Positions 1-64,000 of a DNA stretch of 64,000 bases are shown here, in pieces; positions within the stretch are counted from its first letter, which is position 1; the number at the start of each line of letters is the position of its first letter. The stretch is from an uncultured Gemmatimonadaceae bacterium (lineage in GTDB: Bacteria; Gemmatimonadota; Gemmatimonadetes; Gemmatimonadales; Gemmatimonadaceae). Under the pieces are notes generated by a model. It did no database searches, was not told the origin of the DNA, and was given only the letters and a program-made list of their open reading frames with translations. The position numbers were made by a program, and so were the translations under genes. The stretch is from NCBI GenBank assembly GCA_963781585.1, contig CAWAGQ010000003.1, forward strand, positions 1 to 64,000, written 5' to 3'.

Positions 1-372
1 CCACCCCGGCCACCGAATCGAGCAACGCCACCGCACCGTCCAGCACCCGCAGCGACCGCTCCACTTCGACCGTGAAGTCGACGTGACCCGGCGTGTGGAT
101 GATGTTGATGCGGTACTCCGGACGGCTTCGTTTTCAGTACCGGTTCCATGCCGCCGCCAGAAGCAGGTCGTGGCCGCAGACGTGATGGTGATGCCCCGCT
201 CCTGTTCCTGCTCCATCCAGTCCATGGTGGCGGCACCGTCATGGACCTCCCCCATCTTGTACGACTTGCCCGTGTAGTAGAGAATGCGCTCGGTCGTAGT
301 CGTCTTCCCGGCATCGATGTGCGCCATGATGCCGATGTTGCGATACAGGTCGAGCGGTGTTGTACGTGGCAT
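1..372 (-). CDS. fusA: Elongation factor G, N-terminal part (runs off window)
   Basis: Manual translation from ATG at 372: [35 protein letters not shown]...[19 protein letters not shown]...DTPGHVDF; not in ORF track. Confidence 0.97.
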
Positions 373-612
373 GAGTCTGGTTGAGTCGTGCGCCGGAACG
401 TCGCCGTCAGGCGCCGCGAGCCGGATCGGTGCCGATGTGGTCGGAGCGTGGCGTCCCACGGGCCCGCGCCGCGAGTGCAGCTGTCAATTGTCCGTCCGCG
501 ATCCCGTGGCGACTGCGGCGTTCGCTCAATTGGGGTCCGACCGCCAGCGACGGGCTCCGCATCCACCGCCGCTTCGGACATTCTCGCATCGACGCCGCGT
601 GGCGCCGCCACG

Positions 613-665
613 AAAAACGCGGGTGGACCAGGCGCTCCTTTTGGCAGGAGCCGGTGTCCATCCGC
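613..665 (-). terminator. Putative intrinsic terminator/attenuator hairpin upstream of fusA
   Basis: Minus strand GCGGATGGAC...GCTCCT-loop-AGGAGC...GTCCACCCGC followed by GTTTTT. Confidence 0.45.
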
Positions 666-904
666 CCTCGCCGGGTGCACCCGCTAAAGCGGATGGGGAC
701 CCACGGCGCGCCGAGTGAGCGACCTCGACGATAAATTGTCCTGCGTCGCTTTTCGGGGGGGATCACGCGATCTCGCGCTACCCCGGCCCTTCGAGAAGCC
801 CTCGCGACCGTCGCGAGCCCATGGGAGTCGACGCGCAGTTCGTCGACGTTCACGGTGCTTCCGATGACCAGTCCTGATCGCAAGACGGTCTACGGTAGCC
901 GCTT

Positions 905-933
905 AATTTGCACGGGCGGCAAGGGGAAGTCAA
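905..933 (-). promoter_or_regulatory. Putative sigma70-type promoter facing fusA
   Basis: TTGACT-N17-CAAATT on the minus strand. Confidence 0.45.
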
Positions 934-940
934 CGCTTCG

Positions 941-1077
941 GTTACGCGGGCGGTGGCTCACCGAGCCACTACCGTTACGCGGGGTCATGTCCGGTTCGGA
1001 CAAGACCGTTACGCAGGCCCTGGTAACGGTACCAGTGCCGTTACGCGCGGTAGTGGGCAACGGGGAGAGCCATTGCC
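941..1077. repeat. Array of four GTTACGC linkers, each followed by a variable hairpin
   Basis: GTTACGC at 941, 974, 1008, 1040; stems at 949-973, 983-1007, 1016-1039, 1049-1077. Confidence 0.8.
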
Positions 1078-1180
1078 ATCGACTGGCACCAATCGCGGGA
1101 CCCTGCACCGCAAATCGATGGCGAATGCCCCCCGCCGCTCTTTCACCTACCCGCTGGCAGCCGGCCCCCGCGCGGACTGC

Positions 1181-2389
1181 CTAGCCGGCACTTGGCCGCG
1201 CGAAGAGCACCTCATGAAGGTAGCGGCGCCACGCCACACTCCGACGCGCGTGTCCGGCCATGCGCTTCATCAGGCTCGGCGCCACGCCAGCGGTAACAAT
1301 CTCCTTCGGCGCGTGCCATGGCCGAATAGCACCGTGGCCGCTTCGACGTGGCCGGATGGCGGCGCTCCAGAGCACGGCGCTCAGCTGGTGCGAGGGACAG
1401 AACGCGTCCGACGGCAACAACTGCAACTCGAGATGGCGTGACAGCGGACCAAGCAGGTACTCGCTGCGATAGGGTCTCAACGCCGCCTCCACCCAGGAGG
1501 GCACGTCGAGCCCCCCGCGTGCGTGCGCAACATGAAAGGTCCAGTAGCAGCAGCTGGCTGCATGATGCGCGACCGCCTCGCGCACGATCAGATCCCAGTC
1601 CGTCGCGCCCGCATTCGTCAAAACACTGACATCCCTCACCGCGCGCCAGGCGCCGAAGCGCATCATGTGCGACCAGGCGAAGTGCACACACGTGTGCAGC
1701 AGAGAGTGGGTGGTTGACGGTACGAAGACCGAACCGGGGACACTCTCCAGGCGCCGCGCATCCTGCAGGATCTCGCTCCGGGAAAGGCCAAACCGGTGAC
1801 CCGGCACGAAAAGATCCGTATGCAGCTCCAGCCGCACCCCAGTCCCTTCGCTGTCCAGCAGGGGTGGGCCATGCTGATGCCCCTTATAGCGCCGCCGGGG
1901 ATAGTCGCCCTCTGACTCGACCCACCCAGCTCGACATGCCGCTTCAAACGCGCCCTCCATGTCCTCGGGCGCCACCAGCAGATCCAGGTCCATCATCGGC
2001 CGGTCCGTGAACGACGCATAGACCGTCTTCGCGAGCGCGGCGCCCTTGAGGAGAATCACCGGTACTCGGGCACGGTCGAACTCGCGCAGCGTCGTTTCGA
2101 GGCGGTCACCGAGCAGAGCCGCACGAAACTCGGAGATCGTCGCGAGGCGTGCCAGGCGGATCCGCTGGCTGTCGGGAACCGCCGGCGTTGAAATGGACCG
2201 CAGCTGACGCCATATCACTCCGGCGGCCCCCTCCCGCACCGCCAGCGCGATCAGCAGGTCCCAGTCGATAGACCCCTGCTCCATCTCGGCCTGCATGGCG
2301 CGCACGCCGTTGGGACCCGCGGAGGCCAGGAGCAGACGAGAGGTTGCATTCATGGGCGCGCTCTCGATTGCAGCGAGGAGGGGCAGCAT
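1181..2389 (-). CDS. Nucleotidyltransferase family protein (NTP_transf_5-like), RiPP-cluster associated
   Basis: LLKGAAL and RPMMDLDLLV motifs, ELH; start may be the ATG at 2353. Confidence 0.8.
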   Translation of the reverse strand: MLPLLAAIESAPMNATSRLLLASAGPNGVRAMQAEMEQGSIDWDLLIALAVREGAAGVIWRQLRSISTPAVPDSQRIRLARLATISEFRAALLGDRLETTLREFDRARVPVILLKGAALAKTVYASFTDRPMMDLDLLVAPEDMEGAFEAACRAGWVESEGDYPRRRYKGHQHGPPLLDSEGTGVRLELHTDLFVPGHRFGLSRSEILQDARRLESVPGSVFVPSTTHSLLHTCVHFAWSHMMRFGAWRAVRDVSVLTNAGATDWDLIVREAVAHHAASCCYWTFHVAHARGGLDVPSWVEAALRPYRSEYLLGPLSRHLELQLLPSDAFCPSHQLSAVLWSAAIRPRRSGHGAIRPWHAPKEIVTAGVAPSLMKRMAGHARRSVAWRRYLHEVLFARPSAG

Positions 2390-2392
2390 ACC

Positions 2393-3364
2393 TCAGCCCT
2401 TGGCAACACGTGACTCCGCCAGGACATCACGCTTGGCGGGCGCCGCGGCGTGCCATTCCCTGATCAATGTCACGACTTCCTCCAACCGATCAAGCTCGCG
2501 AGTGATGCTCAGGTCGTACACCGGAACCGTGTCCGCCAGTGCCGCCGCTATCTCGAAAGACCGTGCGGCAGCACGCCCGTCCAGCAGCGAGCCCAGCTTC
2601 CGATAACCAACAAACGTTAGCGCGCTCTCGGTGATGGAGCAACGCGTTCGCGTCGCGGCAGGCGTCCGCGGGTCTACCGGCGCTGGCGCAAGTCGGTAGG
2701 CCGCCTGCAACGGGGTGCGCTCCAGGCCAACCGACGAAACCGCCCCCGGCCGGTACGCCATCTTCCCGCCGAGTCGGGGGTCATGGAAGGGCAGCGCCAC
2801 CGTCGTCGCCGAATCCTCGCGCAGGCGGATGCTCTGTACGCCGGCGCGGAGCAATGGGGGATCCCCCGGATCTACGCTCAGAGTGTCGTCGGTGATGAGA
2901 CGCGCTCCCGACCGCACAAGGGCCGCCGCCAAGGTCGACTTCCCGAAGAACTTCGGTGCCAGAAACGCGATTCCCTGGCCGTCCAGATCCACTGCCGACG
3001 CATGCAGCGTGAGAACACCGCGCGCGTGGAGCGTGAAGGCAAGCACCCGCCCGAGGATGTCGGTGAGGACCGCGTCGCTGGGTTGCACGCCCCCGCTCCA
3101 CCAGGTAATCCGGGTCCCATCGGACGAAAGATCAAATGTCCCGGTGTCGTCGTAGGTGAGACGGTAGCCGGAGCGCGTTTCGTACGATCGGACCATCACG
3201 TCCGTCGTGACGAGTTCCTCGCCGAGTTTCTGCTGAACCACCGCTGGTGCGGGCTCGGCTCTTCGCTCGAGGACGCAATCGAATCGACCCTCCTCGACTG
3301 GCTCCGCGTCAGCGAGGTCAACCTCTGATCGGAGGAGGAGTCCAAAAACAGAATAGGTAGGCAC
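2393..3364 (-). CDS. HPr kinase-like protein (candidate lasso peptide kinase)
   Basis: LHASAV, variant P-loop APKFFGKST, LITDD. Confidence 0.8.
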   Translation of the reverse strand: MPTYSVFGLLLRSEVDLADAEPVEEGRFDCVLERRAEPAPAVVQQKLGEELVTTDVMVRSYETRSGYRLTYDDTGTFDLSSDGTRITWWSGGVQPSDAVLTDILGRVLAFTLHARGVLTLHASAVDLDGQGIAFLAPKFFGKSTLAAALVRSGARLITDDTLSVDPGDPPLLRAGVQSIRLREDSATTVALPFHDPRLGGKMAYRPGAVSSVGLERTPLQAAYRLAPAPVDPRTPAATRTRCSITESALTFVGYRKLGSLLDGRAAARSFEIAAALADTVPVYDLSITRELDRLEEVVTLIREWHAAAPAKRDVLAESRVAKG

Positions 3365-3416
3365 GGCCGGTCGATCAGAGGGGGCGGCAGTTGTCGATCA
3401 TCACTTGGTCAGGCAA

Positions 3417-3433
3417 TGCAAAGCCGACGCCAG
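3417..3433 (-). promoter_or_regulatory. Possible sigma54 -24/-12 promoter for the kinase-nucleotidyltransferase genes
   Basis: CTGGCGTCGGCTTTGCA with correct GG-N10-GC spacing, about 50 nt before the kinase start. Confidence 0.4.
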
Positions 3434-3554
3434 ACGAGCCCGATTTTCACGCAAGCACCGCCTCGGCTGCAGCTCCGAATGGGGGGTTCGATGCTTCCCG
3501 TCGGACCCGCGCCGCTTAGGGCATCGCTGGTTACGGTGCGGCGCCCCCGCAACG

Positions 3555-3597
3555 AAAATGCCGCATCCGCTCTGCAATAGCAGAAGCGGAAGCGGCA
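3555..3597 (-). terminator. Putative terminator downstream of the precursor gene
   Basis: TGCCGCTTCCGCTTCTGC-TATT-GCAGAGCGGATGCGGCA-TTTT on the minus strand. Confidence 0.55.
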
Positions 3598-3713
3598 CAC
3601 CGATGAAGCGGGCTACGCCCTTCAGATAGACCTATGACGCGTCGAGATCAGCAGATCAGGCCAAAGCCGTCGGTCGCGTTACAAGAGTGCTTCCGACGTC
3701 GCACGCCTTCGAC

Positions 3714-3854
3714 TCAGGAACGGGGAGGCATCCCCTTGTCATATCCCTGTCCGGGGTACACCAAGTCCGCCGCAAACAAAACGGTCTTTCCAGGAATGGA
3801 CAGAGTCAGTTCGCGAAAGCTGCCGAACCGCTGTAGCTGGGGTGTCTCGTACAT
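3714..3854 (-). CDS. Lasso-type RiPP precursor peptide, 46 aa
   Basis: MYETPQLQRFGSFRELTLSIPGKTVLFAADLVYPGQGYDKGMPPRS; YxxPxL and Gx5T leader motifs; GGAGG RBS; absent from the ORF track. Confidence 0.88.
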   Translation of the reverse strand: MYETPQLQRFGSFRELTLSIPGKTVLFAADLVYPGQGYDKGMPPRS

Positions 3855-3890
3855 CCTCGCCTCCAGAGAATTAAGATATCCCTAGGTAGT

Positions 3891-3907
3891 AGCAAGTCTC
3901 ATACCAG
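3891..3907 (-). promoter_or_regulatory. Sigma54 (RpoN)-type -24/-12 promoter of the precursor gene
   Basis: CTGGTATGAGACTTGCT matches YTGGYAYR-N4-TTGCW, 36 nt before the ATG. Confidence 0.7.
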
Positions 3908-3956
3908 TCGTGGTCTACCTGCCGCCATGTCTGCACCCACGCTTGGGGCCTCCAAG

Positions 3957-5864
3957 CTAGGCCCGCCGCTCCCGGTCCGCAAGCCATCTCTCGGTCAGCA
4001 AGGTCATCAAAAGTCGCGATCCCAGCAGGTGCCCGCCCTGCTCGGCATATACTGCCGATGCCCGACGGAGCAGACCTACGTCCACGAGGCCCATTCTGAT
4101 GAGAACCGCTGACCCGCCGACGCGGAATGTGGTCTCGATTCGGGACGGAAGCGCCTTGAGCAGGCTGCGCTGGACGTAGTCCACGGGCGCCCCGGTCTTG
4201 GAGGGGCGCGGCGCAAGCACCGAGTCCGGGAGTAGCCCCCGCATGGCGTGGCGGAGAAGCACCTTGATCTCGTCGTTCCGGTTCCGCTCCTCAATGGGCC
4301 TCCGTGCGGCGAATTCGACGATCCGCCGATCCAGGAATGGCGAGCGAAGCTCCACTCCCTCGTCCCAGGCGAAAGCGTGAGTCGCCGACGCCAATCGCCA
4401 GAGCAGTGGGTTCGTGAGCAGATACCGCGCCTCGAACGCGGCGGCGCCCTCCCCGGCCAGTCGAGCGCTCACCGGCGGCCGCAGGGCGCGCGAGAGGCCC
4501 GCCGTGAGACGCAACCAATCGGGCGCGGTGAAATCCCAGAATCCGTGAAGCGGCCGTCCACGGACAGCGCCGATCCAATCGATTGTGTCCGGCGCGAGCA
4601 AGGGAAGGATGCATGCGCGCAGGAAGTCGCGTACGTCGTTTCGGCCCCACTGCCGCCAGGCGGCAACCAGGCGCGAGACCTCACCCCGACGCAGGTGGTC
4701 GGCAAGCACGGCGCTGGATGCCATGAAGAGGAAATCTCCCCCGTTTCCGTCGAAGGCCACACGCGCGCCGAGCGACCGGGTCACCTGAGCCAACCGCCGC
4801 TGCACCGCCTCGAATGGGTGCGCCATCGGGTCGTCGCGCCGCCATGCCATCGCGTCGAGCGGGTCCAGGAGAGGAATATCATCTACGGATAGCCAGCTCA
4901 CGGGCACTCGCCAATGAGCAGCGATCGCCGTAATAAGCTCGTCCTCGCGGCCCCGGTCGCCGGGCGGATACGAAAGCGAAACCGGTAACACTTCCACCGG
5001 CGGTGCACCCCGCGCTGACATCGCGCTCCGTGCCGAAGCGAACAGGGCAGGGGAATCCCAGCCGCCGCTCATCCAGACCACTCCCCTCCCCTGTCTGGGA
5101 AGCCGTGCTACCATCGCGTCCTCCAGCAGGCCGCGCAGTTCCACGGCGCCCTGGTCGAGCGAGCTGCTGTTTCCGCTGTCGGAGAACTCCGTGGGTGCCC
5201 ACTGATGGAGGAGGTACGGCCGCCCTCCGCGCTCGATGCAGACCGTGCCTCCGGGAGGCACTACCCGCACCGCCCCGAATGCTGTTCGATCTCCGGGCAG
5301 CGCCAGCCCCGCGGCTGAGGTCGCGATCATGTCCAGGTCGTAATCCGACGGGACACCCGGAAAGTCTGCCACCGCGCTTGCGGTCGAGGCCACCACCACC
5401 GTGCCGTCGTCCGCCACCGCGTAGTTCAGCGAGCGTCGCCCGCCGAACTCACGCACCAGCAGCAGCCGCCAAGACCTCTTGTCGAAGACGATGAGGGCGT
5501 AGTCACCCTCGAGATGGCGCGCGACGTCGGTGCCCCACACGCGAACTGCCGCGGCCACCAGTTCCGCCGACGCCGAACGGCTGGGCAGCGCCCCACGGTC
5601 GGACAAGCGGCGACGCAAGTCGGCGAGATAGTACAGACTGGCATCAGCGGCTATGACGTGGCTCTCCGTTTCGTAGACGACGGGTCCCGTCCAGCCACTG
5701 AGTTCGGCTTCCCATGGGTGGCGCCCCCCTGCGACCACCGATGAGTCATCGCTCCAGAATTCGATCGACCCGTCCCCGGATGCGAACGTCCCGCCCAGCA
5801 TGGCGGCTACGGCCGTCGGGTTGTCATGGGCGAGCGGCCCGAATGCAGCGGCCAGTGCGGTCAC
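3957..5864 (-). CDS. Lasso cyclase (asparagine synthetase-like, C protein)
   Basis: SGGWDS PP-loop, DGNGGD, RSPFLDRRIVEF, K..LR..M..LLP; GTG start overlaps the B2 stop; no N-terminal catalytic Cys. Confidence 0.88.
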   Translation of the reverse strand: MTALAAAFGPLAHDNPTAVAAMLGGTFASGDGSIEFWSDDSSVVAGGRHPWEAELSGWTGPVVYETESHVIAADASLYYLADLRRRLSDRGALPSRSASAELVAAAVRVWGTDVARHLEGDYALIVFDKRSWRLLLVREFGGRRSLNYAVADDGTVVVASTASAVADFPGVPSDYDLDMIATSAAGLALPGDRTAFGAVRVVPPGGTVCIERGGRPYLLHQWAPTEFSDSGNSSSLDQGAVELRGLLEDAMVARLPRQGRGVVWMSGGWDSPALFASARSAMSARGAPPVEVLPVSLSYPPGDRGREDELITAIAAHWRVPVSWLSVDDIPLLDPLDAMAWRRDDPMAHPFEAVQRRLAQVTRSLGARVAFDGNGGDFLFMASSAVLADHLRRGEVSRLVAAWRQWGRNDVRDFLRACILPLLAPDTIDWIGAVRGRPLHGFWDFTAPDWLRLTAGLSRALRPPVSARLAGEGAAAFEARYLLTNPLLWRLASATHAFAWDEGVELRSPFLDRRIVEFAARRPIEERNRNDEIKVLLRHAMRGLLPDSVLAPRPSKTGAPVDYVQRSLLKALPSRIETTFRVGGSAVLIRMGLVDVGLLRRASAVYAEQGGHLLGSRLLMTLLTERWLADRERRA

Positions 5865-6379
5865 ATTCTCTCGAAAACGTTCAAGCCGTCCACTTCGCGC
5901 AGGTCGGTTACCTCCGACTCCGAGTCGATCAGCTTCGCGCCGGCGTACTCCACCCATGCATGTGCTTTCAAGGCGCCGTCCCGCATCTGGACGCCCACTC
6001 GCACCTGTGCCCCCTGCAGGTGGGCGCGGTCAAGGAGCATGCGTGTGGCAAGCGCCCGCGCCAGGCATGACCCACGGACCAGGCCGTGCTCCGCCACGCG
6101 GCGCACGGCGATGGCGAGCTCGCGCGCCCGGTCAACGCGCTCCGGCAACGTGGCAGCCGACATCCCATCGGGCGTCGGGACCGCCGAAAGCAGCGTACCG
6201 CGTTTCCTGAATCTCAGCGTAAGTCGGGCTTCCACCAGCGCGAGTTGCGCGCGGACCAGGTCGCCCTGTGCCCGTGGCGGGAGCCTACGGAGCGTCCGCA
6301 GGCGATGAAGAATGGCCCGGCCCCTCGACTGGCGTCTCGCCGGCCGCCGATGTGGCCAGCCCCGCGGCCACCAGCTCAC
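5861..6379 (-). CDS. Lasso leader peptidase B2 (transglutaminase-like)
   Basis: CLARALA and AHAWVE catalytic Cys/His motifs; start uncertain, probably nearer 6310. Confidence 0.88.
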   Translation of the reverse strand: MSWWPRGWPHRRPARRQSRGRAILHRLRTLRRLPPRAQGDLVRAQLALVEARLTLRFRKRGTLLSAVPTPDGMSAATLPERVDRARELAIAVRRVAEHGLVRGSCLARALATRMLLDRAHLQGAQVRVGVQMRDGALKAHAWVEYAGAKLIDSESEVTDLREVDGLNVFERM

Positions 6380-6626
6380 GCAGGAATTCGATCGTGTCGC
6401 GGCGAATGCGTTCGATACTCACGTTGGCGAACTCGCGGGCCAGCACCGCGATCATCTCGCTGAAGGTCCTGGAATTCGGCGGCAGCAGGGACCAGATCCG
6501 GGCGCCAACGCGATTCACGCCGAAATACACTTCGTCGTCGGTGGACAGCAGCACGCCGCCCTCGTCGAGTTGTTTGAACACGACCGACGGGCTCGGAACG
6601 GGTAGGGCAAAATCGGATTCGGTCAT
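6285..6626 (-). CDS. PqqD-family RiPP recognition element (lasso B1)
   Basis: LDEGGVLL...YFGVNRVGARIWSLL...FLRELVAAGL; ATG at 6626 with upstream AGGAG. Confidence 0.88.
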   Translation of the reverse strand: MTESDFALPVPSPSVVFKQLDEGGVLLSTDDEVYFGVNRVGARIWSLLPPNSRTFSEMIAVLAREFANVSIERIRRDTIEFLRELVAAGLATSAAGETPVEGPGHSSSPADAP

Positions 6627-6783
6627 GGCTGTGGCCCGCGCTCCTGACGCTGTCCCTGCCGCCGGCGATCCGGGAGGGCTACTGCACTCCTCCAGGACGC
6701 TGACAACCCCTACGTGCACGCGAGGTGCAGACTGCCCGAGTACTTCGACGCCCGGCACGGCCGAGGAGTCACGCCGCCGCGCG

Positions 6784-7254
6784 TTACCAGCGATAGTGCG
6801 CGAACGCCTTGTTGGCTTCCGCCATCCGGTGAGTGTCTTCCTTCTTCTTGATCGCGTTCCCCTCACCCTTCGACGCGGCGATGACTTCAGCTGCGAGCTT
6901 CTCGGCCATTGACTTCTCGTTCCGATCGCGGGAATAGAGAATCAGCCAGCGCATGCCGAGCGCGGTGCGGCGCTCCGGGCGCACCTCGACCGGTACCTGG
7001 TAGGTGGCGCCGCCGACGCGACGGCTCTTCACCTCGACCACGGGTTTGAGATTGGACAGCGCCTGCTTGAAGACGTTGACACCCGGTTGACTGGTGCGCG
7101 ATTCAACGAGGTCCATGGCGCCGTAAAAAATCCGCTCGGCGACCGACTTCTTTCCCTCGTACATGAGGCAGTTGATGAACTTCGAGACGGTCTGGCTGTC
7201 GTAGCGCGCGTCGGCGAGCACCGGGCGCTTGATCCCCTTTTTCCGTCGACTCAC
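6784..7254 (-). CDS. rpsG: 30S ribosomal protein S7
   Basis: [15 protein letters not shown]...[15 protein letters not shown]. Confidence 0.99.
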
Positions 7255-7643
7255 TTCTTTCCTCCGGTGGCGGGCTTGGGCCGCTTGGTACCGTATTTGG
7301 AGCGGCTGCGATTGCGTCCCGTCACGCCGGCGGCGTCGAGCGTGCCGCGCACAATGTGATAACGGACGCCGGGAAGGTCCTTCACCCGGCCACCGCGCAC
7401 CAGCACGATGGAGTGTTCCTGCAGATTGTGTCCTTCACCGGGAATGTAGGCAATCACCTCGAACCCGTTCGTTAGGCGCACCTTGGCGACCTTGCGGAGC
7501 GCCGAGTTCGGCTTCTTGGGCGTGGTGGTATAGACACGCGTGCACACACCTCGGCGAAACGGATTCTGGCGCAACGCGGGCGTCTTGCCCTTTCGGCCCA
7601 CGTCGCGGCGCCCCCGCCGCACGAGCTGGCTGATGGTCGGCAT
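7251..7643 (-). CDS. rpsL: 30S ribosomal protein S12
   Basis: MPTISQLVR...[11 protein letters not shown]...[10 protein letters not shown]. Confidence 0.99.
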
Positions 7644-7697
7644 TCAGTCGGGATTGGACGACAAACACGCCCCGGAGCCGGGGCGCAGGAGACTTGT

Positions 7698-7727
7698 ATC
7701 ATAGACGCGCCCCATGGCGGCAGTCAA
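7698..7727 (-). promoter_or_regulatory. Sigma70-type promoter of the str operon
   Basis: TTGACT-N18-TATGAT, about 55 nt upstream of rpsL. Confidence 0.65.
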
Positions 7728-7792
7728 GGCAAGCGCGAGGGGCTTCGCGTGCCGCGCGACGCCCCTGCGCTCACCGCTGTCCCGCGTCCGCA

Positions 7793-10700
7793 CTATTCTC
7801 CCCCCGGACCCAGCGCGAATCCGCTCTCGGCGAAACTCGACGAGAAGATCCCGGGCAGCGGTGTCTCGATCCCGGGAAGTTCCTCGGGGCGAGGAAGCTC
7901 CTCCCCCTCGATCTCCACCTCCTGGTACCGATACTGCCCGGTGCCGGCCGGAATGAGATGGCCGATGATGATGTTCTCCTTGAGTCCGAGCAGGTCGTCT
8001 TTCGCGCCACGAATGGCAGCGTCGGTCAGAACCCGCGTCGTCTCCTGGAACGACGCGGCCGAGATGAACGACTGCGTGGTCAGGCTCGCTTTCGTGATAC
8101 CCAGAAGCAGCGGCTCGGCGGTGGCCGGCTTGAGCTTCTTCTTCTTCGCCCGCTCGTTCTGTTCCCGGAAGCCCTGCCGGTCCACGTGCTCGCCTTCGAG
8201 GAAGTCGGTGTCAGCCGACTCCACCACCCGGACCTTCTGCAACATCTGCTTGACGATCACGCCGATGTGCTTGTCGTTGATCTTTACGCCCTGCAGCCGG
8301 TACACCTCCTGCACTTCGTTCAGCAGATACTCCTGCACGGCGCGCGGTCCCTTGATCCGCAGAATGTCGTGCGGATTCACGGGCCCCTCGGTGAGCCGGT
8401 CGCCTGCCCGCACCCGGTCGCCCTCGTGCACCCGGAGGTGCTTGCCCGCCGGGACCTCGTACACCTGGGCTTCCTGCGCGTCGTCCACCGCCCACTGCCC
8501 GTCCAGGGACTTGCCGGGGTGCACGAAGATCTCGCGCTTCCCGCGCTTGATGTCACCGAATCGGACGATGCCGTCGATTTCGGAGATGGTGGCCGGGTCC
8601 TTCGGCCGGCGTGCCTCGAACAGCTCGGCGACGCGCGGCAGACCGCCCGTGATGTCGCGCGTCTTGTACGCCTCGCGCGAGATCTTGGCGATGGTCTCTC
8701 CGGCATGGATCGTCTGGCCGTCATCCACCACCAGCTGGGCTCCCACCGGGATGACGAAGTCGCGCACTTTCTTCTCCTTCCCGCCCTTCGACTGCCAGAT
8801 CTCGATGTGCGGATGGAGCCGCTTTTCGCGATCCTCGGTGATCACGCGCTGGCGCAGGCCGGTCAGTTCATCCAGTTCCTCGGAAATCGTCTCGTCCTCC
8901 ACGATGTCGACGAACCGGATGGCGCCCTCCACGTCCGAGATGATCGGATTGGTATACGGGTCCCAGGTGAAGATCGCCTGATCCTTTTTGACTTCCTCGC
9001 CGTCCTTGACGAGCAGCGCCGCGCCTAACGGGACGGCCAGTCGCGCTCCCACGGTAGCGGTGTGGTCGCCCGACGAGCGGATCGTCAGCTCGCCCTCGTA
9101 CGACGTCACGATGCGATGGCCATCGGGGTTCTGCACCGTTACCAGGCGGTCACCGAACTCGATGATGCCGGGGACCTTCGTCTTGCGCACCGTCTGCTCG
9201 GCGATCCGGGCTGCCGTCCCGCCGATGTGGAAGGTACGCAGTGTGAGCTGGGTACCGGGCTCGCCGATCGACTGGGCCGCGATGATCCCCACCGCCTCGC
9301 CCAGATCAACCATGGCCATGGTCGCCAGGTTGCGTCCGTAGCACATCCGGCACAGCCCGCGCGTTGCCTCACAGGTGAGCACCGAGCGGATCCGTACCGC
9401 TTCGATCCCCGCCTCCTCGATGGCGCGCGCCATGTCCTCGTCGATCAGCTGGCCCGCCTCGGCCAGGATGAGCGCGCGACCGACCTCGTCCCGCGCATGC
9501 GGATCGATCACGTCCTCCGCCGCCACGCACCCCACGATCCGCTCCGAGAGGGGCTCGATGATATCCTCGCCCTCCTTCAGCGCCGAGATGTCCAGCCCCT
9601 GGATCGTGCCGCAATCCTCCTCGGTGATCGTGACATCCTGCGCCACGTCCACCAGTCGACGCGTGAGGTAACCGGCATCGGCGGTCTTCAAGGCGGTATC
9701 GGCCAATCCCTTGCGTGCGCCGTGTGTCGAAATGAAGTACTCCAGCACCGACAGCCCTTCCCGGAAGTTCGACTTGATCGGGCTCTCGATGATCTCGCCG
9801 ATGCCGCCGGTAAGCTTCTTCTGCGGCTTCGCCATCAGGCCGCGCATGCCGGCCAGCTGGCGGATCTGATCGCGGCTGCCGCGCGATCCGGAATCGAACA
9901 TCATGAATACCGGGTTGAAGCCCCGATTGGCCTCGCGCATCGTCTTCACCATCGCGTCGGCCACGTCCGAATTGGCGTGCGTCCAGGTGTCGATGACTTT
10001 GTTGTAGCGCTCGCCGTTCGTGATGTTGCCCGTCTGGTACGCGCGCTGGAACCGTTCCACCCGCTCCTCGGCCTCGCCCAGCAGCGTCTCCTTCTCAGGG
10101 GGGATCACCAGGTCCTCCACGCCGATCGAGATCCCGCCGCGCGTGGCGTAGAAGAACCCGAAGTCCTTGAGTCGGTCCAGGAACTCGACCGTCTTGGCCA
10201 GACCGCACTGCCGATACGTTTCGAAGACCAGCTCGCCGAGCGCCTTCTTCTTCATGTCGCGATTCTGGTACTCTATCTCCGTCGGGACGATGGCGTTGAA
10301 CAGTACGCGTCCCGCGGTGGTCACCACCCAGCGCGCGTCGCCGTTGCGGCCGATGGCATATCGTACCGGCGTGTGGTAGGTCACCCGGCCCAGGGACAGC
10401 GCCATCTCCACTTCGGAGGGCGTGGTGAACGATTTCAGCGCCGCCAGGGCCTTGGGATCCCTGGCTGTCTTGTCGAAATCGACCGGCGCCTTGGTCGCGA
10501 AGTAGCACCCCAGGACGATGTCCTGCGACGGCTCGGCGACCGGACGCCCGTCCGACGGTTTCAGAATGTTGTTGGACGAGATCATCAGCAGCCGCGACTC
10601 CAGCTGCGACTCGAACGAGAGCGGCACGTGCACCGCCATCTGGTCGCCGTCGAAGTCGGCATTGAACGCCGCACACACCAGCGGATGGATGCGGATGGCC

Positions 10701-12112
10701 TTGCCCTCGACCAGTACCGGCTCGAACGCCTGAATACCCAGCCGGTGCAGCGTGGGCGCGCGATTCAGGAGCACCGGATGGTCGCGGATGATCTCCTCGA
10801 GGATCTCGTAGACCTCGGGGGATTCGCGCTCGACGATTTTCTTGGCGCGCTTCACCGTCTCGGCGATGCCCTTTTCCACCAGCTTGTGAATGATGAACGG
10901 CTTGAACAGCTCGAGAGCCATCAGCTTGGGCAGGCCGCACTGGTGGAGCTTGAGCTCCGGGCCGACGACGATCACCGAACGCCCCGAGTAGTCCACTCGC
11001 TTGCCCAGGAGGTTCTGGCGGAAGCGCCCCTGCTTCCCCTTGAGCATGTCGGAGAGCGACTTGAGCGGGCGCTTGCCACGACCGCGAATGGCCTTGGACC
11101 GGCGGCCGTTGTCGAACAGCGCGTCGACCGCTTCCTGGAGCATCCGCTTCTCGTTGCGCAGGATGACTTCCGGCGCCCGGTGCAGGATGAGCTTCTGCAG
11201 GCGGTTGTTGCGGTTGATGACCCGCCGGTACAGATCGTTGAGATCCGACGTGGCGAACCGTCCGCCGTCGAGCGGCACAAGCGGCCGCAGATCCGGTGGG
11301 ATCACGGGAATCACGTCCAGCACCATCCACTCGGGACGGTTGCGTACGTCGCCGCTGTCGCCCGAGTTGCGGAACGCGTCGATGATCTTGAGCCGCTTGA
11401 GCATCTGCTTCTTGCGATGCTGCGACGACTCGGTCACCACGGCGGCGCGCAGTTCCTCGGACAGCCGGTCCACGTCCAGACGGCGGAGGAGGTCGCGGAC
11501 CGCGGGGGCGCCGATGTCGGCGTGGAAGACCGCGTCGCCCTCGTCCTTCGCCTTCTGCTTGAGCGCCAGGAAGTCGTCTTCGTCGAGCAACTGGTTCACC
11601 CGCACTTCCTGCTGGCCGGGCTCGATGACGACATAGTTCGAGTAGTAGATGACCTTCTCGAGATCACGCAGCGTGAGGTCGAGGAGGTTGCCCATCGGAC
11701 TCGGCAGGGTCTTGAAGAACCAGATGTGCGCCACCGGCACGGCCAGTTCGATGTGGCCCATGCGCTCGCGGCGGACCTTGGACAACGTCACCTCGACGCC
11801 GCACCGGTCGCAGATCACGCCGCGATAGCGGATCCGCTTGTACTTGCCGCAATGGCACTCCCAGTCCTTCACCGGCCCGAAGATGCGCTCGCAGAACAGC
11901 CCGTCCTTCTCGGGCTTGAACGAGCGATAGTTGATCGTCTCGGGTTTGGTGACCTCGCCCCACGACCACCACGAGCGGAGCCCCTGCATCTCGAGGCGTT
12001 CCCGCTCCTTGGCGTCCTTCGGGCCGCGGATCTCCTCGGGCGAGGCGATCCGCACCTGGATGAAATCGAACGATGACGCACGCGCTTCGCGCGCACTCCG
12101 GAAATCGATCAT
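7793..12112 (-). CDS. rpoC: RNA polymerase beta' subunit
   Basis: NADFDGD catalytic motif, zinc-binding Cys motifs, GEPGTQLT. Confidence 0.99.
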
Positions 12113-12115
12113 CGG

Positions 12116-16816
<4,701 letters not shown>

Positions 16817-17019
16817 GTCTCACCTTGAGTAAGGTGAAGCACCGATCCCCCGACGCGCCGATGATGGGCGCCCCCGGGGAGCGGTGTGTCGATGAACTGC
16901 GGTTGTCGAGCGATGGGCTCTGGTCACGTTCGCGATGGGGCTGAGTGTGACGGCAGTCGAGTGGCAGCGGACGCGGCGGCAGGTCCTGACCACCGCAGCC
17001 CGTGGCCGGTCGGCTGCGG

Positions 17020-17412
17020 TCACTTCAGCTCGACCACCGCGCCGGCTGCTTCGAGCTTCCCCTTGACTTGAGTTGCCTCGTCCTTCGTCACGCCGGTCCG
17101 TACTTCCTTGGGCGCGCCATCCACCAGGTCCTTTGCTTCCTTGAGTCCCAGGCCGGTCAGCTCGCGCACGACCTTGATGACCTGGATCTTCTGGGCCCCC
17201 GCTTCCTTGAGTACGACCGCGAATTCGGTCTGTTCCTCAACCGCCGGAGCCGCCGCCGCTCCACCCGCCGGCGCGGCCGCGGCCACCGGAGCGGCCGCGA
17301 TGGTGACGTTGAACTTCGTCTTGAACGCCTCGATCAACTCGGCGAGCTCGAACACCGACATGTTGCCGATGGCATCGAGGATCTCGTCCTTGCTCAGCGT
17401 CGCATTCGCCAT
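17020..17412 (-). CDS. rplL: 50S ribosomal protein L7/L12
   Basis: EEQTEF...[27 protein letters not shown] at 17412. Confidence 0.98.
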
Positions 17413-17529
17413 TGTCTGTCTCCCTGTCGCTTCCCAGGCCATTCTGGATGTGGTGTAACCGGAATCGAGTCACCTGCAGGAGCACTGGCAGACGCGGGGT
17501 CTGCGCGGTGTTCCGATGTACCCTTCGTC

Positions 17530-18057
17530 CTACGCCCCTCCCCCTCCCCCCTCGCGCTGCACGCGCAACGCTTCCACGGCACCGGCGAACATGGTCAGCA
17601 ACCCGTTCAGCGCGCCGACGAACGACGAGAGCGGGGACTGCAGACCCGCACCAAGGTCGGCGAGCATCTGATCGCGCGTCGGCATCGACGCGAGTTTCCT
17701 GACCTGGACTTCGCTGATCGCCTGCCCGTCGAACAATCCGCCCTTGACCACGGGTCGCTGCTCGTTTTCCCGCGCGAAGTCTGACAGGACCTTCGCCGCA
17801 GCCACCGCGTCCCGGGTCAGCACCACGCCGGTCGGTCCGCGGAGCGGCGTGGTGGTGAGGCCGCTCTCGTTGACCGCGCGGAGCGCAAGCGTGTTCTTGA
17901 TGACCACGTATTCCACGCCCGCTCGACGGAAGCGCCGGCGCAGGTCGGTCATCCGTTTCACGTTGAGTCCCGTGAAGTCGGTGAAGTACAGTGCCTGCAT
18001 ACCGGTGATTCTGGTGCGCAGATCGCTGACGAGTTGTTCCTTCTCCTCGCGCTTCAT
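17530..18057 (-). CDS. rplJ: 50S ribosomal protein L10
   Basis: DFTGLNV...VIKNTL; position between rplA and rplL. Confidence 0.97.
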   Translation of the reverse strand: MKREEKEQLVSDLRTRITGMQALYFTDFTGLNVKRMTDLRRRFRRAGVEYVVIKNTLALRAVNESGLTTTPLRGPTGVVLTRDAVAAAKVLSDFARENEQRPVVKGGLFDGQAISEVQVRKLASMPTRDQMLADLGAGLQSPLSSFVGALNGLLTMFAGAVEALRVQREGGGGGA

Positions 18058-18067
18058 CCCCCCTCCG

Positions 18068-18757
18068 TTACCGGTATGGCGTCAGGTCGACGCGGATGCC
18101 CGGCCCCATGGTGCTGGAGACGGAAAGGTTTCTGACATACACGCCCTTGGCCGCCGCCGGCTTCGCGCGCACGATCTGATCCATGAACGCGGTGAAGTTC
18201 TGCTCCAGCGCATCCACCGCGAACGAGACTTTACCGATCGCGGCCTGGACGTTCCCGGCCTTGTCGACGCGGAATTCGATCTTGCCCGCCTTCGACTCGC
18301 GGACGGCGCGCGCCACATCCATGGTGACGGTGCCGGCCTTCGGGTTCGGCATCAGGCCGCGCGGACCGAGCACCCGGCCGAGCTGGCCGATCTGTCCCAT
18401 CTGATCGGGGGTGGCAATCATCACGTCGAAGTCGAGCCATCCCTCCTTGATCCTGGCGACGTACTCGTTGCCGACGTAGTCCGCGCCGGCTTCCTCGGCT
18501 TCGCGTGCCTTCTCGCCGACGGCGATCACCAGCACCCGCACCGCCTTGCCACTGCCGGCCGGGAGCACCACCGTGCCGCGCACCACCTGATCGGCGTGCC
18601 GCGGATCGACGCCCAGCCGCACCGCGACTTCGACCGTCTCGTCGAATTTGGCGAATGCGGTCTGCTTGATGAGCTCAAGGGCCTGCCGCGGCGGATGTGC
18701 AGCCGCCTCGTCGCGGCGGGAGGCCGCCTGGTTGTACCGCTTGCCGTGTTTCCGCAT
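18068..18757 (-). CDS. rplA: 50S ribosomal protein L1
   Basis: KFDETVE...[16 protein letters not shown]...STMGPG; true start MRKHGK at 18757. Confidence 0.98.
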
Positions 18758-19182
18758 CAGTCCCGTACCTCGACGCCCATCGAGCGCGCGGCTCCCGCCA
18801 CCATCGCCATCGCCGACTCGATGGAATCGCAATTGAGGTCCGGCATTTTCACTTCGGCGATCTTGCGCACCTGGGCGCTGGTGAGCGTGCCCACCTTGTC
18901 GCGATTCGGCTGCGCCGATCCTTTCTCGAGGCCGAGTTCCTTCTTGATCAGCACCGCGGCCGGTGGCGTCTTGAGGATGAACGTGAATGACTTGTCGGCG
19001 AAGATCGTGATCTCGACCGGGAGGATGAGACCATCCTGGCTCGCCGTGCGGGAGTTGAACTCCTTGCAGAAGGCCATGATGTTGATCCCCTGCGGCCCCA
19101 ATGCCGTGCCCACGGGGGGCGCCGGATTCGCGCGACCCGCCGGAATCTGGAGCTTGACAAACCCTATGACCTTTTTCGCCAT
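18757..19182 (-). CDS. rplK: 50S ribosomal protein L11
   Basis: [20 protein letters not shown]. Confidence 0.99.
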
Positions 19183-19575
19183 GTTTTCGCCTCAGCGTGC
19201 CATGCGGGCGATCTGCGAGGAGCAGTGCGGTGCCGCGACCCCAACGGGAACGCGACGACAAGCCGCGGGCACCTGCGGCGCCGCCAGATGGCGCCCCGGT
19301 TCCACGTAGCCTGCCTGACGTCCCGCGGCGTCGCGGCGCGGACTGCGTCCGGCCGTCACCCGCGTTCAGACTCCCACGGTCTGTTTCACGTCGTCGTGGT
19401 ATCCGACGGTGCGCTCCTCGCCGCTGAGCGGCTGCCCCGCGCAAGGGCCGGTACGGTGGCCGAGCAGGTGGCCTTCGCATCCCGTTCGACGCGTCCCGGC
19501 CCGCTCCAGCTCGACTTCGTCCATGTCATGCCCACCTGCCTAACGTGAATCCAGTTCGTTGTCCCCGACGCGACG

Positions 19576-20118
19576 TCAATATCCCTTCAGCTGCAGATAG
19601 TCCAGTTCGACACTGGTAGGGCGCCCGAACAGGCTCACGCTCACCCGGACCTTCCCCTTGTCGGGCATCACCTCTTCCACGGTCCCGTTGAAATCGGTGA
19701 ACGGACCCTCGGTAATGGTGACGGCCTGACCCACCAGAAACGGTATCTCTTCGGTCGGCTCCTCGGGCTCCACCTCGTCGGCGATGCCGAGGAGTCGGTT
19801 GACCTCGTCCGCCCGAAGCGGCATGGGATCGCGCCCCTGCCCGACAAACTTGATGACCCCCTGAATGCTGTTGATGACGTGCGACGATTCCTGCGTCCAC
19901 GCCATGTCCACCAGCACGTAGCCGGGATACAGTTTGCGCTCGACCGTCACCTTCTTGCCGTTCTTCACTTCCACCACTTCCTGCGTGGGCACCAGCGCCT
20001 GACGAATAAGCCGCTCCTCCGGTGCGTGCCCGTCCTGCTCGATGCGCCGCTGGATCAGCGATCGCACCTTGTTCTCATGTCCGGCCGTGGTCTGAATCGC
20101 ATACCAGCGGTGCTCCAC
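19576..20118 (-). CDS. nusG: Transcription termination/antitermination factor NusG
   Basis: WYAIQT..G.E, YPGYVLV, KOW motif [11 protein letters not shown]. Confidence 0.98.
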
Positions 20119-20122
20119 GCGG

Positions 20123-20350
20123 TCAGCCCCCGAACAGCGAGGGGATCCACCGCACCAGCACCGTCTGGAAGACGACGTCCATCAGTGCGATCACGCCGCC
20201 GATGAACAATGAGAGCGCGATCACGCCGACCGACAACTGCCGGACCTGCGGCCAGTCCGGCCAGGTCACTTTCTTCATCTCCGCGACCACGTCGTGGTAG
20301 AACGTGATCAGCCGGGTCAACCAGTTCGCGCGCATCGCGTCCGCCGTCAC
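20123..20350 (-). CDS. secE: Preprotein translocase SecE
   Basis: EMKKVTWP plus one TM segment; GTG start at 20350 inferred. Confidence 0.93.
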   Translation of the reverse strand: MTADAMRANWLTRLITFYHDVVAEMKKVTWPDWPQVRQLSVGVIALSLFIGGVIALMDVVFQTVLVRWIPSLFGG

Positions 20351-20352
20351 GG

Positions 20353-20505
20353 CTACTTCGTCTCCTTGTGCACCTGATGCTTGTTGCAGCGCGGGCAGTA
20401 CTTCTTCCACTCGGCGCGCTCGGGATGGGTGCGACGGTTCTTGGTGGTGAAGTAGTTCCGGTTCTTACACTCGCTGCAAGCGAGGATGATCTTGTCTCGT
20501 GGCAT
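20353..20505 (-). CDS. rpmG: 50S ribosomal protein L33 (Zn-binding C+ form)
   Basis: Manual translation [50 protein letters not shown]. Confidence 0.97.
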
Positions 20506-20586
20506 GCCCGGTTTCCTGTTTCAACACCGCCCGGCGGCCGTTGCCCCCTGCCGCCCCACCGCCTCATCGTCCACCATCACCCCTCA

Positions 20587-20659
20587 AGCTCGCGATCGGG
20601 ATTGAACCGATGACCTCACCCTTACCAAGGGTGTGCTCTACCAACTGAGCTACGCGAGC
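20587..20659 (-). tRNA. tRNA-Thr(GGT)
   Basis: GCTCGCGTAGCTCAGTTGGTAGAGCACACCCTTGGTAAGGGTG...GGTTCAATCCC; CCA not encoded. Confidence 0.96.
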
Positions 20660-20781
20660 ACTTCCCGTTCCGAGTGTGCCGCCTTCGGAAACCCGCGTCC
20701 AGCGCACCGCCGCGACCCTAACGAGAACCCGCATCTCACCACCTGCCGTCGTCCCCCCGGCGTCCGATCTCCATACCAGAA

Positions 20782-20854
20782 AGCGGGAGACGGGGCTCGA
20801 ACCCGCGACATCGAGCTTGGAAGGCTCGCGCTCTACCAACTGAGCTACTCCCGC
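20782..20854 (-). tRNA. tRNA-Gly(TCC)
   Basis: GCGGGAGTAGCTCAG...CCTTCCAAG...GGTTCGAGCCCCGTCTCCCGCT. Confidence 0.96.
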
Positions 20855-20921
20855 GACTCCGGTGACCGTCGGTCCGACCGGGCTCCACCGCTGCCTGACG
20901 AGGGAGAAAGCCCGCCCCGAA

Positions 20922-21005
20922 TGGTGGGGGAAGGATTCGAACCTTCGAAGGCGTGAAGCCGGCAGATTTACAGTCTGCTCCCGTTGGCCGCTTGGGTACC
21001 CCACC
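20922..21005 (-). tRNA. tRNA-Tyr(GTA)
   Basis: GGTGGGGTACCCAAGCGGCC...GACTGTAAATC, long variable arm, GGTTCGAATCC. Confidence 0.96.
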
Positions 21006-21058
21006 GCACTGCGCGCAACCCGCTCGGCTTGCGGCCCCGCCGACGCGCCGCCCCACAG

Positions 21059-21131
21059 AGCTGACGGCGAGAGTCGAACTCGCAACCGCCTGATTACAAA
21101 TCAGGTGCTCTGCCAGTTGAGCTACGTCAGC
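21059..21131 (-). tRNA. tRNA-Thr(TGT)
   Basis: GCTGACGTAGCTCAACTGGCAGAGCACCTGATTTGTAATCAGG...AGTTCGACTCT. Confidence 0.95.
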
Positions 21132-21157
21132 AGCCAGCCCTGCTGCGCGAGCCAAGT

Positions 21158-21186
21158 AGGATAGCCGGATTGCCAAATCGTGTCAA
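21158..21186 (-). promoter_or_regulatory. Sigma70 promoter of the tRNA cluster
   Basis: TTGACA-N17-TATCCT, 27 nt upstream of tRNA-Thr(TGT). Confidence 0.75.
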
Positions 21187-21326
21187 GCGATTGCGACGTC
21201 GGAGGATAGAGAGAACACACCGTCCACACCCGGAACCCCACTTCACCGCTCCCAAACGACTCCGGTCGCCGGCTCCGCGTCGCCCCACGCCGCGTGCCCC
21301 AGGACCTCTGAACTCAACCCCGTCCC

Positions 21327-22799
21327 TCAGGCGTAGCGCTCAAGAACGGCCCCGGCAGGTGTGTCCTTCACCAGAAAGCCCCGACCCTCCACCTCCGCCC
21401 GGATCGCGTCCGAAGTCGCGAAGTCGCGCTCCCGCCGAGCCCGCGCCCGCTCCCGCAATCGACTCACGGCCCACAACACTGCGTCCTTTTCGACCTCGCT
21501 CAGGATCCCCGGGTCCGATGGATCGGGCACTACGCCAGTCGCTCCCACGGTGAACCGAACGGCCCGAGGCTCGATGTCCAGAACGCCATTCATTATAGAG
21601 AACGCCTCCCGGGCCCTGGCCAGCGCCCCCCCGTCTTCACCGGAACGGTCCAGCTCGGCATTCGCCTGTTGCACGAAGGAGAAGAAAACGGCCATCGCCT
21701 CCGGGGCATTCAGGTCGTCGAATAGCGCCGCCTGGAACCGGGGCACGGCGTCATCCGCCGCCTTCCCGAGCGCCGACGTCGCGCCCTGGACCGTTCCGAG
21801 TCGATACGCGAGTTCGCCGATTCGCGTCACCGCCTCCATCGACGCTTCCAGCCCCGCGGCCGACAGGTTGATCTGCTTCCGATAGTGCGTGGAGAAGATG
21901 AAATGGCGGATTGCGGCTGCCGACACCCCCTGCTCGCGCAGGTCCTTCACCGTCGAGACGTTGCCGATACGCTTGGCCATCTTCGACCCGTCCACCAGCA
22001 GGAACTCGCCGTGGCACCAGAACCGGGAAAACGGCTGCCCGGTAGCGCCTTCCGACTGCGCGATCTCGTCCTCGTGATGCGGGAAAATCAGATCGACGCC
22101 TCCGCAGTGAATGTCGAGCGTGCTGCCGAGGTACTTCATGGCCATCGCCGAGCACTCCAGGTGCCACCCCGGGCGCCCGCGCCCGAACGGGGCATCCCAC
22201 GCCGCTCCGGTCGCCTCATCCTCTTCCTTTGCCGCTTTCCAGAGCGCGAAATCCTGGGCGTTCTCCTTCGAGTAGTCGTCCTGCGCCACTCGAGCTCCCG
22301 AACGGATTTCGCGCGTGTCGAGCCGGGAGAGGCGCCCGTACCCGGGAAACCGATCGATCGCGAAATACACGGACTTGTCATCGGCCACGTAGGCGATCCC
22401 GCGCTCCAGAAGCTGCTGCACCAGCGCAATCATCTCCGGGATGTGCTCGGTGGCCTTGGGGTAGACCTCGGCCGCTTCGATGCGCAGGTACTCGCGATCC
22501 TGATGGAAGATGCCGACGATCGGCTCCGTGACCTCCGTGATTCGTATGTGCTCGGCGTGCGCACGCTTGATGATCTTGTCGTCGACGTCCGTGAGGTTCA
22601 TGACCTGGAGCACCCGCCAGCCGCGGAGACGCAGCGTCCGTCGCAACAGGTCCTCGAACAGGAACGTGCGGAAGTTGCCGACGTGCGCCGGATTGTAGAC
22701 GGTGGGGCCGCAGGTGTAGATGCGCACGGTGGAGCCGTCCGCGGGCGCGAAGGGCTCGATACGTCGCGAGAGCGTGTTGTAGAGGAGGAACTCGGTCAT
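21327..22799 (-). CDS. cysS: Cysteine--tRNA ligase
   Basis: YTCGPTVY..HVGN, GRPGWHLECSAM, DLIFPHHEDE, KMAK. Confidence 0.98.
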   Translation of the reverse strand: MTEFLLYNTLSRRIEPFAPADGSTVRIYTCGPTVYNPAHVGNFRTFLFEDLLRRTLRLRGWRVLQVMNLTDVDDKIIKRAHAEHIRITEVTEPIVGIFHQDREYLRIEAAEVYPKATEHIPEMIALVQQLLERGIAYVADDKSVYFAIDRFPGYGRLSRLDTREIRSGARVAQDDYSKENAQDFALWKAAKEEDEATGAAWDAPFGRGRPGWHLECSAMAMKYLGSTLDIHCGGVDLIFPHHEDEIAQSEGATGQPFSRFWCHGEFLLVDGSKMAKRIGNVSTVKDLREQGVSAAAIRHFIFSTHYRKQINLSAAGLEASMEAVTRIGELAYRLGTVQGATSALGKAADDAVPRFQAALFDDLNAPEAMAVFFSFVQQANAELDRSGEDGGALARAREAFSIMNGVLDIEPRAVRFTVGATGVVPDPSDPGILSEVEKDAVLWAVSRLRERARARRERDFATSDAIRAEVEGRGFLVKDTPAGAVLERYA

Positions 22800-22915
22800 C
22801 CGGGGACGCGTTGCGCAAACGTCAGTGGGTCAGGCGGCAAGCTAGAGCGGGTGGGTGACACGATCAACCGAGCGAGTGCCGGAGAGCGCGGGCCCTCGAG
22901 TGGTACGACCGCGGG

Positions 22916-24100
22916 CTACGCAACCCGGTGGGCGGCCTCGCCGAACACGTCGACCGGCTCCCTGGGCGCGATGACGTTGCCGTCCGGCGCCGGGACCCGC
23001 ACCACCAGGACGCGGTCGCGCGGCACGCGCTGGAAGCGCTGCCCCTCGTACACCCGGTGAATCAGGATCCGACGGATCATCACCATCACGATCGCCACCA
23101 GCGGCACCGAGACGATCACGGCGCCGATACCCAGAAGTCGTCCGACGATGAGCACGGAGAGCATGCCCAGCACGGGAGGGACTTCGACACGCTTGGCGGT
23201 GATCAGCGGAACGACCACGTTGCCCTCGACGATGTGCACGAACACCCCGAGTCCGAGTACCAGGAAGAAGTGCGTGCCCGGGCCGAGCCCATGAAAGCCG
23301 CTCCCGCCGAGGACGAACAGGGCGGGGAGGAGGGTGCCGATGAGCGTGCCGAAGAACGGGATGATCACGATCACGCCGGTGAAGAGGCCGAAGGTGAGCC
23401 AGTAGGGCACGCTCAACGCGTACAGCCCGATGGCGGTCAGCGTCCCGAGGATCGTCATGGCCAGCGCCTGCGCGGCGATCCAGGCCCGAAGCGTGGAGGC
23501 CATGTCCTGTACGACGTCGCGCACTACGTCCCGGTGCACCGGCGGGAAGAGTGCGATGAGCCACTCGCGGTACAGTCCCGGATAGAGCGCCAGGTAGATC
23601 CCCATGACCAGGACGGAGACGATGTTCACCATTGTGTGGCCGATGTTGAGTACGGTCGGGAACAGTCCGGCCACGGCCCCCTGCAGCTGCTTGACCAGCC
23701 CCGTGACTATTTCGCCCTCGGGTCGGGTCATCGTACCCAACGCCGGATACCGCTCGAACAGGTGTCCGAGCGTCTCCTGCCAGGCTCTGATGTAATCGGG
23801 CAGCACGCCCATCAGCTGGCGGGTCTGCTGCACCACCGGCGGCACGAGCAGGGCGCCAAGCCCGGTCACCGCACCCAGCGTGAGGAGCACGGTGGCGGTG
23901 AAGGCGAGCCGGCGGGGCATCTTCAGCCGTTCGACCAGCGCCTCGGTGACCGACCCGAGGTACAGCCCGACCAGCACGGCGATGAACAGCAGCAGCAGGA
24001 TGTCCGCGATCTTCCAGAACAGGTAGACCAGCAGGACAGTCGTGATGGTCGCCGCCAGCAGCGGCGCGACCCGGTACCGCTGTTCAGCCGTGTCGGTCAA
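22916..24100 (-). CDS. AI-2E family transporter
   Basis: Multi-TM protein with IPFFG and EGNVVVP patterns. Confidence 0.85.
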   Translation of the reverse strand: MTDTAEQRYRVAPLLAATITTVLLVYLFWKIADILLLLFIAVLVGLYLGSVTEALVERLKMPRRLAFTATVLLTLGAVTGLGALLVPPVVQQTRQLMGVLPDYIRAWQETLGHLFERYPALGTMTRPEGEIVTGLVKQLQGAVAGLFPTVLNIGHTMVNIVSVLVMGIYLALYPGLYREWLIALFPPVHRDVVRDVVQDMASTLRAWIAAQALAMTILGTLTAIGLYALSVPYWLTFGLFTGVIVIIPFFGTLIGTLLPALFVLGGSGFHGLGPGTHFFLVLGLGVFVHIVEGNVVVPLITAKRVEVPPVLGMLSVLIVGRLLGIGAVIVSVPLVAIVMVMIRRILIHRVYEGQRFQRVPRDRVLVVRVPAPDGNVIAPREPVDVFGEAAHRVA

Positions 24101-24882
24101 CCGGACGGCTTCTCGTCGTGAGCGTCCTCGACCTCGGCGTGCACCGTCTCCTCGTCAGGCGCGCCGGCCCCCAGCTGTTTCTGCTCCGACGCACCGGGCG
24201 GCAGCAGCCCCATCTTCTGCTTCAGCGCCAGCAGTTGCGCGTCGGCGCCGGCGCCCCCGGCCGTCTTCTCCAGGAGCTTGAAATCGTGTTGCAGCCGGTC
24301 GCCGGTAATCTCCTCGTCGATCTCGGAGCTCGCTTTGATCATCCGTTCGTTCTGGGTGATCTTCTCCTCCATCCGGGCGAACGCCTCGAACGCCGACTTC
24401 TCCGACATCGCCGACATGGTCTCGGCGATGCGTTTCTGCGCCTGTGCGCGGCGCTGCCGGGCGAGCAGGAGGTTCTTCTTCCGCTTGGCTTCCTCGATCT
24501 TGTCGTTGAGGTCGACCAGCGACGACTTGAGCTTCTCGGTCTCGGCCTGATGCGACTGCCAGGTCGTCTCGAGTTGATGGGCATGCAGCGCGTGCTCGTT
24601 CTGCCTCACGAGTGCCTGCTTGGCCAGGTCGTCGCGGTTCTCCTTCACCGCCAGCATCGCCTTTGCTTCCCAGTCCTGCGCCTTCTTGTATTCGTCGTCG
24701 GCCTGATCGCGCAGCCGCTTCTCGTCGGCGATCGCGGCCGCCACCTGCTGCTTGGCCTTCACCAGCTGGTCGCGCATGTCGACGATGATCTGATTCAGCA
24801 TCTTCTCCGGGTGTTCGGCGGAGGAAATCAGATCGTTGATGTTCGACTTGATCAACGTGGCGAGGCGGTCGAAGAGGCCCAT
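24097..24882 (-). CDS. pspA: PspA/IM30 family protein
   Basis: MGLFDRLATLIKSNIN..EHPEKMLNQ, coiled coil, AFARMEEK. Confidence 0.93.
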   Translation of the reverse strand: MGLFDRLATLIKSNINDLISSAEHPEKMLNQIIVDMRDQLVKAKQQVAAAIADEKRLRDQADDEYKKAQDWEAKAMLAVKENRDDLAKQALVRQNEHALHAHQLETTWQSHQAETEKLKSSLVDLNDKIEEAKRKKNLLLARQRRAQAQKRIAETMSAMSEKSAFEAFARMEEKITQNERMIKASSEIDEEITGDRLQHDFKLLEKTAGGAGADAQLLALKQKMGLLPPGASEQKQLGAGAPDEETVHAEVEDAHDEKPSG

Positions 24883-24884
24883 GA

Positions 24885-25289
24885 TCAGCGATCCTCGCGA
24901 TACGTCGTGAGCTCGCGCAGATGCGTGGCGAGCGCCAGCGTCATGCTCTCGTAGCTGGCCTGGAACTCCTCGAAGTCGAGATGCTCCAGCTCCAGCGCTT
25001 CGGTGAGCACGATCGAGCTGTCGGCGATCCCGTACGACCCGTGGAGGAGATCGGTCGCGTTGAGCTCGAGCAGCCGGCGATTCAGATGCGCCCCGCGGCC
25101 ATCGTCGCTCGGTACGTCCATCACCTTGACGCGGAGCAGCACCACCGGCGGCGTGTAGTGCACCACCACATCCACGCCCAGCGCGCCCCCGGGACTCACC
25201 GCCCAGAGTCCGGGCTCGATCTCGCGATAGCTCGCCCCCTCGGCGGCGATCCGATCCAGAAACCCCTCGATTCCTTCGCGCGTTACCAT
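24885..25289 (-). CDS. CesT/YbjN-like (type III chaperone fold) protein
   Basis: Small acidic protein with LLELNA..LLHGSYGI pattern; ATG at 25289. Confidence 0.6.
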   Translation of the reverse strand: MVTREGIEGFLDRIAAEGASYREIEPGLWAVSPGGALGVDVVVHYTPPVVLLRVKVMDVPSDDGRGAHLNRRLLELNATDLLHGSYGIADSSIVLTEALELEHLDFEEFQASYESMTLALATHLRELTTYREDR

Positions 25290-25543
25290 GTTCGGTCCTG
25301 TGGCGAGATTCACTTCGAGCCTACGAACAATCCACCAGCCGCGTTTCGGGCCCGCACCCGCATGCGTCGCGCATGCGCCGTGCAAGAGCGGCGCTCCAGC
25401 CCGCCCGGCGAATATGAAACCACCGGGGGCTACCCGCACGGTGCCCCCGCCGAGCCACCCTCCGCGACGAGAGAACCGATCCCTCCGGGAGTCCCTGGAT
25501 CAAGATAAGCCCTGACGGGGCATGCCGATAGAACGCCGACGGG

Positions 25544-28507
25544 TCAGGCCGACTTCCGTTCGCCGCGGCCGCGCTCCCTCGCCAGGGTCGAGCGAAGATA
25601 CTGGCCCGTGTAGCTGGCAGACACCTGTGCGACCGCTTCCGGCGTGCCCGCAGCGACGATCGCGCCTCCTCGAGCCCCTCCCTCCGGCCCAAGGTCGATG
25701 ATCCAGTCGGCCGTCTTTATGACGTCGAGGTTGTGCTCGATCACCAGGATGGTATTCCCGCGTTCAACCAGGCGGTGGAGAACCTCCAGCAACAGACGGA
25801 CATCCTCGAAATGCAGGCCGGTGGTCGGTTCGTCCAGGATATAGAGCGTGCGCCCCGTGTCTCGCTTGGACAGCTCGGTGGCCAGCTTCACGCGTTGTGC
25901 CTCGCCGCCGGACAGCGTGGTGGCGCTCTGGCCGAGGTGCATGTAGCCCAGTCCAACGTCGGCCAGGGTCTCCAGTTTCTGGCGCACCCGCGGCTGATTC
26001 TGGAAGAAGGCGAGTGCGTCCTCGACAGTCTGCTCGAGCACGTCGGAGATGCTCAGGCCGCGAAAGCGCACCTCGAGCGTCTCGCGATTGTAGCGTTTCC
26101 CCTTGCACACTTCGCACGGCACGTAGACGTCGGGCAGGAAGTGCATCTCGATCTTCACCAACCCGTCCCCCTGACACGCTTCGCACCGACCGCCCTTGAC
26201 GTTGAACGAGAACCGACCGGGACCGTAGCCCCGAATCTTCGCTTCCGGGAGGTCGGCGAACAGCTCGCGAATCGGTGTGAACAGGCCGGTGTAGGTGGCG
26301 GGATTGGACCGTGGTGTGCGACCGATGGGGCTCTGGTCGATGTCGATGACCTTGTCGATGTGCTCGAGCCCCGAGATGGCGCGATGGGCCCCCGGAATCA
26401 CCCGCGCCCGGAAGAAATGCCGCGCCAGCGCGCGATGCAGGATGTCCTCGACCAGCGTCGACTTCCCCGACCCGGACACACCGGTCACCGCCACGAACAG
26501 GCCTAACGGGATTTCCACGTCCAGATCGCGCAGGTTGTGTTCGCGCGCGCCCCGCACCAGGAGGCGCCGGCGCGGGTCGGGAGCCCGTCGCTCGGCCGGT
26601 ACCGGGATACGGAGCGCGCCCGACAGGTACCTTCCGGTCATCGATTCGGGGGCGCGCGTGATGGCACCCACGTCGCCCTCGGCGACCACCCGTCCGCCGT
26701 GACGACCCGCGCCCGGCCCCAGGTCCACCACGTGATCGGCGGCCCGGATCGTCTCCTCGTCGTGTTCGACCACGATCACGGTATTCCCCAGGTCGCGCAG
26801 CTGCTCTAGCGTCCGGAGCAGCCGGGCGTTGTCCCGCTGGTGCAGCCCGATGGACGGTTCATCGAGGATGTAGAGCACCCCCACCAGCCGTGACCCGATC
26901 TGGGTGGCCAGCCGGATGCGCTGCGCCTCGCCGCCCGACAGCGACTCGGCCGCCCTGCCTAACGTGAGATACTCGAGTCCGACGTCAACCAGGAAGCGAA
27001 GGCGCTCGCGCACCTCCTTCAGGATCGGGCCGGCCACCGCCGGGTCGAGCCCCGGGACCCCCTGGTCGCGAGTCGGCACCTGATCGAAGAACCTGAGCGC
27101 ATCGGAAATCGCCATCTCGGCCACGTCGCCGATGTTCCGCGATGCGATCGTGACCGCGAGAGACTCCGGCTTCAGACGGTGGCCACCGCACGCCGCGCAT
27201 GGGCGGACCACCATGTACGCCTCGAGTTCCGCGCGCAGCGTGTCGGAGTCGGTCTCCGCGTACCGGCGCTGGATCGCCGACACGATGCCGTCCCAGGCGA
27301 TGTCGGTTGTGGCGACCGCGGCATTCTTCGCCCTGGACGACGACCCGTGCGCCCGCGACCGGCGCGACCCGCGCGTCGCAGCCGAAGGCTTCGCCCCGCG
27401 CCGTCCGTTTCCGGTCGCCGCCCCTTCCCCCACACCATGCAGGAGCACCGCACGCACGTCGTTCGGCAACGCGCCCCACGGCGTGTTCAGATCGAATCCC
27501 AGGTGCTTCGACAGGCCGGGAAGAATCACGCGGCGCAGATAGCCGTCCGGCGCCCCCCACGGGAGCACCACGCCTTCCAGCAGCGAGATACTGGGATCGC
27601 CCAGAATCAGATCTTCACTCACCTCGCGGCGCGTGCCGAGACCGCTGCAAGCCGGGCAGGCGCCAAAGGGGGAATTGAAGGAGAAATGCCGCGGCTCGAG
27701 GTCGGGCATGGAGAGGCCGCAGAAAGCGCAGCCGTATCGCTCCGAAAACAGATGCGCCGCCGGCTTCCGTTTCGCGTCGTCCCCACCCTCGTGTCGATCC
27801 ACCTGGACGATGCCGTCCGCCAGACGGAGCGCCGTCTCGAGCGAGTCGGTGAGGCGCCCGCGGTCCTCGCGCCTGACCACCAGACGATCCACGACTACCG
27901 AGACGTCGTGATTCTGGCGGCGGTTGAGCCGGGGCGGATCAGCGAGTTCCACCAGCGCGCCGTCCACCATCGCGCGCACGAATCCGTGCCGTCTCGCGTT
28001 GTCGAAGAGTTCGCGAAACTCACCCTTTCGGCCGCGCACCAGCGGCGCGAGGATTTCGATCCGGGTCCCGGACGGCCAGTCCAGCACCGCATCGGCGATC
28101 TGCACGGCGCTCTGCCGTTCGACGGCCCGGCCACAATTCGGGCAATGGGGCGTCCCGGCACGCGCGAAAAGGAGTCGCAGGTAATCGTAAATCTCGGTGA
28201 CCGTGCCCACGGTGGAGCGCGGGTTGTGCCCCGCGGACTTCTGTTCGATGGAAATCGCCGGCGACAATCCCTCGATGGAATCGACGTCCGGCTTCTCCAT
28301 CAGGCCGAGGAACTGCCGCGCATACGCCGACAGGGATTCGACGTAGCGCCGCTGCCCTTCGGCGTAGATGGTGTCGAAAGCGAGCGACGACTTGCCCGAC
28401 CCGGAGAGTCCGGTGACGACGGTGAGGCGGTCGCGCGGCAGCTCGAGGTCGATGTTCTGCAGGTTGTGCTCGCGGGCACCGCGAATGACCAGCGCATCTC
28501 GGGTCAT
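25544..28507 (-). CDS. uvrA: Excinuclease ABC subunit A
   Basis: Two ABC ATPase domains ([26 protein letters not shown]) and zinc fingers. Confidence 0.99.
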
Positions 28508-28750
28508 AGCCTTGTAAGGTCGGAGGTGGCGCTGGTTCGTTCAAGGGTGGGACTACCGCCGCGCGCGGAACGCGCCGGCGGGGGCTGAGCCCGCAAATCG
28601 GCCACTGAAGACCATTCCCTGCCGCCGTCCGGCTCTCGTGACGCGGCAGCGGGTTGGATTGTCCCCGTACGGGTGGGAGGCGCACATTGCGGACGAGTGT
28701 CGCCGCAGATGAGCCCGGCGCTGCTCCCTCCCTTCACTCGTGATGCCGAC

Positions 28751-29086
28751 ATGCCGCATACCGACGCCGTCGTGGTGCTCACCACCATGTCCAACCCCGA
28801 TGAAGCCGCGAGCTTCGTGCGGGCCCTCCTCGACCGGCGACTCATTGCCTCCGGCACGCTGCTGTCAGGCGCTCGTTCGCTCTACCGCTGGGAGGGGAAG
28901 GTGGCCGACGAATCCGAGGTGGTGGTGCTGCTGAAGACCCGATCGGCGATTCTGCATGCGCTGGAGCACGCCTTCGAGGAATTGCACCCGTACAAGGTGC
29001 CGGAGCTGCTCGCTCTCTCCGTCTCGTCGGGCCTCGAGAAGTACGTGGCCTGGATCAACGCGGAAACGTCGCTGTCGGTGGTGTAG
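28751..29086 (+). CDS. cutA: Divalent-cation tolerance protein CutA
   Basis: SLYRWEG, LKT, HPYKVPE. Confidence 0.92.
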   Translation: MPHTDAVVVLTTMSNPDEAASFVRALLDRRLIASGTLLSGARSLYRWEGKVADESEVVVLLKTRSAILHALEHAFEELHPYKVPELLALSVSSGLEKYVAWINAETSLSVV

Positions 29087-29150
29087 TGCGTACCGCGCCA
29101 GCGGCAGGTGCAGTGGGTACCGGGTTCGCGGCGCAGGTCGGAGCGGCGTG

Positions 29151-30053
29151 ATGCGGGCGCGTGGAATCCTGTCGATCGCCATCCTCGGGGCGTGGGGTGG
29201 CGGGATGGCAATCTTTGTCTCGCGCGAAATGCGCAGGTCGCCGTTGGACGGCCTGGCCGAAGCCGCGCTCCGTGTGGCGCCGGGCGTGACCTGGCTGAGC
29301 GGCGAGCGTGACGACGGCGCGGTGGTGGGCTTTTCCTCCCTCACCGTGGACACCTTGCCGCGACAGCTGCTGGTCACCGAATACACGGTGCTCCAGGCGC
29401 CGGGGGTCCCGGCCGCCGAGCGGACGATCCGGCAGACGGTGGTGCACCTGTCGCGGGCCCTGGCGCTTCGGGACTTCGAGTACACGGTCACTGTCGCTCT
29501 CGATTCCCAGCGACTGACCGGCAGGGCACTGGGTGACACGCTGCTTTCCTATGCCGCGCGGGGCCCGGGCGGTAGTGCGTCCGGCATGCTGACGCATCAC
29601 GGACCGCTCTTCGTGCAGCCCCTTCTTCCTCTCGTCGCCACGCTGCGCAGCACCCCGCGAGTGGGACGCTCCGTCACCATCGAGCTGTTCGACTTCGACC
29701 GCTCGACTCAGCGGACGGTGGACCTGGTGGTGAGTGCGGAGTCGCTGTTCGTGATCGCCGACAGCGCCGCGTTCGACAGCGCGAGCGGTCGCTGGCGACC
29801 GGCGCAATACGATTCGGTTCAGGGATGGCGGCTGCGCGGGCGCGACCCGGCCGACCCGGACGTCTGGGTGGACGAACTGGGACAGGTGCTGGCGCGCGGC
29901 ACGCGAGGCGGGGTGACGTGGCGCCGCACGGCCTTCGAGCTGGCGTTCGAGAACTGGCGTCTGGAGAATCCCGCGGGCAGCGCGGACATGGGGGCCGGGC
30001 TTCCGGTCGCGAGCAGGGGCCAGGCGCGATCGCGTCCGGGCCGTCGTCGTTAG
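29151..30053 (+). CDS. Hypothetical membrane-anchored/exported protein
   Basis: N-terminal hydrophobic segment; co-oriented with the ABC genes. Confidence 0.65.
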   Translation: MRARGILSIAILGAWGGGMAIFVSREMRRSPLDGLAEAALRVAPGVTWLSGERDDGAVVGFSSLTVDTLPRQLLVTEYTVLQAPGVPAAERTIRQTVVHLSRALALRDFEYTVTVALDSQRLTGRALGDTLLSYAARGPGGSASGMLTHHGPLFVQPLLPLVATLRSTPRVGRSVTIELFDFDRSTQRTVDLVVSAESLFVIADSAAFDSASGRWRPAQYDSVQGWRLRGRDPADPDVWVDELGQVLARGTRGGVTWRRTAFELAFENWRLENPAGSADMGAGLPVASRGQARSRPGRRR

Positions 30054-30117
30054 GCGCTGGTATCGCGATGCCGCCCTCCCGTTGTGCAGTGATGCCGACT
30101 CCGGACTGCTCCGGCCG

Positions 30118-30876
30118 ATGATCCAGCTCGAGCGGCTGACCAAGAAGTTTGGCACGTTTACGGCCGTCGAATCGATCGACCTGGCGGTCCCGCCTGGCGA
30201 GCTGTTCGGCTTTCTCGGGCCGAATGGCGCCGGGAAGACCACAACGATGCGAATGATCGCCGGCATTCTCCGCCCTACCGCCGGACGGGTCCGGATCGGC
30301 GGCATCGATCTGCTCGACCATCCCAACGAGGCCAAGCAGAAACTCGGGTTCATTCCCGACCGCCCGTTCATCTACGAGAAGCTCACCGGCATGGAGTTTC
30401 TGCGGTTCGTCGCCGGCCTGTACGGGCAGGACGGGCCGCCGGTGGAACACCGCGCGCGCGAGTTGCTGGCCCTGTTCGACCTGGAGGATTGGCGCGACGA
30501 CCTGGTCGAGAGCTACAGCCACGGCATGCGGCAGAAGCTGATCATCTCGAGCGCCTTCGTCCACCGGCCCGAGGTGATCGTGGTGGATGAGCCGATGGTG
30601 GGACTCGACCCGAAGGCCGCCCGCATTCTGAAAGATCTGTTCCGCGCGTACGTCCGGCGCGGACACACCATCATGATGTCCACCCACACGCTGGAGGTGG
30701 CCGAGAGCCTGTGCGATCGCATCGCCATCATCCAGCGCGGGGTCATTCGGGCGGCCGGATCGATGGCGGAACTGCGCCAGGATGCGGCCGCCGGGTCGGA
30801 CGGACTCGAGGACATCTTCCTGCGCCTCACCGGCGAGGGCCTGGCGCGCGATCTGCTCGATGTCCTCGATGCGTGA
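30118..30876 (+). CDS. ABC transporter ATP-binding protein
   Basis: GPNGAGKTT, YSHGMRQKL, DEPMVGLD. Confidence 0.95.
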   Translation: MIQLERLTKKFGTFTAVESIDLAVPPGELFGFLGPNGAGKTTTMRMIAGILRPTAGRVRIGGIDLLDHPNEAKQKLGFIPDRPFIYEKLTGMEFLRFVAGLYGQDGPPVEHRARELLALFDLEDWRDDLVESYSHGMRQKLIISSAFVHRPEVIVVDEPMVGLDPKAARILKDLFRAYVRRGHTIMMSTHTLEVAESLCDRIAIIQRGVIRAAGSMAELRQDAAAGSDGLEDIFLRLTGEGLARDLLDVLDA

Positions 30877-32608
30877 GACCGACCGATCGGCCCTAGCCCT
30901 CCGCATCACCGGACGACTCGTGAGGCGACCCCTCCCCGCTCTGGTCCTCGCGCTGCTCCCGAAGCTGCTCACCGCACGGGCGCGCGTGGTCAGCCGGGAA
31001 CGCGGTCGCGGCGCACGGTGGACGATCCTTGCGCTCATCGGCGCCGGATTCTGGGCCTTTGCGTTCGGAGTTCTGTATCGGGTCCTGGCCTACTTCACGC
31101 ACGTCGAGGAGATCGGGGCGCTGCTGGCAGGCAAGCTGCTCGGCATCATGCTGCTGAGCTTCGCGTCGATCCTGCTGCTCTCGAACATCATCACCGCCCT
31201 GTCGAGCTTCTTCCTCGCGCGTGACCTCGACCTGCTGGTGTCCTCGCCGATGGACTGGCTCCCCCTGTACGGCGCCCGGTTGCTGGAGACGGCCCTCCAC
31301 TCCAGCTGGATGGTGGTGCTGCTGGCGCTGCCGATGTTTGCGGCCTATGGCGTGGCGTACCACGGTGGGGCGGGCTACGCGCTGATCGCCGCGGCGGGAT
31401 TCATTCCGTTCCTGCTCATCCCGTCCGCGTTAGGTAGCGCGGTCACGCTGGTGCTGGTCAACATCTTTCCGGCGCGACGCACCCGCGACATCCTCAGTGT
31501 GATCGGAGTGCTGGCGGCCGCCGGCGTGGTGGTCCTGTTCCGGCTGCTGCGCCCCGAGCGGCTGGTCCGCCCCGAAGGATTCCGTTCGCTGGTCGAGTTC
31601 ATCGCCGTGCTGCGGAGCCCTACCTCACCCATGCTCCCCAGCGAGTGGCTGCAGCGCGCGATCATGGGGACCCTGACCGGCCACACCGACCCCCTGCCGC
31701 TGTACCTCCTGTGGACGACCGCCGCGGCTTTCGTTGTGCTCGGCGCAGTCCTCCATCGGACGCTGTACTCCGCCGGCTTCACCCGCGCCCAGGAAGGCGC
31801 ACAGCGGGCGTCGCGCGCGGGAACTGTCGCCCGCCTCACGCGGGCCGCGCTGCGGCCGCTGGGCGTTCTGCGCCGGGAACTGGTTCTCAAGGAAATCCGG
31901 GTCTTCTTCCGCGACACCACCCAGTGGTCGCAGCTGATCCTGCTCGCGGTGCTGGTGCTGGTGTACGTGGTCAACGTGAAGTTCCTGCCCCTCAGCGGCG
32001 ACGGCGTGACCTTCTTCGTCGCCAATGTCGTGCCGTTTCTGAATCTGGTGCTGGCCGGCTTCGTGCTCGCGTCCATCGCCGCCCGCTTCCTCTTCCCCAC
32101 CGTGAGCCTGGAGGGACCGACCTGGTGGCTGCTCCGGTCGAGCGCGATGTCGATGCGCGACCTGCTGTGGGCGAAGTTCTGGGTGGGCACGCTGCCCCTG
32201 CTCGTTCTGGCGCTGGCGATCGTGGGGACGACCGACGCCCTGATGCACGTCACCGCATTCATGTTCGCCGTGTCCGCAGGCACCATCACCCTGCTCACGT
32301 TCGCCGTCGCGGGCCTGGCGGTGGGCTTCGGCACCATGTACCCGCGCTTCGAGACCGAAAACGCCGCCCAGATCCCCACCTCGTTCGGGGGCCTGCTCTA
32401 CATGATGACGTCGATCGCCCTGATCGGTGCCGTGACGATCCTGGAGGCGCGCCCGGTATACGCCTACCTGAGCGCCCGATCGTTCGACCAGGCCGTCCCG
32501 ACCGGCGGCATGACCCTGGGCTTCGCCGCCGCGGCCGCCCTCTGTCTTGCAGGCACCTTTGTCCCGCTCCGCATCGCCCAGCGCCGGCTCGAGGCCATCG
32601 AACGCTGA
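30869..32608 (+). CDS. ABC exporter permease (multi-TM)
   Basis: Many TM segments, DLDLLVSSP motif; overlaps the ATPase stop. Confidence 0.85.
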   Translation: MRETDRSALALRITGRLVRRPLPALVLALLPKLLTARARVVSRERGRGARWTILALIGAGFWAFAFGVLYRVLAYFTHVEEIGALLAGKLLGIMLLSFASILLLSNIITALSSFFLARDLDLLVSSPMDWLPLYGARLLETALHSSWMVVLLALPMFAAYGVAYHGGAGYALIAAAGFIPFLLIPSALGSAVTLVLVNIFPARRTRDILSVIGVLAAAGVVVLFRLLRPERLVRPEGFRSLVEFIAVLRSPTSPMLPSEWLQRAIMGTLTGHTDPLPLYLLWTTAAAFVVLGAVLHRTLYSAGFTRAQEGAQRASRAGTVARLTRAALRPLGVLRRELVLKEIRVFFRDTTQWSQLILLAVLVLVYVVNVKFLPLSGDGVTFFVANVVPFLNLVLAGFVLASIAARFLFPTVSLEGPTWWLLRSSAMSMRDLLWAKFWVGTLPLLVLALAIVGTTDALMHVTAFMFAVSAGTITLLTFAVAGLAVGFGTMYPRFETENAAQIPTSFGGLLYMMTSIALIGAVTILEARPVYAYLSARSFDQAVPTGGMTLGFAAAAALCLAGTFVPLRIAQRRLEAIER

Positions 32609-32648
32609 CACCCACGTCGCGCCCGCGCACGGCGCGGTCGACAGCACC

Positions 32649-33281
32649 TCAGTCAGCGAGCGCGGTGCCGCACCGCGGGCAGAAGCGGGCCCCGAGCTGC
32701 TCCACCGTATGGCCGCATCCCGGACACGGTTGCAGCACCCGCCCACAGTTGGAGCAGTAGCGCGAATCCGGCTCCGGACGGTCGCCGCACGACGGACAGG
32801 TGGAATGCTTCTCCCGAAACTGCCTGACGAGACGTTCCGCGAGATCGTCGAGTGCGGTCGGGACCGGCGATGCTGCACCCGAAGACGGTTGCACGGATTC
32901 TGGCGGTAAGTCCTGCCCACCGGAGCCCGCCGTCGTCCCGGACTGCGACACCCGGCGCAACGCGGCCGGGTCGGGGCCAGCGGATTCCGGCGACTCCAGG
33001 TGAGGAGCCGCCGTCGCGGGGACATCGCCAGGTTGTCCGGACGACGGTTTCACATGCGCGCGAGCTCGCTCGATCCCGCGGCGCAGCACCCGATAATCGT
33101 CCTCGCTCAGCTTGCCCATCTGGCGATCGAGCTCGATCTCATCGAGATCGGAGGCCAGCGGATCAGGCGTTGGCGCGCCGGGGTCGGCGGGCCTGGCCGC
33201 TCCGGTCCGTTGCCGCAGCACGGGTGCCAGCACGGCCACCACGACGACACCCAAGGCGAGGACCACCAGCAGCTGCGTCAT
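32649..33281 (-). CDS. Membrane-anchored double zinc-ribbon protein with CcmI-like N-terminal motif
   Basis: TM, ELDRQMGKLSEDDY, four CxxC pairs at the C-terminus. Confidence 0.7.
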   Translation of the reverse strand: MTQLLVVLALGVVVVAVLAPVLRQRTGAARPADPGAPTPDPLASDLDEIELDRQMGKLSEDDYRVLRRGIERARAHVKPSSGQPGDVPATAAPHLESPESAGPDPAALRRVSQSGTTAGSGGQDLPPESVQPSSGAASPVPTALDDLAERLVRQFREKHSTCPSCGDRPEPDSRYCSNCGRVLQPCPGCGHTVEQLGARFCPRCGTALAD

Positions 33282-34639
33282 GGTAGCATCCTCGATGAGG
33301 GGACCGGTGCGGCGGACACCGCGCTGCCCGACAGCAGCGCGCCGAGCGCGGCGGCTACCAACAGGGCAATACCGGGGATCCACAGGCTGGCGAGCGGAAT
33401 GAAGGCGACGCGTACGCGCCCCGTGTCGCCCTCGCCTACGCTGTCCAGCGTGAGCAGCAGGTCCTGCAGTGCACCGCGCTGCACCGCTCGCGCGCCCACC
33501 GGTGCACCGACGTATTCACCCAGCGGACCGCGATAGTCGCGCAGTTCCGGGGCGAGCAGGTTGGTGCCCGCCGGACTTGAGACCTCGACAGCCAAGGCGG
33601 TGACGTCCCGACCCGGCGCATCGAATCGCGAAACGCCCTGATTCACCAGGTGCCACGTTCCGCCGAGCGCATCGCCCACATCGACTGTCCTGCCGGGCGG
33701 CAACGCCACGTCGACACGCCGTGCCGCCACGTGCGCGCCGAACGCCAGCAGCAGGCATATCGCCCCCGCGTGTGCCAGGTGCGCATTCCAGCGCACCGAC
33801 CGGCCGGTTTCTTCCGGCCGCGAGCCCCATATCCAGCCGCGAACGCGCCGGTGCGCGGCTGCACCGAGCATCAGCCAGAGCAGAATCCCCGTAGCGTTCC
33901 TGCCGGCTGCACCGGCCCCGGTTGACGCCAGCGCCGTGCGAGCCCACTCGTCCGACGCGAGCGCCAGCGTGGCGAGGATCCACGCGGTCACGAGAAGGCG
34001 CCGCGCCGTCTCTTCGGCGCGGCGGGGTGGCACCTCGCCGGAGCGGGACTCCGCTCGGCTGCCGGCACGTTCCGCGATGACCAGCGCGACGGCAACTGCG
34101 CTCACCATGATCGCCGCGACCTGGAGCAGCGGCTGCAGCGCAGCACCAGGATGCAGGATGCTGAGGGGAACGATGCCCGGCGGGGCCGTCAGCTCGCGTG
34201 CGAACGGCGGTGCAACGAGGACGATCGCGGCCAGCAACAAGGTCAGACCGCCGCTGAGGACCGTGACCAGGCGCCCGGCCTGCCGCCTCGTCGATGACGA
34301 CTGCCCCTCCACTTCCACGATCAGGGCCATCGCGAGTACGAGGGCGGCCGTGAGAAGCAGGCCCGATGTGCCCGTCAGCACGGCCGCCAGGCGATAGCCG
34401 GCGGTGGCGTCCACCACGATCCGTCCGCCGACGGCGGCGTACGAGAGATCGCCCCGGAGCGCCGCCCCGGCCAGCATCGCCCAGGTCACAGCAACCAGTG
34501 CACCCGCCGTGAATGCACTCACCACGCCCCACGGGGGATACCCGGCACCCTCTTCCCGCCATCGCGCCGCAAACAGACCACTGGTCCAGGCCGACGCCAG
34601 GAGCGCGAGCCAGGTCACCAGCGCGCCCGTGGACGTCAC
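33278..34639 (-). CDS. Divergent CcmF-like membrane protein
   Basis: GDLSY, AHLAHAG and C-terminal P..SLW patterns resemble CcmF; Trp-rich WWD motif not visible. Confidence 0.55.
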   Translation of the reverse strand: MTSTGALVTWLALLASAWTSGLFAARWREEGAGYPPWGVVSAFTAGALVAVTWAMLAGAALRGDLSYAAVGGRIVVDATAGYRLAAVLTGTSGLLLTAALVLAMALIVEVEGQSSSTRRQAGRLVTVLSGGLTLLLAAIVLVAPPFARELTAPPGIVPLSILHPGAALQPLLQVAAIMVSAVAVALVIAERAGSRAESRSGEVPPRRAEETARRLLVTAWILATLALASDEWARTALASTGAGAAGRNATGILLWLMLGAAAHRRVRGWIWGSRPEETGRSVRWNAHLAHAGAICLLLAFGAHVAARRVDVALPPGRTVDVGDALGGTWHLVNQGVSRFDAPGRDVTALAVEVSSPAGTNLLAPELRDYRGPLGEYVGAPVGARAVQRGALQDLLLTLDSVGEGDTGRVRVAFIPLASLWIPGIALLVAAALGALLSGSAVSAAPVPSSRMLP

Positions 34640-34836
34640 GACCCCTTGAAGGCCTCGGTGCGCACCCTGGTCATGATGCGCTCGAGATCCGCTTCCAAAC
34701 GCGCGCGCTCCGCGGCCGGCAGCGGTCCGGCATGGCGGTGCAGCTCGCGCAGTTGGCCCATCATCTCATCGATCAATCCGCGCAGGAGAAGATTGGTCCT
34801 CTGTGGGCGCTTCGGCTCCCCTTTGTCGGCATTCAT
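34636..34836 (-). CDS. Small hypothetical helical protein
   Basis: 66-aa ORF whose stop overlaps the next gene start. Confidence 0.55.
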   Translation of the reverse strand: MNADKGEPKRPQRTNLLLRGLIDEMMGQLRELHRHAGPLPAAERARLEADLERIMTRVRTEAFKGS

Positions 34837-34912
34837 GCCACGCCTCCGCTTGTCCGCTCGGGTACAGGCAGGTCGCCGCGCCGGGACCCACCCGGCGCGG
34901 GTGTCCGACGCC

Positions 34913-35332
34913 TCAGGCTCGATAGAACGCGTCAATGGCCGACTGAATCTGCGTCGGCGAGCGTCCCTCCTGGGTCATCCGCGCCACGATCAACGCTTCG
35001 GTGATGCAGACGTCGCAGTTGGCAGCATGGTCGCTCTCGAAGCACTCTGCAAGGGCGCGGTGGCCCAGGTTCTCCTTGCAGTGACAGTAGCAGTAGATGT
35101 GCTCGAGGACGGCCGCGTATTTCCTGGCGGCGGCGTACGCTTCACGCGTCCGCGCATCGGCGAACAGCGCCGGATCCAGCATGCGGCGCGACGCGACCGC
35201 GTCCACCGGGGCCGCCGACTCCAACGCTGGTCGGGTGCTATCGGCCGCCGGCTGGCGTTGCTCCGCACGGGAGCAACCGGTCAGAAGGGCCACGGTGATC
35301 CAGACCGCGGCAACGTGCTCGGTGCGTAGCAT
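34913..35332 (-). CDS. PCYCGC-motif-like Cys/His-rich lipoprotein
   Basis: Lipobox LTGC; YCYCHC..GH...CF...H...CxxC. Confidence 0.75.
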   Translation of the reverse strand: MLRTEHVAAVWITVALLTGCSRAEQRQPAADSTRPALESAAPVDAVASRRMLDPALFADARTREAYAAARKYAAVLEHIYCYCHCKENLGHRALAECFESDHAANCDVCITEALIVARMTQEGRSPTQIQSAIDAFYRA

Positions 35333-35494
35333 GGCAACCTCGCGAAATGGAGCCCGGTATGCGGACCGTCGAGTCCGCGCTCTGTGAAGTCTAATATCCG
35401 CGCCGCCGCCGCTCACCCGCGGGCGGCGACGTCGTCCCGTCGGAGCTCGCAGGCACCCCGTGTCACGGCCGGACTGGTGAATGCCCGACGTCGC

Positions 35495-36979
35495 TCAGCC
35501 GGCGTCGCGAGCCCAGGACAGGGTGGCGCGCACCGCCCGCTGCCATCCCGCGTACCACGCCTTGGCCGCATTGCTGTCCGCCCCCGGTACGAAGGTGGTC
35601 ATCTGCCGCGCGCCGAGGAAGTCTTCCGGCGACCGCCAGAGGCCGACGGCGATCCCCGCCAGACCCGCCGCGCCTAACGCGGTGGTCTCGACCACCGCGG
35701 GGCGCTCCACCGGCAGCCCGAGGACGTCGGCCTGAAACTGCATCATCCAGTCGTTGGCCGCGGCGCCGCCATCCACCCGGAGCCGGTCGACGGGCGCCGT
35801 CACCAGCGGCCGCATGGTCTCGAGCACGTCACAGGTGCCGTAGGCCATGGCCTCCAGCGCCGCACGCGCCAGATGCGCGCGCGTCGTGCCGCGCGTCAGT
35901 CCGACGATGGTGCCGCGCGCGGCGGGCTCCCACTGCGGCGCCCCCAGCCCTGCCAGGGCGGGAACGAAATACACGCCGTCGTTCGAGGTCAGGGACCGCG
36001 CCAGCGACTCCGTCTCCGCGGCGGTCGACACCACCCCCAGCCCATCGCGCAGCCACTGCACCGCGGCACCGGCAATGAAGATCGCCGCCTCGAGGACGTA
36101 CACCGGACCGCCTGACGCATCACACCCGAGCGTGGTGAGCAGACCACCGGCGCTCGGCGGACGTTCGGTACCCGCGTTGAAGAGCAGAAACGCACCGGTG
36201 CCATACGTGTTCTTGCCCTGTCCGGGCAACCAGCATCCCTGACCGAACAACGCCGCCTGCTGGTCTCCCGCAACGCCGCGAATGGGAATCGACCCGCCGA
36301 AGTGTTCGGGCGCGACCACGCCAAAATCACCCGAGGAACGCCGCACCTGCGGCAGCACCGCCGGGTGAACACCGAACAGACGGCAGAGCGTGTCGCTCCA
36401 CTGTCGCCGGTCGATGTCATACAGCATGGTCCGCGACGCGTTGGTGGGATCCGTGGCGTGGACCGCACCGTTCGTCAGGCGCGCAATGAGCCAGCTGTCG
36501 ATCGTGCCGGCGGCCAGTTCGCCGCGCGCGGCGCGCGCTGCCAGCGCCGGCTCCTGAAGCCGGAGCTCGAGCTTGGTCGCCGAAAAGTAGGGATCCACCA
36601 CCAGGCCGGTAATGCCATGGATCTCGGCGGCGCGAGAGGCCAGCTCGGCACAGCGCCCGGCGGTCCGTCGGTCTTGCCACACGATCGCCCGGCCGATGGG
36701 AACCAGCTTCTCGCGATCCCACACGACCACCGTCTCGCGCTGGTTCGTGATGCCAATGGCGACCGGCATCGCGCCAGCTTGCGCGATCGCCTCGCGCCCC
36801 GCCTCGAGCGTGCGCGCGAAAATTTCGTCCGGGTCGTGTTCCACCCAGCCAGGCCGCGGATAGTACTGCGGAATCTCCCGATAACCGCGTCCGCGCACGC
36901 TACCATCCGCAGCGATCACGAGACAGGTCGTCCCGGTGGTGCCCTGATCGATGGCAAGGACCGTGTCGACGGCAGTCAT
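35495..36979 (-). CDS. glpK: Glycerol kinase
   Basis: AIDQGTT, GITNQRET, GDQQAALFGQ, KNTYGTG. Confidence 0.97.
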   Translation of the reverse strand: MTAVDTVLAIDQGTTGTTCLVIAADGSVRGRGYREIPQYYPRPGWVEHDPDEIFARTLEAGREAIAQAGAMPVAIGITNQRETVVVWDREKLVPIGRAIVWQDRRTAGRCAELASRAAEIHGITGLVVDPYFSATKLELRLQEPALAARAARGELAAGTIDSWLIARLTNGAVHATDPTNASRTMLYDIDRRQWSDTLCRLFGVHPAVLPQVRRSSGDFGVVAPEHFGGSIPIRGVAGDQQAALFGQGCWLPGQGKNTYGTGAFLLFNAGTERPPSAGGLLTTLGCDASGGPVYVLEAAIFIAGAAVQWLRDGLGVVSTAAETESLARSLTSNDGVYFVPALAGLGAPQWEPAARGTIVGLTRGTTRAHLARAALEAMAYGTCDVLETMRPLVTAPVDRLRVDGGAAANDWMMQFQADVLGLPVERPAVVETTALGAAGLAGIAVGLWRSPEDFLGARQMTTFVPGADSNAAKAWYAGWQRAVRATLSWARDAG

Positions 36980-37007
36980 GGCGGAGGTCGTCGAGGGGGG
37001 CCCGCAA

Positions 37008-38036
37008 TCACCGCGCGAAATGGAACGGAGCCCGGGATACACCCCGGTCGGTCACGATTGCCGTGACCAGCGCGGCCGGAGTGACGTCGAAGGCCGGCGT
37101 GTAGGCGGGCACGTCGTCAGGTGCGATCGAATGGCCGGCCAGAGAGCGCAGCTCACCTTCGGGGCGGCATTCGATCGCGATGTCGGCGCCCGTGAGTGTA
37201 TCGGGATCGAGCGTGGACGTGGGCGCGGCCACGTAGAATGGAATCCCGTGGTGGTGCGCCAGCGTGGCGAGCCCGTACGTGCCGATCTTGTTCGCCACGT
37301 CGCCGTTGGCGGCGATCCGGTCAGCGCCCACAATGCACGCGTCCACGAGTCCCCGGGCCATGAGACTGCCCGCCGCGCTGTCAGCGAGCACGGTGACCGG
37401 AATCCCGGCGCGGGAGAGCTCCCAGGCGGTGAGGCGGCTCCCCTGCAGCAGCGGCCGCGTTTCCGTGGCGAAGACCTGCACGCGCCAGCCTCGTTCGGCA
37501 GCCAGGTACACCGGGGCGAGCGCGGTGCCGATGCCGCCGGTCGCGAGCGCGCCGGCGTTGCAGTGCGTGAGCACGCGGACGCCGTCGCGCAGGAGCGTGA
37601 TCCCGAATTCTCCGATCCGGCGACACATGGCGCGGTCCTCGTCCAGGATGGCGGTCGCGGCGGCACGCATCCGGGCGAGCAGCGCTGGCGCATCCGGCGC
37701 GTCACCCGCCGCTACGGCGAGCATGCGATCGACGGCCCATGCGAGATTGACCGCGGTGGGCCGGGCGTGCCGAACGCGCGCGGCAGCCTCGGTCAGTCGG
37801 CGCCGAAAGGCGTCGATCGGCACGTCGGTCGATTCGCCCATGACCGCCACGAGGCCCATCGCCGCACAGATCCCGATCGCCGGCGCGCCGCGCACGGCCA
37901 GCGTCCCGATCGCCTCGCTGATTTCCTCGACCGTGCGCAGGTCCTTCTCGACGAGGCGACTCGGCAGCTGGCGCTGGTCGATGATACGCACCGCGTTCCC
38001 GTCGGGAGCCCAGCGGACCGCTTCGATGACGTGCAC
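37008..38036 (-). CDS. mtnA: S-methyl-5-thioribose-1-phosphate isomerase
   Basis: VRGAPAIG, THCNAGALAT, ETRPLLQG, NKIGTY. Confidence 0.96.
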   Translation of the reverse strand: MHVIEAVRWAPDGNAVRIIDQRQLPSRLVEKDLRTVEEISEAIGTLAVRGAPAIGICAAMGLVAVMGESTDVPIDAFRRRLTEAAARVRHARPTAVNLAWAVDRMLAVAAGDAPDAPALLARMRAAATAILDEDRAMCRRIGEFGITLLRDGVRVLTHCNAGALATGGIGTALAPVYLAAERGWRVQVFATETRPLLQGSRLTAWELSRAGIPVTVLADSAAGSLMARGLVDACIVGADRIAANGDVANKIGTYGLATLAHHHGIPFYVAAPTSTLDPDTLTGADIAIECRPEGELRSLAGHSIAPDDVPAYTPAFDVTPAALVTAIVTDRGVSRAPFHFAR

Positions 38037-38054
38037 GAGAGAATTCTAGCGACT

Positions 38055-38086
38055 GGAGGACGGAGGACGGAGGACGGAGGACGGAG
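38055..38086. repeat. Heptamer tandem repeat (GGAGGAC) x4.6
   Basis: Perfect copies at 38055, 38062, 38069, 38076. Confidence 0.9.
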
Positions 38087-38234
38087 CACATGCAGCTGTA
38101 ACCGGACGGTGCAAGAGAGAAGGCGCATCGAGTCGTGCGCCACTAGATTTCGCACGTCGAGCGAAGCGCCGCTTCGCCGCCTTGATCGCGTGACGCTGGC
38201 ATTCGGGTGACGGTCGTAGCGAACGGCTTGGATG

Positions 38235-38269
38235 CTATGGCCCATGGCCCATGACCTATGGCCTCTGAC
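38235..38269. repeat. Imperfect heptamer tandem repeat (CYATGRC-like) x5
   Basis: CTATGGC CCATGGC CCATGAC CTATGGC CTCTGAC. Confidence 0.7.
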
Positions 38270-38283
38270 CTCGGCCTCTTCCC

Positions 38284-39063
38284 ATGCCCTACTCGCATCT
38301 CATCCTGACGGTGCACGAGCATGTCGCGACGGTCACGATCAATCGACCCGACAAGCTCAACGCCCTCACCAGCGACCTGGTCGGCGAGCTCGACCGTGCC
38401 ATTCTCGAGATCAGGGATCGCGACGACGTGGGTGGCGCGATCATCACCGGCGCCGCGCGGGCGTTCGTCGCCGGCGCCGACATCACCGAACTCACCCGGC
38501 TGCGCGAGAGCGGCGCGCGGGACTTCGCCACCAGGGGTCAGGCGGCGTTCAACCGCATCGAGTGGTCCACCAAGCCGATCGTGGCTGCCGTGAACGGATT
38601 CGCGTTAGGCGGTGGTTGCGAGCTGGCGATGGCGTGCCACGTGCGGATCGCGGCGGACACCGCCCGGTTTGGACAACCCGAGGTGAAGCTCGGCATCATC
38701 CCCGGTTACGGCGGCACCCAGCGCCTGCCGCGACTGGTGGGTCGGGGCCGCGCGCTGGAACTGCTGCTCACCGGCGAGCTGGTCGACGCGCAGGAGGCGT
38801 TGCGCATCGGGCTCGTCAATCGCGTGGTGCCCGCGGGCGAGCTTCTGACGGCGGCCGAGACGCTCGTTCGACAGATGCTCGCCAACGCGCCGCTGGCGGT
38901 CGGTTCGTGCATCGAAGCGGTCAACCGCGGGGTCGACCTGCCGCTCGCCGACGGGCTCGCGCTCGAGGCAGGCCTGTTTGCCGTGCTCGCTCGCAGCAAG
39001 GACATGGCCGAAGGCACCGCGGCGTTTCTCGAGAAGCGCACCCCGCATTTCACCGGACGGTGA
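38284..39063 (+). CDS. Enoyl-CoA hydratase/crotonase
   Basis: AFVAGADI, GFALGGGCEL, PEVKLGIIPG. Confidence 0.93.
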   Translation: MPYSHLILTVHEHVATVTINRPDKLNALTSDLVGELDRAILEIRDRDDVGGAIITGAARAFVAGADITELTRLRESGARDFATRGQAAFNRIEWSTKPIVAAVNGFALGGGCELAMACHVRIAADTARFGQPEVKLGIIPGYGGTQRLPRLVGRGRALELLLTGELVDAQEALRIGLVNRVVPAGELLTAAETLVRQMLANAPLAVGSCIEAVNRGVDLPLADGLALEAGLFAVLARSKDMAEGTAAFLEKRTPHFTGR

Positions 39064-39085
39064 GCCGGGAGTCCGAGTGGCGTCG

Positions 39086-40257
39086 ATGACGGAGCAGGCC
39101 GCCCGCTCGGCGGAAGACACCGCGACGACCGCGGCGCGACTGCGCACACTCTCCATTCGCGACTTCCGCAATCTTGGGCACGTCGAACTCGACGCGCCCG
39201 ACGCCGGGTTCGTCGTGGTGGGAGAGAACGGTCACGGCAAGACGAACCTGCTCGAGGCCATCTACTACTGTCACCTCTTTCGATCGATGCGGGGCGCGCG
39301 CGACGAAGAGCTGGTGCGATTCGGGAGCCGGGGGTTCCACCTGGGAAGCACCGCCAGCGGCGCGCCCAGTGACACCATCGGTGTCGGATACGATCACGCA
39401 ACCCGTCGCAAGAAGATCGTGCTCGACGGCGTGGAGCGCGCGCGCCTGAGCGACGCGCTGGGCGCCCTGCCCGGCGTGGTCTTCTCGCCTGCCGACGTGA
39501 CGCTCGTATCCGGCGGTCCGGCGCTCCGGCGCCGTTTCCTCGACGTGATGCTGGCCTCTTCGTCGCGGCGTTACCTCCAGGCGCTCCAGCAGTACCGGAC
39601 CGCGCTGCTGCATCGCAATGCCGCGCTACGGGCCTCGTCGCGGCTCGCGGACGCCGCCGCGCGCGTACGCGTGTGGGAAGCCCCACTGGCCCGATACGGC
39701 GCCATCCTCCGGTGCGAGCGCGAGACGTGGATCGCCTGGGCCCGCGCGCCGTTCGCGCGATTGTGCGCGGCGATCGGGGAACGAGAGCCGGCCGACCTTC
39801 GGGCGCGATCGAGCGTGCCACTCGACGAGTCGTGCTCCGAGGACGCCGCTGCCGGCGCATTGGCGGCCGCCCTCGCCGGGCACCGGGACCGCGACCTGCA
39901 GCGGGGCATGACGCAGGTGGGGCCTCATCGCGACGACCTCGAGTTCCGCCTCGGTGCGCACGCCACGCGATCATTCGGATCGGCGGGTCAGCACCGGACG
40001 GCGGCCATTGCCGTGCGCCTGCTGGAGCGCCGCACCTATCGCGAGCGCAGCGGACGCGAACCGCTGGTGCTGCTGGACGATCCGTTCGCTGAACTCGACG
40101 CCGGTCGCGCGCGGTCGGTGCTTGGGCTCCTGGTGGAGCGGCACGACGGGCAGGCCGTGTTCGCGGTACCGCGCCCCGATGACATTCCCGAGGCGCTCAC
40201 CGGCCTCCCGCGGTTTCGGATCCGGGATGGCGTGCTGACGCGCGCCGCGGGCGGAGC

Positions 40258-40261
<4 letters not shown>
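39086..40261 (+). CDS. recF: DNA replication and repair protein RecF
   Basis: FRN, GENGHGKTNLLEAI, GPHRDDL, GSAGQ, LLDDPFAELD. Confidence 0.95.
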
Positions 40262-42682
<2,421 letters not shown>

Positions 42683-42688
42683 GGAGCG

Positions 42689-42916
42689 CTACTGGCGTCG
42701 CGCGTAGCGGAAGAGGACCACGGCGTAAACCACGTGGGCGGCCGCGATCGCCGCCACCGGCACGGCCACCGCGATCCAGGTCAGCGCCGACAGGCCGACG
42801 GCCATCCCGCCACGCGGCGTCGGCCGCGAAACGAACGCAATCAGGCCGTAGAGGCCGACGACACCCGCGGCCACCGCCAAGGCGCCGAAGGCCGCCGGGC
42901 GCGCAAAGCGCTTCAT
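42689..42916 (-). CDS. Small two-TM membrane protein
   Basis: Two hydrophobic helices after MKRFAR. Confidence 0.6.
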   Translation of the reverse strand: MKRFARPAAFGALAVAAGVVGLYGLIAFVSRPTPRGGMAVGLSALTWIAVAVPVAAIAAAHVVYAVVLFRYARRQ

Positions 42917-43116
42917 CGTGATTTCCATGTCACGGACTGGCTGAGGCCGAGGGTCGCGGAGGCGTGGCGTCGGCCACCCTCCGTCATCGCGGTCGGTCGG
43001 CGGCCAATATGCGTCGGGGACGCGCCCCCGCAACAGGCCGAAGGTTTTTCGATCCACGATCGATGCCCGCGGTCTCGGCATGCGACCGTTCCGGTGTTGC
43101 GCCGGGCGCTCCCCCG

Positions 43117-44478
43117 CTAGTCGTTATGCACCAGCGGCTCAGCGGGCTCTTCCAGATACAGCTCGGCGCCGGCCGCGGTGACGCGATGCGAGATCAGCGG
43201 CAGCGGCAGATCGGCCTCATCTTCGATCCGGATGGCCGCCTCGAGCGCGGCGCGCCCGGCAGCGACCCCCGCCCCGTCCCGGGCGAAGATCGTGGCCAGC
43301 GGCTCCCCCTGGCGGACCAGGTCGCCGGGTCTGGCGCCGATCACGAATCCCACGCTGGGATCCACCTCGTCGTCCACCCGCCGCCGCCCACCGCCAAGGG
43401 CCACCACGCCGCGCCCCACCTCGCGCGGTTCCACGCACGCCACCACGCCGTTCCGACGCGCGGTGAACAGCTCGCATTCGCGCGACTGCGGCAGCCGCGA
43501 GGGATCGTCCACCACGCCTGGGTCGCCGCCCTGCGCCTCCACGATCTCCTGGAACTTCTCGGCCGCCCGCCCCGACGAAATCGACACTTCCATGGCGCGA
43601 ATCGCCGCGTCCCGCGTGTCGGCAGCGCCTGCCAGCACCAGCATTTCCGCGCCTAACGCGTACAGGACACGCATCAGATCGGGCGGCCCTTCGCCCCGCA
43701 GCGCATACGCCGCCTCCTCCACCTCGAGCGCGTTGCCACAGGCGCGACCAAGCGGCCGGTCCATCGCCGTGACCAGTGCCACCACCGGGAGACCGTGGTC
43801 GCGCCCCAACGCCACCATCTGGTGCGCCAGTGCCAACCCCCGGTCCACCTCGGGCAGAAAGGCTCCCGATCCGCGCTTCACATCGAGCACCAGACCGGTC
43901 AGTCCTTCGGCCAGCTTCTTGCTCATGATGCTGGCGGCCATGAGCGGAATGCTCTCCACAGTCGCTGTGGCGTTGCGGAGATCGTACAAGCGACGATCGG
44001 CCGGCGCGATCTCATCGCTCTGCCCCATCAGCACACACCCGATGCGCTCGAGCTGGTCTCGCGCCTCCCGCAGCGTCAAGCGCGTTCGAAATCCGGGGAT
44101 GGACTCGAGCTTGTCGAGTGTCCCGCCCGTGTGGCCGAGACCGCGCCCGGACATCATTGGGACGCAGACCCCAAGTGATGACACCAGCGGCGCCAGCACG
44201 AGCGAGACCTTGTCACCCACCCCGCCGGTCGAATGCTTGTCGACGCGAGGCCGCGCCAGATCGGAGAGGTCGAGCGAGGCGCCGCTGGCCACCATCGCTT
44301 CGGTGAGCGCCGCCGTCTCCTCGCGATCGAGTCCACGGATGAAGATCGCCATCAGGAGCGCCGCCATCTGATAGTCGGGGATCCGCTCCTGCAGAAATTC
44401 CCCCAGCAGCTCGCTCCATTCCTCCGGCGCGATCCGGCCGCCGTCGCGCTTCCGTTCGATCAGGCGATTGGCGACCAT
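43117..44478 (-). CDS. pdp: Pyrimidine-nucleoside/thymidine phosphorylase
   Basis: DKHSTGGVGDK, SGRGLGHTGGTLDKLESIPG. Confidence 0.95.
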   Translation of the reverse strand: MVANRLIERKRDGGRIAPEEWSELLGEFLQERIPDYQMAALLMAIFIRGLDREETAALTEAMVASGASLDLSDLARPRVDKHSTGGVGDKVSLVLAPLVSSLGVCVPMMSGRGLGHTGGTLDKLESIPGFRTRLTLREARDQLERIGCVLMGQSDEIAPADRRLYDLRNATATVESIPLMAASIMSKKLAEGLTGLVLDVKRGSGAFLPEVDRGLALAHQMVALGRDHGLPVVALVTAMDRPLGRACGNALEVEEAAYALRGEGPPDLMRVLYALGAEMLVLAGAADTRDAAIRAMEVSISSGRAAEKFQEIVEAQGGDPGVVDDPSRLPQSRECELFTARRNGVVACVEPREVGRGVVALGGGRRRVDDEVDPSVGFVIGARPGDLVRQGEPLATIFARDGAGVAAGRAALEAAIRIEDEADLPLPLISHRVTAAGAELYLEEPAEPLVHND

Positions 44479-44588
44479 ACGGGTGCCTGCAGTGTAGAGA
44501 AAACCCACAATCCCCGGGACGGCCGGCCGGAGCGACCCCCTTCCGCCTCCTCGCTGCCCAATTTCACCACAGCCCTGGCGGAGGGCGC

Positions 44589-45359
44589 ATGATCGCAGTG
44601 ATACGATTGCTCCTGATATCCATCGGCCTGGTGGGCGGCCGCGTCGCCGCATCGCAGACGGTCGCGGACGAGATAGCCCTTGGCGACAGTCTCCACGCCG
44701 CGTTTCAGCCCGCGGGCGCGCTCAAGCACTACGAAGCCGCCATTGCCCTCGACTCCACCAGCGCGGATGCCTGGGCCAAGGCCTCGGGCAGCGCCGTGGA
44801 TGTGGGTGAAGGCGGGTCGGACGCCTCGCGCAGCAAGGAACTGTACCAGCGCGCCCAGAAATACGCGCGCCGCGCCGTTGCCCTGGCCCCGGACGACCCG
44901 GACGCGCATTTCGACCTCGCGCGCGCGCTCGGCCGCATGGCGCAGATCGTCGGAATCAAGGAGCGCGTGAGGTACGCGGTCGAGATTCGCGAACAGGCGT
45001 TGGCGGCGCTCAAGGCCAATCCCGACCATCCCGGCGCCCTTCACGTTCTGGGCGAATGGAACGCCGAGGTGATGCGTCTGCACGGCTACGAGCGATTCTT
45101 CGCGCAACATCTGCTTGGCGGCGGGGTGCTGGGTGAAGCCAACTGGAAGGACGCGGTCTCCAATCTCGAGCGCGCCGTGGCCGTGGACCCCACGCGCCTC
45201 TCGCATCATCTCGACCTCGGCAAGATCTACGTCGACACGGGGGAGAAAGCAAAGGCACGCGAGCAGCTCGAATGGGTCGTGGCTGCGACCGAGCGAACGG
45301 ACGTGAACGACCCGATCTACAAGCGGCAGGCGGCCGCCGAGCTGAAGCGCCTGAAGTAG
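44589..45359 (+). CDS. Exported TPR-like helical protein
   Basis: Signal peptide and TPR-like repeats. Confidence 0.7.
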   Translation: MIAVIRLLLISIGLVGGRVAASQTVADEIALGDSLHAAFQPAGALKHYEAAIALDSTSADAWAKASGSAVDVGEGGSDASRSKELYQRAQKYARRAVALAPDDPDAHFDLARALGRMAQIVGIKERVRYAVEIREQALAALKANPDHPGALHVLGEWNAEVMRLHGYERFFAQHLLGGGVLGEANWKDAVSNLERAVAVDPTRLSHHLDLGKIYVDTGEKAKAREQLEWVVAATERTDVNDPIYKRQAAAELKRLK

Positions 45360-45559
45360 GTGCGCCCGGTCGCAGCGCCACTGTGAGGCGCGTGGCTCGA
45401 ATCGTCCCCTCCACGTCGGATCGCGGCTGTGTGATGTCGCACAGATTGACGTCGTGCGCCCCCGCACCGTCTGAAGCATGACGCATCATCTGTATCGCCT
45501 CCGCGTGTCTGCCGGCTGCCTCGCACTCACGCGGGGATCGACCCATTCCGACGCCCCCA

Positions 45560-46408
45560 ATGGAGTATCCTGGAGTCATCACACCGATCGACGCCGAAGC
45601 CGCGCGGGACGACGATCCGGCGCACTTGCAGGCGCGCCTGAGCGAGCTGATTCGCGAGCGCGACCAACTGCTCGCGGCCGTGGACATTCTGCAGGAGATT
45701 TCCACCTCGCTGCATTTCAGCGAGATCCTGCAGCGGATCGCGCGCCGCCTGGGCGACCTGTTTGGTCTCGACCGCTGCTCGATCTATCTCGCCGGCGACA
45801 TTGCCGCCGAGGTTCGCCTGGTGGCGACCTACGAGAATCCCGCGCTGCGCAACCTGGTGGTCGACCTGGACCGCTACCCCGAACTCAAGCAGGCGTTTAC
45901 CTCCGGGCAGACAGTGTTCATTCCCGACGCCTCGCGCGAACCGATGCTCGAGAGCGTGCGCCCCACGCTCGACGATCGCAGCGTCCGTTCGATCGTGGTC
46001 ATTCCGGTGCGATGGCGCACGAACGTGATCGGCGCCGTGTTCCTGCGCACCGAACGCGGGTCAACACCCTTTTCGGACAGCGACATCCGGTTCTGCGAGA
46101 TGATCGCCTCGCTGACGGCGAAAGCGCTGCGCAACGCGCATCGCTTCGAGACCCTGCAGCGCGCGACCGGGGACCACGCCGAGCGGGAGCGGCGCGCCGC
46201 ACTCGAGCGCATCGCGCTGATCGCGTTCCTGCGGCGTCTCCTCGAACGGCACGCCACCAGCTCCGAACATCTCTGGGCGGAAACGCTGCTGCCGCGTGCC
46301 AGCGACGAGGAACTCGAGCGGCTCACGTCGGTGGCGATGCGGGTGATCGTCGATGAAGCGGAAGGGGAGACCGTGCCCCGAAGTGACGGGCCGCCAGCCG
46401 AACTCTAG
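45560..46408 (+). CDS. Stand-alone GAF domain protein
   Basis: Coiled coil plus DRCSI...RSIVVIP...IGAVFL...PFSDSD. Confidence 0.75.
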   Translation: MEYPGVITPIDAEAARDDDPAHLQARLSELIRERDQLLAAVDILQEISTSLHFSEILQRIARRLGDLFGLDRCSIYLAGDIAAEVRLVATYENPALRNLVVDLDRYPELKQAFTSGQTVFIPDASREPMLESVRPTLDDRSVRSIVVIPVRWRTNVIGAVFLRTERGSTPFSDSDIRFCEMIASLTAKALRNAHRFETLQRATGDHAERERRAALERIALIAFLRRLLERHATSSEHLWAETLLPRASDEELERLTSVAMRVIVDEAEGETVPRSDGPPAEL

Positions 46409-46495
46409 CCGCGCGCACCGGCGGCGGGGCGCCCGACCTGACATCCCGGGGCGGGCTTCAGTGGCCTCACGGCGCCGCCGCGCCTGACGACGATC

Positions 46496-47002
46496 TCATT
46501 CCTCCTGGACGTCGAACAGGATCGTGGCCGGGATGCTGGCCAGGCCGGCCTGCACCAACCAGGTGTCCATGGTGTCGGCGAGCAGATGCCGGTCCTCCTC
46601 GGAGAGTGCCCGAAGCCCGTCGATCATGCGCAGCTGCACCGGGCGTGGCGCCTGCGCCAGCACGCCGTGACCTGACGCCGTCACCTCGAGAATGACCCGG
46701 CGCCCGTCCTCAAGCGAGCGGCTGCGGCTGACAAGACCGGCATTCACCAATCGGGTCACGACTTCGGATGCGGAACTGGTGGCGGTGAGCGTGCGTTCCG
46801 CCAGCCGCTGAAGCGACTGTCGCGGCTCCTCGGCGAGCTGCTGGAGCACGAACAGCTGGCCGGCGCTCACGCCGAACGCTCGCTCAGTGGCGCGGTCGGC
46901 GGCTCGAAGGGCCCGGACGAACCGGCGCAGCGCGTCCATCACTCGGGCTGTCGGATCACCGGAGGAAACGCGGGGTGGTCGTTCGCTGACGGAAGAGGGC
47001 AT
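46496..47002 (-). CDS. MarR family transcriptional regulator
   Basis: wHTH with LV..GLVSR....DGRRVIL.VT; start uncertain. Confidence 0.85.
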   Translation of the reverse strand: MPSSVSERPPRVSSGDPTARVMDALRRFVRALRAADRATERAFGVSAGQLFVLQQLAEEPRQSLQRLAERTLTATSSASEVVTRLVNAGLVSRSRSLEDGRRVILEVTASGHGVLAQAPRPVQLRMIDGLRALSEEDRHLLADTMDTWLVQAGLASIPATILFDVQEE

Positions 47003-47223
47003 CGGAGGAGTGGGTTGCGCGATCCGGATCGGGAAACCAAGCCACCAGTACGACGTTGGACGCCCCGTCCCCGGCAGCGTTATCACGTCTTGATGACGGT
47101 CGTGGCGGTCAGACGGCATCAATCAGGGCCGTCGCCCGGTAGCTTACGTGTGTAACCCCAGGGACGTTGCCGCAGCCGGCGCCGGACCACCCCGCTCTGC
47201 CCGACCTCCAACCCGCGAGGACC

Positions 47224-47748
47224 ATGCTCATCACCAAGCAAATGAACGGCGCCATGAACCAGCAGATCGGAAACGAGCTGGCGGCGTCGAACCAGTACGT
47301 GGCGATCGCGGTGTACTTCGACCGCGAGGGACTTCCGATGCTGGCCAAGCATTTCTATCGGCAGGCGGCCGAGGAACGCGATCATGCCATGCGGTTCGTG
47401 AAGTATCTGGTCGAGGCAGATGCCGAGGTGCGAATTCCCCAGATCCCCGCTCCTACGGCCAGGTTCAAATCGGCCGAAGAGGCGGTCAAGCTGTCGCTCG
47501 ACAGCGAGCTGCGCGTGACGGGGCAGATCAACGCCATCGTGGACCGCGCCGTGAAGGAGAGCGATCACATGAGCAAGAACATGCTGGAGTGGTTCGTCTC
47601 AGAGCAGCGGGAGGAAGTCACAAGCATGGACACCCTGCTCCGCATGGTGCGGCGCGCCGGCGAGAGTGGCCTCTTTTTCGTGGAGAACTTCCTCCTTCAG
47701 GGGGGACTGCCGCCGGATGCGGCGGGCGCCGAGGGCGATGCCGAGTAG
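47224..47748 (+). CDS. Ferritin
   Basis: NQQIGNELAASNQY, EERDHA, WFVSEQREE ferroxidase residues. Confidence 0.92.
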   Translation: MLITKQMNGAMNQQIGNELAASNQYVAIAVYFDREGLPMLAKHFYRQAAEERDHAMRFVKYLVEADAEVRIPQIPAPTARFKSAEEAVKLSLDSELRVTGQINAIVDRAVKESDHMSKNMLEWFVSEQREEVTSMDTLLRMVRRAGESGLFFVENFLLQGGLPPDAAGAEGDAE

Positions 47749-49848
<2,100 letters not shown>

Positions 49849-49859
49849 CGCGGACCGCC

Positions 49860-50420
49860 ATGCCAGAGTCGATCGATCATACCGCTCACCCCATGCTCTC
49901 GCTCACGCGGGCGTCGCTGCTCTCCCTGCGTGCGGCCCTGCTGCGCGACAGCGGTCCACGGGCCGCGGTGGCCCTGCAGGAAGCCGGCTACGCTGGCGGC
50001 GACTCCCTGTTCGCGGCGTTTCGGCGATGGCTTGCGGCCCGTTCCGATATCGCCGCCGAGGATCTCGACGTCGAGACCTTCGAGCAGCGGATCTCGGAGT
50101 TTTTCGGCGAGACGGGATGGGGCCACATCCAGATCGGCACGATCGACCAGGTAGTGGCGACGCTCGACTCGGCCGACTGGGGCGAGGCCGACGACGCGGA
50201 GCAAACCGATCATCCCGCCTGCCACATCACGACCGGCATGTTCGCCGATCTGTTCGGACGTCTGGCCGGCGCTCCGGTGGCCGTCCTGGAAGTGGAATGC
50301 CGTTCGGCCGGGCATCCCCGGTGCCGCTTCCTGGTCGGGAATCCGGAGATGATGGACGCCGTCTACGACGAGATGGGACGCGGCGCCACCTACCAGCTGG
50401 CGGTGCACGCCGCCGCCTAA
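49860..50420 (+). CDS. V4R domain protein
   Basis: GWG, C..TG, EVECRSAG..RCRF. Confidence 0.8.
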   Translation: MPESIDHTAHPMLSLTRASLLSLRAALLRDSGPRAAVALQEAGYAGGDSLFAAFRRWLAARSDIAAEDLDVETFEQRISEFFGETGWGHIQIGTIDQVVATLDSADWGEADDAEQTDHPACHITTGMFADLFGRLAGAPVAVLEVECRSAGHPRCRFLVGNPEMMDAVYDEMGRGATYQLAVHAAA

Positions 50421-50435
50421 CGCTCCCCGGCGCTC

Positions 50436-51020
50436 CTACTGGGCGCCGAGCGAATACTTCGGGTTCGGTCGCAACTCTCCGTCCACCAGGATTTCGCGGT
50501 CCCACGGAAGGACGATCGTGCTCTCGGTGGCGAGCGCGTAGAAATCCGGCTCGTACGGGCCGGTCCGGAACGAGACCGCGGTACGTAGCTCGGCGGCTCC
50601 CGCGTTCACGATTGCCGCCACCGCCAGCCGCATCGTCTCGCCGGAATCGCACGTCTCATCGACGATCAGCACGCGCCGGCCTCGCACCTCCTGCGGCGCC
50701 TGCCCCAGGACGGCCGGCGTCTGGCGCACGTGCGCCCGTTCTTCGCGTCGCGTCACCAGGATGGAACGAAAGTCGCGATCGAGAATGGCCGCCACCACCG
50801 CGCCGGGAATCACGCCGGCCGTCGCGATGCCGACCACGATCTCCGGCTCGTAGTCCCGCGCCACCTTCAGCGCGAGAGCGCGGGAGAGCTCGCCGAACAG
50901 CGGCCATTCGACCTCGAAAACGTCCTGTTTGGGTTCCACCTGATACCGGGGGCTGAGAAGGCTGACACACGACCCGCCGACCTGCGGGCGGAGACGGCAT
51001 GTGCCAAAACCTATCGCCAC
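50436..51020 (-). CDS. Type I phosphoribosyltransferase (Gpt/Hpt-like)
   Basis: VLIVDETCDSGET PRPP-binding motif, LPW; start uncertain. Confidence 0.85.
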   Translation of the reverse strand: MAIGFGTCRLRPQVGGSCVSLLSPRYQVEPKQDVFEVEWPLFGELSRALALKVARDYEPEIVVGIATAGVIPGAVVAAILDRDFRSILVTRREERAHVRQTPAVLGQAPQEVRGRRVLIVDETCDSGETMRLAVAAIVNAGAAELRTAVSFRTGPYEPDFYALATESTIVLPWDREILVDGELRPNPKYSLGAQ

Positions 51021-51205
51021 GTTTCCGGGGAAGCGAGTTGGGTGCGTGCGGACAGCAAGCGATGCGCGTCGCGCGTGCCGAGACGGTTGCTCGCCGGGGA
51101 CACCGGCGATACTTTTGCCCTCGTTGCGGGCGTCCTCGGCGGTACGCCCGCGTTGTGCCTCGGTGTCGCTCGCGGCGCTCGCACCTCAGCCGACTCCCAA
51201 CACGC

Positions 51206-51673
51206 ATGTCCTGGTGGAGCCGCCTGCTTGGCGGCAGGTCCGACAGCGAGCTCAAGCCACAGCGCGTCGATTATCTCAACGAGGCGCTGGCACTGGAGCG
51301 CCAGGGTGACTACGACGCGGCGCTCACGTCGTACCGGCTCGCGTTGCGCGACAAGCCCTACGATGCCCGCGTGCTGCAGAACATGGCCATCGCGTACACG
51401 AAACTGAACCGCCACGACGAAGCGATCCGCTGCTATCGCCGGGCCCTCGAGGTACAGCCGTCGCTGTCCGGCGCGCACTATGGCCTGGCGTACCTGCTGC
51501 TGCGTCGCGGCGATCGCACGGGAGCGGAGTCGCACCTCGACGCGTTCCTCGCCGCGCCGCCGTCCGGACCGGAAGCCGACCGATGGGTCGAGCACGCCCG
51601 AGAGACCTTGGCCACGCTCCGGGCACCGGGTAGCGCCGAGCCATCCGCGGAGCCTTCGGCAAAAGAGCCGTAA
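51206..51673 (+). CDS. TPR repeat protein
   Basis: About three TPR motifs after MSWWSRLLGG. Confidence 0.8.
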   Translation: MSWWSRLLGGRSDSELKPQRVDYLNEALALERQGDYDAALTSYRLALRDKPYDARVLQNMAIAYTKLNRHDEAIRCYRRALEVQPSLSGAHYGLAYLLLRRGDRTGAESHLDAFLAAPPSGPEADRWVEHARETLATLRAPGSAEPSAEPSAKEP

Positions 51674-51674
51674 C

Positions 51675-52442
51675 GTGGGGCGTGTTCTCGCGGTCGTCAG
51701 CCAGAAGGGTGGCGTTGGCAAGACCACGACTTCGGTCAACCTCGCGGCGGCCTTCGCGCGCCGGGGCATGAAGACCCTGCTCGTGGACGTGGATCCCCAG
51801 GGCGCGGTGCGATACGGCGCCGGGCTCCGACGCGGCCATCCACCGTACGGATTCGCGGATTATCTCACGGGGGATCGGTCGCTTCGCGAGGTGCTCCTCC
51901 CCACCGCCCTGCCCTGGCTCCGCGTCATTCTGACCGGCTCGGTCACCGACGAGTCGGATCATTCCCGCTACATCACGCTGGTCTCGCGCACCGATGTCGT
52001 GGACGAGCTGCTGCGCACCGCACGCGAGCGCTGCGACGTGGTGGTGGTCGACACCCCTCCAGGCCTCGGTCCGATCGTCCAGCGGGTGCTGCACGCGAGC
52101 CAGCATGTGATCGTTCCACTTCAGTGCGAGCCCCTCGCGCTCCAGACAACGCCCCAGATTCTGAGGGGTATTCAGGAAATCGTGGCGACCAACGGCGACC
52201 TGATCCTGGACGGCATCCTGCTCACCATGTACGAACAGGGAAATCCGTCGTCCGACCGCATCGCGCAATACGTGCAGACGCATCTTCCCCACAACATGGT
52301 GTTCGACGTCCGGATCCCGCGGACCCTCGCGGCCGTGGACGCGTTCGCCGCCGGACAGCCGGTGGTGCTCCGCTCGCCCGCAGATCCGGCGGCACAGGCC
52401 TACGTGAACCTGGCGACGTTGCTGGCCGAGCGATTTCGATGA
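51675..52442 (+). CDS. ParA/Soj family ATPase
   Basis: QKGGVGKTT, DVDPQG, DTPPGLG, PLQCE. Confidence 0.92.
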   Translation: MGRVLAVVSQKGGVGKTTTSVNLAAAFARRGMKTLLVDVDPQGAVRYGAGLRRGHPPYGFADYLTGDRSLREVLLPTALPWLRVILTGSVTDESDHSRYITLVSRTDVVDELLRTARERCDVVVVDTPPGLGPIVQRVLHASQHVIVPLQCEPLALQTTPQILRGIQEIVATNGDLILDGILLTMYEQGNPSSDRIAQYVQTHLPHNMVFDVRIPRTLAAVDAFAAGQPVVLRSPADPAAQAYVNLATLLAERFR

Positions 52443-53212
52443 GGCGTCGATGGTGGTGGACCGCGGCCCTCGCGGCGGTGGGGTCATGTATCACGATCTC
52501 GACCGACCCACACGAGGTCATCTCGATCGAGTTCGTCGAACTTCCATGGCCCGCCGTTGTGGTCGGCGACACCCTGCGCGACCAGGGCGGCGCGGTGGCG
52601 CCCCTCTCGGCCCGTCTGTTCGAGGCGTCCGGAGCGGAAGTGACAGACGCCCAGATACAGTTCCTGAGTCGCGACGCCACGGTCACAATCGTCAACGGCG
52701 ATCTGGTGGTCGGCGGCTCCACCACCGGCATGGCCCGACTGCTGGCCTCGGGAGCCGGCCTTCAAAGCGTCGTCAGGCAGATCCAGGTAGTACCGCGTCC
52801 CGACTCGCTGGCGCCCGAGGGGACGATCGACACGCTCCGCCTCGTGCTTCCCGATTCGCCCCAGCAGAACCGGTCGGGCGACCTGAAAGTGAAGATGGTG
52901 TCGGTCGACGCCGGTGGCGCCGCCACCCCGGTTGGTTCCTGGATCGTTTCGTTCGCGCTCGAATTCGACGGAGCGCCAGTTGCCCCCGGCGACACGTCAC
53001 ATCTGTACCTCGCCGACGAAGCCGGCCGGGTGTCCTCCTCCGACACCACCGACACCCAGGGGATTGCGTCGCGCCGCATCCGGTTCAAGGTGCTTCCCGG
53101 AACAACTATACCGCCGCTCGACTCGGTGATCGTGATCGTCACGGCATCCTACCGTGGGAGCCCGCTTGCCGGCACGCCGGTGCGACTCGTCCTTCCCGTC
53201 ACTCCGAAATAG
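52439..53212 (+). CDS. Putative lipoprotein, beta-rich (Ig-like)
   Basis: MRRRWWW...AVGSC lipobox-like signal; start overlaps the parA stop. Confidence 0.65.
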   Translation: MRRRWWWTAALAAVGSCITISTDPHEVISIEFVELPWPAVVVGDTLRDQGGAVAPLSARLFEASGAEVTDAQIQFLSRDATVTIVNGDLVVGGSTTGMARLLASGAGLQSVVRQIQVVPRPDSLAPEGTIDTLRLVLPDSPQQNRSGDLKVKMVSVDAGGAATPVGSWIVSFALEFDGAPVAPGDTSHLYLADEAGRVSSSDTTDTQGIASRRIRFKVLPGTTIPPLDSVIVIVTASYRGSPLAGTPVRLVLPVTPK

Positions 53213-53252
53213 ACCAACATTGCGTCCGTACGCTGCCACTCCGGAGGGCACC

Positions 53253-55097
53253 ATGTACGCGCGCGGCGAAGGTGAGCGTGCCGAGCCCGGTACGCTGACC
53301 TCGCTCTTCTTCGATACCACGCGGGAGATCGACAAGCCGGACGCGCTACAGGTGCGAGTGGAGGGCACGTGGAAGCCCATTTCGCACGGCACGCTGCGGG
53401 AGCGCGTGCGACATGTGGCGCTCGGGCTGCTCGCCCTCGGGGTGCGCCGGGGCGACCGCGTGGCCATTCTCTCGGAGAACCGGCCCGAGTGGGCCATCGC
53501 CGACTGGGCCTGCCTGACGATCGGCGTGGTGGTCGTGCCGATCTACCCCTCGCTGCCGGCCGAACAGGTCTCCTATCTGCTGATCGACAGCGGTGTGACC
53601 GCGATCTTCACGTCGATCGCCTCGCAGACCGAGAAGATCGTCTCGGTGCGCAGCCAGGCGCCCACGCTGCGTACCGTCATCGCCTTCGACGACAAGCCGA
53701 CCCGCGGCGCCGACATGGCGCTCCGCGACCTGGAGGCGAGGGGCGCGTCGGCCGACACGCCGGACCGCGCCGCGCAGTACGAGCGGGATGCCAGGGCGAT
53801 CCGCCCCGACGACCTGGCTACGGTGATCTACACCTCCGGGACGACCGGCGTCCCGAAAGGGGCGATGCTGTCTCACGACAACATTCATTCGGAGATCGTC
53901 GCGATCCGCCGGGTCATCCCGGCCGACACGCACGACACGGAGCTCAGCTTCCTCCCTCTCAGCCACGTGTTTCAGCGCGTCGCGGACTACTACCTGTTCG
54001 CGTGCGGCGCCACCATCGCCTACGTCGATTCGTTCGACCTCGTGCCCATCGCCATGCAGGAAGTGCGCCCCACGCTCGCGTGCTCGGTACCCCGCGTGTA
54101 CGAGAAGCTGTACGCGCGGGTGCTGGACAACGCGATGTCGGGCGGTCCCGTGAAGAAGCGGATCTTCTCGTGGGCCCGAGCCACCGGGAATCGCTGGGCG
54201 AACGAGCGCGTGGACGGCCGCACTCCCTCGCGTTGGCTTTCGGCGCGCTACGCGCTGGCCCGGCGGCTGGTGTTTTCGAAGATCAAGGCCCGCACCGGGG
54301 GCAACCTGCGCTACTTCATTTCCGGGGGCGCGCCCCTCGCGCCGGATATCAATGCGTTCTTCTACGCCGCCGGACTCACGATTCTCGAGGGGTACGGTCT
54401 CACCGAGACGTCGGCGGTGATCTCGGTGAATACGCCCGCACACTTCCGCATCGGGACCGTGGGCCGACCGATCGGCGGCGTGGAGGTCCGCATCGATGCC
54501 GATGGCGAGATCCTCACGCGCGGACCGCACGTCATGCAGGGATACCTCAACAAGCCCGACGCCACGCGTGAAGCCATCGACGCCGAAGGGTGGTTCCACA
54601 CCGGGGACATCGGCCGGATCGACGATGGGTTCATCCGGATTACCGATCGCAAGAAGGATCTGATCGTGACCGCCGGCGGAAAGAAGATCGCGCCGCAACC
54701 GATCGAGAACCTCGCCAAGACCAACAAGTACGTGAGTCAGGCGGTCATGATCGGCGACCGCCGCAAGTACCCGGCCATGCTGGTGGTGCCGAACTTCGAG
54801 CAGCTCGAGAAGTGGGCGAAGCTGCGCAATATCATCTGGACCGATCGCGCCCAGCTCCTGGCCATGCCGACGATCAACGCGAAGATGAAGAAGGAACTGG
54901 GCGACACGCTCATGGGTCTGGCGAGCTTCGAGACGCCGAAGAAGGTCGGCCTCCTGGTCCACGACTTCACGGTCGAGTCGGGCGAGCTGACGCCGACGCT
55001 CAAGGTGCGGCGGCGGATCATCGAGACGAAGTATCGGGACCTGATCGACTCGCTCTACGACTCGAGCGAGCACGCGGTGATCGACGCCCGGCCGTAG
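53253..55097 (+). CDS. Long-chain fatty acid--CoA ligase
   Basis: YTSGTTGVPKG, EGYGLTET, FHTGDIG, DRKKD. Confidence 0.93.
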   Translation: MYARGEGERAEPGTLTSLFFDTTREIDKPDALQVRVEGTWKPISHGTLRERVRHVALGLLALGVRRGDRVAILSENRPEWAIADWACLTIGVVVVPIYPSLPAEQVSYLLIDSGVTAIFTSIASQTEKIVSVRSQAPTLRTVIAFDDKPTRGADMALRDLEARGASADTPDRAAQYERDARAIRPDDLATVIYTSGTTGVPKGAMLSHDNIHSEIVAIRRVIPADTHDTELSFLPLSHVFQRVADYYLFACGATIAYVDSFDLVPIAMQEVRPTLACSVPRVYEKLYARVLDNAMSGGPVKKRIFSWARATGNRWANERVDGRTPSRWLSARYALARRLVFSKIKARTGGNLRYFISGGAPLAPDINAFFYAAGLTILEGYGLTETSAVISVNTPAHFRIGTVGRPIGGVEVRIDADGEILTRGPHVMQGYLNKPDATREAIDAEGWFHTGDIGRIDDGFIRITDRKKDLIVTAGGKKIAPQPIENLAKTNKYVSQAVMIGDRRKYPAMLVVPNFEQLEKWAKLRNIIWTDRAQLLAMPTINAKMKKELGDTLMGLASFETPKKVGLLVHDFTVESGELTPTLKVRRRIIETKYRDLIDSLYDSSEHAVIDARP

Positions 55098-55098
55098 G

Positions 55099-55761
55099 CT
55101 ATCGCGCCCGCGAGAGGGGAACCGGTCTGGTCGGCGACGCGGTGCGTTCACCCACCCACCACGCCTGGTCGCGGGCGAGCTCGCGTACATCCGGCGGGAG
55201 CGGCGTGCCCGCCGGTGCGACGACGCGCCCCCCCGGCCGCACCGCGCGCAGGGCGTCCGCGACCAGCGTCGGGTCCTGTGCCACCGCCTGGTCGATGGCG
55301 GTGCCGCGCGCGCACTCTGGCGCGAGCGGCATGCGCCCATCGACCAGGACGATCGAGACGCCGTCGCCGGGGGCGACCGAGTGCGGCGGATTGACCAGCA
55401 GGCATTCTGCGTCGTAGGCCGCGAACAGCGCGCTCGCCAGCGTGCCCCAGCCACCGGTCAACAGGTAGGGCCCTCCCGGCGTCCGGATGTCGAGGAGCGC
55501 CGCGGCGCGCAGCAGCGCCTCATCGTCGGGCGCGCCGGCGTCGGCGTGGATCGTTCCGGCGGCGCCCTCGGGCGCCTGTCGCCCCTGGACGCCGCGAAAG
55601 TCGGCCACGTAGTCGCGAATCGGGTACCGCGCCGAGCAGACCGGGCAGCCTAACGAGCCGGAGGCGATGTAGCGCCCCTCCTGCCGATCGATGCTGGCCA
55701 CCAGCCCGGAGGGCTCGTGCGCTTCGACGCAGCGAAGCGCGCCGACCAGTTCGATGTGCAT
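55099..55761 (-). CDS. Hypothetical protein, Trm112-like N-terminus with methyltransferase-like remnant
   Basis: LRC...LGCPVC..YPI and LRAVRPGG. Confidence 0.5.
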   Translation of the reverse strand: MHIELVGALRCVEAHEPSGLVASIDRQEGRYIASGSLGCPVCSARYPIRDYVADFRGVQGRQAPEGAAGTIHADAGAPDDEALLRAAALLDIRTPGGPYLLTGGWGTLASALFAAYDAECLLVNPPHSVAPGDGVSIVLVDGRMPLAPECARGTAIDQAVAQDPTLVADALRAVRPGGRVVAPAGTPLPPDVRELARDQAWWVGERTASPTRPVPLSRAR

Positions 55762-56480
55762 CACGCCCTCGCCAGGCGGATCTCTTCGATGTCGACGTCG
55801 GGCGGCCTGGTGACCGCGTACAGCACGGCGTCGGCGACCGCCTCGGGTCGCAGCATCCGTGCACGGGGGGTGAGACCCGCGCGCTGGCCGGGATCGACGC
55901 TGTCCCACATGGTCGTATCGACCGGCCCCGGAGACACCAGCGAGACCCGGATGCCGCTGTCGCGCAGTTCCTCGCGCAGCACTTCGTGCACGGCGCGCGC
56001 CCCGAACTTGCTGGCCGCATAGGCCGCGTTGCCCGGGAACGCCCGGTGATCGGCGATCGACCCCACGGTCACCACCTGCCCGGTTCCGCGTTCGCGCATC
56101 TGTGGCAGCAGCGCGTTTACGAGGCGGTACGGCGCCAGGAGGTTCACCCCGAGCAGGCGCGCGAAGTCCTCGGGCGGCAGGGACCCCACCGGGGCGAGGA
56201 CGAACAGGCCGGCGTTCTGCACCAGCACGTCGGGCGCCCCGCCGAGGAGTTGCCGCATCTCGGCGAGCGTCGCGTCCACGTCGTCGCTGCGGGCGAGGTC
56301 GCAGCCCACGGCACGCGCCAGTCCGCCTAACGACTCGGCGGCCGCGGTCAGGCGCGGCGATTCCCGCCCGAGCAGCAGCGTGCGCGCCCCCGCGCCCACC
56401 AGCGCGCGAGCAATGGCATAACCGATCCCGCGCGACGCCCCGGTCACCAGCGCGGTCCGTCCCTCGAGGACCTCCGTCAT
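55761..56480 (-). CDS. SDR family oxidoreductase
   Basis: TGASRGIG, NAG, YAASK. Confidence 0.93.
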   Translation of the reverse strand: MTEVLEGRTALVTGASRGIGYAIARALVGAGARTLLLGRESPRLTAAAESLGGLARAVGCDLARSDDVDATLAEMRQLLGGAPDVLVQNAGLFVLAPVGSLPPEDFARLLGVNLLAPYRLVNALLPQMRERGTGQVVTVGSIADHRAFPGNAAYAASKFGARAVHEVLREELRDSGIRVSLVSPGPVDTTMWDSVDPGQRAGLTPRARMLRPEAVADAVLYAVTRPPDVDIEEIRLARA

Positions 56481-56531
56481 GGCGGCGATCGCCCGGTCCG
56501 GGTCACGCCGGTGTCCGCGGCCGCGGCCTCG

Positions 56532-56945
56532 TCAGGCACCGTCGTACTCCACCACGTTGTTCTCGGTCTCCCAGAGCCGGATGCGCGCGAGCGTCGCCGG
56601 CGCCACCCGCGGAGCCAGAATCTGCCAGAACGCCACCACCACATTCTCGGCCGTCGGAATCACACCATGCAGAAAATCCACCTCGAGATTCAGGTTGCGA
56701 TGATCCACCTTGTCGATGATCTCGCGCTTCACCAGGTCGCGCAGCCGCGCCAGGTCGAACACGTAGCCGGTGCGCTGCTCGACCGATCCGCGCACCGATA
56801 CCTCAAGCACGTAGTTGTGCCCGTGCCAGTTCGGGTTGTTGCACTTGCCGAACAGCGCGGCGTTCTCGGCGTCGCTGAGCGCCGGATTATGGACCCGATG
56901 CGCCGCGTTGAAATGCAGACGCCGGGTCACGGTCACATTGGGCAT
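56532..56945 (-). CDS. queD: 6-carboxytetrahydropterin synthase / PTPS
   Basis: FNAAHR, GKCNNPNWHGHNY, DHRNLN, TAEN, WET. Confidence 0.88.
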   Translation of the reverse strand: MPNVTVTRRLHFNAAHRVHNPALSDAENAALFGKCNNPNWHGHNYVLEVSVRGSVEQRTGYVFDLARLRDLVKREIIDKVDHRNLNLEVDFLHGVIPTAENVVVAFWQILAPRVAPATLARIRLWETENNVVEYDGA

Positions 56946-57064
56946 GGAAATGCCATAGGGGTGAGCGATCCTCGCCGCTCGCGCGGCATCCGCTTGAGCC
57001 GGGCAGGGGATTGCGCATAAGTTCACCCGCCGGAGGACGCACGGTTCCGGACTGCCCAGACAGG

Positions 57065-57097
57065 AAAGCCAGGGGGCTCCGTCTGGAGCCCCCTGGC
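57065..57097 (-). terminator. Perfect 13-bp GC hairpin, likely terminator
   Basis: GCCAGGGGGCTCC-N4-GGAGCCCCCTGGC followed by TTT on the minus strand. Confidence 0.6.
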
Positions 57098-57307
57098 GGT
57101 CGGAACGAAGAGGGTTTTTTGAAGCCCGTACGAAAGAAATAAGGCCCGCACCATGCTTTCGCCTTCCCCGCACTGGGGCATGACGTCACCACAGGTTGTT
57201 GAGCCCCCTCGCAGGACCTGTTGGCTCAAAAAATCGATCCCTTCGCCCCGAGTCTTTCGAGCCGCCGGCAATGTATCGGCGGGATCGGCACCGGTCAAAT
57301 CACTCCC

Positions 57308-57478
57308 ATGGATATCGGAATAGTCGCGGCCCTGGCAATGCTCGTGGTTTGGGCGGTCGGCACCTTCGCGTTCGATGCGCCCGGCTGGATCCACCTCCTC
57401 CTCAGCGCCGGCATCTTCCTGCTGATCTGGCGGATCGTGGCGCGCGGCCGGCCGCCGGATTCTCACGACAAGTCGTGA
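57308..57478 (+). CDS. Small membrane protein (lmo0937-like)
   Basis: 56 aa, LVVWAVG...GWIHLLL. Confidence 0.65.
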   Translation: MDIGIVAALAMLVVWAVGTFAFDAPGWIHLLLSAGIFLLIWRIVARGRPPDSHDKS

Positions 57479-57720
57479 GTAGCTCGTCGCCCCGTGCACG
57501 AAGACCAGATCCTGTGCTACGACGAGCCAGCGCGGGCGCCCGACACCGTGATCCGGCACCACACACCTGTGGCGAACGCTCCATGTGCACCGGCACAGCT
57601 GGCCTGTGCGCCATCGCACACACGGCCGCCGAGCCGAACCCGACGTTACCTGGCGTAACGTTTCCACCGCGCGCGTAACGGAGTGTGTGGAGAACCGGGC
57701 GCCGCCGTCGCCGGAGGCGG

Positions 57721-58695
57721 TCAAATCTCCCAGTTTGACAGCACTACGCCCGACGTCGCCCGCGGCTCATCGAATCCGGCCGATGTCATGCGCAGGTCGG
57801 TCCAGCGCACTCGTGCTCCCATCTGGAGCAACCGCGCGTAGGCCGGGCGATACTCACCCTGCATTCGTATGGCGACGCGCCTGGTGGCGGAGCTGCGCGC
57901 CACCAGGGCGAGGAGGCGCGCCATCGTCTCCATGTCGTCCTCGGCGGCCAGCACCAGCTTCAGGACACGCAGCTCCTCGCGGGCGCGCCCTTCCACCAGG
58001 GGGGCGGTGTGAAAGAGTGCGAATCCCGCCAGCGCACCGTTTCGCTGCATCAGGACCGTGTCGCCGAGTGCGAGGTCGTGGGTGAGCCGTATCTCGCGCG
58101 TGTAGTCGTATCCCGGAATCTGCTGCTGCGTAATCGTGCGGCACACGCCGATCAACTCGTCGCGTCGCTCCGGTGAGAACCGACTCAGGAGCAGTGCGTC
58201 CCCGTCACTGGCGGCGGCGTCGAGCGTGACCGTGAGGGTGAGGCGCTCTGGCACGAACCCGAGACCCGAGTAGAACCCGATGTTGTCCATTGTGCGCGGC
58301 ATCGTTTCCAGACCGATCACCGTCGCACCCCGTGAACGCAGCCAGGAGACGCCGGCGCGCACGACCGCCTTCCCGAGGCCGCTTCCTTGCCATTCGGGAC
58401 GCACGGCGAGCGGCCCCATCCAGCCCTCGCAACCCGACTGGTGAGCGATGTTGAACGCCACGATGTCGCCCCGGTCGCCGCGCCACAGCAGGGCGCCCCC
58501 CCCAGCGTCGCTGATGGCGTACCGCCAGATCGCCGGATTGAGCTGTGGCACGCGCACCCCCATCATGCCGTCGCGCCGATATCGTTCCGTGAACGCATCG
58601 CTGAAGAGCTGGTTGAGCGCGGCGATGTCGTCAGGGCCGGCCGGCATCGGTCCCAGCAGATCGCGATCCACCCGCCACTCGCGCGCCGTTGTCAT
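57721..58695 (-). CDS. GNAT family N-acetyltransferase
   Basis: LAVRPEWQGSGLGK, N.GFYSGLGF. Confidence 0.88.
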   Translation of the reverse strand: MTTAREWRVDRDLLGPMPAGPDDIAALNQLFSDAFTERYRRDGMMGVRVPQLNPAIWRYAISDAGGGALLWRGDRGDIVAFNIAHQSGCEGWMGPLAVRPEWQGSGLGKAVVRAGVSWLRSRGATVIGLETMPRTMDNIGFYSGLGFVPERLTLTVTLDAAASDGDALLLSRFSPERRDELIGVCRTITQQQIPGYDYTREIRLTHDLALGDTVLMQRNGALAGFALFHTAPLVEGRAREELRVLKLVLAAEDDMETMARLLALVARSSATRRVAIRMQGEYRPAYARLLQMGARVRWTDLRMTSAGFDEPRATSGVVLSNWEI

Positions 58696-61157
58696 GGCTG
58701 GGGGCCTCCAGCGGTTGCCAGCACCGGCGAATCGGCAACGAGGTCGGGGAGTTCCGCGGGCTCCGACCGGCTGGTGCGCGACGCACCGGTCGCCTCGTCG
58801 TACTCCACCAGGACCACGCGGTCGAGCTCGTCGCGCACCGAGTCGATATGGGTGATGAGCACCACCTGCTCGAACCGGTCCTGCAGGCCGCGGAGCAGCC
58901 CCACGACGTTGCGCCGCCGCAGCTCATCCAGCGACCCGAAGATCTCATCGAGCACCAGCAGGGAGAAGGCCTGGCCGGCACGCTCGGCGATCATCTGGGA
59001 GATGGCCAGGCGAAGCACCAGGTTCGACAGGTCCTCCTCGCCACCCGAAATCACCGGTTTGGGAATGCCTTCCTCGAGCACCACCACGTTGTACTGGTCG
59101 TCGAGCTCGAGCTCCGAATAGCGGCCATCGGTGAGCGCGTTGAGGAATCCGCTGGCGACTTCCGACAGCTCCGGGCGCAGCTGGAGGTTCAGATCGGTCC
59201 GGAGATCGGAGTACGCGCGATCCAGCTCGTCGTGCAGCCGCTTCTCCCGCAGCAACCGATCGTGCGTCTCCTGCATCCGCTCCATCTCCTGCCGCGACCG
59301 CTCGGCATGCGCCACGGCTTCGGCGACCGTCGACTCCTCGGCGGTGGCGGAAATCACTCCAGCCGCCGCGACGTGCGCTGTCTCGGCGGCGGCATCGTAC
59401 CGCGCATGGAGCTGCGCGTGCTCCTCTTCGGACGTGCGCGTACCCTCGTACTGGGCGCGCAGCGCGGCCACCTGGGCTCGCACCTGATCGAGGGCCTCCA
59501 GCGCGCGACCGCGCGCGGCGGTCAGTGTCGGCTCGCGCTCGAGCAGCGCGCTGAACCGGGTGACGCGTTCGTTCAGGGGCGCCAGCCGAGAGACCTCCTG
59601 GCGCAGCGCCTCGTGGCGCGCCGCGTCGTATCCGACCGGGAGGGCATCGAGATCGCGACGCAGCGTCTCGTGCCGCGCCTGCTTGCCCGCTATGTCGCGC
59701 CCCAGCTGCCCCAATTCCTGCACCGCCGACTGGACGCGGGCCAGCTGGCGTTCGAGGGTCGCCACCTCCTGGGTGAGCGCCCGACGCTGCGCATCCATCG
59801 CCTTCACCTCGTCCGGCATATCCTCGAGTTGCTCCAGGCGCGTAGTGAAGTATCGGCCGTCCACCTCGATGGTCTCGATCTGTTCCTCGAGCTGATCGAG
59901 AACCGTCCTGAAGCTCGCGCCCAGCACCCGCGTGCAGGTGGGACAGACGCCCTCCTCACCCAGGTCGACGATGCGGTCACGCTGCGCCTTGAGCTCCCCC
60001 CATTGCCGCCGCAGTGCGTCGCGCCTGGTTTCGGCTTCCTGTTTATCGCGTACCCATTCGGTGCGGCGTGCTTCCAGAACGCCCAACGCTTCCTCGAGGT
60101 CGCGGCGCTTGCGCTCCAGCCGTTCGGTGACGTCCTCCTCCAGCTGCGGTGCGCGGGCGATCGTGGTGTGGCGCGCTCGCAGGCGTTCGAGTTCGTCGGT
60201 CAGCGCACGCAGGGTCTCGGCGATCGCCTGGCGGCGTCCTTCCTCGCGGGCCAGCGCTTCCAGCCGGCCGAATTCGTCGACCACTTCGTTGAGGGGCGCG
60301 AGCTCGGCTGCCAGACGTTCCAGCTCGAGCCGGGCCGTGGCAATCTCCCGCAGCTCGCCGTCGATCCGCTCCAGATCGCGTGCCAGCGCGATCTCGTCAT
60401 TTTCACGCACCCGCAGTTCGGCCAGCATCGCCTGGCTCGCGTCTCGCGCGCGCTGTGCGGCTTCCCAGCGCGGCACCATGGCCGCGAACGCCGCCTCCGC
60501 CGCCTGGCGCCGCTGCACGGCCTCGAGACGCCGGCCGGCCGCCGCGGCGGCGCGCGTCCGCGCGTCGTCCAGCATCCTGATCACGGCATCCGCGTTCGGG
60601 AGCGCGCTCCGCAGACCGGCAATCTCCGCGGTGACCAGCTTGCGGCGCTCGCGAACCAGGCCCTGCGCTGTCCGCAGGCGATCGTAGCCCAGGACGCGCG
60701 ACAGGAACTGTGCGCGTTCCGTGGGCGCCATCGCCGCCATCACGTTCAGTTCATTCTGCCCGGTGAAATACGTGTGGAAGAACTCGGATCGCGTCATGCC
60801 CAGGCGACGCTGGAGCAACTCGGCCACGCCCGTGATGGTGCTGGCGATCGGCGCGCCGCCGCCGTCGAGGTAGAGTTCCGCACTCGTCAGGCCGCGCTGC
60901 ACGCGATAGCGATGCCCGGCCAGTTCGAAATCCAGCTCGACGCTCACCGGGGCCCGCGGTCCGGCGCGCGTGAAGCGGATCGAGTCTCGCGTCCCCCGCG
61001 CCGCCGGCTGCCCGTACAACGCCCAGGCGATCCCTTCGAGGATCGTCGTCTTCCCGCTGCCGTTGGGACCGATGATCCCGGTCAGGCCGAGATCGAACTC
61101 GACCCGCGTGTCGGCGTGTTGCCGGAAATTGACCAGGTGAACGCTGTTGAGTCTCAC
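58692..61157 (-). CDS. sbcC: SbcC/Rad50-type SMC ATPase
   Basis: GPNGSGKTT, coiled coil, CPTC zinc hook, ISGGE, LDEIFGSLD. Confidence 0.92.
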   Translation of the reverse strand: MRLNSVHLVNFRQHADTRVEFDLGLTGIIGPNGSGKTTILEGIAWALYGQPAARGTRDSIRFTRAGPRAPVSVELDFELAGHRYRVQRGLTSAELYLDGGGAPIASTITGVAELLQRRLGMTRSEFFHTYFTGQNELNVMAAMAPTERAQFLSRVLGYDRLRTAQGLVRERRKLVTAEIAGLRSALPNADAVIRMLDDARTRAAAAAGRRLEAVQRRQAAEAAFAAMVPRWEAAQRARDASQAMLAELRVRENDEIALARDLERIDGELREIATARLELERLAAELAPLNEVVDEFGRLEALAREEGRRQAIAETLRALTDELERLRARHTTIARAPQLEEDVTERLERKRRDLEEALGVLEARRTEWVRDKQEAETRRDALRRQWGELKAQRDRIVDLGEEGVCPTCTRVLGASFRTVLDQLEEQIETIEVDGRYFTTRLEQLEDMPDEVKAMDAQRRALTQEVATLERQLARVQSAVQELGQLGRDIAGKQARHETLRRDLDALPVGYDAARHEALRQEVSRLAPLNERVTRFSALLEREPTLTAARGRALEALDQVRAQVAALRAQYEGTRTSEEEHAQLHARYDAAAETAHVAAAGVISATAEESTVAEAVAHAERSRQEMERMQETHDRLLREKRLHDELDRAYSDLRTDLNLQLRPELSEVASGFLNALTDGRYSELELDDQYNVVVLEEGIPKPVISGGEEDLSNLVLRLAISQMIAERAGQAFSLLVLDEIFGSLDELRRRNVVGLLRGLQDRFEQVVLITHIDSVRDELDRVVLVEYDEATGASRTSRSEPAELPDLVADSPVLATAGGPQP

Positions 61158-62350
61158 TCCGGCTCCGTCGACACCGCCAGCGCCGATTTCTCGGCCGAAT
61201 CCGCTTCCCTGAGGTAGCGCAGCCCGAGCTCCACGAGCTCTTCCCGGTCGACATCGCTCTGGATCGGGCGGTTGCGCAGCTTGTCGCGCACGATCTCCAC
61301 CAGCGAGGGACGCCGACCCGGCGCGCCCGACGCCGACGTGCGGTGTACTTCCGGCCGCCGTGCATCCAGTTGAAAGTGCAGGGCGCGCCGCCGGTACTCG
61401 CGCAACAGCCGATGATCCAGCTCGCGAGCCACGTGACGCGGGATGTCCTGGATCACTTGTCGCACGATCTTCTCTTCGATGCCGCCCGCGACCTGATCGA
61501 CGTTGGCCCGGATCGCGGCGTCGATGTCGGCGGCGGTCTGGGCGCGCGCGCGCACCACCGGGAGATCCACCAGGCCGCGGGCCGACCTGATGCGGTGGAA
61601 GGTCCGTTTACCCGTCTCCAGGTCGAACTCCACCATCCCCTTGCCGCCCAGACGCAGCGCCTTTTCCTCGGCCTGCTCGCCCCAGATGTTCGAACTGGTA
61701 TACTCGATCGCTCCGGAGTAGAACGCGTTAGGCTTGATCTCGTGATATACGTGGTAGTGTCCCAGCGCCTGGTAACTCCATAGCGACGAGCGCAGCTCGG
61801 CAGGATCGAGCTGGCGCGCCGCGCGCTCGGGATCGGAGCCTGCCGGCACGATGCCCGCAACCGGACCGTGGATCACGAGGACGTTCCAGCGGAAGTCGGG
61901 ATCCGGACCGAGCACCACCTTCCCGACCGCATCGCTCGGCACCGCGAACACGGAGAGATCGCGCTCCGGGAACGAGATACGCCTGGCCTCCATGTCTGCC
62001 ACGTGGATGCCCAGTGGAATGAACAGCCGGAGGATGCATCCCGCCTCGACCGATCGGGGCGTATCGTGATTGCCAGCGACGATCACGACGATCGTGTCCG
62101 GGAGGGCGTGGACCAGGCGCGAGAACTGTGTGAACGCGTGCAGAATGGCCGGATTGGACGGCCGCACGTTGTGGAACACATCGCCCGCGATGCAGACAAT
62201 GTCCGGACGCAGCGCAATGATGCCATCGATCGCGTCGCGAACGGCGGACGCGACGTCTGCCTCCCGCTGGTTGATGCCGGCGGGAGTCTGCCGTTGGAAT
62301 TGCCGGTGCCCGAGGTGAAAGTCAGAGAGATGTACGAGACGCATGGTCAC
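61154..62350 (-). CDS. sbcD: SbcD/Mre11 nuclease
   Basis: SDFHLG, AGDVF, GNHD, LGHYH, YSG. Confidence 0.92.
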   Translation of the reverse strand: MTMRLVHLSDFHLGHRQFQRQTPAGINQREADVASAVRDAIDGIIALRPDIVCIAGDVFHNVRPSNPAILHAFTQFSRLVHALPDTIVVIVAGNHDTPRSVEAGCILRLFIPLGIHVADMEARRISFPERDLSVFAVPSDAVGKVVLGPDPDFRWNVLVIHGPVAGIVPAGSDPERAARQLDPAELRSSLWSYQALGHYHVYHEIKPNAFYSGAIEYTSSNIWGEQAEEKALRLGGKGMVEFDLETGKRTFHRIRSARGLVDLPVVRARAQTAADIDAAIRANVDQVAGGIEEKIVRQVIQDIPRHVARELDHRLLREYRRRALHFQLDARRPEVHRTSASGAPGRRPSLVEIVRDKLRNRPIQSDVDREELVELGLRYLREADSAEKSALAVSTEPE

Positions 62351-62555
62351 AGCGCTTGCATACGAGTCCGGGCGTCAGGCCGCGCGGCGGAGGCTCGCAC
62401 GTTCGGGCAGCCGAACGCCCAAATATAGATCGCCGCGTACCATACGGGATCGACAGCGCCAGATGTTTCCGGCCCCGGGCACGGACGCGCTGGCCCCACC
62501 CTGCTTCCCCATGGTGCGTAGGAACGCGGCAAGCTCCGGCATGACCCTCCCCCCG

Positions 62556-63401
62556 CTACATCGCCCGCATCCACTGCGAGATCGTCACCCTGACCCGCAT
62601 GGGAGGCTTGTTGCGGTCAGCGGGTGTGACCAGTGAGCGCAATGAGATCGTTGTCCGAGCGTCGGTAATCCACCCTCGACGTCGATCAACCAGAACGTGG
62701 CCGATGACCGTGCCCGACGTCTGGACCACCTCCGCCACCCGTCCCTTGTCGCCCTTCGATTCGGTCGGCCCCCGAGTGAGCCGACCGCGTAGGGACAGAA
62801 ACGCGAGTTCGCCGGATCGTGACAGGGAATCGAACTGGAAGATTGCGGTGAGGGTTGCCGCGCCCGACGGGTCGGGAGTCCCCAGGAGTGGAATCGCGAC
62901 AGTGCGGGTCCAGGTCGCTCCAGGCACCACTGGATGGGCGGGAAGGGTTGCCGGCATCTCCGCGAGCATGCCCCCAACCGTGGCCCCGCCGGCAGCACGC
63001 TTTCCGGCGAAGGTCGTCGAGCCGTCGGTGGCGACCCGAAAGCGGAGGCGCTGCCCCTGCAGCGCACGCGCCCAGTCGAGCAGACTGCCGGTTGCGGAAT
63101 GGGGCGGGCTGGCGACGCGGACCGAGTCGGTGAGCGCGAGTACAGTCGCACCTATGGAATCCGCGGATTCGATGATGAGGCGCGACAGAACGACAAGGGT
63201 GCTCGACTCGATCGACAGACTGTCGCCTGCCCCGTTCACGGCGCCGGACATCTCGACTGTCTGGTCAAGACGCAGGCGCAGCGTGTCGCCCGCGCGCGGA
63301 CGGAGCTTCAGCAGCACGGCACCAGACTGGGCGCCCGCATGCGCGGGAGGCGCCGGAATGCCCGCCACCAGGCCAGCGATCAGGACCGCGCATGATTTCA
63401 C
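62556..63401 (-). CDS. Hypothetical exported protein
   Basis: Signal peptide-like N-terminus, beta-rich. Confidence 0.6.
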   Translation of the reverse strand: MKSCAVLIAGLVAGIPAPPAHAGAQSGAVLLKLRPRAGDTLRLRLDQTVEMSGAVNGAGDSLSIESSTLVVLSRLIIESADSIGATVLALTDSVRVASPPHSATGSLLDWARALQGQRLRFRVATDGSTTFAGKRAAGGATVGGMLAEMPATLPAHPVVPGATWTRTVAIPLLGTPDPSGAATLTAIFQFDSLSRSGELAFLSLRGRLTRGPTESKGDKGRVAEVVQTSGTVIGHVLVDRRRGWITDARTTISLRSLVTPADRNKPPMRVRVTISQWMRAM

Positions 63402-63500
63402 CGGCTCATCCTGGCGTCGCGCTCCGGTGCGGCCGGCGGCCGGCGGCCCCGAGGGTCTGAGGCGTGTGGCGGGGATCGACGCATGGCGAGCGGCCCCGCA

Positions 63501-64000
63501 CTAGTCGCCGTACGGGTCATCCACCGGCGTGGCCCGAAGGGCGGGACGCGCCGGCCGGTTCTCGAGCGCTCCCTGGACCGTCTTGCGGAACTGCGCCTTG
63601 AAGAACGCCTTGACGTCGTCCGGCTTCACCCGAAGCGTCGCGTCGCGCGCCCGCAGCACATCATGCTCGTCGTGCAGCAGGCACGCGTCTTCCACAAAAC
63701 CCAGCGTGATCGCAGGGTCGAGGGTGCGCAGTGACCGCATGACTGCTTCCACCAGCGACGGCTCCTCTGCTTGTGGAAACCGCTCGATGCCGTCGCGCCC
63801 CGAGAGTACGGCCGGTCGGGGGAAGCGCACGAACACGGGCTGAGTAAAATGTGGGTGGCGCACCATCAGTTGTCCCTTCTCGAGGATGGCGAGCTTGGTC
63901 TTGGTTGCCGCCCCAAGGACGGCATAACCGGGAGTTGCCAGCTCGTCCGCGTCCATCCGGCCGTAGAGCGCCGTTCCTGCGTTGCCCGCCAGTCGCCGGT
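63501..64000 (-). CDS. C-terminus of a probable HerA-like ATPase (runs off window)
   Basis: Frame open to the window edge: AGNAGTALYGRMDADEL...LEKGQLMVRHPHFTQPVFVRFP, resembling (from memory) bacterial HerA C-termini; Walker motifs lie outside the window. Confidence 0.6.
   Translation of the reverse strand, partial: RRLAGNAGTALYGRMDADELATPGYAVLGAATKTKLAILEKGQLMVRHPHFTQPVFVRFPRPAVLSGRDGIERFPQAEEPSLVEAVMRSLRTLDPAITLGFVEDACLLHDEHDVLRARDATLRVKPDDVKAFFKAQFRKTVQGALENRPARPALRATPVDDPYGD

Follow-up and report, generated by a model that had tools for sequence, protein, structure and literature searches.

Close to the start of contig C3, in a genome bin of 5.7 Mb (67% G+C, 93.5% complete, 7.19% contamination), the minus strand reads in the order rpsG, a lasso-peptide-like gene cluster, an array of phased hairpins, a promoter with its leader RNA, and fusA, which starts at position 372 (table 1). 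Positions are those of the window, by which we mean the whole 64-kb stretch of DNA that was analyzed. The lasso-peptide-like cluster (window 1181–6800, minus strand) sits in the rpsG–fusA junction, inside what is usually the str operon. Its last gene, encoding a nucleotidyltransferase, is also found directly upstream of the leader in the same-genus genome (G001) and in G009 and G024, and homologs of it occur in 50 of 121 family genomes, a count that includes two unpublished genomes, G008 and G050. A separate hairpin directly follows the nucleotidyltransferase stop codon (1181), and the array lies 103–240 nt downstream of that codon, with minus-strand units on either side.

Window 1–726 duplicates contig C4:1–729 with 98.35% identity and 3 gaps. 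Both copies are contig ends, in opposite orientation, and contigs C3 and C4 probably join at this overlap. Because the first 726 bases are duplicated at the C4 end, we consider the broken frame of fusA at ∼120–150 a contig-end flaw.

Table 1. Coordinates of genes and features at the rpsG–fusA junction (window positions; a dot in the strand column marks hairpin units)
Feature	Position	Strand	Remarks
fusA (EF-G), 5' part	1–372	−	contig start; frame broken near 120–150
fusA leader RNA	610–900	−	starts GGCT (900–897); terminator stem and T-run (617–613)
leader promoter	905–933	−	−35 TTGACT 933–928, 17-nt spacer, −10-like CAAATT 910–905
linker 1, GTTACGC	941–947	+	7 nt upstream of leader promoter −35
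hairpin U1	949–973	.	arms 949–959 and 963–973, loop ACC; one C-A mismatch, one G-T pair
linker 2, GTTACGC	974–980	+	CC before, GGG after
hairpin U2	983–1007	.	arms 983–993 and 997–1007, loop GTT; one A-A mismatch
linker 3, GTTACGC	1008–1014	+	
hairpin U3	1016–1039	.	arms 1016–1025 and 1030–1039, loop ACGG; one C-T mismatch
linker 4, GTTACGC	1040–1046	+	
weak fourth unit U4	1049–1077	.	candidate stems 1049–1056/1070–1077 or 1056–1063/1070–1077; no linker after U4
NTP_transf_5 nucleotidyltransferase gene	1181–2389	−	last gene of lasso-peptide-like cluster
HPr-kinase-like gene	2393–3364	−	weak match, below Pfam's cut-off
asparagine-synthase-type (cyclase) gene	3957–5957	−	lasso-peptide-like cluster
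rpsG	6808–7248	−	

The array is built on the heptamer GTTACGC, confirmed on the plus strand with starts at 941, 974, 1008, and 1040 and thus periods of 33, 34, and 32 nt, as an earlier note on this DNA had described. Folding likewise bore out its description of the three linker-to-linker spacers as stems of 10–11 bp with one mismatch each, whose ends in U1–U3 abut the next linker directly; successive stems of the U1–U4 array are 7–9 nt apart. As plus-strand RNA, U1, U2, and U3 fold with −14.3, −13.7, and −12.0 kcal/mol, a stability equaled by 37, 20, and 32, respectively, of 5000 mononucleotide shuffles, and energies as low are reached by 0.8–2.8% of random 26-mers from the genome. The fourth stem of the earlier note did not stand up to the same comparison, since its plus-strand energy of −9.9 kcal/mol was matched by 761 of 5000 shuffles; the alternative hairpin in this unit (1056–1063/1070–1077) is better on the minus strand, with −11.9 kcal/mol. 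All four units in fact fold somewhat better on the minus strand (−15.5, −14.9, −13.0, and −11.9 kcal/mol for U1–U4) than on the plus strand, and among the matches listed in a genome-wide hairpin scan, the array registers as a run of four hairpins on the minus strand only. The minus-strand fold of 925–1185 has a z score of −2.85, with 2 of 200 shuffles folding as well.

With U1–U3 aligned from the stem base, 28 of the 32 stem cells are Watson–Crick pairs, one is a G-T pair, and three are mismatches, one per stem, at positions 3, 5, and 4 counted from the base. Stem positions 1, 2, 6, and 7 are invariant, and seven positions have changed on both sides with pairing kept, in agreement with the earlier claim that pairing is maintained between units whose sequence is not conserved. 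Arm identity among U1, U2, and U3 is 40–60% even with the fixed GG/CC base counted in, so that the stem interiors are about as similar as expected by chance. The 7-mer linker is identical in all four copies while the stems vary, and the true conserved element is CC-GTTACGC-N-GG, the ends of which form the bases of the neighboring stems. In global folds the arms of U1 pair with those of U4, suggesting that U4 is a diverged copy of U1.

GTTACGC has seven matches on both strands of the whole window and 238 on both strands of the genome, a count lower than the median for 7-mers of equal composition (613), and this rarity in window and genome argues that the phasing of the linkers is not due to chance. 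A pattern of two linkers 22–30 nt apart was found at this locus only in the whole genome. Any 7-mer occurring at least four times at 28–40 nt spacing was found at four loci genome-wide, comprising two 36-bp tandem repeats with 13–15 7-mers in common between units, one G+C-rich low-complexity run, and the present array, in which a single 7-mer is common to the units. The 36-bp repeats, of five copies each, are at C4:880384–880537 and C10:67765–67931. Neither the linker-pair scan nor the 7-mer recurrence scan revealed a second such array in the genome. Hairpin runs, by comparison, are not special by themselves because they are common in a genome of 67% G+C: at least 129 runs of three or more strong hairpins at 26–45 nt spacing were counted on the two strands. 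What is nonrandom is therefore that an invariant linker recurs in phase with the stems. Tandem Repeats Finder has no entry at 941–1077 among its 51 rows, the units being too unlike for it, and a blastn-short search of 931–1180 against the 5.7-Mb genome returned the region itself and chance words of 13–22 nt only. The one other place where two GTTACGC copies lie within 60 nt of each other is window 57640–57680, on the minus strand, where the copies (57653/57673) are 20 nt apart and adjoin a GTTAC/GTAAC inverted pair.

The same-genus genome retains both flanks of the array at ∼92% identity and lacks the array. Its leader and promoter are ∼92% identical up to window 948 and its nucleotidyltransferase is 88% identical as a protein; at the position homologous to linker 1, it has GTTAGGC, once only, followed by unrelated sequence that is ∼110 nt shorter. 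This equivalent stretch is not unusually structured (fold z = +0.46 vs. −2.85 here). Among 400 other family genomes, the three-linker pattern occurs in one, as a perfect 32-bp tandem repeat without variable hairpins. A three-linker scan of the species collection gave at least 121 loci, and among the matches listed, none has differing strong hairpins; the spacers of these matches are near-identical repeats, or in one instance (L060) two like spacers differing by an indel. In metagenomes, a search with two extended linkers found 49 loci, all of them plain tandem repeats or two-linker coincidences, and a 22-nt promoter word common to this and the same-genus genome had 0 matches. The regions that precede the leader in 19 family loci contain no phased linker array, and candidate 7-mer repeats in two of these regions (L021 and L014) proved on reading to be without hairpins. 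The array thus appears to be private to one genome or lineage among those searched.

The earlier note had proposed a structured RNA or single-stranded DNA family. Such a family is not supported, since the array is absent from a relative whose flanks are still ∼92% identical, and a lack of conservation in relatives is the very outcome that the earlier note had named as refuting it. The same-genus genome and two other genera (L013 and L006) have the order nucleotidyltransferase–leader–fusA but not the array, and the intergenic regions of the two other genera contain other structures and no linker array. Since relatives with this gene order do without the array, whatever function it may have is dispensable. 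We also considered the array as the boundary of an island and rejected this, given that the same order is present in the two other genera.

The promoter that the earlier note had assigned to fusA, with its −35 at 928–933, is real and recurs in 18 of 20 sequences, but what it drives is a leader RNA of ∼290 nt rather than the fusA start. Its layout in these 18 sequences is TTGACw, a spacer of 16–17 nt, TAnATT, and a GGCT start; the two exceptions are L013, where the RNA has no promoter match, and L021, which lacks the exact 3' word. A consensus promoter scan detected no promoter at 933–905, so the element is recognized solely through its conservation. The leader RNA lies upstream of fusA in 19 of 19 family loci fetched, with the EF-G start downstream in 18. 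Its 3' domain has three helices, and 15 of the 37 predicted pairs show compensatory changes. Of 101 genomes of the class, 15 have a match to a covariance model of the leader, the distribution by family being 5/5 in this family, 8/20 in a sister family, 1/4 in a third, and 0/71 in six others. In all 12 loci fetched for these matches, the EF-G start follows the leader match on its strand, at a distance of 11 to ∼235 nt. Rfam 15 has no leader match in the window or in the 19 loci. One locus from the unpublished genome G008 (L017) is a row of the leader alignments and of the covariance model and is counted among the 19 family loci and the 20 promoter sequences; the conclusions on the array are independent of the unpublished genomes G008 and G050. 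An identification of the leader as 6S RNA was discarded, as RF00013 finds nothing in the 93.5%-complete genome and both the fold and the fixed place before fusA are unsuited to it. The gap between the leader terminator and fusA (window 373–605) is ∼235 nt here, compared with ∼45 nt in the same-genus genome and 11–62 nt in the other loci worked out, and it represents a second lineage-specific sequence gain at the locus.

No known family had been recognized for the array in the earlier note, and a search of Rfam 15 is in accord, with no credible match at the array; the sole overlapping match, RF02880, scores 13.3 bits against a gathering score of 123 (E = 0.99). Four ORFs across the array matched 0 Pfam families. 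CsrB and RsmZ sponges carry repeated GGA motifs in hairpin loops or linkers, and the CsrB-like reading offered in the earlier note fails because there is no GGA in the array loops (ACC, GTT, ACGG, or their complements) or in the linker. ToxI-like RNAs of type III toxin–antitoxin systems consist of tandem repeats that are nearly identical, with a toxin gene downstream on the same strand. That candidate was rejected on account of unit arms that are merely 40–60% identical; downstream of the array are, on the minus strand, the promoter and leader RNA and, on the plus strand, the antisense of the nucleotidyltransferase gene. Integron attC sites have a GTTRRRY core paired with an inverse core, are 57–141 nt long, and lie near an integrase. 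They too were rejected, because position 5 of GTTACGC does not fit the core, the units measure 32–34 nt, and no inverse core is in register.

Minisatellites resemble the array in being head-to-tail, lineage-specific, and intergenic, with a period of ∼33 bp. The difference is that units of the array share 7–12 nt, whereas in the two true 36-bp repeats of this genome the unit is shared in full. Like a CRISPR, the array alternates a constant short element with unrelated variable segments, but its constant part is 7–12 nt and not at least 23 nt, its variable parts are palindromes, and no cas genes are nearby. A genuine CRISPR array of this genome, on contig C7 (∼397.7–401.2 kb) and with a repeat of 36 nt, is unrelated to the hairpin array.

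The head motif of REP elements is of GTAG type. The array has an invariant 7-mer beside each one-mismatch hairpin; this 7-mer is not of that type and the palindromes are not conserved. The REP-like alternative of the earlier note is disfavored by the absence of any other genome copy of the hairpins, of a REP-type multicopy family, and of an associated RAYT. In the portions of two reports on REP and BIME clusters that we draw on, including Escherichia coli REP325, these clusters are like the array in having imperfect palindromes, short linkers, and intergenic or 3' positions, and they have been proposed to act in mRNA stability and termination (PMC3333891, PMC4550694). REP units make up one conserved sequence family that numbers tens to hundreds of copies, most often alternates in orientation, and is accompanied by a RAYT gene (PMC3333891, PMC4550694). 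Unlike REP/BIME, the array hairpins are each unique in the genome and all direct, only the linker is conserved, and there is no RAYT association. One PF01797 (Y1, HUH) transposase gene of IS200 type is encoded 315 kb away (C3:316227–316583), and the hairpins that flank it are unrelated to those of the array. On the 3' side of the Y1 gene, C3:316076–316170 holds four unlike strong hairpins in tandem, and clusters of unlike hairpins therefore also occur elsewhere in this genome.

What we observe is the anatomy of the array, its position between co-directional units, the maintenance of pairing, and its confinement to one genome. From these observations we infer transcription of the array, termination or stabilization by it, and any role of the linker. 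We tentatively favor, at a confidence short of even, a lineage-specific hairpin cluster that works through the minus-strand transcript, whether as terminator, 3'-end block, or insulator. It is the best fit to the position before the promoter, the better folding of the minus strand, and the kept pairing, and constraint on structure is argued by pairing in 29 of 32 stem cells despite the low identity of the arms. The G+C-rich hairpins would then belong to the 3' untranslated region of the minus-strand operon, whose last gene encodes the nucleotidyltransferase. As RNA polymerase leaves the operon, we predict that the transcript folds into three or four successive stem-loops, which would halt or delay the polymerase without a U-tract, obstruct 3'-to-5' exonucleases, or do both. 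The 3' end of the operon would thereby be set and the fusA-leader promoter shielded from read-through.

There is a precedent of this kind. From RNA-seq in 13 genomes, hairpin clusters have been proposed to terminate transcription, and the part of that study used here describes hairpins <15 nt apart after stop codons as intrinsic termination units for which poly-U is not needed (Gupta and Pal 2021, PMC8355165). The array is similar in having several stem-loops <15 nt apart after the last stop codon of an operon, no U-tract, and a G+C-rich host genome. It differs in that 98% of sites, by the figure given in that part of the study (PMC8355165), are ≤80 nt from the stop, whereas the array starts 103 nt after it, and in carrying an invariant 7-nt linker in register. 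A consensus scan for a hairpin plus T-run on both strands of 300–1400 returned 0 terminators. The organism does have classical terminators, as the adjacent leader RNA uses a canonical stem and T-run. Against termination stand the missing U-tract after every array stem, the distance of 103 nt from the stop codon, the dispensability of the array in relatives, and the frequency of strong-hairpin runs in the genome (at least 129). A terminator also leaves the combination of an invariant linker with differing stems unexplained.

The main rival is that the array is a functionless, fast-evolving palindromic minisatellite, in which a 33-bp quasi-palindromic unit expanded locally and pairing was kept through hairpin-templated correction during replication, not through selection. 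Templated correction of quasi-palindromes is an established process. Restriction of the array to one genome is consistent with this origin, the closest relative having a single GTTAGGC and unrelated sequence, and so is the failure to find a homolog in the family genomes, the species collection (among the matches listed), or the metagenomes searched. The cross-pairing of arms that makes U4 recognizable as a putatively diverged U1 points the same way, as does the other sequence gained by this lineage between the leader terminator and fusA (∼235 vs. ∼45 nt). The flanks, however, are ∼92% identical to those of the same-genus genome, yet the interiors of the U1–U3 stems are at about chance similarity, so simple recent duplication and drift do not fit. 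Nor would neutral drift predict a linker identical at 7/7 positions in four copies beside stems that vary. On balance we regard a neutral minisatellite as rather unlikely, though a serious competitor of the transcript-acting hairpin cluster.

The linker being the sole invariant part, the array could instead be a set of DNA sites for a factor that binds GTTACGC at a spacing of about three helical turns and modulates the leader promoter, an idea also raised in the earlier note. Linker centers are at about −44, −77, −111, and −143 from the putative start at 900, and the pair at window 57653/57673, the one further instance genome-wide of two GTTACGC copies within 60 nt of each other, would be in keeping with such a factor. 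Several observations make this improbable. Neither the same-genus genome nor any other relative has the array at its copy of the promoter, GTTACGC shows no enrichment in the genome (238 vs. a median of 613), spacings of 33, 34, and 32 nt drift by ∼0.4 helical turn across the array, and DNA sites would not explain why the spacers are palindromic.

We consider it very unlikely that the array is a platform for a protein recognizing structure plus motif on RNA or single-stranded DNA, such as a REP/RAYT-like system, IS200/IS605-like ends, or an RNA-binding sponge, with each unit made of a hairpin foot and an invariant single-stranded 7-mer. Direct repetition of an invariant short motif beside a one-mismatch hairpin is what such a platform would look like, REP clusters with linkers are known from 3' regions in the portions of the reports considered above (PMC3333891, PMC4550694), and the genome encodes one Y1 (HUH) transposase. 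That gene, however, is IS200-type, occurs once, lies 315 kb away, and is flanked by unrelated hairpins; the array hairpins have no further genome copy and there is no second array, and neither an Rfam family nor GGA in the loops nor presence in relatives speaks for a platform.

A highly improbable but more novel explanation is that the layout records an undescribed site-specific process or recognition system, in which hairpin segments were added or selected beside CC-GTTACGC-N-GG, so that, on RNA or single-stranded DNA, a dedicated nuclease or binding protein would recognize in each unit a hairpin foot together with a single-strand motif. We retain it because U1–U3 stems of about chance similarity together with an invariant linker are predicted by neither drift nor a plain terminator. 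An assembly or polishing artefact near the contig end is extremely unlikely, for although the first 726 bases duplicate the end of C4 (98.35%, 3 gaps), the fusA frame is broken, and the bin has 7.19% contamination, the array is 215 nt inside unique sequence, both its flanks are collinear with the same-genus genome, and random errors do not produce an exact 7-mer four times over in phase with three almost perfect stems.

Most likely, then, the array is not a new RNA family but a local cluster of terminator-like hairpins. In itself it is of little weight, a single-genome case of a stem-loop cluster arising between co-directional transcription units, with one unexplained feature, the invariant 7-mer between unrelated palindromes. 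The more notable result is its context, a conserved fusA leader with its own promoter, covariation support, and a terminator, which is restricted to this order and not in Rfam. This leader probably acts as a regulated attenuator. For other phyla, predictions of attenuators ahead of fusA or rpsL are set out in the part of the survey relevant to these genes (PMC2965389), suggesting that the leader belongs to an already known kind, and it is a better experimental target than the array. The junction between rpsG and fusA holds a lasso-peptide-like cluster in this genus and in at least two others.

Follow-up and report, generated by a model that had tools for sequence, protein, structure and literature searches.

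A lasso peptide cluster with kinase and nucleotidyltransferase genes between rpsG and fusA in Gemmatimonadaceae

Why does a biosynthetic gene cluster separate rpsG from fusA in a Gemmatimonadaceae genome, and does its position say anything about the target of the encoded peptide? The locus lies at the start of the window, by which we mean the whole analyzed stretch of 64,000 nucleotides from an uncultured member of the family. Genes on its minus strand follow each other in the order rpsL, rpsG, B1 (PqqD), B2 (protease), C (cyclase), A (46-aa precursor), K, N, and fusA, with rpsG ending at 6784 and fusA starting at 372, a gap of ~6.4 kb. We consider it probable that this is a genuine, selectively maintained lasso cluster of the phosphorylated/glycosylated type (B1-B2-C-A-K-N), belonging to an old, vertically inherited Gemmatimonadaceae lineage that has occupied the stretch between rpsG and the fusA leader since early in the history of the family. 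While the enzymes themselves are of a familiar type, the str-operon context is new: in searches of the full text of open-access papers and bioRxiv preprints, no mention of a RiPP cluster within the str operon came up. The locus thus represents a rare case of specialized metabolism long carried within an operon that ranks among the most conserved in bacteria.

Gene content of the interval and soundness of the assembly

A first-pass annotation had placed six lasso cluster genes between rpsG and fusA, and all six are confirmed here on the minus strand, which also carries the other window features described below. The claim of a lasso RiPP cluster also stands, since B1, B2, C, and A are each assigned by HMMs. 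On the upstream side, the ORF of rpsL (ribosomal protein S12; 7251..7643), the first gene of the str operon, is 100% identical to its same-genus orthologue, and rpsG (ribosomal protein S7; 6784..7254) matches PF00177 (1e-64) and TIGR01029 (215 bits against a cut-off of 135.85). On the downstream side, the 5' part of fusA (EF-G; 1..372) aligns with positions 1 to 75 of TIGR00484 (8e-39) and is cut by the contig end.

B1 (6285..6626; 113 aa) is a PqqD-like RiPP recognition element matching PF05402 (3e-13; 50.2 bits, cut-off 23.4), with the lasso PqqD models NF033530 and NF033536 scoring below cut-off. B2 (5861..6379) is a transglutaminase-like leader peptidase (NF033537, 54.6 bits against a cut-off of 33; PF13471, 2e-14) whose start is uncertain and whose ORF shares 95 nt with the 3' end of B1. 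Its Cys, His, and Asp residues were found by eye in the translation (GSCLARA..., KAHAWVEY, and ...LID), in a spacing that we take to be that of McjB. The Asn-synthetase-like lasso cyclase C (3957..5864, the ORF being open back to an ATG at 5957) matches PF00733 (4e-28; 99.4 bits, cut-off 21), and its translation has an SGGWDS motif. The lasso cyclase model NF033535 scores 117.7 bits, under its cut-off of 525. The most likely start of the cyclase is GTG 5864, which would give a 635-aa protein whose start codon overlaps the B2 stop as GTGA; the same-genus orthologue is also 635 aa long, at 78 to 79% identity.

The precursor gene A (3714..3854), preceded by a GGAGG upstream of its ATG, encodes the 46-aa peptide MYETPQLQRFGSFRELTL-SIPGKTVLFAADLVYPGQGYDKGMPPRS, which matches the lasso leader model NF033521 (28.5 bits against a cut-off of 19). 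K (2393..3364; 323 aa) is an HPr-kinase-like peptide kinase with matches to TIGR04352 (4e-11) and PF07475 (1e-4) that are both below cut-off, and its P-loop region can be aligned with HPr kinase 1ko7 (E = 0.0015). N (1181..2389; 402 aa) starts 3 nt past the K stop and is an NTP_transf_5 nucleotidyltransferase-like enzyme (PF14907, 8e-36) with a Gly...DLD motif; no relative with a solved structure was found for it. From N to fusA there are 808 nt. Within the rpsG-fusA interval of the window, we observe no further credible gene, and the earlier statement that it holds no integrase, transposase, transporter, or isopeptidase is borne out.

Could the arrangement be produced by a chimeric assembly? 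The window begins at a contig end, with fusA continuing on contig C4, which overlaps window positions 1 to 726 at 98.4% identity. In addition, there are frame errors in fusA and tuf (last ~130 nt of the window and first ~2.7 kb of contig C4), and contamination of the assembly is estimated at 7.2%. However, independent assemblies of many other species show the same rpsG-cluster-fusA order, so the arrangement is not an assembly chimera; moreover, both junctions lie well within contig sequence, and contigs C3 and C4 are concordant over the fusA leader. We assign chimeric junctions a negligible probability.

Placement and inheritance across Gemmatimonadaceae

The flanking genes and their order are those of the canonical str operon (rpsL-rpsG-fusA-tufA). 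Unlike in that operon, the link between rpsG and fusA is always broken in Gemmatimonadaceae, and fusA is equipped with a promoter-like box and a structured leader. That the cluster interrupts rpsG-fusA is supported by two sister families of the same taxonomic order, in which 21 of 24 genomes keep the two genes about 110 to 355 nt apart, the other three being unmeasurable. In Gemmatimonadaceae, the gap ranges from 538 nt to 15.2 kb in all 24 genomes with both genes on one contig. In an unbiased sample of 36 genomes of the family, to which the window was added, 27 genomes were resolvable at this site, of which 7 have full clusters and 3, from three other genera (G009, G025, and G024), have remnants (B1/B2/ABC/N without C and K). 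In 10 of the 27, the slot is filled by unrelated genes, among them kinases, amylases, peptidases, and a 15-kb catabolic block, and some of the genes run on the opposite strand.

In a second, cyclase-seeded set of 80 loci from related species, rpsG and/or fusA stand beside the cluster in 38 loci. All 38 are co-oriented, 37 lie between rpsG and fusA, and 23 are bracketed by both genes. The gene order of a genome from the same genus (G001) is identical to that of the window. Some related clusters have extra genes on either side, with 1.3 to 7.5 kb between rpsG and B1 in some relatives, and gene order is rearranged within the window's wider clade. A second type of str association is seen at a locus of another Gemmatimonadales lineage (L103), where the cluster is directly upstream of rpsL. 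The first-pass annotation had reasoned that a variable location in relatives would remove the significance of the position; instead, the slot is occupied by the cluster in the same genus and in many Gemmatimonadaceae genera.

Cyclase divergence tracks rpoC divergence across 19 loci (Spearman 0.83, with none of 2,000 permutations as high), which points to old vertical inheritance. Since rpoC is physically linked to the cluster, such co-divergence would also be expected from transfer of the whole region. In a tree of 87 cyclases, str-located members fall into several all-str clades, one of them the window's clade of nine, and those from clusters at other sites group in a separate supported clade of 18 (10 elsewhere and 8 of unresolved location). 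The str/elsewhere label requires five changes on this tree, whose backbone is without resolution, so that it does not prove that the str placement arose only once.

The same lack of backbone resolution leaves room for another account of the shared position, namely repeated independent insertion of mobile lasso clusters at a recombination hot spot downstream of rpsG. It draws further on the hypervariable rpsG-fusA gap of the family with its many kinds of cargo, on the extra genes flanking the cluster in some lineages, and on the rearranged gene order in the wider clade. We nevertheless judge repeated insertion to be improbable, given the strong correlation of cyclase and rpoC distances and the large clades of str-located cyclases that are free of clusters located elsewhere. 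Furthermore, no integrase, transposase, or flanking repeat is seen in the window, nor is there a compositional anomaly, the G+C content of the cluster being 0.59 to 0.72 and that of the contigs 0.66 to 0.68.

Precursor, tailoring enzymes, and exporter loss

The leader of the precursor displays a YxxPxL motif and a Thr two residues ahead of the canonical cleavage site. Tyr2, Pro5, Leu7, and Thr17 match the rule given in PMC10368454 of YxxPxL at positions -17 to -12 and Thr at -2. Cleavage at this canonical site, with Tyr at -17 and Thr at -2, leaves SIPGKTVLFAAD as the core, which has no Asp or Glu at positions 7 to 9, its first acidic residue being Asp12. The precursor thus breaks the textbook ring rule unless cleavage is shifted. 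Cleavage three residues later would make a Gly1-Asp9 ring possible and satisfy the acidic residue rule, and our preferred reading is a putative core GKTVLFAAD.... This later site is favored by conservation across the window's clade, whose precursors share a segment [G/T/D]K[T/D/R]....D separated by 0 to 12 variable residues from the ELTx end of the leader. Within the genus, the two species share the ring segment GKT.LF.AD as well as PPRS at the C terminus, and the three residues before Gly differ; an RS ending is common to most precursors of the clade, which departs from the usual leader-core rule. Between genera, the core peptides are hypervariable and almost completely different, as in ordinary antagonistic RiPPs.

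Judged from its sequence, the cluster is of a known type, that of the kinase/nucleotidyltransferase-tailored lasso clusters such as those of paeninodin, pseudomycoidin, and Bsf. In paeninodin-type systems, as presumably in the window, an HPr-kinase-like enzyme modifies a serine of the precursor, though these systems belong to a different phylum and are unconnected with ribosomal operons. Their clusters contain an exporter and are not known to include N. They are named, from Paenibacillus, Thermobacillus, and Sphingobium, as the characterized phosphorylated lasso systems in PMC10368454.

The psm cluster of Bacillus pseudomycoides resembles the window in having split B1/B2, a cyclase, the kinase PsmK, and the nucleotidyltransferase-like PsmN. 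PsmK phosphorylates the C-terminal Ser, to which PsmN adds one or two hexoses, according to the review PMC9266682 (see also PMC6993621). As in psm, Ser is the last residue of the window precursor, whose gene stands ahead of K and N, and K orthologues come after the precursor in 37 of the 38 related str-located clusters. In contrast to the window, psm belongs to a Bacillota host and lies outside the str operon, and it is the window core that has no acidic residue at positions 7 to 9 after the canonical site. The one label that N shares with PsmN is the annotation "nucleotidyltransferase", PF14907 being the family assigned to the window protein.

The bsf cluster of Bradymonas sediminis and other Bradymonadales shares with the window a Gram-negative host, K, and the YxxPxL leader, with N and D in some members. 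BsfK acts on the precursor with B1 assisting, and Ile is tolerated at -2 in place of Thr, according to PMC10368454; at -2, the window would have Ile if cut before Gly, and the same-genus genome Thr. Unlike what we propose for the window, BsfK targets core Ser3 and the ring is Gly1-Asp8, and the excerpts of PMC10368454 mention no str-operon context. By analogy with these systems, B1 would bind the YxxPxL leader, K would phosphorylate a serine, most likely the C-terminal one, B2 would remove the leader, C would close the isopeptide ring, and N would decorate the phosphoserine.

In 36 of the 38 related str-located clusters, an ABC ATPase and an ABC-2 permease are encoded between K and N. Neither the ORFs nor a profile search reveal an ABC exporter in the window's cluster, and the cluster-type ABC-2 permease has no homologue anywhere in the 93.5%-complete assembly, where the best ATPase hit is 40% identical. 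The earlier observation of a missing exporter is right for the cluster; as a design feature of the system it fails, since the presence of the ABC pair in 36 of 38 relatives makes its absence a lineage-specific loss. Because both species of the genus are without the pair, this loss appears to be older than their split. The exporter D is not strictly defining for phosphorylated/glycosylated lasso clusters, as the mmv cluster of Bradymonadales also lacks it (PMC10368454).

Given the loss, the cluster of this genus may instead be a decaying relic, with an uncyclizable precursor and no mature product. Consistent with decay, K and N are only 3 nt apart where related clusters hold the ABC pair, the canonical core is devoid of a suitably placed acidic residue, clear cluster remnants occupy the same site in the three genera mentioned above, and the related bsf cluster gave no mature product in several hosts, according to PMC10368454. 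However, each of the six genes is intact in both species of the genus, its length unchanged between them, at dN/dS of 0.13 to 0.33 (B1, 0.27; B2, 0.33; C, 0.25; A, 0.15; K, 0.17; N, 0.13, each against the same-genus orthologue) and dS of up to 0.5 to 1.15, which indicates purifying selection since the two species split. Decay is also at odds with the retention of ring segment and C terminus next to changing residues before Gly, and with the presence of the catalytic motifs of B2, C, K, and N. We therefore hold a relic to be unlikely, and a maintained pathway raises the question of what would become of a lasso peptide once its exporter is lost.

Transcription, position, and the fusA leader RNA

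A promoter-like TTGACT-18-TATGAT precedes rpsL (7727-7698; consensus scan only). The 157-nt spacer between rpsG and B1 (6627..6783), 86.5% identical to that of the same-genus genome, has no terminator-like fold: positions 6634 to 6783 fold no more stably than shuffled sequences (z = +1.64; 194 of 200 fold as well), and a terminator scan detected none there. With no terminator in this spacer and overlapping B1, B2, and C frames, it is plausible that read-through from rpsL-rpsG and the str promoter would transcribe B1, B2, C, and A. Such read-through cannot be general, because other genes intervene between rpsG and B1 in some relatives. The 3' side of the precursor gene carries a strong hairpin followed by AUUUUCGUU (3551..3598), a likely attenuator or terminator that would attenuate transcription into K and N. 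The fold of positions 3535 to 3615 reaches -45.5 kcal/mol (z = -4.9), with none of 200 shuffles as stable, and the stem and U-run lie in a stretch of ~56 nt that is exactly conserved with the same-genus genome inside a block of 81% identity. The locus raises the question of whether output of an antibiotic-like peptide is tied to ribosomal-protein transcription.

The use of the position as a pointer to a target in transcription or translation, as the first-pass annotation had suggested, is not supported. The family gap is never below 538 nt, and with unrelated genes in 10 of 27 genomes the slot is permissive, so position alone is no indicator of a target. We see it as a permissive, highly transcribed slot that was taken early by the cluster, and any link between the cluster and the translation machinery is speculative.

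Lasso peptides that target RNA polymerase are known, namely microcin J25 and capistruin. The clusters of these two and of lariocidin carry immunity or export genes, and we know of none among them that is located in a ribosomal operon. Lariocidin hits the ribosome (PMC11451635), and the analogy that the first-pass annotation drew with all three is one of possible activity, not of sequence or context. With these precedents, the position could be functional and the peptide could act on the transcription or translation apparatus, either as a secreted antibiotic from which the producer would be protected by adjacent alleles of rpoC, rpsL, rpsG, or fusA, or as an intracellular, growth-coupled modulator in exporter-less lineages, made in step with ribosomal proteins. 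A functional position would agree with the co-oriented str placement kept across many genera, with the second str association upstream of rpsL, and with purifying selection on every gene of the cluster in a genus that has dropped the exporter. It is nonetheless doubtful in our estimate, in view of the unrelated cargo in the slot and of cores so different between genera as to argue against one conserved housekeeping target. In addition, a paralogous lineage with the same enzymes lies elsewhere, with no str genes within about 8 to 10 kb, the neighbors in the window are single essential copies and not extra resistant ones, and fusA is insulated by its own leader. Still less probable is the specific proposal that an ancient, co-diverging str resident, co-transcribed with S12 and S7, yields, in lineages without the exporter such as this genus, a modified peptide that stays inside the cell and acts on the producer's own ribosome, EF-G, or RNA polymerase; were this true, the peptide would be made in proportion to ribosome synthesis, as a growth-coupled modulator and not as a secreted antibiotic.

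Under our preferred reading of a permissive slot, fusA would be expressed from its own promoter together with a conserved leader RNA. A promoter-like TTGACT-17-CAAATT, read from the sequence, lies upstream of the leader (905..933) within a block that shares 91.6% identity with the same-genus genome; a stricter promoter scan did not flag the site. Across 51 aligned regions upstream of fusA, at least half retain the TTGAC box. The structured leader itself (611..741), ending in a terminator-like stem and U-run, is found in all 51 of these regions and has no match in Rfam. RNAalifold applied to 41 of the 51 leaders gives 31 pairs, 14 of them with compensatory double changes, which makes the leader a well-supported candidate cis-regulatory RNA. 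How fusA gained independence from rpsG is a further question raised by this locus. A search with the leader model R1 recovers a single copy in each of 31 of the 36 family genomes, in every case upstream of fusA, and the leader remains attached to fusA whatever genes precede it.

The rpsG-fusA interval and its junctions

The lasso peptide cluster between rpsG and fusA is real and of a known enzymatic kind; its genomic setting is unusual and conserved, its exporter has been lost in this lineage, and its leader-core junction is non-canonical. It is probably functional. The window makes up the first 64 kb of contig C3 in its source assembly (17 contigs, 5.7 Mb, contig G+C of 66 to 68%), which has an estimated completeness of 93.5% and an estimated contamination of 7.2%. 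On the minus strand of the window, the ORFs of rpoC (7793-12112), rpsL (7251-7643) and rpsG (6784-7254) are followed by the PqqD-like gene B1 (6285-6626; PF05402, 3e-13), the leader protease gene B2 (5861-6379; NF033537 lasso B2, above cut-off), the cyclase gene C (3957-5864, in an ORF open to 5957; PF00733 asparagine synthase, with the lasso cyclase model NF033535 matched below threshold), the precursor gene A (3714-3854; NF033521 lasso leader, above cut-off), the HPr-kinase-like gene K (2393-3364; a weak HPr-kinase-related match, with a P-loop that aligns to HPr kinase 1ko7) and the nucleotidyltransferase-like gene N (1181-2389; NTP_transf_5 PF14907, 8e-36). Beyond an 808-nt non-coding stretch, fusA runs from 372 past the contig end, also on the minus strand. 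Against solved structures, K gives weak HPr-kinase P-loop matches only, and no relative was found in the same kind of search with N.

These ORF calls and HMM assignments agree with the first-pass annotation, which had described a six-gene lasso set at this site; the assignment to lasso families stands for B2 and is reached only sub-threshold for C. ORF and HMM searches of the 6.4-kb interval reveal no further credible gene and, as had also been noted there, no integrase, transposase, transporter or isopeptidase. The G+C content of the cluster ranges from 0.59 to 0.72, with its minimum around the precursor, and its composition is not foreign-looking. A second precursor or other small gene in the 349-nt spacer between A and K was considered and rejected: tblastx against the spacer of the same-genus genome G001 scores about equally in every frame, and the conservation is therefore at the nucleotide level (a hairpin) and not coding.

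The first 726 nt of the window match the start of contig C4 of the same assembly, in reverse orientation, with 9 mismatches and 3 gaps among 729 aligned columns (98.4% identity), and both fusA, which is cut at the contig end, and tuf go on in C4. Reading frames are damaged at both contig ends, fusA being split into four frame pieces and tuf into two within C4:1-2700. Such breaks could mark fusA as a pseudogene, a reading we reject on the grounds that they are limited to the two overlapping contig ends, that the overlapping copies disagree with one another at 12 columns and that tuf is affected as well; the breaks in both genes look like contig-end (polishing) errors. The cluster and both its junctions lie outside the frame-damaged stretch. 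An assembly chimera at these junctions, which the first-pass annotation had named as a way for its reading to fail, is excluded because the same rpsG-cluster-fusA order recurs in many independent assemblies.

Occupancy and descent of the site

The cyclase, rpsG and the N-terminal 75 residues of EF-G served as queries against 60 relatives, and genes in the retrieved regions were located with tblastn and an ORF picker that relies on GC3. Pfam was run on 97 of 102 gap ORFs, the five left out being same-genus genes already identified. The order contains two sister families, and in 21 of their 24 genomes the rpsG-fusA distance is ~110 to 355 nt, with the two genes on separate contigs or unmatched in the remaining three. 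Of the 37 Gemmatimonadaceae genomes, 24 have rpsG and fusA on a common contig, with gaps of no less than 538 nt: 538, 587, 844, 1026, 1045, 1118, 1179, 2843, 3113, 3277, 3488 and 4426 nt in the lower half, and 4445, 4499, 5922, 6130, 6414 (the window), 6541, 6639, 7404, 7816, 7837, 7942 and 15212 nt in the upper half. The gaps of 1026 and 1179 nt belong to genomes flagged as unpublished (G035 and G034), and the argument stands without both.

Three more genomes could be resolved on a single side, which brings the resolvable total to 27. The synteny comparison proposed in the first-pass annotation places a full lasso cluster at the same site in 7 of these 27, namely the window's own assembly (G000), G001, G016, G028, G036, G014 and G006. 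In three others the gap holds what is left of a cluster that lacks C, A and K: B1, B2, the ABC ATPase and N in G009 (locus L056), B2, the ABC-2 permease and N in G025 (L064), and B2 and N in G024 (L072). In these remnants the most persistent part is N, which adjoins the fusA leader. Unrelated cargo, partly on the opposite strand, fills the gap in 10 of the 27 and includes Ser/Thr kinases, amylases with an MFS transporter, peptidases, a beta-lactamase-family protein, a glycosyltransferase, an FMN dehydrogenase and a 15-kb catabolic block. The gap measures merely 0.5 to 1.2 kb in the last seven (G003, G004, G007, G015, G022 and the two unpublished genomes).

A wider search was seeded with an alignment of six str-located cyclases, taking one genome per species and 10-kb flanks. 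It returned 80 loci, nearly all from Gemmatimonadaceae or Gemmatimonadales MAGs, and rpsG and/or fusA are present in 38 of them (both genes in 23, rpsG only in 7, fusA only in 8, the one-gene loci being cut by contig ends). The other 42 include many short contigs and ~12 loci with full flanks and no str genes. All genes lie on one strand in each of the 38 str-associated loci, and the cluster sits between rpsG and fusA in 37. The usual order is rpsG, B1, B2, C, A, K, ABC ATPase, ABC-2 permease, N, ~0.3 to 0.6 kb of DNA and fusA. In 10 loci, rpsG and B1 are set apart by 1.3 to 7.5 kb of other DNA, and in 5 the last cluster gene is more than 1 kb from fusA; the distance at L077, counted among these 5, is an artefact produced by the choice of best hit. 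Two loci with the arrangement, L080 and L142, come from MAGs that bear the label Gemmatimonas aurantiaca. The one locus of the 38 in which the cluster is not between rpsG and fusA, L103 (L103:9886-21787, from a Gemmatimonadales MAG outside the family), carries a complete cluster (C, B1, B2, K, the ABC pair and N) directly upstream of rpsL, with an opposite-strand MFS gene after rpsG; it is a second kind of str-operon association.

In a FastTree phylogeny of 87 cyclases (89 distinct sequences minus two shorter than 450 aa), str-located sequences fall in several clades that hold no sequence located elsewhere. The window's clade is entirely str-located (9 sequences), a clade of 28 comprises 20 str-located and 8 of unresolved location, and a clade of 9 comprises 7 and 2, respectively; a supported clade of 18 has 10 located elsewhere and none in str. 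The location label requires five changes on this tree, the backbone of which is unresolved. For the 19 str-located loci with at least 480 residues of the rpoC C terminus, pairwise cyclase distances (0.14 to 0.67) correlate with those of rpoC (0.015 to 0.23) at a Spearman coefficient of 0.83, a value reached in 0 of 2,000 permutations. This correlation is consistent with long vertical descent and fast divergence of the cluster, with the caveat that rpoC is physically linked to it. The position of the cluster is inherited, and it does not identify the target of the peptide.

Transcription signals and the fusA leader RNA

The rpsG-B1 spacer folds no better than its shuffles (z = +1.64), and a consensus scan finds a promoter-like site upstream of rpsL. 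A putative GGAGG ribosome-binding site precedes the precursor, and the precursor is followed by a hairpin (3551-3598; -45.5 kcal/mol, z = -4.9) and then AUUUUCGUU; this hairpin lies inside a ~56-nt stretch identical to G001, and the surrounding block has an overall identity of 81%. Taken from sequence, these features would fit read-through from str into B1-B2-C-A, which would then be attenuated before K-N, and the position may couple expression of the cluster to the str promoter. Downstream of the promoter-like site (7727-7698) and ahead of rpsL, we also observe a GC-rich hairpin with a T-run (7666-7687, minus strand), which might terminate rpoC transcription or form part of an rpsL leader.

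On the fusA side, alignment of the 450-nt regions that precede fusA at 51 Gemmatimonadaceae loci reveals an element of 130 to 185 nt in all 51, irrespective of what precedes it (e.g., L039:14317-14447). RNAalifold on 41 of the 51 regions predicts 31 pairs, and compensatory double changes occur at 14 of these. The fold opens with a variable hairpin; next comes an invariant helix (CGCC..GGGU / ACCC-GGCG) around a variable hairpin, and then a long, terminator-like stem (GCGGAUGGA... / ...UCCACCCGC) around another variable hairpin, followed by a U-run. The window's copy spans 611-741 on the minus strand (z = -2.8). A covariance model of the element (R1) matches 31 of 36 family genomes, with a single copy in each that invariably sits immediately before fusA; the two matches in the window's own genome are the two overlapping contig ends. 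Of the five genomes without a match, G029 has a truncated fusA match (from query residue 12), and G010, G023, G027 and G033 have no fusA match at all. Rfam yields no known RNA family in window 1-8000 at E <= 1, and at E <= 10 window 560-960 returns only a chance-level RAGATH-16 match (16 bits). Comparison of the fusA leader with the rest of the genome, including rRNA, gives chance-level short words only.

With weaker scores, R1 also matches genomes of the two sister families (5 of 12 in one, 1 of 12 in the other), where the element sits within the short spacer between rpsG and fusA, and the leader RNA is therefore an older rpsG-fusA intercistronic element. In Gemmatimonadaceae it is preceded by ~200 nt with a TTGAC box (window 928-933). 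Every insertion is found further upstream than this stretch, which explains why the slot tolerates cargo in either orientation. That fusA has its own leader weakens the idea that it is co-expressed with the cluster. The RNA is a candidate leader or attenuator of fusA. The E. coli str operon is autoregulated, and by that analogy our guess is that S7 might be a protein partner.

Directly upstream of the TTGACT box, the window carries four GCGTAAC copies (941-1046, minus strand), 32 to 34 nt apart and each followed by a short inverted repeat; G001 has one degenerate copy beside the box. These repeats may be a regulator-binding array. The distance from the leader U-run to the fusA ATG is ~238 nt in the window (373-610) versus 36 nt in G001. 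The window's assembly also encodes three further EF-G-like genes (C9:3164-5233, C10:39895-41319 and C10:21849-22973), of which the C9 copy is intact, falls just below the EF-G cut-off and is 29 to 48% identical to str-linked fusA.

Selection, exporter loss and the precursor

Each of the six genes is intact in both the window and G001 and has the same length in the two, with dN/dS values of 0.27 (B1), 0.33 (B2), 0.25 (C), 0.15 (A), 0.17 (K) and 0.13 (N) and dS of 0.12 to 1.15. The ABC pair is present in 36 of 38 related str-located clusters and absent from the window, where 3 nt separate the K stop from the N start, and from G001. Because both same-genus species are without it, the exporter appears to have been lost before they split, and the pathway has remained under purifying selection since then. 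No relocated exporter was found, in that the 93.5% complete assembly holds no homologue of the cluster-type ABC-2 permease elsewhere; its best ATPase match has 40% identity.

By analogy, the enzymology of the cluster matches that of phosphorylated lasso peptides. Passages of PMC9266682 describe PsmK as phosphorylating the C-terminal Ser and PsmN as adding a hexose to the same Ser, and this review leaves open whether PsmN is a true glycosyltransferase; BsfK modifies its precursor with the help of B1, according to PMC10368454. Sections of PMC11316326 that report lasso clusters in 29 marine Gemmatimonadota MAGs make no mention of their position, and in searches of the main texts of open-access papers and bioRxiv preprints we found no work that connects rpsG, fusA or the str operon with lasso clusters.

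Precursor leaders are near-invariant across the family (MYxxPxLxRFGTFRELT), and core peptides are hypervariable. Most cores have Asp8, counted from the canonical site, and many have two or three Cys or end in ...RS. In the window's clade, by contrast, a variable spacer of 0 to 12 residues stands between ELTx and the conserved segment [G/T/D]K[T/D/R]....D; the junction reads SIP|GKTVLFAAD in the window and QTA|GKTLLFTAD in G001. Lasso rings comprise 7 to 9 residues, and to our knowledge no known ring is as large as 12. Cleavage before Gly, which from the sequence would give a 25-residue class II core with a Gly1-Asp9 ring, is the somewhat more probable reading, because the canonical site would need a ring to position 12, beyond known sizes. 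Applied to the window, the Tyr(-17) rule for leader cleavage, as given in PMC10368454, starts the core at Ser and puts the first acidic residue at position 12. Cleavage before Gly leaves Ile at -2 in the window and Thr in G001, both workable residues according to that paper.

Further non-canonical precursors of the window's clade occur at L040, L074, L075, L076, L047, L130 and L143. Some clusters of this clade have two B1 genes, two K genes and two precursors, and one precursor core is glycine/phenylalanine-rich (GFWNFFGGGFGGFGG...).

Follow-up and report, generated by a model that had tools for sequence, protein, structure and literature searches.

A lasso-type precursor family of Gemmatimonadaceae in which Lys keeps a constant distance from a predicted acceptor Asp, and a possible ring closure through the Lys side chain

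To our knowledge, all lasso peptides described so far close their ring on the N-terminal amine of the core. In the canonical rule, as set out in passages of PMC8498205, this amine is joined to an Asp or Glu at core position 7-9. The locus considered here, in a window of 64,000 nucleotides (the whole stretch of DNA that was analysed) from a Gemmatimonadaceae MAG, raises the question of which ring could be formed from a precursor that carries a canonical lasso leader but breaks this rule in its core. Judged from its alignment, the precursor belongs to a large family; no account of these K-x5-D precursors (Lys exactly six residues before Asp) was found in the open-access literature of PMC and bioRxiv.

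The precursor gene and its cluster

Read on the minus strand from an ATG start, the open reading frame translates in 46 codons and a stop as MYETPQLQRFGSFRELTLSIPGKTVLFAADLVYPGQGYDKGMPPRS. A sequence-only reading of the window had described it as a 46-aa precursor with a canonical lasso leader and a GGAGG ribosome-binding site, and this description proved exact. Its leader shows all the expected marks (Y2-x-x-P5-x-L7, G11-x5-T17, and a Thr at -2), and the NCBIfam model NF033521 (lasso_leader_L3) matches residues 2-18 with its positions 1-17 of 20 at 28.5 bits, against a cut-off of 19. From this match the Thr(-2)-x cleavage site is placed after Thr17-Leu18. With the cut made there, D12 and D21 are the only acids of the 28-aa core and none stands at positions 7-9, as the same reading had said, and because the acceptor rule fails we do not class the precursor as a canonical lasso member. 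The core has no Cys and its residue 1 is Ser. When the source genome was searched for leader-profile matches, this open reading frame was the single one, and no further precursor was found.

An odd core of this kind may simply be a decaying one, and the sequence-only reading had feared that homologues with Asp or Glu at 7-9 would expose the copy as degenerate. The cluster recurs in a genome of the same genus (G001), where the precursor, MYETPKLERFGSFRELTLQTAGKTLLFTADLIFPNQGYDKGNPPRS, is 76% identical, and CTCTGGAGGCG around the GGAGG is also found 5' of this orthologue's precursor. The two genes differ in 25 codons, 14 of them by synonymous and 11 by non-synonymous changes, and on this ground the open reading frame is confirmed, from comparison of the two sequences, as a genuine lasso-type precursor gene beyond chance. 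The S-I-P that follows the cleavage site is changed throughout in G001 (Q-T-A), and G-K-T and Asp12 are kept. Degeneracy was therefore rejected, as the odd core is common to the closest homologues and synonymous changes are in excess; the fear was misplaced for these closest homologues, which are non-canonical too, and it is in the wider family that Asp stands at position 8.

The gene order, all on the minus strand, is rpoB, rpoC, rpsL, rpsG, B1, B2, C, precursor, kinase, nucleotidyltransferase and fusA, so the lasso cluster is an insert between rpsG and fusA (Table 1). This location inside the rpsL-rpsG-fusA ribosomal operon is common to many Gemmatimonadaceae. The precursor lies 103 nt 3' of the cyclase gene, within a complete B1/B2/C cluster, and a gap of 349 nt separates it from the HPr-kinase-related gene. 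The true start of the cyclase is probably GTG 5864 (635 aa), which overlaps the stop of B2 as GTGA. The PqqD and Asn_synthase Pfam matches of B1 and C exceed their cut-offs, whereas the lasso-specific NCBIfam models stay below theirs (cyclase 117.7 against 525, PqqD 31.5 against 70), as do the kinase matches (PF07475 21.9 against 33.3 bits, TIGR04352 42.4 against 200). A Cys and an H-A-W-V motif occur in B2, and the roles of these residues, like that of SGGWDS in the cyclase, are putative. Rfam gave no match in window positions 1-8000 at E up to 0.1. When 3300-4100 and 300-7800 were scanned for promoters and terminators, nothing exceeded the shuffles; upstream of rpsL there is one promoter-like site.

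Table 1. Positions of the lasso cluster, its borders and the parts of the precursor gene in the window
Feature	Position	Strand	Basis
rpsG (ribosomal protein S7), upstream border of the insert	6784..7254	minus	
B1, PqqD-like leader-recognition protein, 113 aa from ATG 6626	6285..6626	minus	Pfam and NCBIfam scans
B2 leader peptidase, transglutaminase-like cysteine protease	5861..6379	minus	PF13471 54 bits; NF033537 54.6 bits, cut-off 33
Lasso cyclase C, Asn-synthetase-like, PP-loop SGGWDS	3957..5957	minus	domain scans, trees
GGAGG ribosome-binding site, 5 nt 5' of ATG	3860..3864	minus	
Precursor gene A, 46 aa and stop	3714..3854	minus	NF033521 match, orthologues
Leader, residues 1-18	3801-3854	minus	
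Core, residues 19-46, 28 aa	3717-3800	minus	
Codon of core Lys5 (precursor residue 23), proposed ring nucleophile	3786..3788	minus	K-D spacing, 97 cores
Codon of core Asp12 (precursor residue 30), proposed ring acceptor	3765..3767	minus	alignment column
Codon of C-terminal Ser28, predicted phosphorylation site	3717..3719	minus	C-terminal Ser common, kinase gene, passages of a review
HPr-kinase-related protein, putative precursor Ser kinase	2393..3364	minus	PF07475, TIGR04352 below cut-off; homologue in related clusters
NTP_transf_5 nucleotidyltransferase, putative phospho-Ser tailoring enzyme	1181..2389	minus	PF14907 124.3 bits, cut-off 31.2; role by analogy
fusA (EF-G) 5' part, downstream border, cut by the window end	1..372	minus	

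By analogy, the system appears to work most like the phosphorylated and phosphoglycosylated lasso peptides (paeninodin, pseudomycoidin and their proteobacterial relatives), with which it shares, according to passages of PMC8498205, the split B1/B2, the Asn-synthetase-like cyclase, a putative HPr-kinase homologue, the nucleotidyltransferase and the C-terminal Ser. The cluster kinase may thus phosphorylate the C-terminal Ser28 and the nucleotidyltransferase may decorate the phosphate; a C-terminal Ser is present in 95 of 97 cores with the Lys-Asp (K-D) arrangement treated below. The likeness stops at the ring: paeninodin and pseudomycoidin have an alpha-amine ring of 7-9 residues, whereas the source core lacks an acid at 7-9 and is of a type in which the Lys-Asp spacing is constant and the N-terminal arm varies in length. 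Further differences are the phylum (Gemmatimonadota) and the transporter, no gene for which was found in the lasso cluster.

A family with a fixed Lys-to-Asp distance

The surroundings of this precursor in sequence space were surveyed with a leader-dominated profile (A1), which matched 166 of 401 same-family genomes at E up to 0.01. The matches comprise 150 that were listed and 109 more, and the census figures hold among the matches listed. Left out were four matches in genomes flagged as unpublished (three in G149, and G313:C51), one 27-aa stub at a contig end and matches already contained in other loci; three canonical sequences come from G008 and G313, likewise flagged, and no conclusion rests on them. 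This sample, which was not chosen by core, holds 131 unique precursors among the matches listed: 104 have Asp or Glu at 7-9 only, 8 have it together with K-x5-D, 7 have K-x5-D without it, 2 are the K-x6-D pair of the source gene and G001, and 10 have neither Asp/Glu at 7-9 nor K-D. Position 8 holds the highest-numbered acid within 7-9 in 101 of these 131 listed precursors, position 9 in 10 and position 7 in 1, and from this dominance of position 8 the ring of the canonical relatives appears to be a segment of fixed length. More relatives were gathered by a cyclase search of genome contigs and by running a profile of five non-canonical precursors against two protein collections. The pooled set of 241 unique leader-bearing precursors divides into 130 with Asp or Glu at 7-9 but no K-x5-D, 16 with both, 78 with K-x5-D and no Asp/Glu at 7-9, and 17 with neither, three of which are of the source-gene type. 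Two leader-bearing peptides, P0096 and P0098, are without any acidic residue.

The canonical same-family precursors, of the form X-G-x-x-G-x-x-D8-G, share with the source system the leader type, the cluster make-up, often the rpsG-fusA site, the D-G of the tail and the R-S terminus. They differ in having Asp8 and no conserved Lys, in beginning with Val, Ala, Ile or Leu in 93 of 130 cases, and in their cyclases, which sit mostly in other branches of the tree.

Among the cores that have a Lys and Asp in this arrangement, 94 of 97 are K-x5-D. The remaining three, the source precursor (Lys5, Asp12) and its two closest kin, are K-x6-D; despite this, the leader, tail pattern and cyclase clade of the source precursor fall within the K-x5-D family. 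Asp12 is an invariant column of the precursor alignment and aligns with the ring Asp of the relatives. Where Asp/Glu at 7-9 is missing (95 unique cores), K-x5-D occurs in 78, against 7.2 on average and 18 at most among 2000 shuffles that preserve the composition of each core, and a Lys-to-Asp spacing of 6 in 78 is followed by a runner-up spacing in 15, although these counts overstate independence as the sequences are related and the later profile searches contained the motif. The robust part, on comparison of the cores, is that length has changed many times before Lys and almost never between Lys and Asp. The stretch between the Thr-x site and Lys takes 17 different lengths, from 1 to 19 residues, and precursors with near-identical leaders begin QSKVNPPLD..., QGGKIYPPYD..., GSLKVFPTFD... 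and QGSLKVNPPFD..., with 2, 3, 3 and 4 residues before Lys and a constant K-x5-D; the source precursor has four residues before Lys and then K-x6-D. As far as sequence comparison can define it, then, about 100 distinct precursors make up a distinct conserved family with Lys at a fixed distance before the predicted acceptor Asp. Genome-mining rules that look for Asp or Glu at 7-9 would miss the whole of this K-D family.

What precedes Lys is variable in length but not arbitrary in content. Residue 1 is Gln in 76 of the 88 K-D cores with at least two residues before Lys, compared with 7 of 130 canonical cores. Gln in first position can cyclise to pyroglutamate and so cap a free end. Cys residues, counted before Lys, from Lys to Asp and in the tail, fall into the patterns (1,0,1) in 58 of the 97 K-D cores, (0,0,2) in 26, (0,1,1) in 1 and (0,0,0) in 12, classes which probably reflect few evolutionary events. 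A Cys before Lys is thus accompanied by exactly one tail Cys in 58 of 58 cores, and an odd total is seen in none of the 97 K-D cores against 39 of 130 canonical cores; these odd totals make the parity argument suggestive only. Taken with the Gln, the Cys pairing suggests that the N-terminal arm is kept in the product. By eye, no covariation of the Cys-to-Lys and Asp-to-Cys distances was seen, and the tail distance is nearly constant.

Which amine closes the ring

The sequence-only reading had put forward three options for the ring: an unusually large one of 12 residues, trimming to a nine-residue Gly-to-Asp ring, or a lactam between the side chains of Lys5 and Asp12. The spacing seen across the family favours the last and speaks against trimming, with the 12-residue ring left as the rival. 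We give an even chance to the proposal that the cyclase closes the ring from the side-chain amine of Lys5 onto Asp12 and leaves the N-terminus free. Here B1 would bind the YxxPxL...Gx5T leader and B2 would cleave after Thr17-Leu18; the cyclase would then adenylate Asp12 and couple it with the Lys5 epsilon-amine and not with the alpha-amine of residue 1. The resulting macrolactam would have 29 atoms in the source peptide and 26 in its K-x5-D relatives (3m+8 atoms from Lys N-zeta to Asp C-gamma for a spacing of m, counted by hand), with the 16-residue tail threaded and the Ser-Ile-Pro-Gly arm free. We are equally divided on the further proposal that the freed N-terminus serves across the family as a second arm of 1-19 residues, often capped by pyroglutamate and tied by a disulfide to the threaded tail.

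Alpha-amine rings of 7-9 residues have 22-29 atoms, so both proposed Lys rings are within the usual range; an 8-aa Glu ring, for example, has 26 atoms in a passage of PMC13352647. In precursors of the type X1-K2-x5-D8 the two candidate amines would give rings one atom apart, which offers a simple evolutionary route, the N-terminus being free to grow afterwards. The fixed Lys-Asp spacing together with the variable N-terminal length therefore favours Lys5-Asp12 closure, and so do the failings of the rivals, which call for rings of 8-26 residues or for the loss of the paired Cys and Gln1. The change of S-I-P in G001, next to a kept G-K-T and Asp12, and the separate cyclases of the K-D precursors described below count on the same side. 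For a lasso cyclase that uses a side-chain amine no precedent was found in the open-access literature, nor was any description of a Lys-closed lasso ring, a lasso peptide from Gemmatimonadota, larger rings or pyroglutamyl lasso peptides. Several observations sit less easily with Lys closure. The source gene itself has K-x6-D and not K-x5-D. B2 and the invariant Thr(-2) are kept, which alpha-amine closure needs and Lys closure chemically does not, and 16 cores with one or two residues before Lys could close canonically.

A somewhat unlikely alternative, which draws on those same retained features, is a large alpha-amine ring from the Ser1 amine to Asp12, of 12 residues and 37 atoms here and 8 to 26 residues in the relatives. 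It would yield a branched-cyclic peptide or a loose lasso, which in many relatives a disulfide from ring to tail would lock. Such a ring uses the only known chemistry of lasso cyclases (in passages of PMC8498205), would account for the retained B2 and Thr(-2), and draws on canonical relatives that already accept many first residues, Gln and Ser included. It accommodates the pairing of N-terminal and tail Cys equally well, much as known classes tie ring to tail by disulfides, and the odd totals of canonical cores show that the wider family tolerates a Cys without a partner. The fixed Lys-Asp distance in 94 of 97 cores is nevertheless left unexplained, and ring length would have to take 17 values, so that the relatives with near-identical leaders would need rings of 9, 10, 11 and 12 residues. 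Passages of PMC13352647 and bioRxiv 10.1101/2020.11.25.399105 report that cyclases are sensitive to a change of one residue in the ring, which is poorly tolerated and strongly reduces production, and call the tolerance of fusilassin for one residue either way unusual. In the source peptide, moreover, which has no Cys, a 12-residue ring would lack any such lock for a threaded tail. If a large N-terminal ring were true instead, it would also break the 7-9 rule.

Canonical ring sizes could be restored if B2 or a host peptidase trimmed the core a second time, the residues after Thr-x being then a leader extension, to leave a nine-residue Gly4-Asp12 ring here and X1-Lys2...Asp8 or Lys1...Asp7 (rings of 8 or 7) in the relatives. 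We regard this as doubtful. The variability of X1 is the same as in the canonical relatives, and class V peptides are, in passages of PMC13178200, exactly X1-Lys2...Asp8. For the Ile that would stand at -2 of Gly4, an experimentally validated case of Ile as penultimate leader residue is BsfA of Bradymonas sediminis (PMC10368454), the product of a kinase-containing lasso cluster like this one, and the Ile of S-I-P|G resembles its Ile(-2). In BsfA, though, Ile stands in for Thr at the canonical spacing; here the usual Thr(-2) occurs as well, three residues upstream, and the Ile is not shared by G001. The family as a whole shows no Thr or other conserved residue at -2 of the new site: two residues before X1 stand Tyr in 24, Trp in 22 and Gly in 13 of 82 cores, and X1, the residue preceding Lys, is Gly in 53 of 94 and otherwise Thr, Phe, Ala, Gln, Ser, His, Leu and others. 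The new site would also lie at a distance from the RRE-binding motif that varies by up to 18 residues, and no extra protease gene was seen between rpsG and fusA. Trimming would discard the conserved Gln1 as well as the Cys that is paired with a single tail Cys in 58 of 58 cores, and would leave the invariant Lys without a reason.

A conserved Lys need not be a ring nucleophile, as class V (lariocidin B, gelatinamin A) makes clear: there, according to passages of PMC13178200, Lys2 and Asp8 are conserved for another cross-link. As in the K-D family, the Lys stands six residues before the ring Asp; it takes part in a side-chain isopeptide, which gives a second tether between ring and tail. The ring is the normal alpha-amine one, however, and a clostripain-like transpeptidase joins Lys to the C-terminus, while in the K-D family Lys is up to 19 residues from the N-terminus and no transpeptidase gene was found in the source. 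Class V membership was rejected on this ground, as PF03415 had no match in the source genome (93.53% complete) or the cluster ORFs. It is highly improbable that Lys is bonded to the C-terminus in class V fashion or that B2 links Gln1 and Lys by a bond of the transglutaminase type. The enrichment of Gln1 in the K-D family and the transglutaminase-like superfamily of B2 would fit the latter, but the source peptide has Ser1 in place of Gln1, the Gln1-to-Lys distance varies where Lys-to-Asp is conserved, and the problem of the ring acceptor would stay unsolved. Ribosomal peptides with macrolactams between Lys and Asp or Glu side chains are known as graspetides (microviridin-type) and are made by ATP-grasp ligases. 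A Pfam scan found no ATP-grasp domain among the cluster ORFs, in which the sole candidate enzyme is the Asn-synthetase-like lasso cyclase.

Closure by the Lys side chain would, if true, be new chemistry for lasso peptides and broaden the repertoire of their cyclases. It would explain the occurrence of this precursor family in many Gemmatimonadaceae genomes and metagenome contigs, and would offer peptide engineering a two-armed, mechanically interlocked scaffold with an extendable N-terminus.

Cyclases that accompany the K-D precursors

The peptide may also have no lasso ring and be linear or otherwise modified, phosphorylated or glycosylated, with Lys and Asp used for binding or a non-covalent contact and the cyclase serving another substrate or role. 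Leader-bearing peptides without a usable acid do exist in the same bacterial family in clusters that have no cyclase, and P0096 and P0098 extend this to peptides with no acid at all. Two loci of such a family with neither Asp/Glu at 7-9 nor K-D, L179 and L182 (VSLNLGAFALN...CDC...), both lack a cyclase and retain B1, B2, kinase and nucleotidyltransferase, L179 with an ABC exporter in addition; another genome from the genus of this family likewise gave no cyclase match. The single precursor match of the source genome is a further point on this side. Against this, the source cyclase is translationally coupled to B2, and an intact cyclase lies directly upstream of the K-D precursor in 11 of 11 loci and in 11 metagenome loci more. 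Five of the former (L176, L177, L178, L180 and L181) were found by precursor alone, and in each of these the cyclase adjoins. Loci that lack the motif, L179 and L182, also lack the cyclase, and K-D and canonical loci have it; its presence thus goes with either acceptor arrangement. We thus consider the absence of a ring very unlikely.

The cyclases themselves also divide by partner. In a careful maximum-likelihood tree of 31 cyclases, the 8 that stand beside K-D precursors with an arm of at least two residues cluster together (ultrafast bootstrap 82, SH-aLRT 90); six of them, the source cyclase included, make up an inner clade joined at 100/100. In a neighbouring group (98/98), the partners of three cyclases are short-arm or ambiguous K-x5-D precursors and that of one is canonical. 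A metagenome scan with the source cyclase returned 80 loci, of which 51 had a recognisable precursor. K-x5-D is carried by 11 of these 51, with cyclases 42-47% identical to that of the source, and Asp/Glu at 7-9 by the other 40, where 39 cyclases are 35-41% identical and L252, a partial match, reaches 45%. Two cyclase genes lie in locus L056, where a K-x5-D precursor comes after the first and a canonical precursor after the second. That the positions which separate K-D from canonical-partner cyclases are only four, V202, D376, K587 and H643, counts against Lys closure. On these trees and identities, the K-D precursors go with their own groups of cyclases.

Placement in the ribosomal operon

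The entire cluster of the window sits co-oriented between rpsG and fusA of an rpsL-rpsG-fusA operon, with rpoB and rpoC just upstream, and holds no transporter gene. Related clusters are bordered by rpsG and/or fusA in 9 of the 12 other loci examined, and this flanking is also seen for clusters with other precursor types. Such a placement may mean that the cluster is expressed together with ribosomal genes, or that it serves a function inside the cell or linked to translation.

Gene boundaries, gaps and copy number

The longest cyclase ORF of the window probably overextends; a GTG at 5864 overlaps the stop codon of the B2 peptidase gene and agrees with the start of the 635-aa orthologue in the same-genus genome G001. 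Two long gaps within the cluster gave no Rfam matches and no terminator-like sites above chance, and ORFs located there, at 3401-3598 and 3634-3885, had no Pfam match. The cluster carries one B1 (PqqD-like) gene and one kinase gene, while two B1 homologues occur in several clusters of the K-x5-D precursor type (L055, L057 and L178) and two kinase genes in the related locus L024.

Features of the window and of related loci (L)
Feature	Location	Strand	Remark
Cluster with its rpsG and fusA borders	window 372-7254		between rpsG and fusA
Longest cyclase ORF	window 3957-5957		666 aa, ATG at 5957
Gap, precursor to kinase	window 3365-3713		349 nt, non-coding
Gap, nucleotidyltransferase to fusA	window 373-1180		about 800 nt, non-coding
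Precursor, cyclase-less family	L179:8839-9000	+	
Precursor, cyclase-less family	L182:9212-9379	-	
Further members of this family	L142, L154, L157, L161, L163, L169, L172-L174		
rpsG and/or fusA beside cluster	L023, L024/L057, L055, L056, L177, L178, L179, L180, L182		
Second precursor of L024	L024:5685-5849	-	between two kinase genes
Two cyclase genes of L056	4001-5950 and 6912-8654		one cluster

Precursors of other kinds

A second precursor family shares the same lasso-type leader and has cores like VSLNLGAFALNANVVNG..ASCDCIPG, where the first conserved acid stands at position 23 and no Lys is conserved. Its rpsG-fusA clusters encode B1, B2, kinase and nucleotidyltransferase, together with an ABC exporter in L179, and lack a cyclase; the family's peptide probably stays linear or undergoes another kind of modification. 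The second leader-bearing precursor of L024, from the related genome G016, has a Gly- and aromatic-rich core (GFWNFFGGGFGGFGG...) with its first acid at position 29. In the peptides P0096 and P0098, lasso-type leaders precede cores without any Asp or Glu (e.g., WWSWWNYFHTHYNGCGHSRS); the usual isopeptide is impossible for them. In L056, each of the two cyclase genes is followed by its own precursor, one of K-x5-D type and the other of canonical D7/D8 type, and these cyclase/precursor sets form a natural pair for swapping.

Follow-up and report, generated by a model that had tools for sequence, protein, structure and literature searches.

An over-represented octamer with lineage dialects in Gemmatimonadaceae: a putative DNA-level recognition word

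The DUS and USS uptake sequences of Neisseriaceae and Pasteurellaceae are short, exact and hyper-abundant words of 9-12 bp that occur at about one copy per kb, in both orientations and in genes as well as in the gaps between them; DUS dialects follow phylogeny; a patchy distribution is seen more typically with the specificities of mobile methylases or restriction systems. Octamers at one copy per few kb are also known from the replication-polar Chi (GCTGGTGG, E. coli) and KOPS (GGGNAGGG, with a free fourth position that is followed by AGG) systems, and the cyanobacterial octamer HIP1 (GCGATCGC) is a phylum-wide palindrome with two orphan methylases. Dialects have been described as a hallmark of DUS (PMC3630211), and within reading frames, uptake sequences are reported to occur preferentially in one orientation (PMC2346458). 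For HIP1, the published accounts describe a 15-300-fold excess at sites conserved between genomes (PMC5861425), lineage variants and a function that was long unclear (PMC5861425; PMC4390886), and a more recent proposal casts it as a signal for DNA uptake (10.64898/2026.06.24.733823).

In a 64-kb stretch of DNA from a Gemmatimonadaceae soil bacterium (the window), the octamer CGTTAGGC (hereafter the T-word; the reverse strand reads GCCTAACG) lies in essential genes and resembles the uptake or self-recognition tags of these few other bacterial groups. Like DUS and USS, it is, within the regions sampled, a short, exact and hyper-abundant word that occurs in both orientations, in genes and in gaps, sits in core and genome-maintenance genes and favours one orientation in reading frames (compare PMC2346458); like DUS (PMC3630211), its family shows one- or few-letter lineage dialects, of which the form in the related locus L020 is frame-independent. 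The T-word and its dialects occur at 1 per 0.7-3.8 kb across carriers. Unlike DUS and USS, the words are 8-9 bp long and their carriers are patchy rather than clade-wise, and unlike Neisseria-type DUS, no inverted T-word pairs serve as terminators in the window, where neighbouring copies are never closer than 456 bp and the non-coding copies are single. With HIP1 the T-word shares the octamer length, an excess (about 18-40-fold over expectation in the window) comparable to the range given for HIP1 (PMC5861425), embedding in coding sequence and sites shared between genomes, the overlap in rpoBC being within chance (P 0.11-0.29). Unlike HIP1, it is asymmetric, not its own reverse complement, and occurs only in scattered lineages within a single family, and unlike Chi and KOPS it tracks gene direction.

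Count and placement of the T-word in the window

The window holds 17 exact copies (12 read GCCTAACG on the plus strand, 5 on the minus strand), each at the coordinate listed in a first-pass annotation of this DNA (Table 1). At a GC content of 67.2%, base counts predict about 2.4 copies, in agreement with the 2-3 estimated by that annotation, and stricter nulls lower the expectation to 0.93 (Markov order 1) or 0.42 (order 3). None of 100 dinucleotide shuffles (mean 0.83, maximum 5) and none of 300 synonymous-codon shuffles (maximum 6; mean 2.77, which counts the fixed copies lying outside shuffled codons) reached 17, so that enrichment holds in the window against both kinds of null that had been named as checks, the codon-preserving shuffle and Markov models (here of orders 1 and 3). 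With a Poisson p of 7e-22 the T-word ranks first among 17,961 8-mer classes and is the most over-represented 8-mer of the window, at about 1 per 3.8 kb. Over-representation in the window is thus confirmed. The maximal-order (order 6) Markov model predicts 17.1 copies because it is fitted on 7-mers created by the word itself, and a codon-pair-aware null from the same genome would be circular because the TTA-GGC pair occurs almost only inside the T-word. The three one-mismatch copies noted at first are all present but represent only 3 of 41; 15 of the 41 read GCCTGACG.

Table 1. Word copies in the window. For T-word rows, the strand is the one that reads 5'-CGTTAGGC-3'; L numbers denote related loci.
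Feature	Position	Strand	Context or sequence
T-word	7470..7477	+	in rpsL (- gene); sense strand CGC-CTA-ACG (R-L-T)
T-word	9023..9030	-	rpoC, CCG-TTA-GGC (P-L-G, aa 1028); site also recoded in L004, L013, L017
T-word	12194..12201	-	rpoB, GCG-TTA-GGC (aa 1535); site common to L013, L017
T-word	14177..14184	-	rpoB, GCG-TTA-GGC (aa 874); site common to L013, L017
T-word	19538..19545	-	non-coding; nusG stop on one side, rplK on other
T-word	26501..26508	-	uvrA, CCG-TTA-GGC (aa 667)
T-word	26957..26964	-	uvrA, ACG-TTA-GGC (aa 515)
T-word	30048..30055	+	overlaps stop codon of 301-aa protein (CGT-TAG)
T-word	35672..35679	-	glpK, GCG-TTA-GGC
T-word	38603..38610	+	enoyl-CoA hydratase (+ gene), GCG-TTA-GGC
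T-word	40299..40306	-	38 nt past recF stop; non-coding by gene call
T-word	43651..43658	-	thymidine phosphorylase, GCG-TTA-GGC
T-word	48074..48081	+	ligA (+ gene), TCG-TTA-GGC
T-word	50415..50422	-	overlaps stop codon of 175-aa V4R-domain protein (GCC-TAA)
T-word	55648..55655	-	221-aa protein, TCG-TTA-GGC
T-word	56325..56332	-	SDR oxidoreductase, TCG-TTA-GGC
T-word	61726..61733	+	sbcD (- gene); sense strand AAG-CCT-AAC-GCG
One-mismatch copy	20716		CCCTAACG
One-mismatch copy	31428		ACCTAACG
One-mismatch copy	41835		GCCTAACC
TCGTCAGGC	19997..20005	-	nusG (ATT-CGT-CAG-GCG)
TCGTCAGGC	20893..20901	-	non-coding; tRNA-Gly / tRNA-Tyr gap
TCGTCAGGC	24152..24160	+	pspA, antisense (GCG-CCT-GAC-GAG)
TCGTCAGGC	32822..32830	-	non-coding; gap of convergent gene ends
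TCGTCAGGC	36472..36480	+	glpK, antisense (CGC-CTG-ACG-AAC)
TCGTCAGGC	46482..46490	-	non-coding; gap of convergent gene ends
TCGTCAGGC	52770..52778	+	244-aa protein, sense (GTC-GTC-AGG-CAG; rare AGG used)
TCGTCAGGC	53512..53520	-	acyl-CoA ligase, antisense (TGC-CTG-ACG-ATC)
TCGTCAGGC	56529..56537	+	overlaps queD stop codon (GCC-TGA-CGA)
TCGTCAGGC	60884..60892	+	sbcC, antisense (GGC-CTG-ACG-AGT)

Eleven copies read xCG-TTA-GGC, one CGC-CTA-ACG (rpsL) and one CCT-AAC (sbcD), two lie over stop codons and two (19538 and 40299) are intergenic. Taking GTG 40258 as the DUF721 start codon would turn the copy at 40299 into GCG-CCT-AAC-GAT, a second CCT-AAC copy, and the frame tally then matches the earlier one, which had counted two CCT-AAC copies and one intergenic copy. 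Copy density is alike in coding and other DNA (13 inside gene calls, 2 between and 2 over stops, with 87% of the window coding), and the choice of frame is restricted by the word's own stop codons. TTA is the rarest leucine codon, with 15 occurrences in 18,545 window codons; the share inside the motif, a quantity to which the first-pass annotation had pointed, is 11 of 15. The T-word occupies 11 of 50 [A/P/S/T]-Leu-Gly tripeptides, and mismatches at these possible sites are bimodal: 11 are exact, 2 one-off and 37 have 2-4 mismatches.

Shared sites and dialects in relatives

Relatives were sampled around rpoBC, and all counts outside the window refer to these neighbourhoods. Among 35 related loci, 39 T-word copies fall in 6 loci (115 kb; L013 and L017 have 10-12 over 21-24 kb), and the T-word is absent from 29 loci (440 kb), the two nearest relatives among them. 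Lack of enrichment beyond the window had been named at first as a refutation; as far as these rpoBC neighbourhoods reach, it fails, since five other genomes show the enrichment there. Where the window has xCG-TTA-GGC, relatives carry xCG-CTC/CTG-GGC with the protein unchanged, the codon being CTC at most recoded sites, and antisense copies (GC-CTA-ACG) lie at positions that read GC-CTG-ACG in relatives. Possible x-L-G sites are recoded in 32 of 103 cases in six genomes, versus 0 of 53 in five word-less relatives. These data show that the T-word is written wherever the protein cost is least, mainly at conserved [Ala/Pro/Ser/Thr]-Leu-Gly via CTC/CTG to TTA. Relatives that share these proteins and this codon usage lack the T-word in all 29 of their loci. 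The data support that the T-word is kept at the DNA level and does not simply follow from protein sequence or codon usage. The DNA-level part of the first-pass proposal is thereby upheld by the rare TTA codon, the silent CTC/CTG swap, the non-coding and antisense copies and the word-less loci, and the analogous systems that it listed are candidates.

In the aligned genes, 7 possible sites are shared, of which 3 are recoded in the window, 4 in L013 and 5 in L017. Conservation at orthologous sites, also suggested earlier as a check, is seen insofar as all three rpoBC sites of the window are common to L013 and L017, but with 7 shared sites an overlap of this size is expected by chance often enough (P 0.11-0.29). 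Same-site copies persist or recur though third codon positions are near saturation (identity 0.55-0.67 between genomes).

The T-word is one member of a word family, consensus (T)CGTNAGGC, that Gemmatimonadaceae lineages spell differently: dialects differ by one letter, with T, C, C/G and [C/G]G-T forms in separate lineages. L020 carries TCGT[C/G]AGGC in both its C and G forms (18 copies in 17 kb; another count of the L020 dialect gives 25 in 17 kb). The 18 copies cover five of the six combinations of frame and strand, 7 lying in sense, 10 in antisense and 1 in non-coding DNA, using rare codons such as AGG, CCT, CGT and NNT. L017 carries [C/G]GTTAGGC (24 GTTAGGC versus 2.0 expected), and L001 and L025 have TCGTCAGGC only (4 copies each, versus 0.12 and 0.18 expected). 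The window contains TCGTCAGGC as a second word, with 10 copies versus 0.9 expected. On the RpoB/RpoC tree the T-word carriers are scattered, implying at least five gains or losses; a single carrier clade is rejected (AU p 4e-58 for a group that was named after the tree was seen). One-letter dialects in relatives, the second window word and the patchy tree distribution extend what the first-pass annotation had described.

Candidate readers of the word and rival readings

In contrast to DUS/USS, no competence or ComP-like receptor gene accompanies the T-word in the window: searches of 57 proteins against NCBIfam and 19 against Pfam turned up no gene for uptake, competence, pilins or a methylase there and no nucleoid-protein candidate, and the NCBIfam search of the 57 proteins detected no RecBCD/AddAB genes. 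A literature search returned no report of natural transformation in Gemmatimonadetes, nothing on RecBCD/AddAB for the phylum and no earlier description of the T-word, in line with the first annotator, who knew of none.

The T-word is best read as a word recognised at the DNA level, comparable to DUS, USS and HIP1, with a putative function. We tentatively favour, at somewhat less than even chances, a word that is read by a DNA-binding system and would act as a putative self-DNA tag for uptake and recombination; such a tag is the mechanism that we commit to as most likely. The T-word would serve a sequence-specific DNA-binding system as its target; by the searches above, the reader protein is not encoded in the window. 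Copies would accumulate and persist as word-bearing DNA is favoured for uptake and recombination, as with DUS and USS and as currently proposed for cyanobacterial HIP1; word-bearing alleles may spread via molecular drive and/or selection, and the specificity of the reader could have shifted, or been exchanged, between lineages. Lineage-specific enrichment, the strong recoding of possible x-L-G sites, the similar density inside and outside genes, the same-site copies, the dialects and the frame-independent L020 form argue for the tag. Against it stand the lack of uptake, competence, pilin or methylase genes in the window and of transformation reports, the scattered carriers in a sample of relatives centred on rpoBC, a four-fold sense preference that codability does not explain, the absence of visible recombination tracts between word-bearing genomes in rpoB/rpoC, and an even spacing seen, among the loci tested, only in the window.

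This spacing (CV 0.57, P 0.0085-0.0095; CV 0.61, P 0.004 with the 10 TCGTCAGGC copies added) is what a nucleoid-associated or orphan-methylase-linked reader would predict if copies were selected for chromosome spacing and not for DNA exchange, as in the older view of HIP1, for which selection and periodicity have been argued (PMC5861425). Close to existing copies, many possible sites have not been converted, sites are retained between genomes despite saturated synonymous change, and patchiness and IUPAC-like degeneracy (Y and S at one position) resemble methylase specificities. Evenness is not reproduced in L013, L017, L020, L004 and L053 (7 locus/word tests, P 0.07-0.98), however, no significant avoidance between TCGTCAGGC and T-word copies is seen in the window (P 0.18), the T-word is no palindrome, and the window lacks a methylase or nucleoid-protein candidate; we consider this reading rather unlikely. 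Methylase specificity enters differently if a methylase with coupled short-patch repair, or a deamination hotspot, turned near-matches into functionless T-words. T- and C-forms are one C-to-T transition apart and occur together in the window, L013 and L053, antisense GC-CTA-ACG stands where relatives have GC-CTG-ACG, and a patchy distribution fits mobile methylases. Such a drive is nevertheless very doubtful: from the mostly CTC codons of relatives, TTA needs a C-to-A transversion plus a transition, intermediates are few (2 of 50 possible sites), the 12 T-forms of L017 have no C-form beside them, same-site copies are kept under saturation, and in E. coli the effect of Vsr/Dcm repair on word counts is only modest, against an excess of about 20-40-fold here.

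A Chi-like hotspot, where a RecBCD/AddAB-type helicase-nuclease would read the octamer on one strand and protect or repair self DNA, fits an exact, over-represented and species-specific 8-mer whose density is similar to that of Chi in E. coli, and the 12:5 strand bias; Chi motifs are also described as differing between taxa (PMC8022716). But this bias mirrors gene direction, + genes included: orientation is 6:1 in the window half where all genes are on the minus strand and 6:4 in the right half with mixed directions, so that no replication polarity is seen as judged by gene direction, and a KOPS/SRS-type skew (>80-90%, switching at dif) is likewise absent. The L020 dialect is unbiased (7 sense to 10 antisense), and the genome already has a better Chi-like candidate, since the classical octamer GCTGGTGG is abundant and far more skewed than the T-word (23 copies in the window, 21 on the minus strand, versus 2.9 expected at order 1 or 12.0 at order 3). 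We regard the hotspot as distinctly improbable. Orientation along genes would also follow from an RNA or translation signal, with CG-UUA-GGC in mRNA as a rare-codon pause or a binding or processing site, which we hold to be the least credible reading and highly improbable. Of the 54 copies in six genomes, 32 are sense xCG-TTA-GGC, possible sense sites carry the word four times as often as antisense xGC-CTA-ACG sites (32/103 versus 6/77; Fisher p 1.7e-4), a preference that pure codability fails to explain, since relatives do not use CTA less than TTA and CTA is only one change from CTG, and all three in-frame copies in genes running against rpoBC stay sense. Conversely, no Rfam family overlaps any T-word copy (the sole hits are 4 tRNAs), the flanks CG and GGC are fixed more than a codon signal requires, the other copies comprise 11 non-coding, 3 gene-edge and 8 antisense ones, and the related dialects occur across reading frames and on both strands.

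The octamer, its codons and its excess in the window

The octamer GCCTAACG/CGTTAGGC (hereafter the T-word) was located at all 17 positions at which the first-pass annotation had counted it by eye, split 12 versus 5 between the strands as claimed, and the 2-3 copies allowed there for chance agree with a zero-order estimate from base counts (about 2.4). The three one-mismatch copies named alongside are all present, but they make up just 3 of the 41 such copies in the window, 15 of which are GCCTGACG. The expected number of T-words was 0.93 under a Markov model of order 1 and 0.42 under order 3 (Poisson p 7e-22), and dinucleotide-preserving shuffles gave a mean of 0.83 and at most 5 copies, none of 100 reaching 17. 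The codon-preserving control proposed earlier, a synonymous-codon shuffle pooled over 57 gene calls, yielded a mean of 2.77 (which counts fixed copies outside the shuffled codons) and a maximum of 6, with 0/300 shuffles reaching 17. Among the 17,961 8-mer classes of the window the T-word ranks first; it supplies 17 of the 27 CTAA/TTAG tetramers and its edges are sharp (GCCTAAC 18, CCTAACG 19, full word 17). A Markov model of order 6 expects 17.1 copies, which is circular because the 7-mers feeding this model are produced by the word, and a codon-pair null from the same genome is likewise circular because TTA-GGC is nearly absent outside the word. An artefact of codon usage or protein sequence is excluded by the synonymous shuffle together with relatives that encode the same proteins and have zero copies.

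A codon-likelihood scan called these 57 genes (87% coding; names from NCBIfam), which include rpsG, rpsL, rpoC, rpoB, rplL/J/A/K, nusG, secE, rpmG, cysS, uvrA, recF, gyrB, ligA and sbcCD. Eleven copies read xCG-TTA-GGC in sense, as had been claimed, and the others read CGC-CTA-ACG in rpsL (1 copy) or CCT-AAC in sbcD (1), lie over a stop codon (2) or fall between gene calls (2). The earlier tally of two CCT-AAC copies and a single intergenic one is matched when GTG 40258 is taken as the start of the DUF721 gene, which makes the copy at 40299 CCT-AAC. TTA is indeed rare otherwise, accounting for 15 of the 18,545 codons of the window: 11 of the 15 lie within the T-word and two more are one letter off it. 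When we considered possible sites, i.e. places in protein-coding sequence where synonymous codons could spell the word, 11 of 50 [A/P/S/T]-L-G sites in the window were recoded as xCG-TTA-GGC (codon-usage expectation 0.09), 1 of 40 as xGC-CTA-ACG, 0 of 29 as C-GTT-AGG-C and 1 of 6 as G-CCT-AAC-G. Mismatch numbers across the 50 x-L-G sites have a bimodal distribution (exact 11, one-off 2, two-off 15, three or four off 22), and T-word density in the window is roughly equal in coding and non-coding DNA.

Occurrence, dialects and orthologous sites in relatives

The rpoC product of the window matches those of Gemmatimonadaceae metagenome-assembled genomes (best identity 89%), and relatives were sampled solely around their rpoBC neighbourhoods. 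Across 35 Gemmatimonad loci (555 kb) we counted 39 copies of CGTTAGGC, all of them in six carrier loci totalling 115 kb (L003 4, L004 6, L013 10, L017 12, L053 5, L023 2), versus none in the remaining 29 loci (440 kb), the nearest relatives L001 and L002 included, and 3 in 45 loci (907 kb) from other phyla. Synonymous shuffles never reached the observed counts in L013, L017 and L053 (0/300 each), and therefore the enrichment, in these rpoBC neighbourhoods, is not special to the window.

Relatives also carry one-letter variants of the T-word (dialects). The 17-kb locus L020 holds 12 copies of CGTCAGGC (1.3 expected) and 13 of CGTGAGGC (1.5 expected), counts that synonymous shuffles never reached (0/300 each); T precedes 18 of these 25 copies, and the T-led copies use rare codons and fall in all but one of the six frame-and-strand combinations, with 7 in sense, 10 in antisense and one in non-coding DNA. 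At L017, GTTAGGC occurs 24 times versus 2.0 expected, preceded by C in 12 cases and by G in 7. The second word of the window, TCGTCAGGC, is present there in 10 copies versus 0.9 expected (synonymous-shuffle mean 4.75 including 4 fixed copies; 0/300 reach 10), and its counts are 4 versus 0.12 in L001, 5 versus 0.40 in L013 and 4 versus 0.18 in L025; it is raised in L003 and L053 too, and more weakly in L002 (3 versus 0.42, with 13/300 shuffles reaching 3). In the window the A-form CGTAAGGC has zero copies, and CGTCAGGC without the leading T stays within codon expectation (15 versus 12.2; 46/300 shuffles reach 15). The dialect counts across genomes therefore define (T)CGTNAGGC as the consensus of the family, its letters varying by lineage. 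Several candidates were discarded: L023 as a carrier of the G-dialect, with 10 of its 15 CGTGAGGC copies in one repeat array (the CGTGAGGC string is common to this repeat and the L020 dialect); the L021 word TCCCGTCT, 5 of whose 9 copies are a heptamer tandem repeat; and GAGCGGAT and ATGATGTT as lineage words, which are slightly raised in almost all loci and were therefore taken as conserved coding sequence.

In a tree of RpoC and RpoB (36 rows, quick IQ-TREE, LG+G4) the window groups with L001 and L002, which have no T-form, and next with the T-form carriers L013 and L003; the carriers L004, L017 and L053 are placed elsewhere. With loci <10 kb and L023 set aside as uninformative, the tree calls for at least five gains or losses of the T-form and at least four of TCGTCAGGC. 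A single clade for the six T-carriers, a group named after the tree was seen, was rejected (AU p 4e-58). A tblastn search of a plasmid collection with ParA gave no Gemmatimonad record among the matches listed.

Codon alignments revealed that all sense copies sit on a conserved [A/P]-L-G that other genomes spell xCG-CTC/CTG-GGC, so that recoding leaves the protein the same and changes the Leu codon at two positions. On the CTC-to-TTA route one of the two changes is a transversion, and pure deamination from CTG to TTA is ruled out, the ancestral-type codons at recoded sites being mostly CTC. The comparison of orthologous sites suggested by the first-pass annotation gave a divided answer: L013 and L017 show recoding at all three T-word sites in rpoBC of the window, and L004 at one of them, but the overlap lies within chance (P 0.11-0.29). 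Over 10 aligned genes the window, L013 and L017 share just seven possible sites, of which 3, 4 and 5 are recoded, and the overlaps therefore do not exceed chance and give no support for inheritance of these sites from a common ancestor. Third-codon-position identity between word-bearing genomes is 0.55-0.67 overall, which approaches saturation, and it runs flat (0.42-0.78 per 100 codons), with no high-identity tract indicative of recent recombination between these genomes. The copies are therefore not kept by neutral descent, and something beyond it holds or regenerates them; with such copies the conserved genes are nearly saturated.

Within the window the T-word is oriented by gene rather than by chromosome: ligA and enoyl-CoA hydratase, both on the + strand, carry the sense form as well. 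Copies divide 6:1 over the left 28.6 kb, which has genes on the - strand alone, and 6:4 over the rest to the right, with 16.8 kb of + coding DNA and 14.8 kb of - coding DNA. The 54 copies in six genomes comprise 32 sense xCG-TTA-GGC, 6 xGC-CTA-ACG, 2 CCT-AAC, 3 gene-edge and 11 non-coding copies, some of which may be coding as our own gene calls for the loci are imperfect. Per possible site, use in these genomes is 32/103 in sense versus 6/77 in antisense (Fisher p 1.7e-4), and five relatives that lack the word use the sense form at 0/53; codon cost cannot explain this asymmetry. Spacing of the T-word is more even than random in the window (CV 0.57, P about 0.009), and no even spacing of T-word or dialect was detected in L013, L017, L020, L004 or L053 (7 tests, P 0.07-0.98), so that evenness was not reproduced as a general property.

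Readings of the word

The data show that the T-word is a DNA-level word under a strong, lineage-specific maintaining force, and we infer a sequence-specific reader behind this force, with specificities one letter apart between lineages. Polarity of the Chi or KOPS type is not seen for the T-word in the window, where GCTGGTGG, the standard Chi octamer, is abundant in its own right and skewed 21:2. Bias in repair or deamination does not fit an excess this large that needs transversions and leaves intermediates scarce, and neither does a signal in translation or RNA fit the non-coding and antisense copies or the L020 dialect; no known RNA families of the Rfam type were found at T-word copies in the window. 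A structural or methylation-linked role of the word remains among the alternatives.

Of the known mechanisms that enrich an exact word at least 20-fold, on either strand, within core genes and with dialects, the established one is tagging for uptake and recombination, by the uptake sequences of Neisseriaceae (DUS) and Pasteurellaceae (USS). The cyanobacterial octamer HIP1 has lately been argued to act likewise as an uptake and recombination tag (10.64898/2026.06.24.733823). On these grounds, and by analogy, we tentatively regard a tag for uptake and recombination of the DUS/USS type as the most likely role of the T-word; the main points against such a tag are the patchy distribution on the tree, the sense-strand preference and that no evidence of competence was found. 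No candidate reader was recognized among the window proteins by NCBIfam or Pfam. It is conceivable, if rather doubtful, that Gemmatimonadaceae possess a third, independent uptake-sequence-like system in which a reader of (T)CGTNAGGC would label self DNA for uptake or recombination and its specificity determinant would transfer or switch among lineages, so that the core genes of neighbouring species would come to carry dialects one letter apart, even where this costs the use of the rarest codon in rpoB/rpoC.

Gemmatimonadota are a widespread and little studied soil phylum. Hyper-abundant, lineage-specific DNA words occur, to our knowledge, in very few groups (Neisseriaceae, Pasteurellaceae, cyanobacteria), in each of which they point to sequence-specific machinery shaping gene flow. 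In line with the earlier remark that no description of the motif was known, the full-text matches listed for the word and its complement are all in unrelated papers, apparently as primers or incidental strings, the four IUPAC degenerate forms had no full-text match, and searches on over-represented words, uptake sequences, Chi, HIP1, competence or AddAB/RecBCD in Gemmatimonas or Gemmatimonadetes found nothing on the phylum. A term search found no mention of Gemmatimonas in a published survey of abundant oligonucleotides (PMC2843746). If true, a new word family in Gemmatimonadota would offer a way to ask if DNA exchange among these bacteria is selective, a natural experiment in the co-evolution of recognition specificity and genome composition, because dialects differ between close relatives, and an easily scored marker with which to bin these genomes and detect foreign DNA in them. 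Few cases are this clean: TTA, without which the word cannot be spelled here, is nearly unused in relatives, and gain or loss of the word can therefore be read straight from alignments.

Other features of the window

A lasso-peptide gene cluster adjoins rpsG, beside rpoB/rpoC, in the place usually taken by fusA/tuf. Because several lasso peptides are RNA polymerase inhibitors, this position may be no accident. The PqqD gene has homologues in L003, L013 and L017, and the B2 gene has them in L003 and L013; all three loci also have the T-word.

Coordinates of features in the window and, where named, in related loci
Feature	Position	Strand	Remark
Lasso-peptide cluster	1181-6581	-	
PF14907 nucleotidyltransferase	1181-2389	-	lasso cluster, profile search
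HprK-related kinase	2393-3241	-	lasso cluster, profile search
Asn-synthase-like cyclase	3957-5864	-	lasso cluster, profile search
B2 protease	5861-6163	-	lasso cluster, profile search
PqqD-like chaperone	6285-6581	-	lasso cluster, profile search
rpsG	6784-7254		
rpoB	12116-16804	-	1562 aa
CYCXC-family (seleno)protein homologue	34913-35224	-	NF041379, 100 bits (cutoff 90)
recF, DUF721, gyrB	39077-42682		without dnaA/dnaN upstream
GCTGGTGG	8728, 13978, 14161, 44755, 46254		examples of 23 sites
GCGTAACGG-type sites	940-1050		four in ~110 bp at 973-1046, GTTAC inverted partner nearby
GCGTAACGG-type sites	57635-57685		two, with GTTAC partner, at 57640-57680
Complex repeat, L023	14408-14764		directly downstream of rpoC; 10 CGTGAGGC copies; two 100-bp direct units (97% match), then inverted 58-bp array
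CCCGTCT tandem heptamer, L021	22644-22679		~5 copies, non-coding DNA

The Chi octamer of E. coli, GCTGGTGG, lies on the - strand at 21 of its 23 sites, versus 2.9 sites expected in the window under order 1 and 12.0 under order 3. Most are in-frame G-CTG-GTG-G, and two antisense sites in + genes and three non-coding ones are all on the - strand; GCTGGTGG is possibly a native Chi-like or skewed word. Judged by sequence, the two GCGTAACGG clusters look like putative operator arrays for a regulator. The rpoB product extends about 200-400 aa beyond profile models and therefore has large lineage-specific insertions. An enoyl-CoA hydratase gene precedes recF, and near 28 kb, at the end of the stretch of uniform gene direction, a GC skew of about -0.055 weakens to about -0.02.
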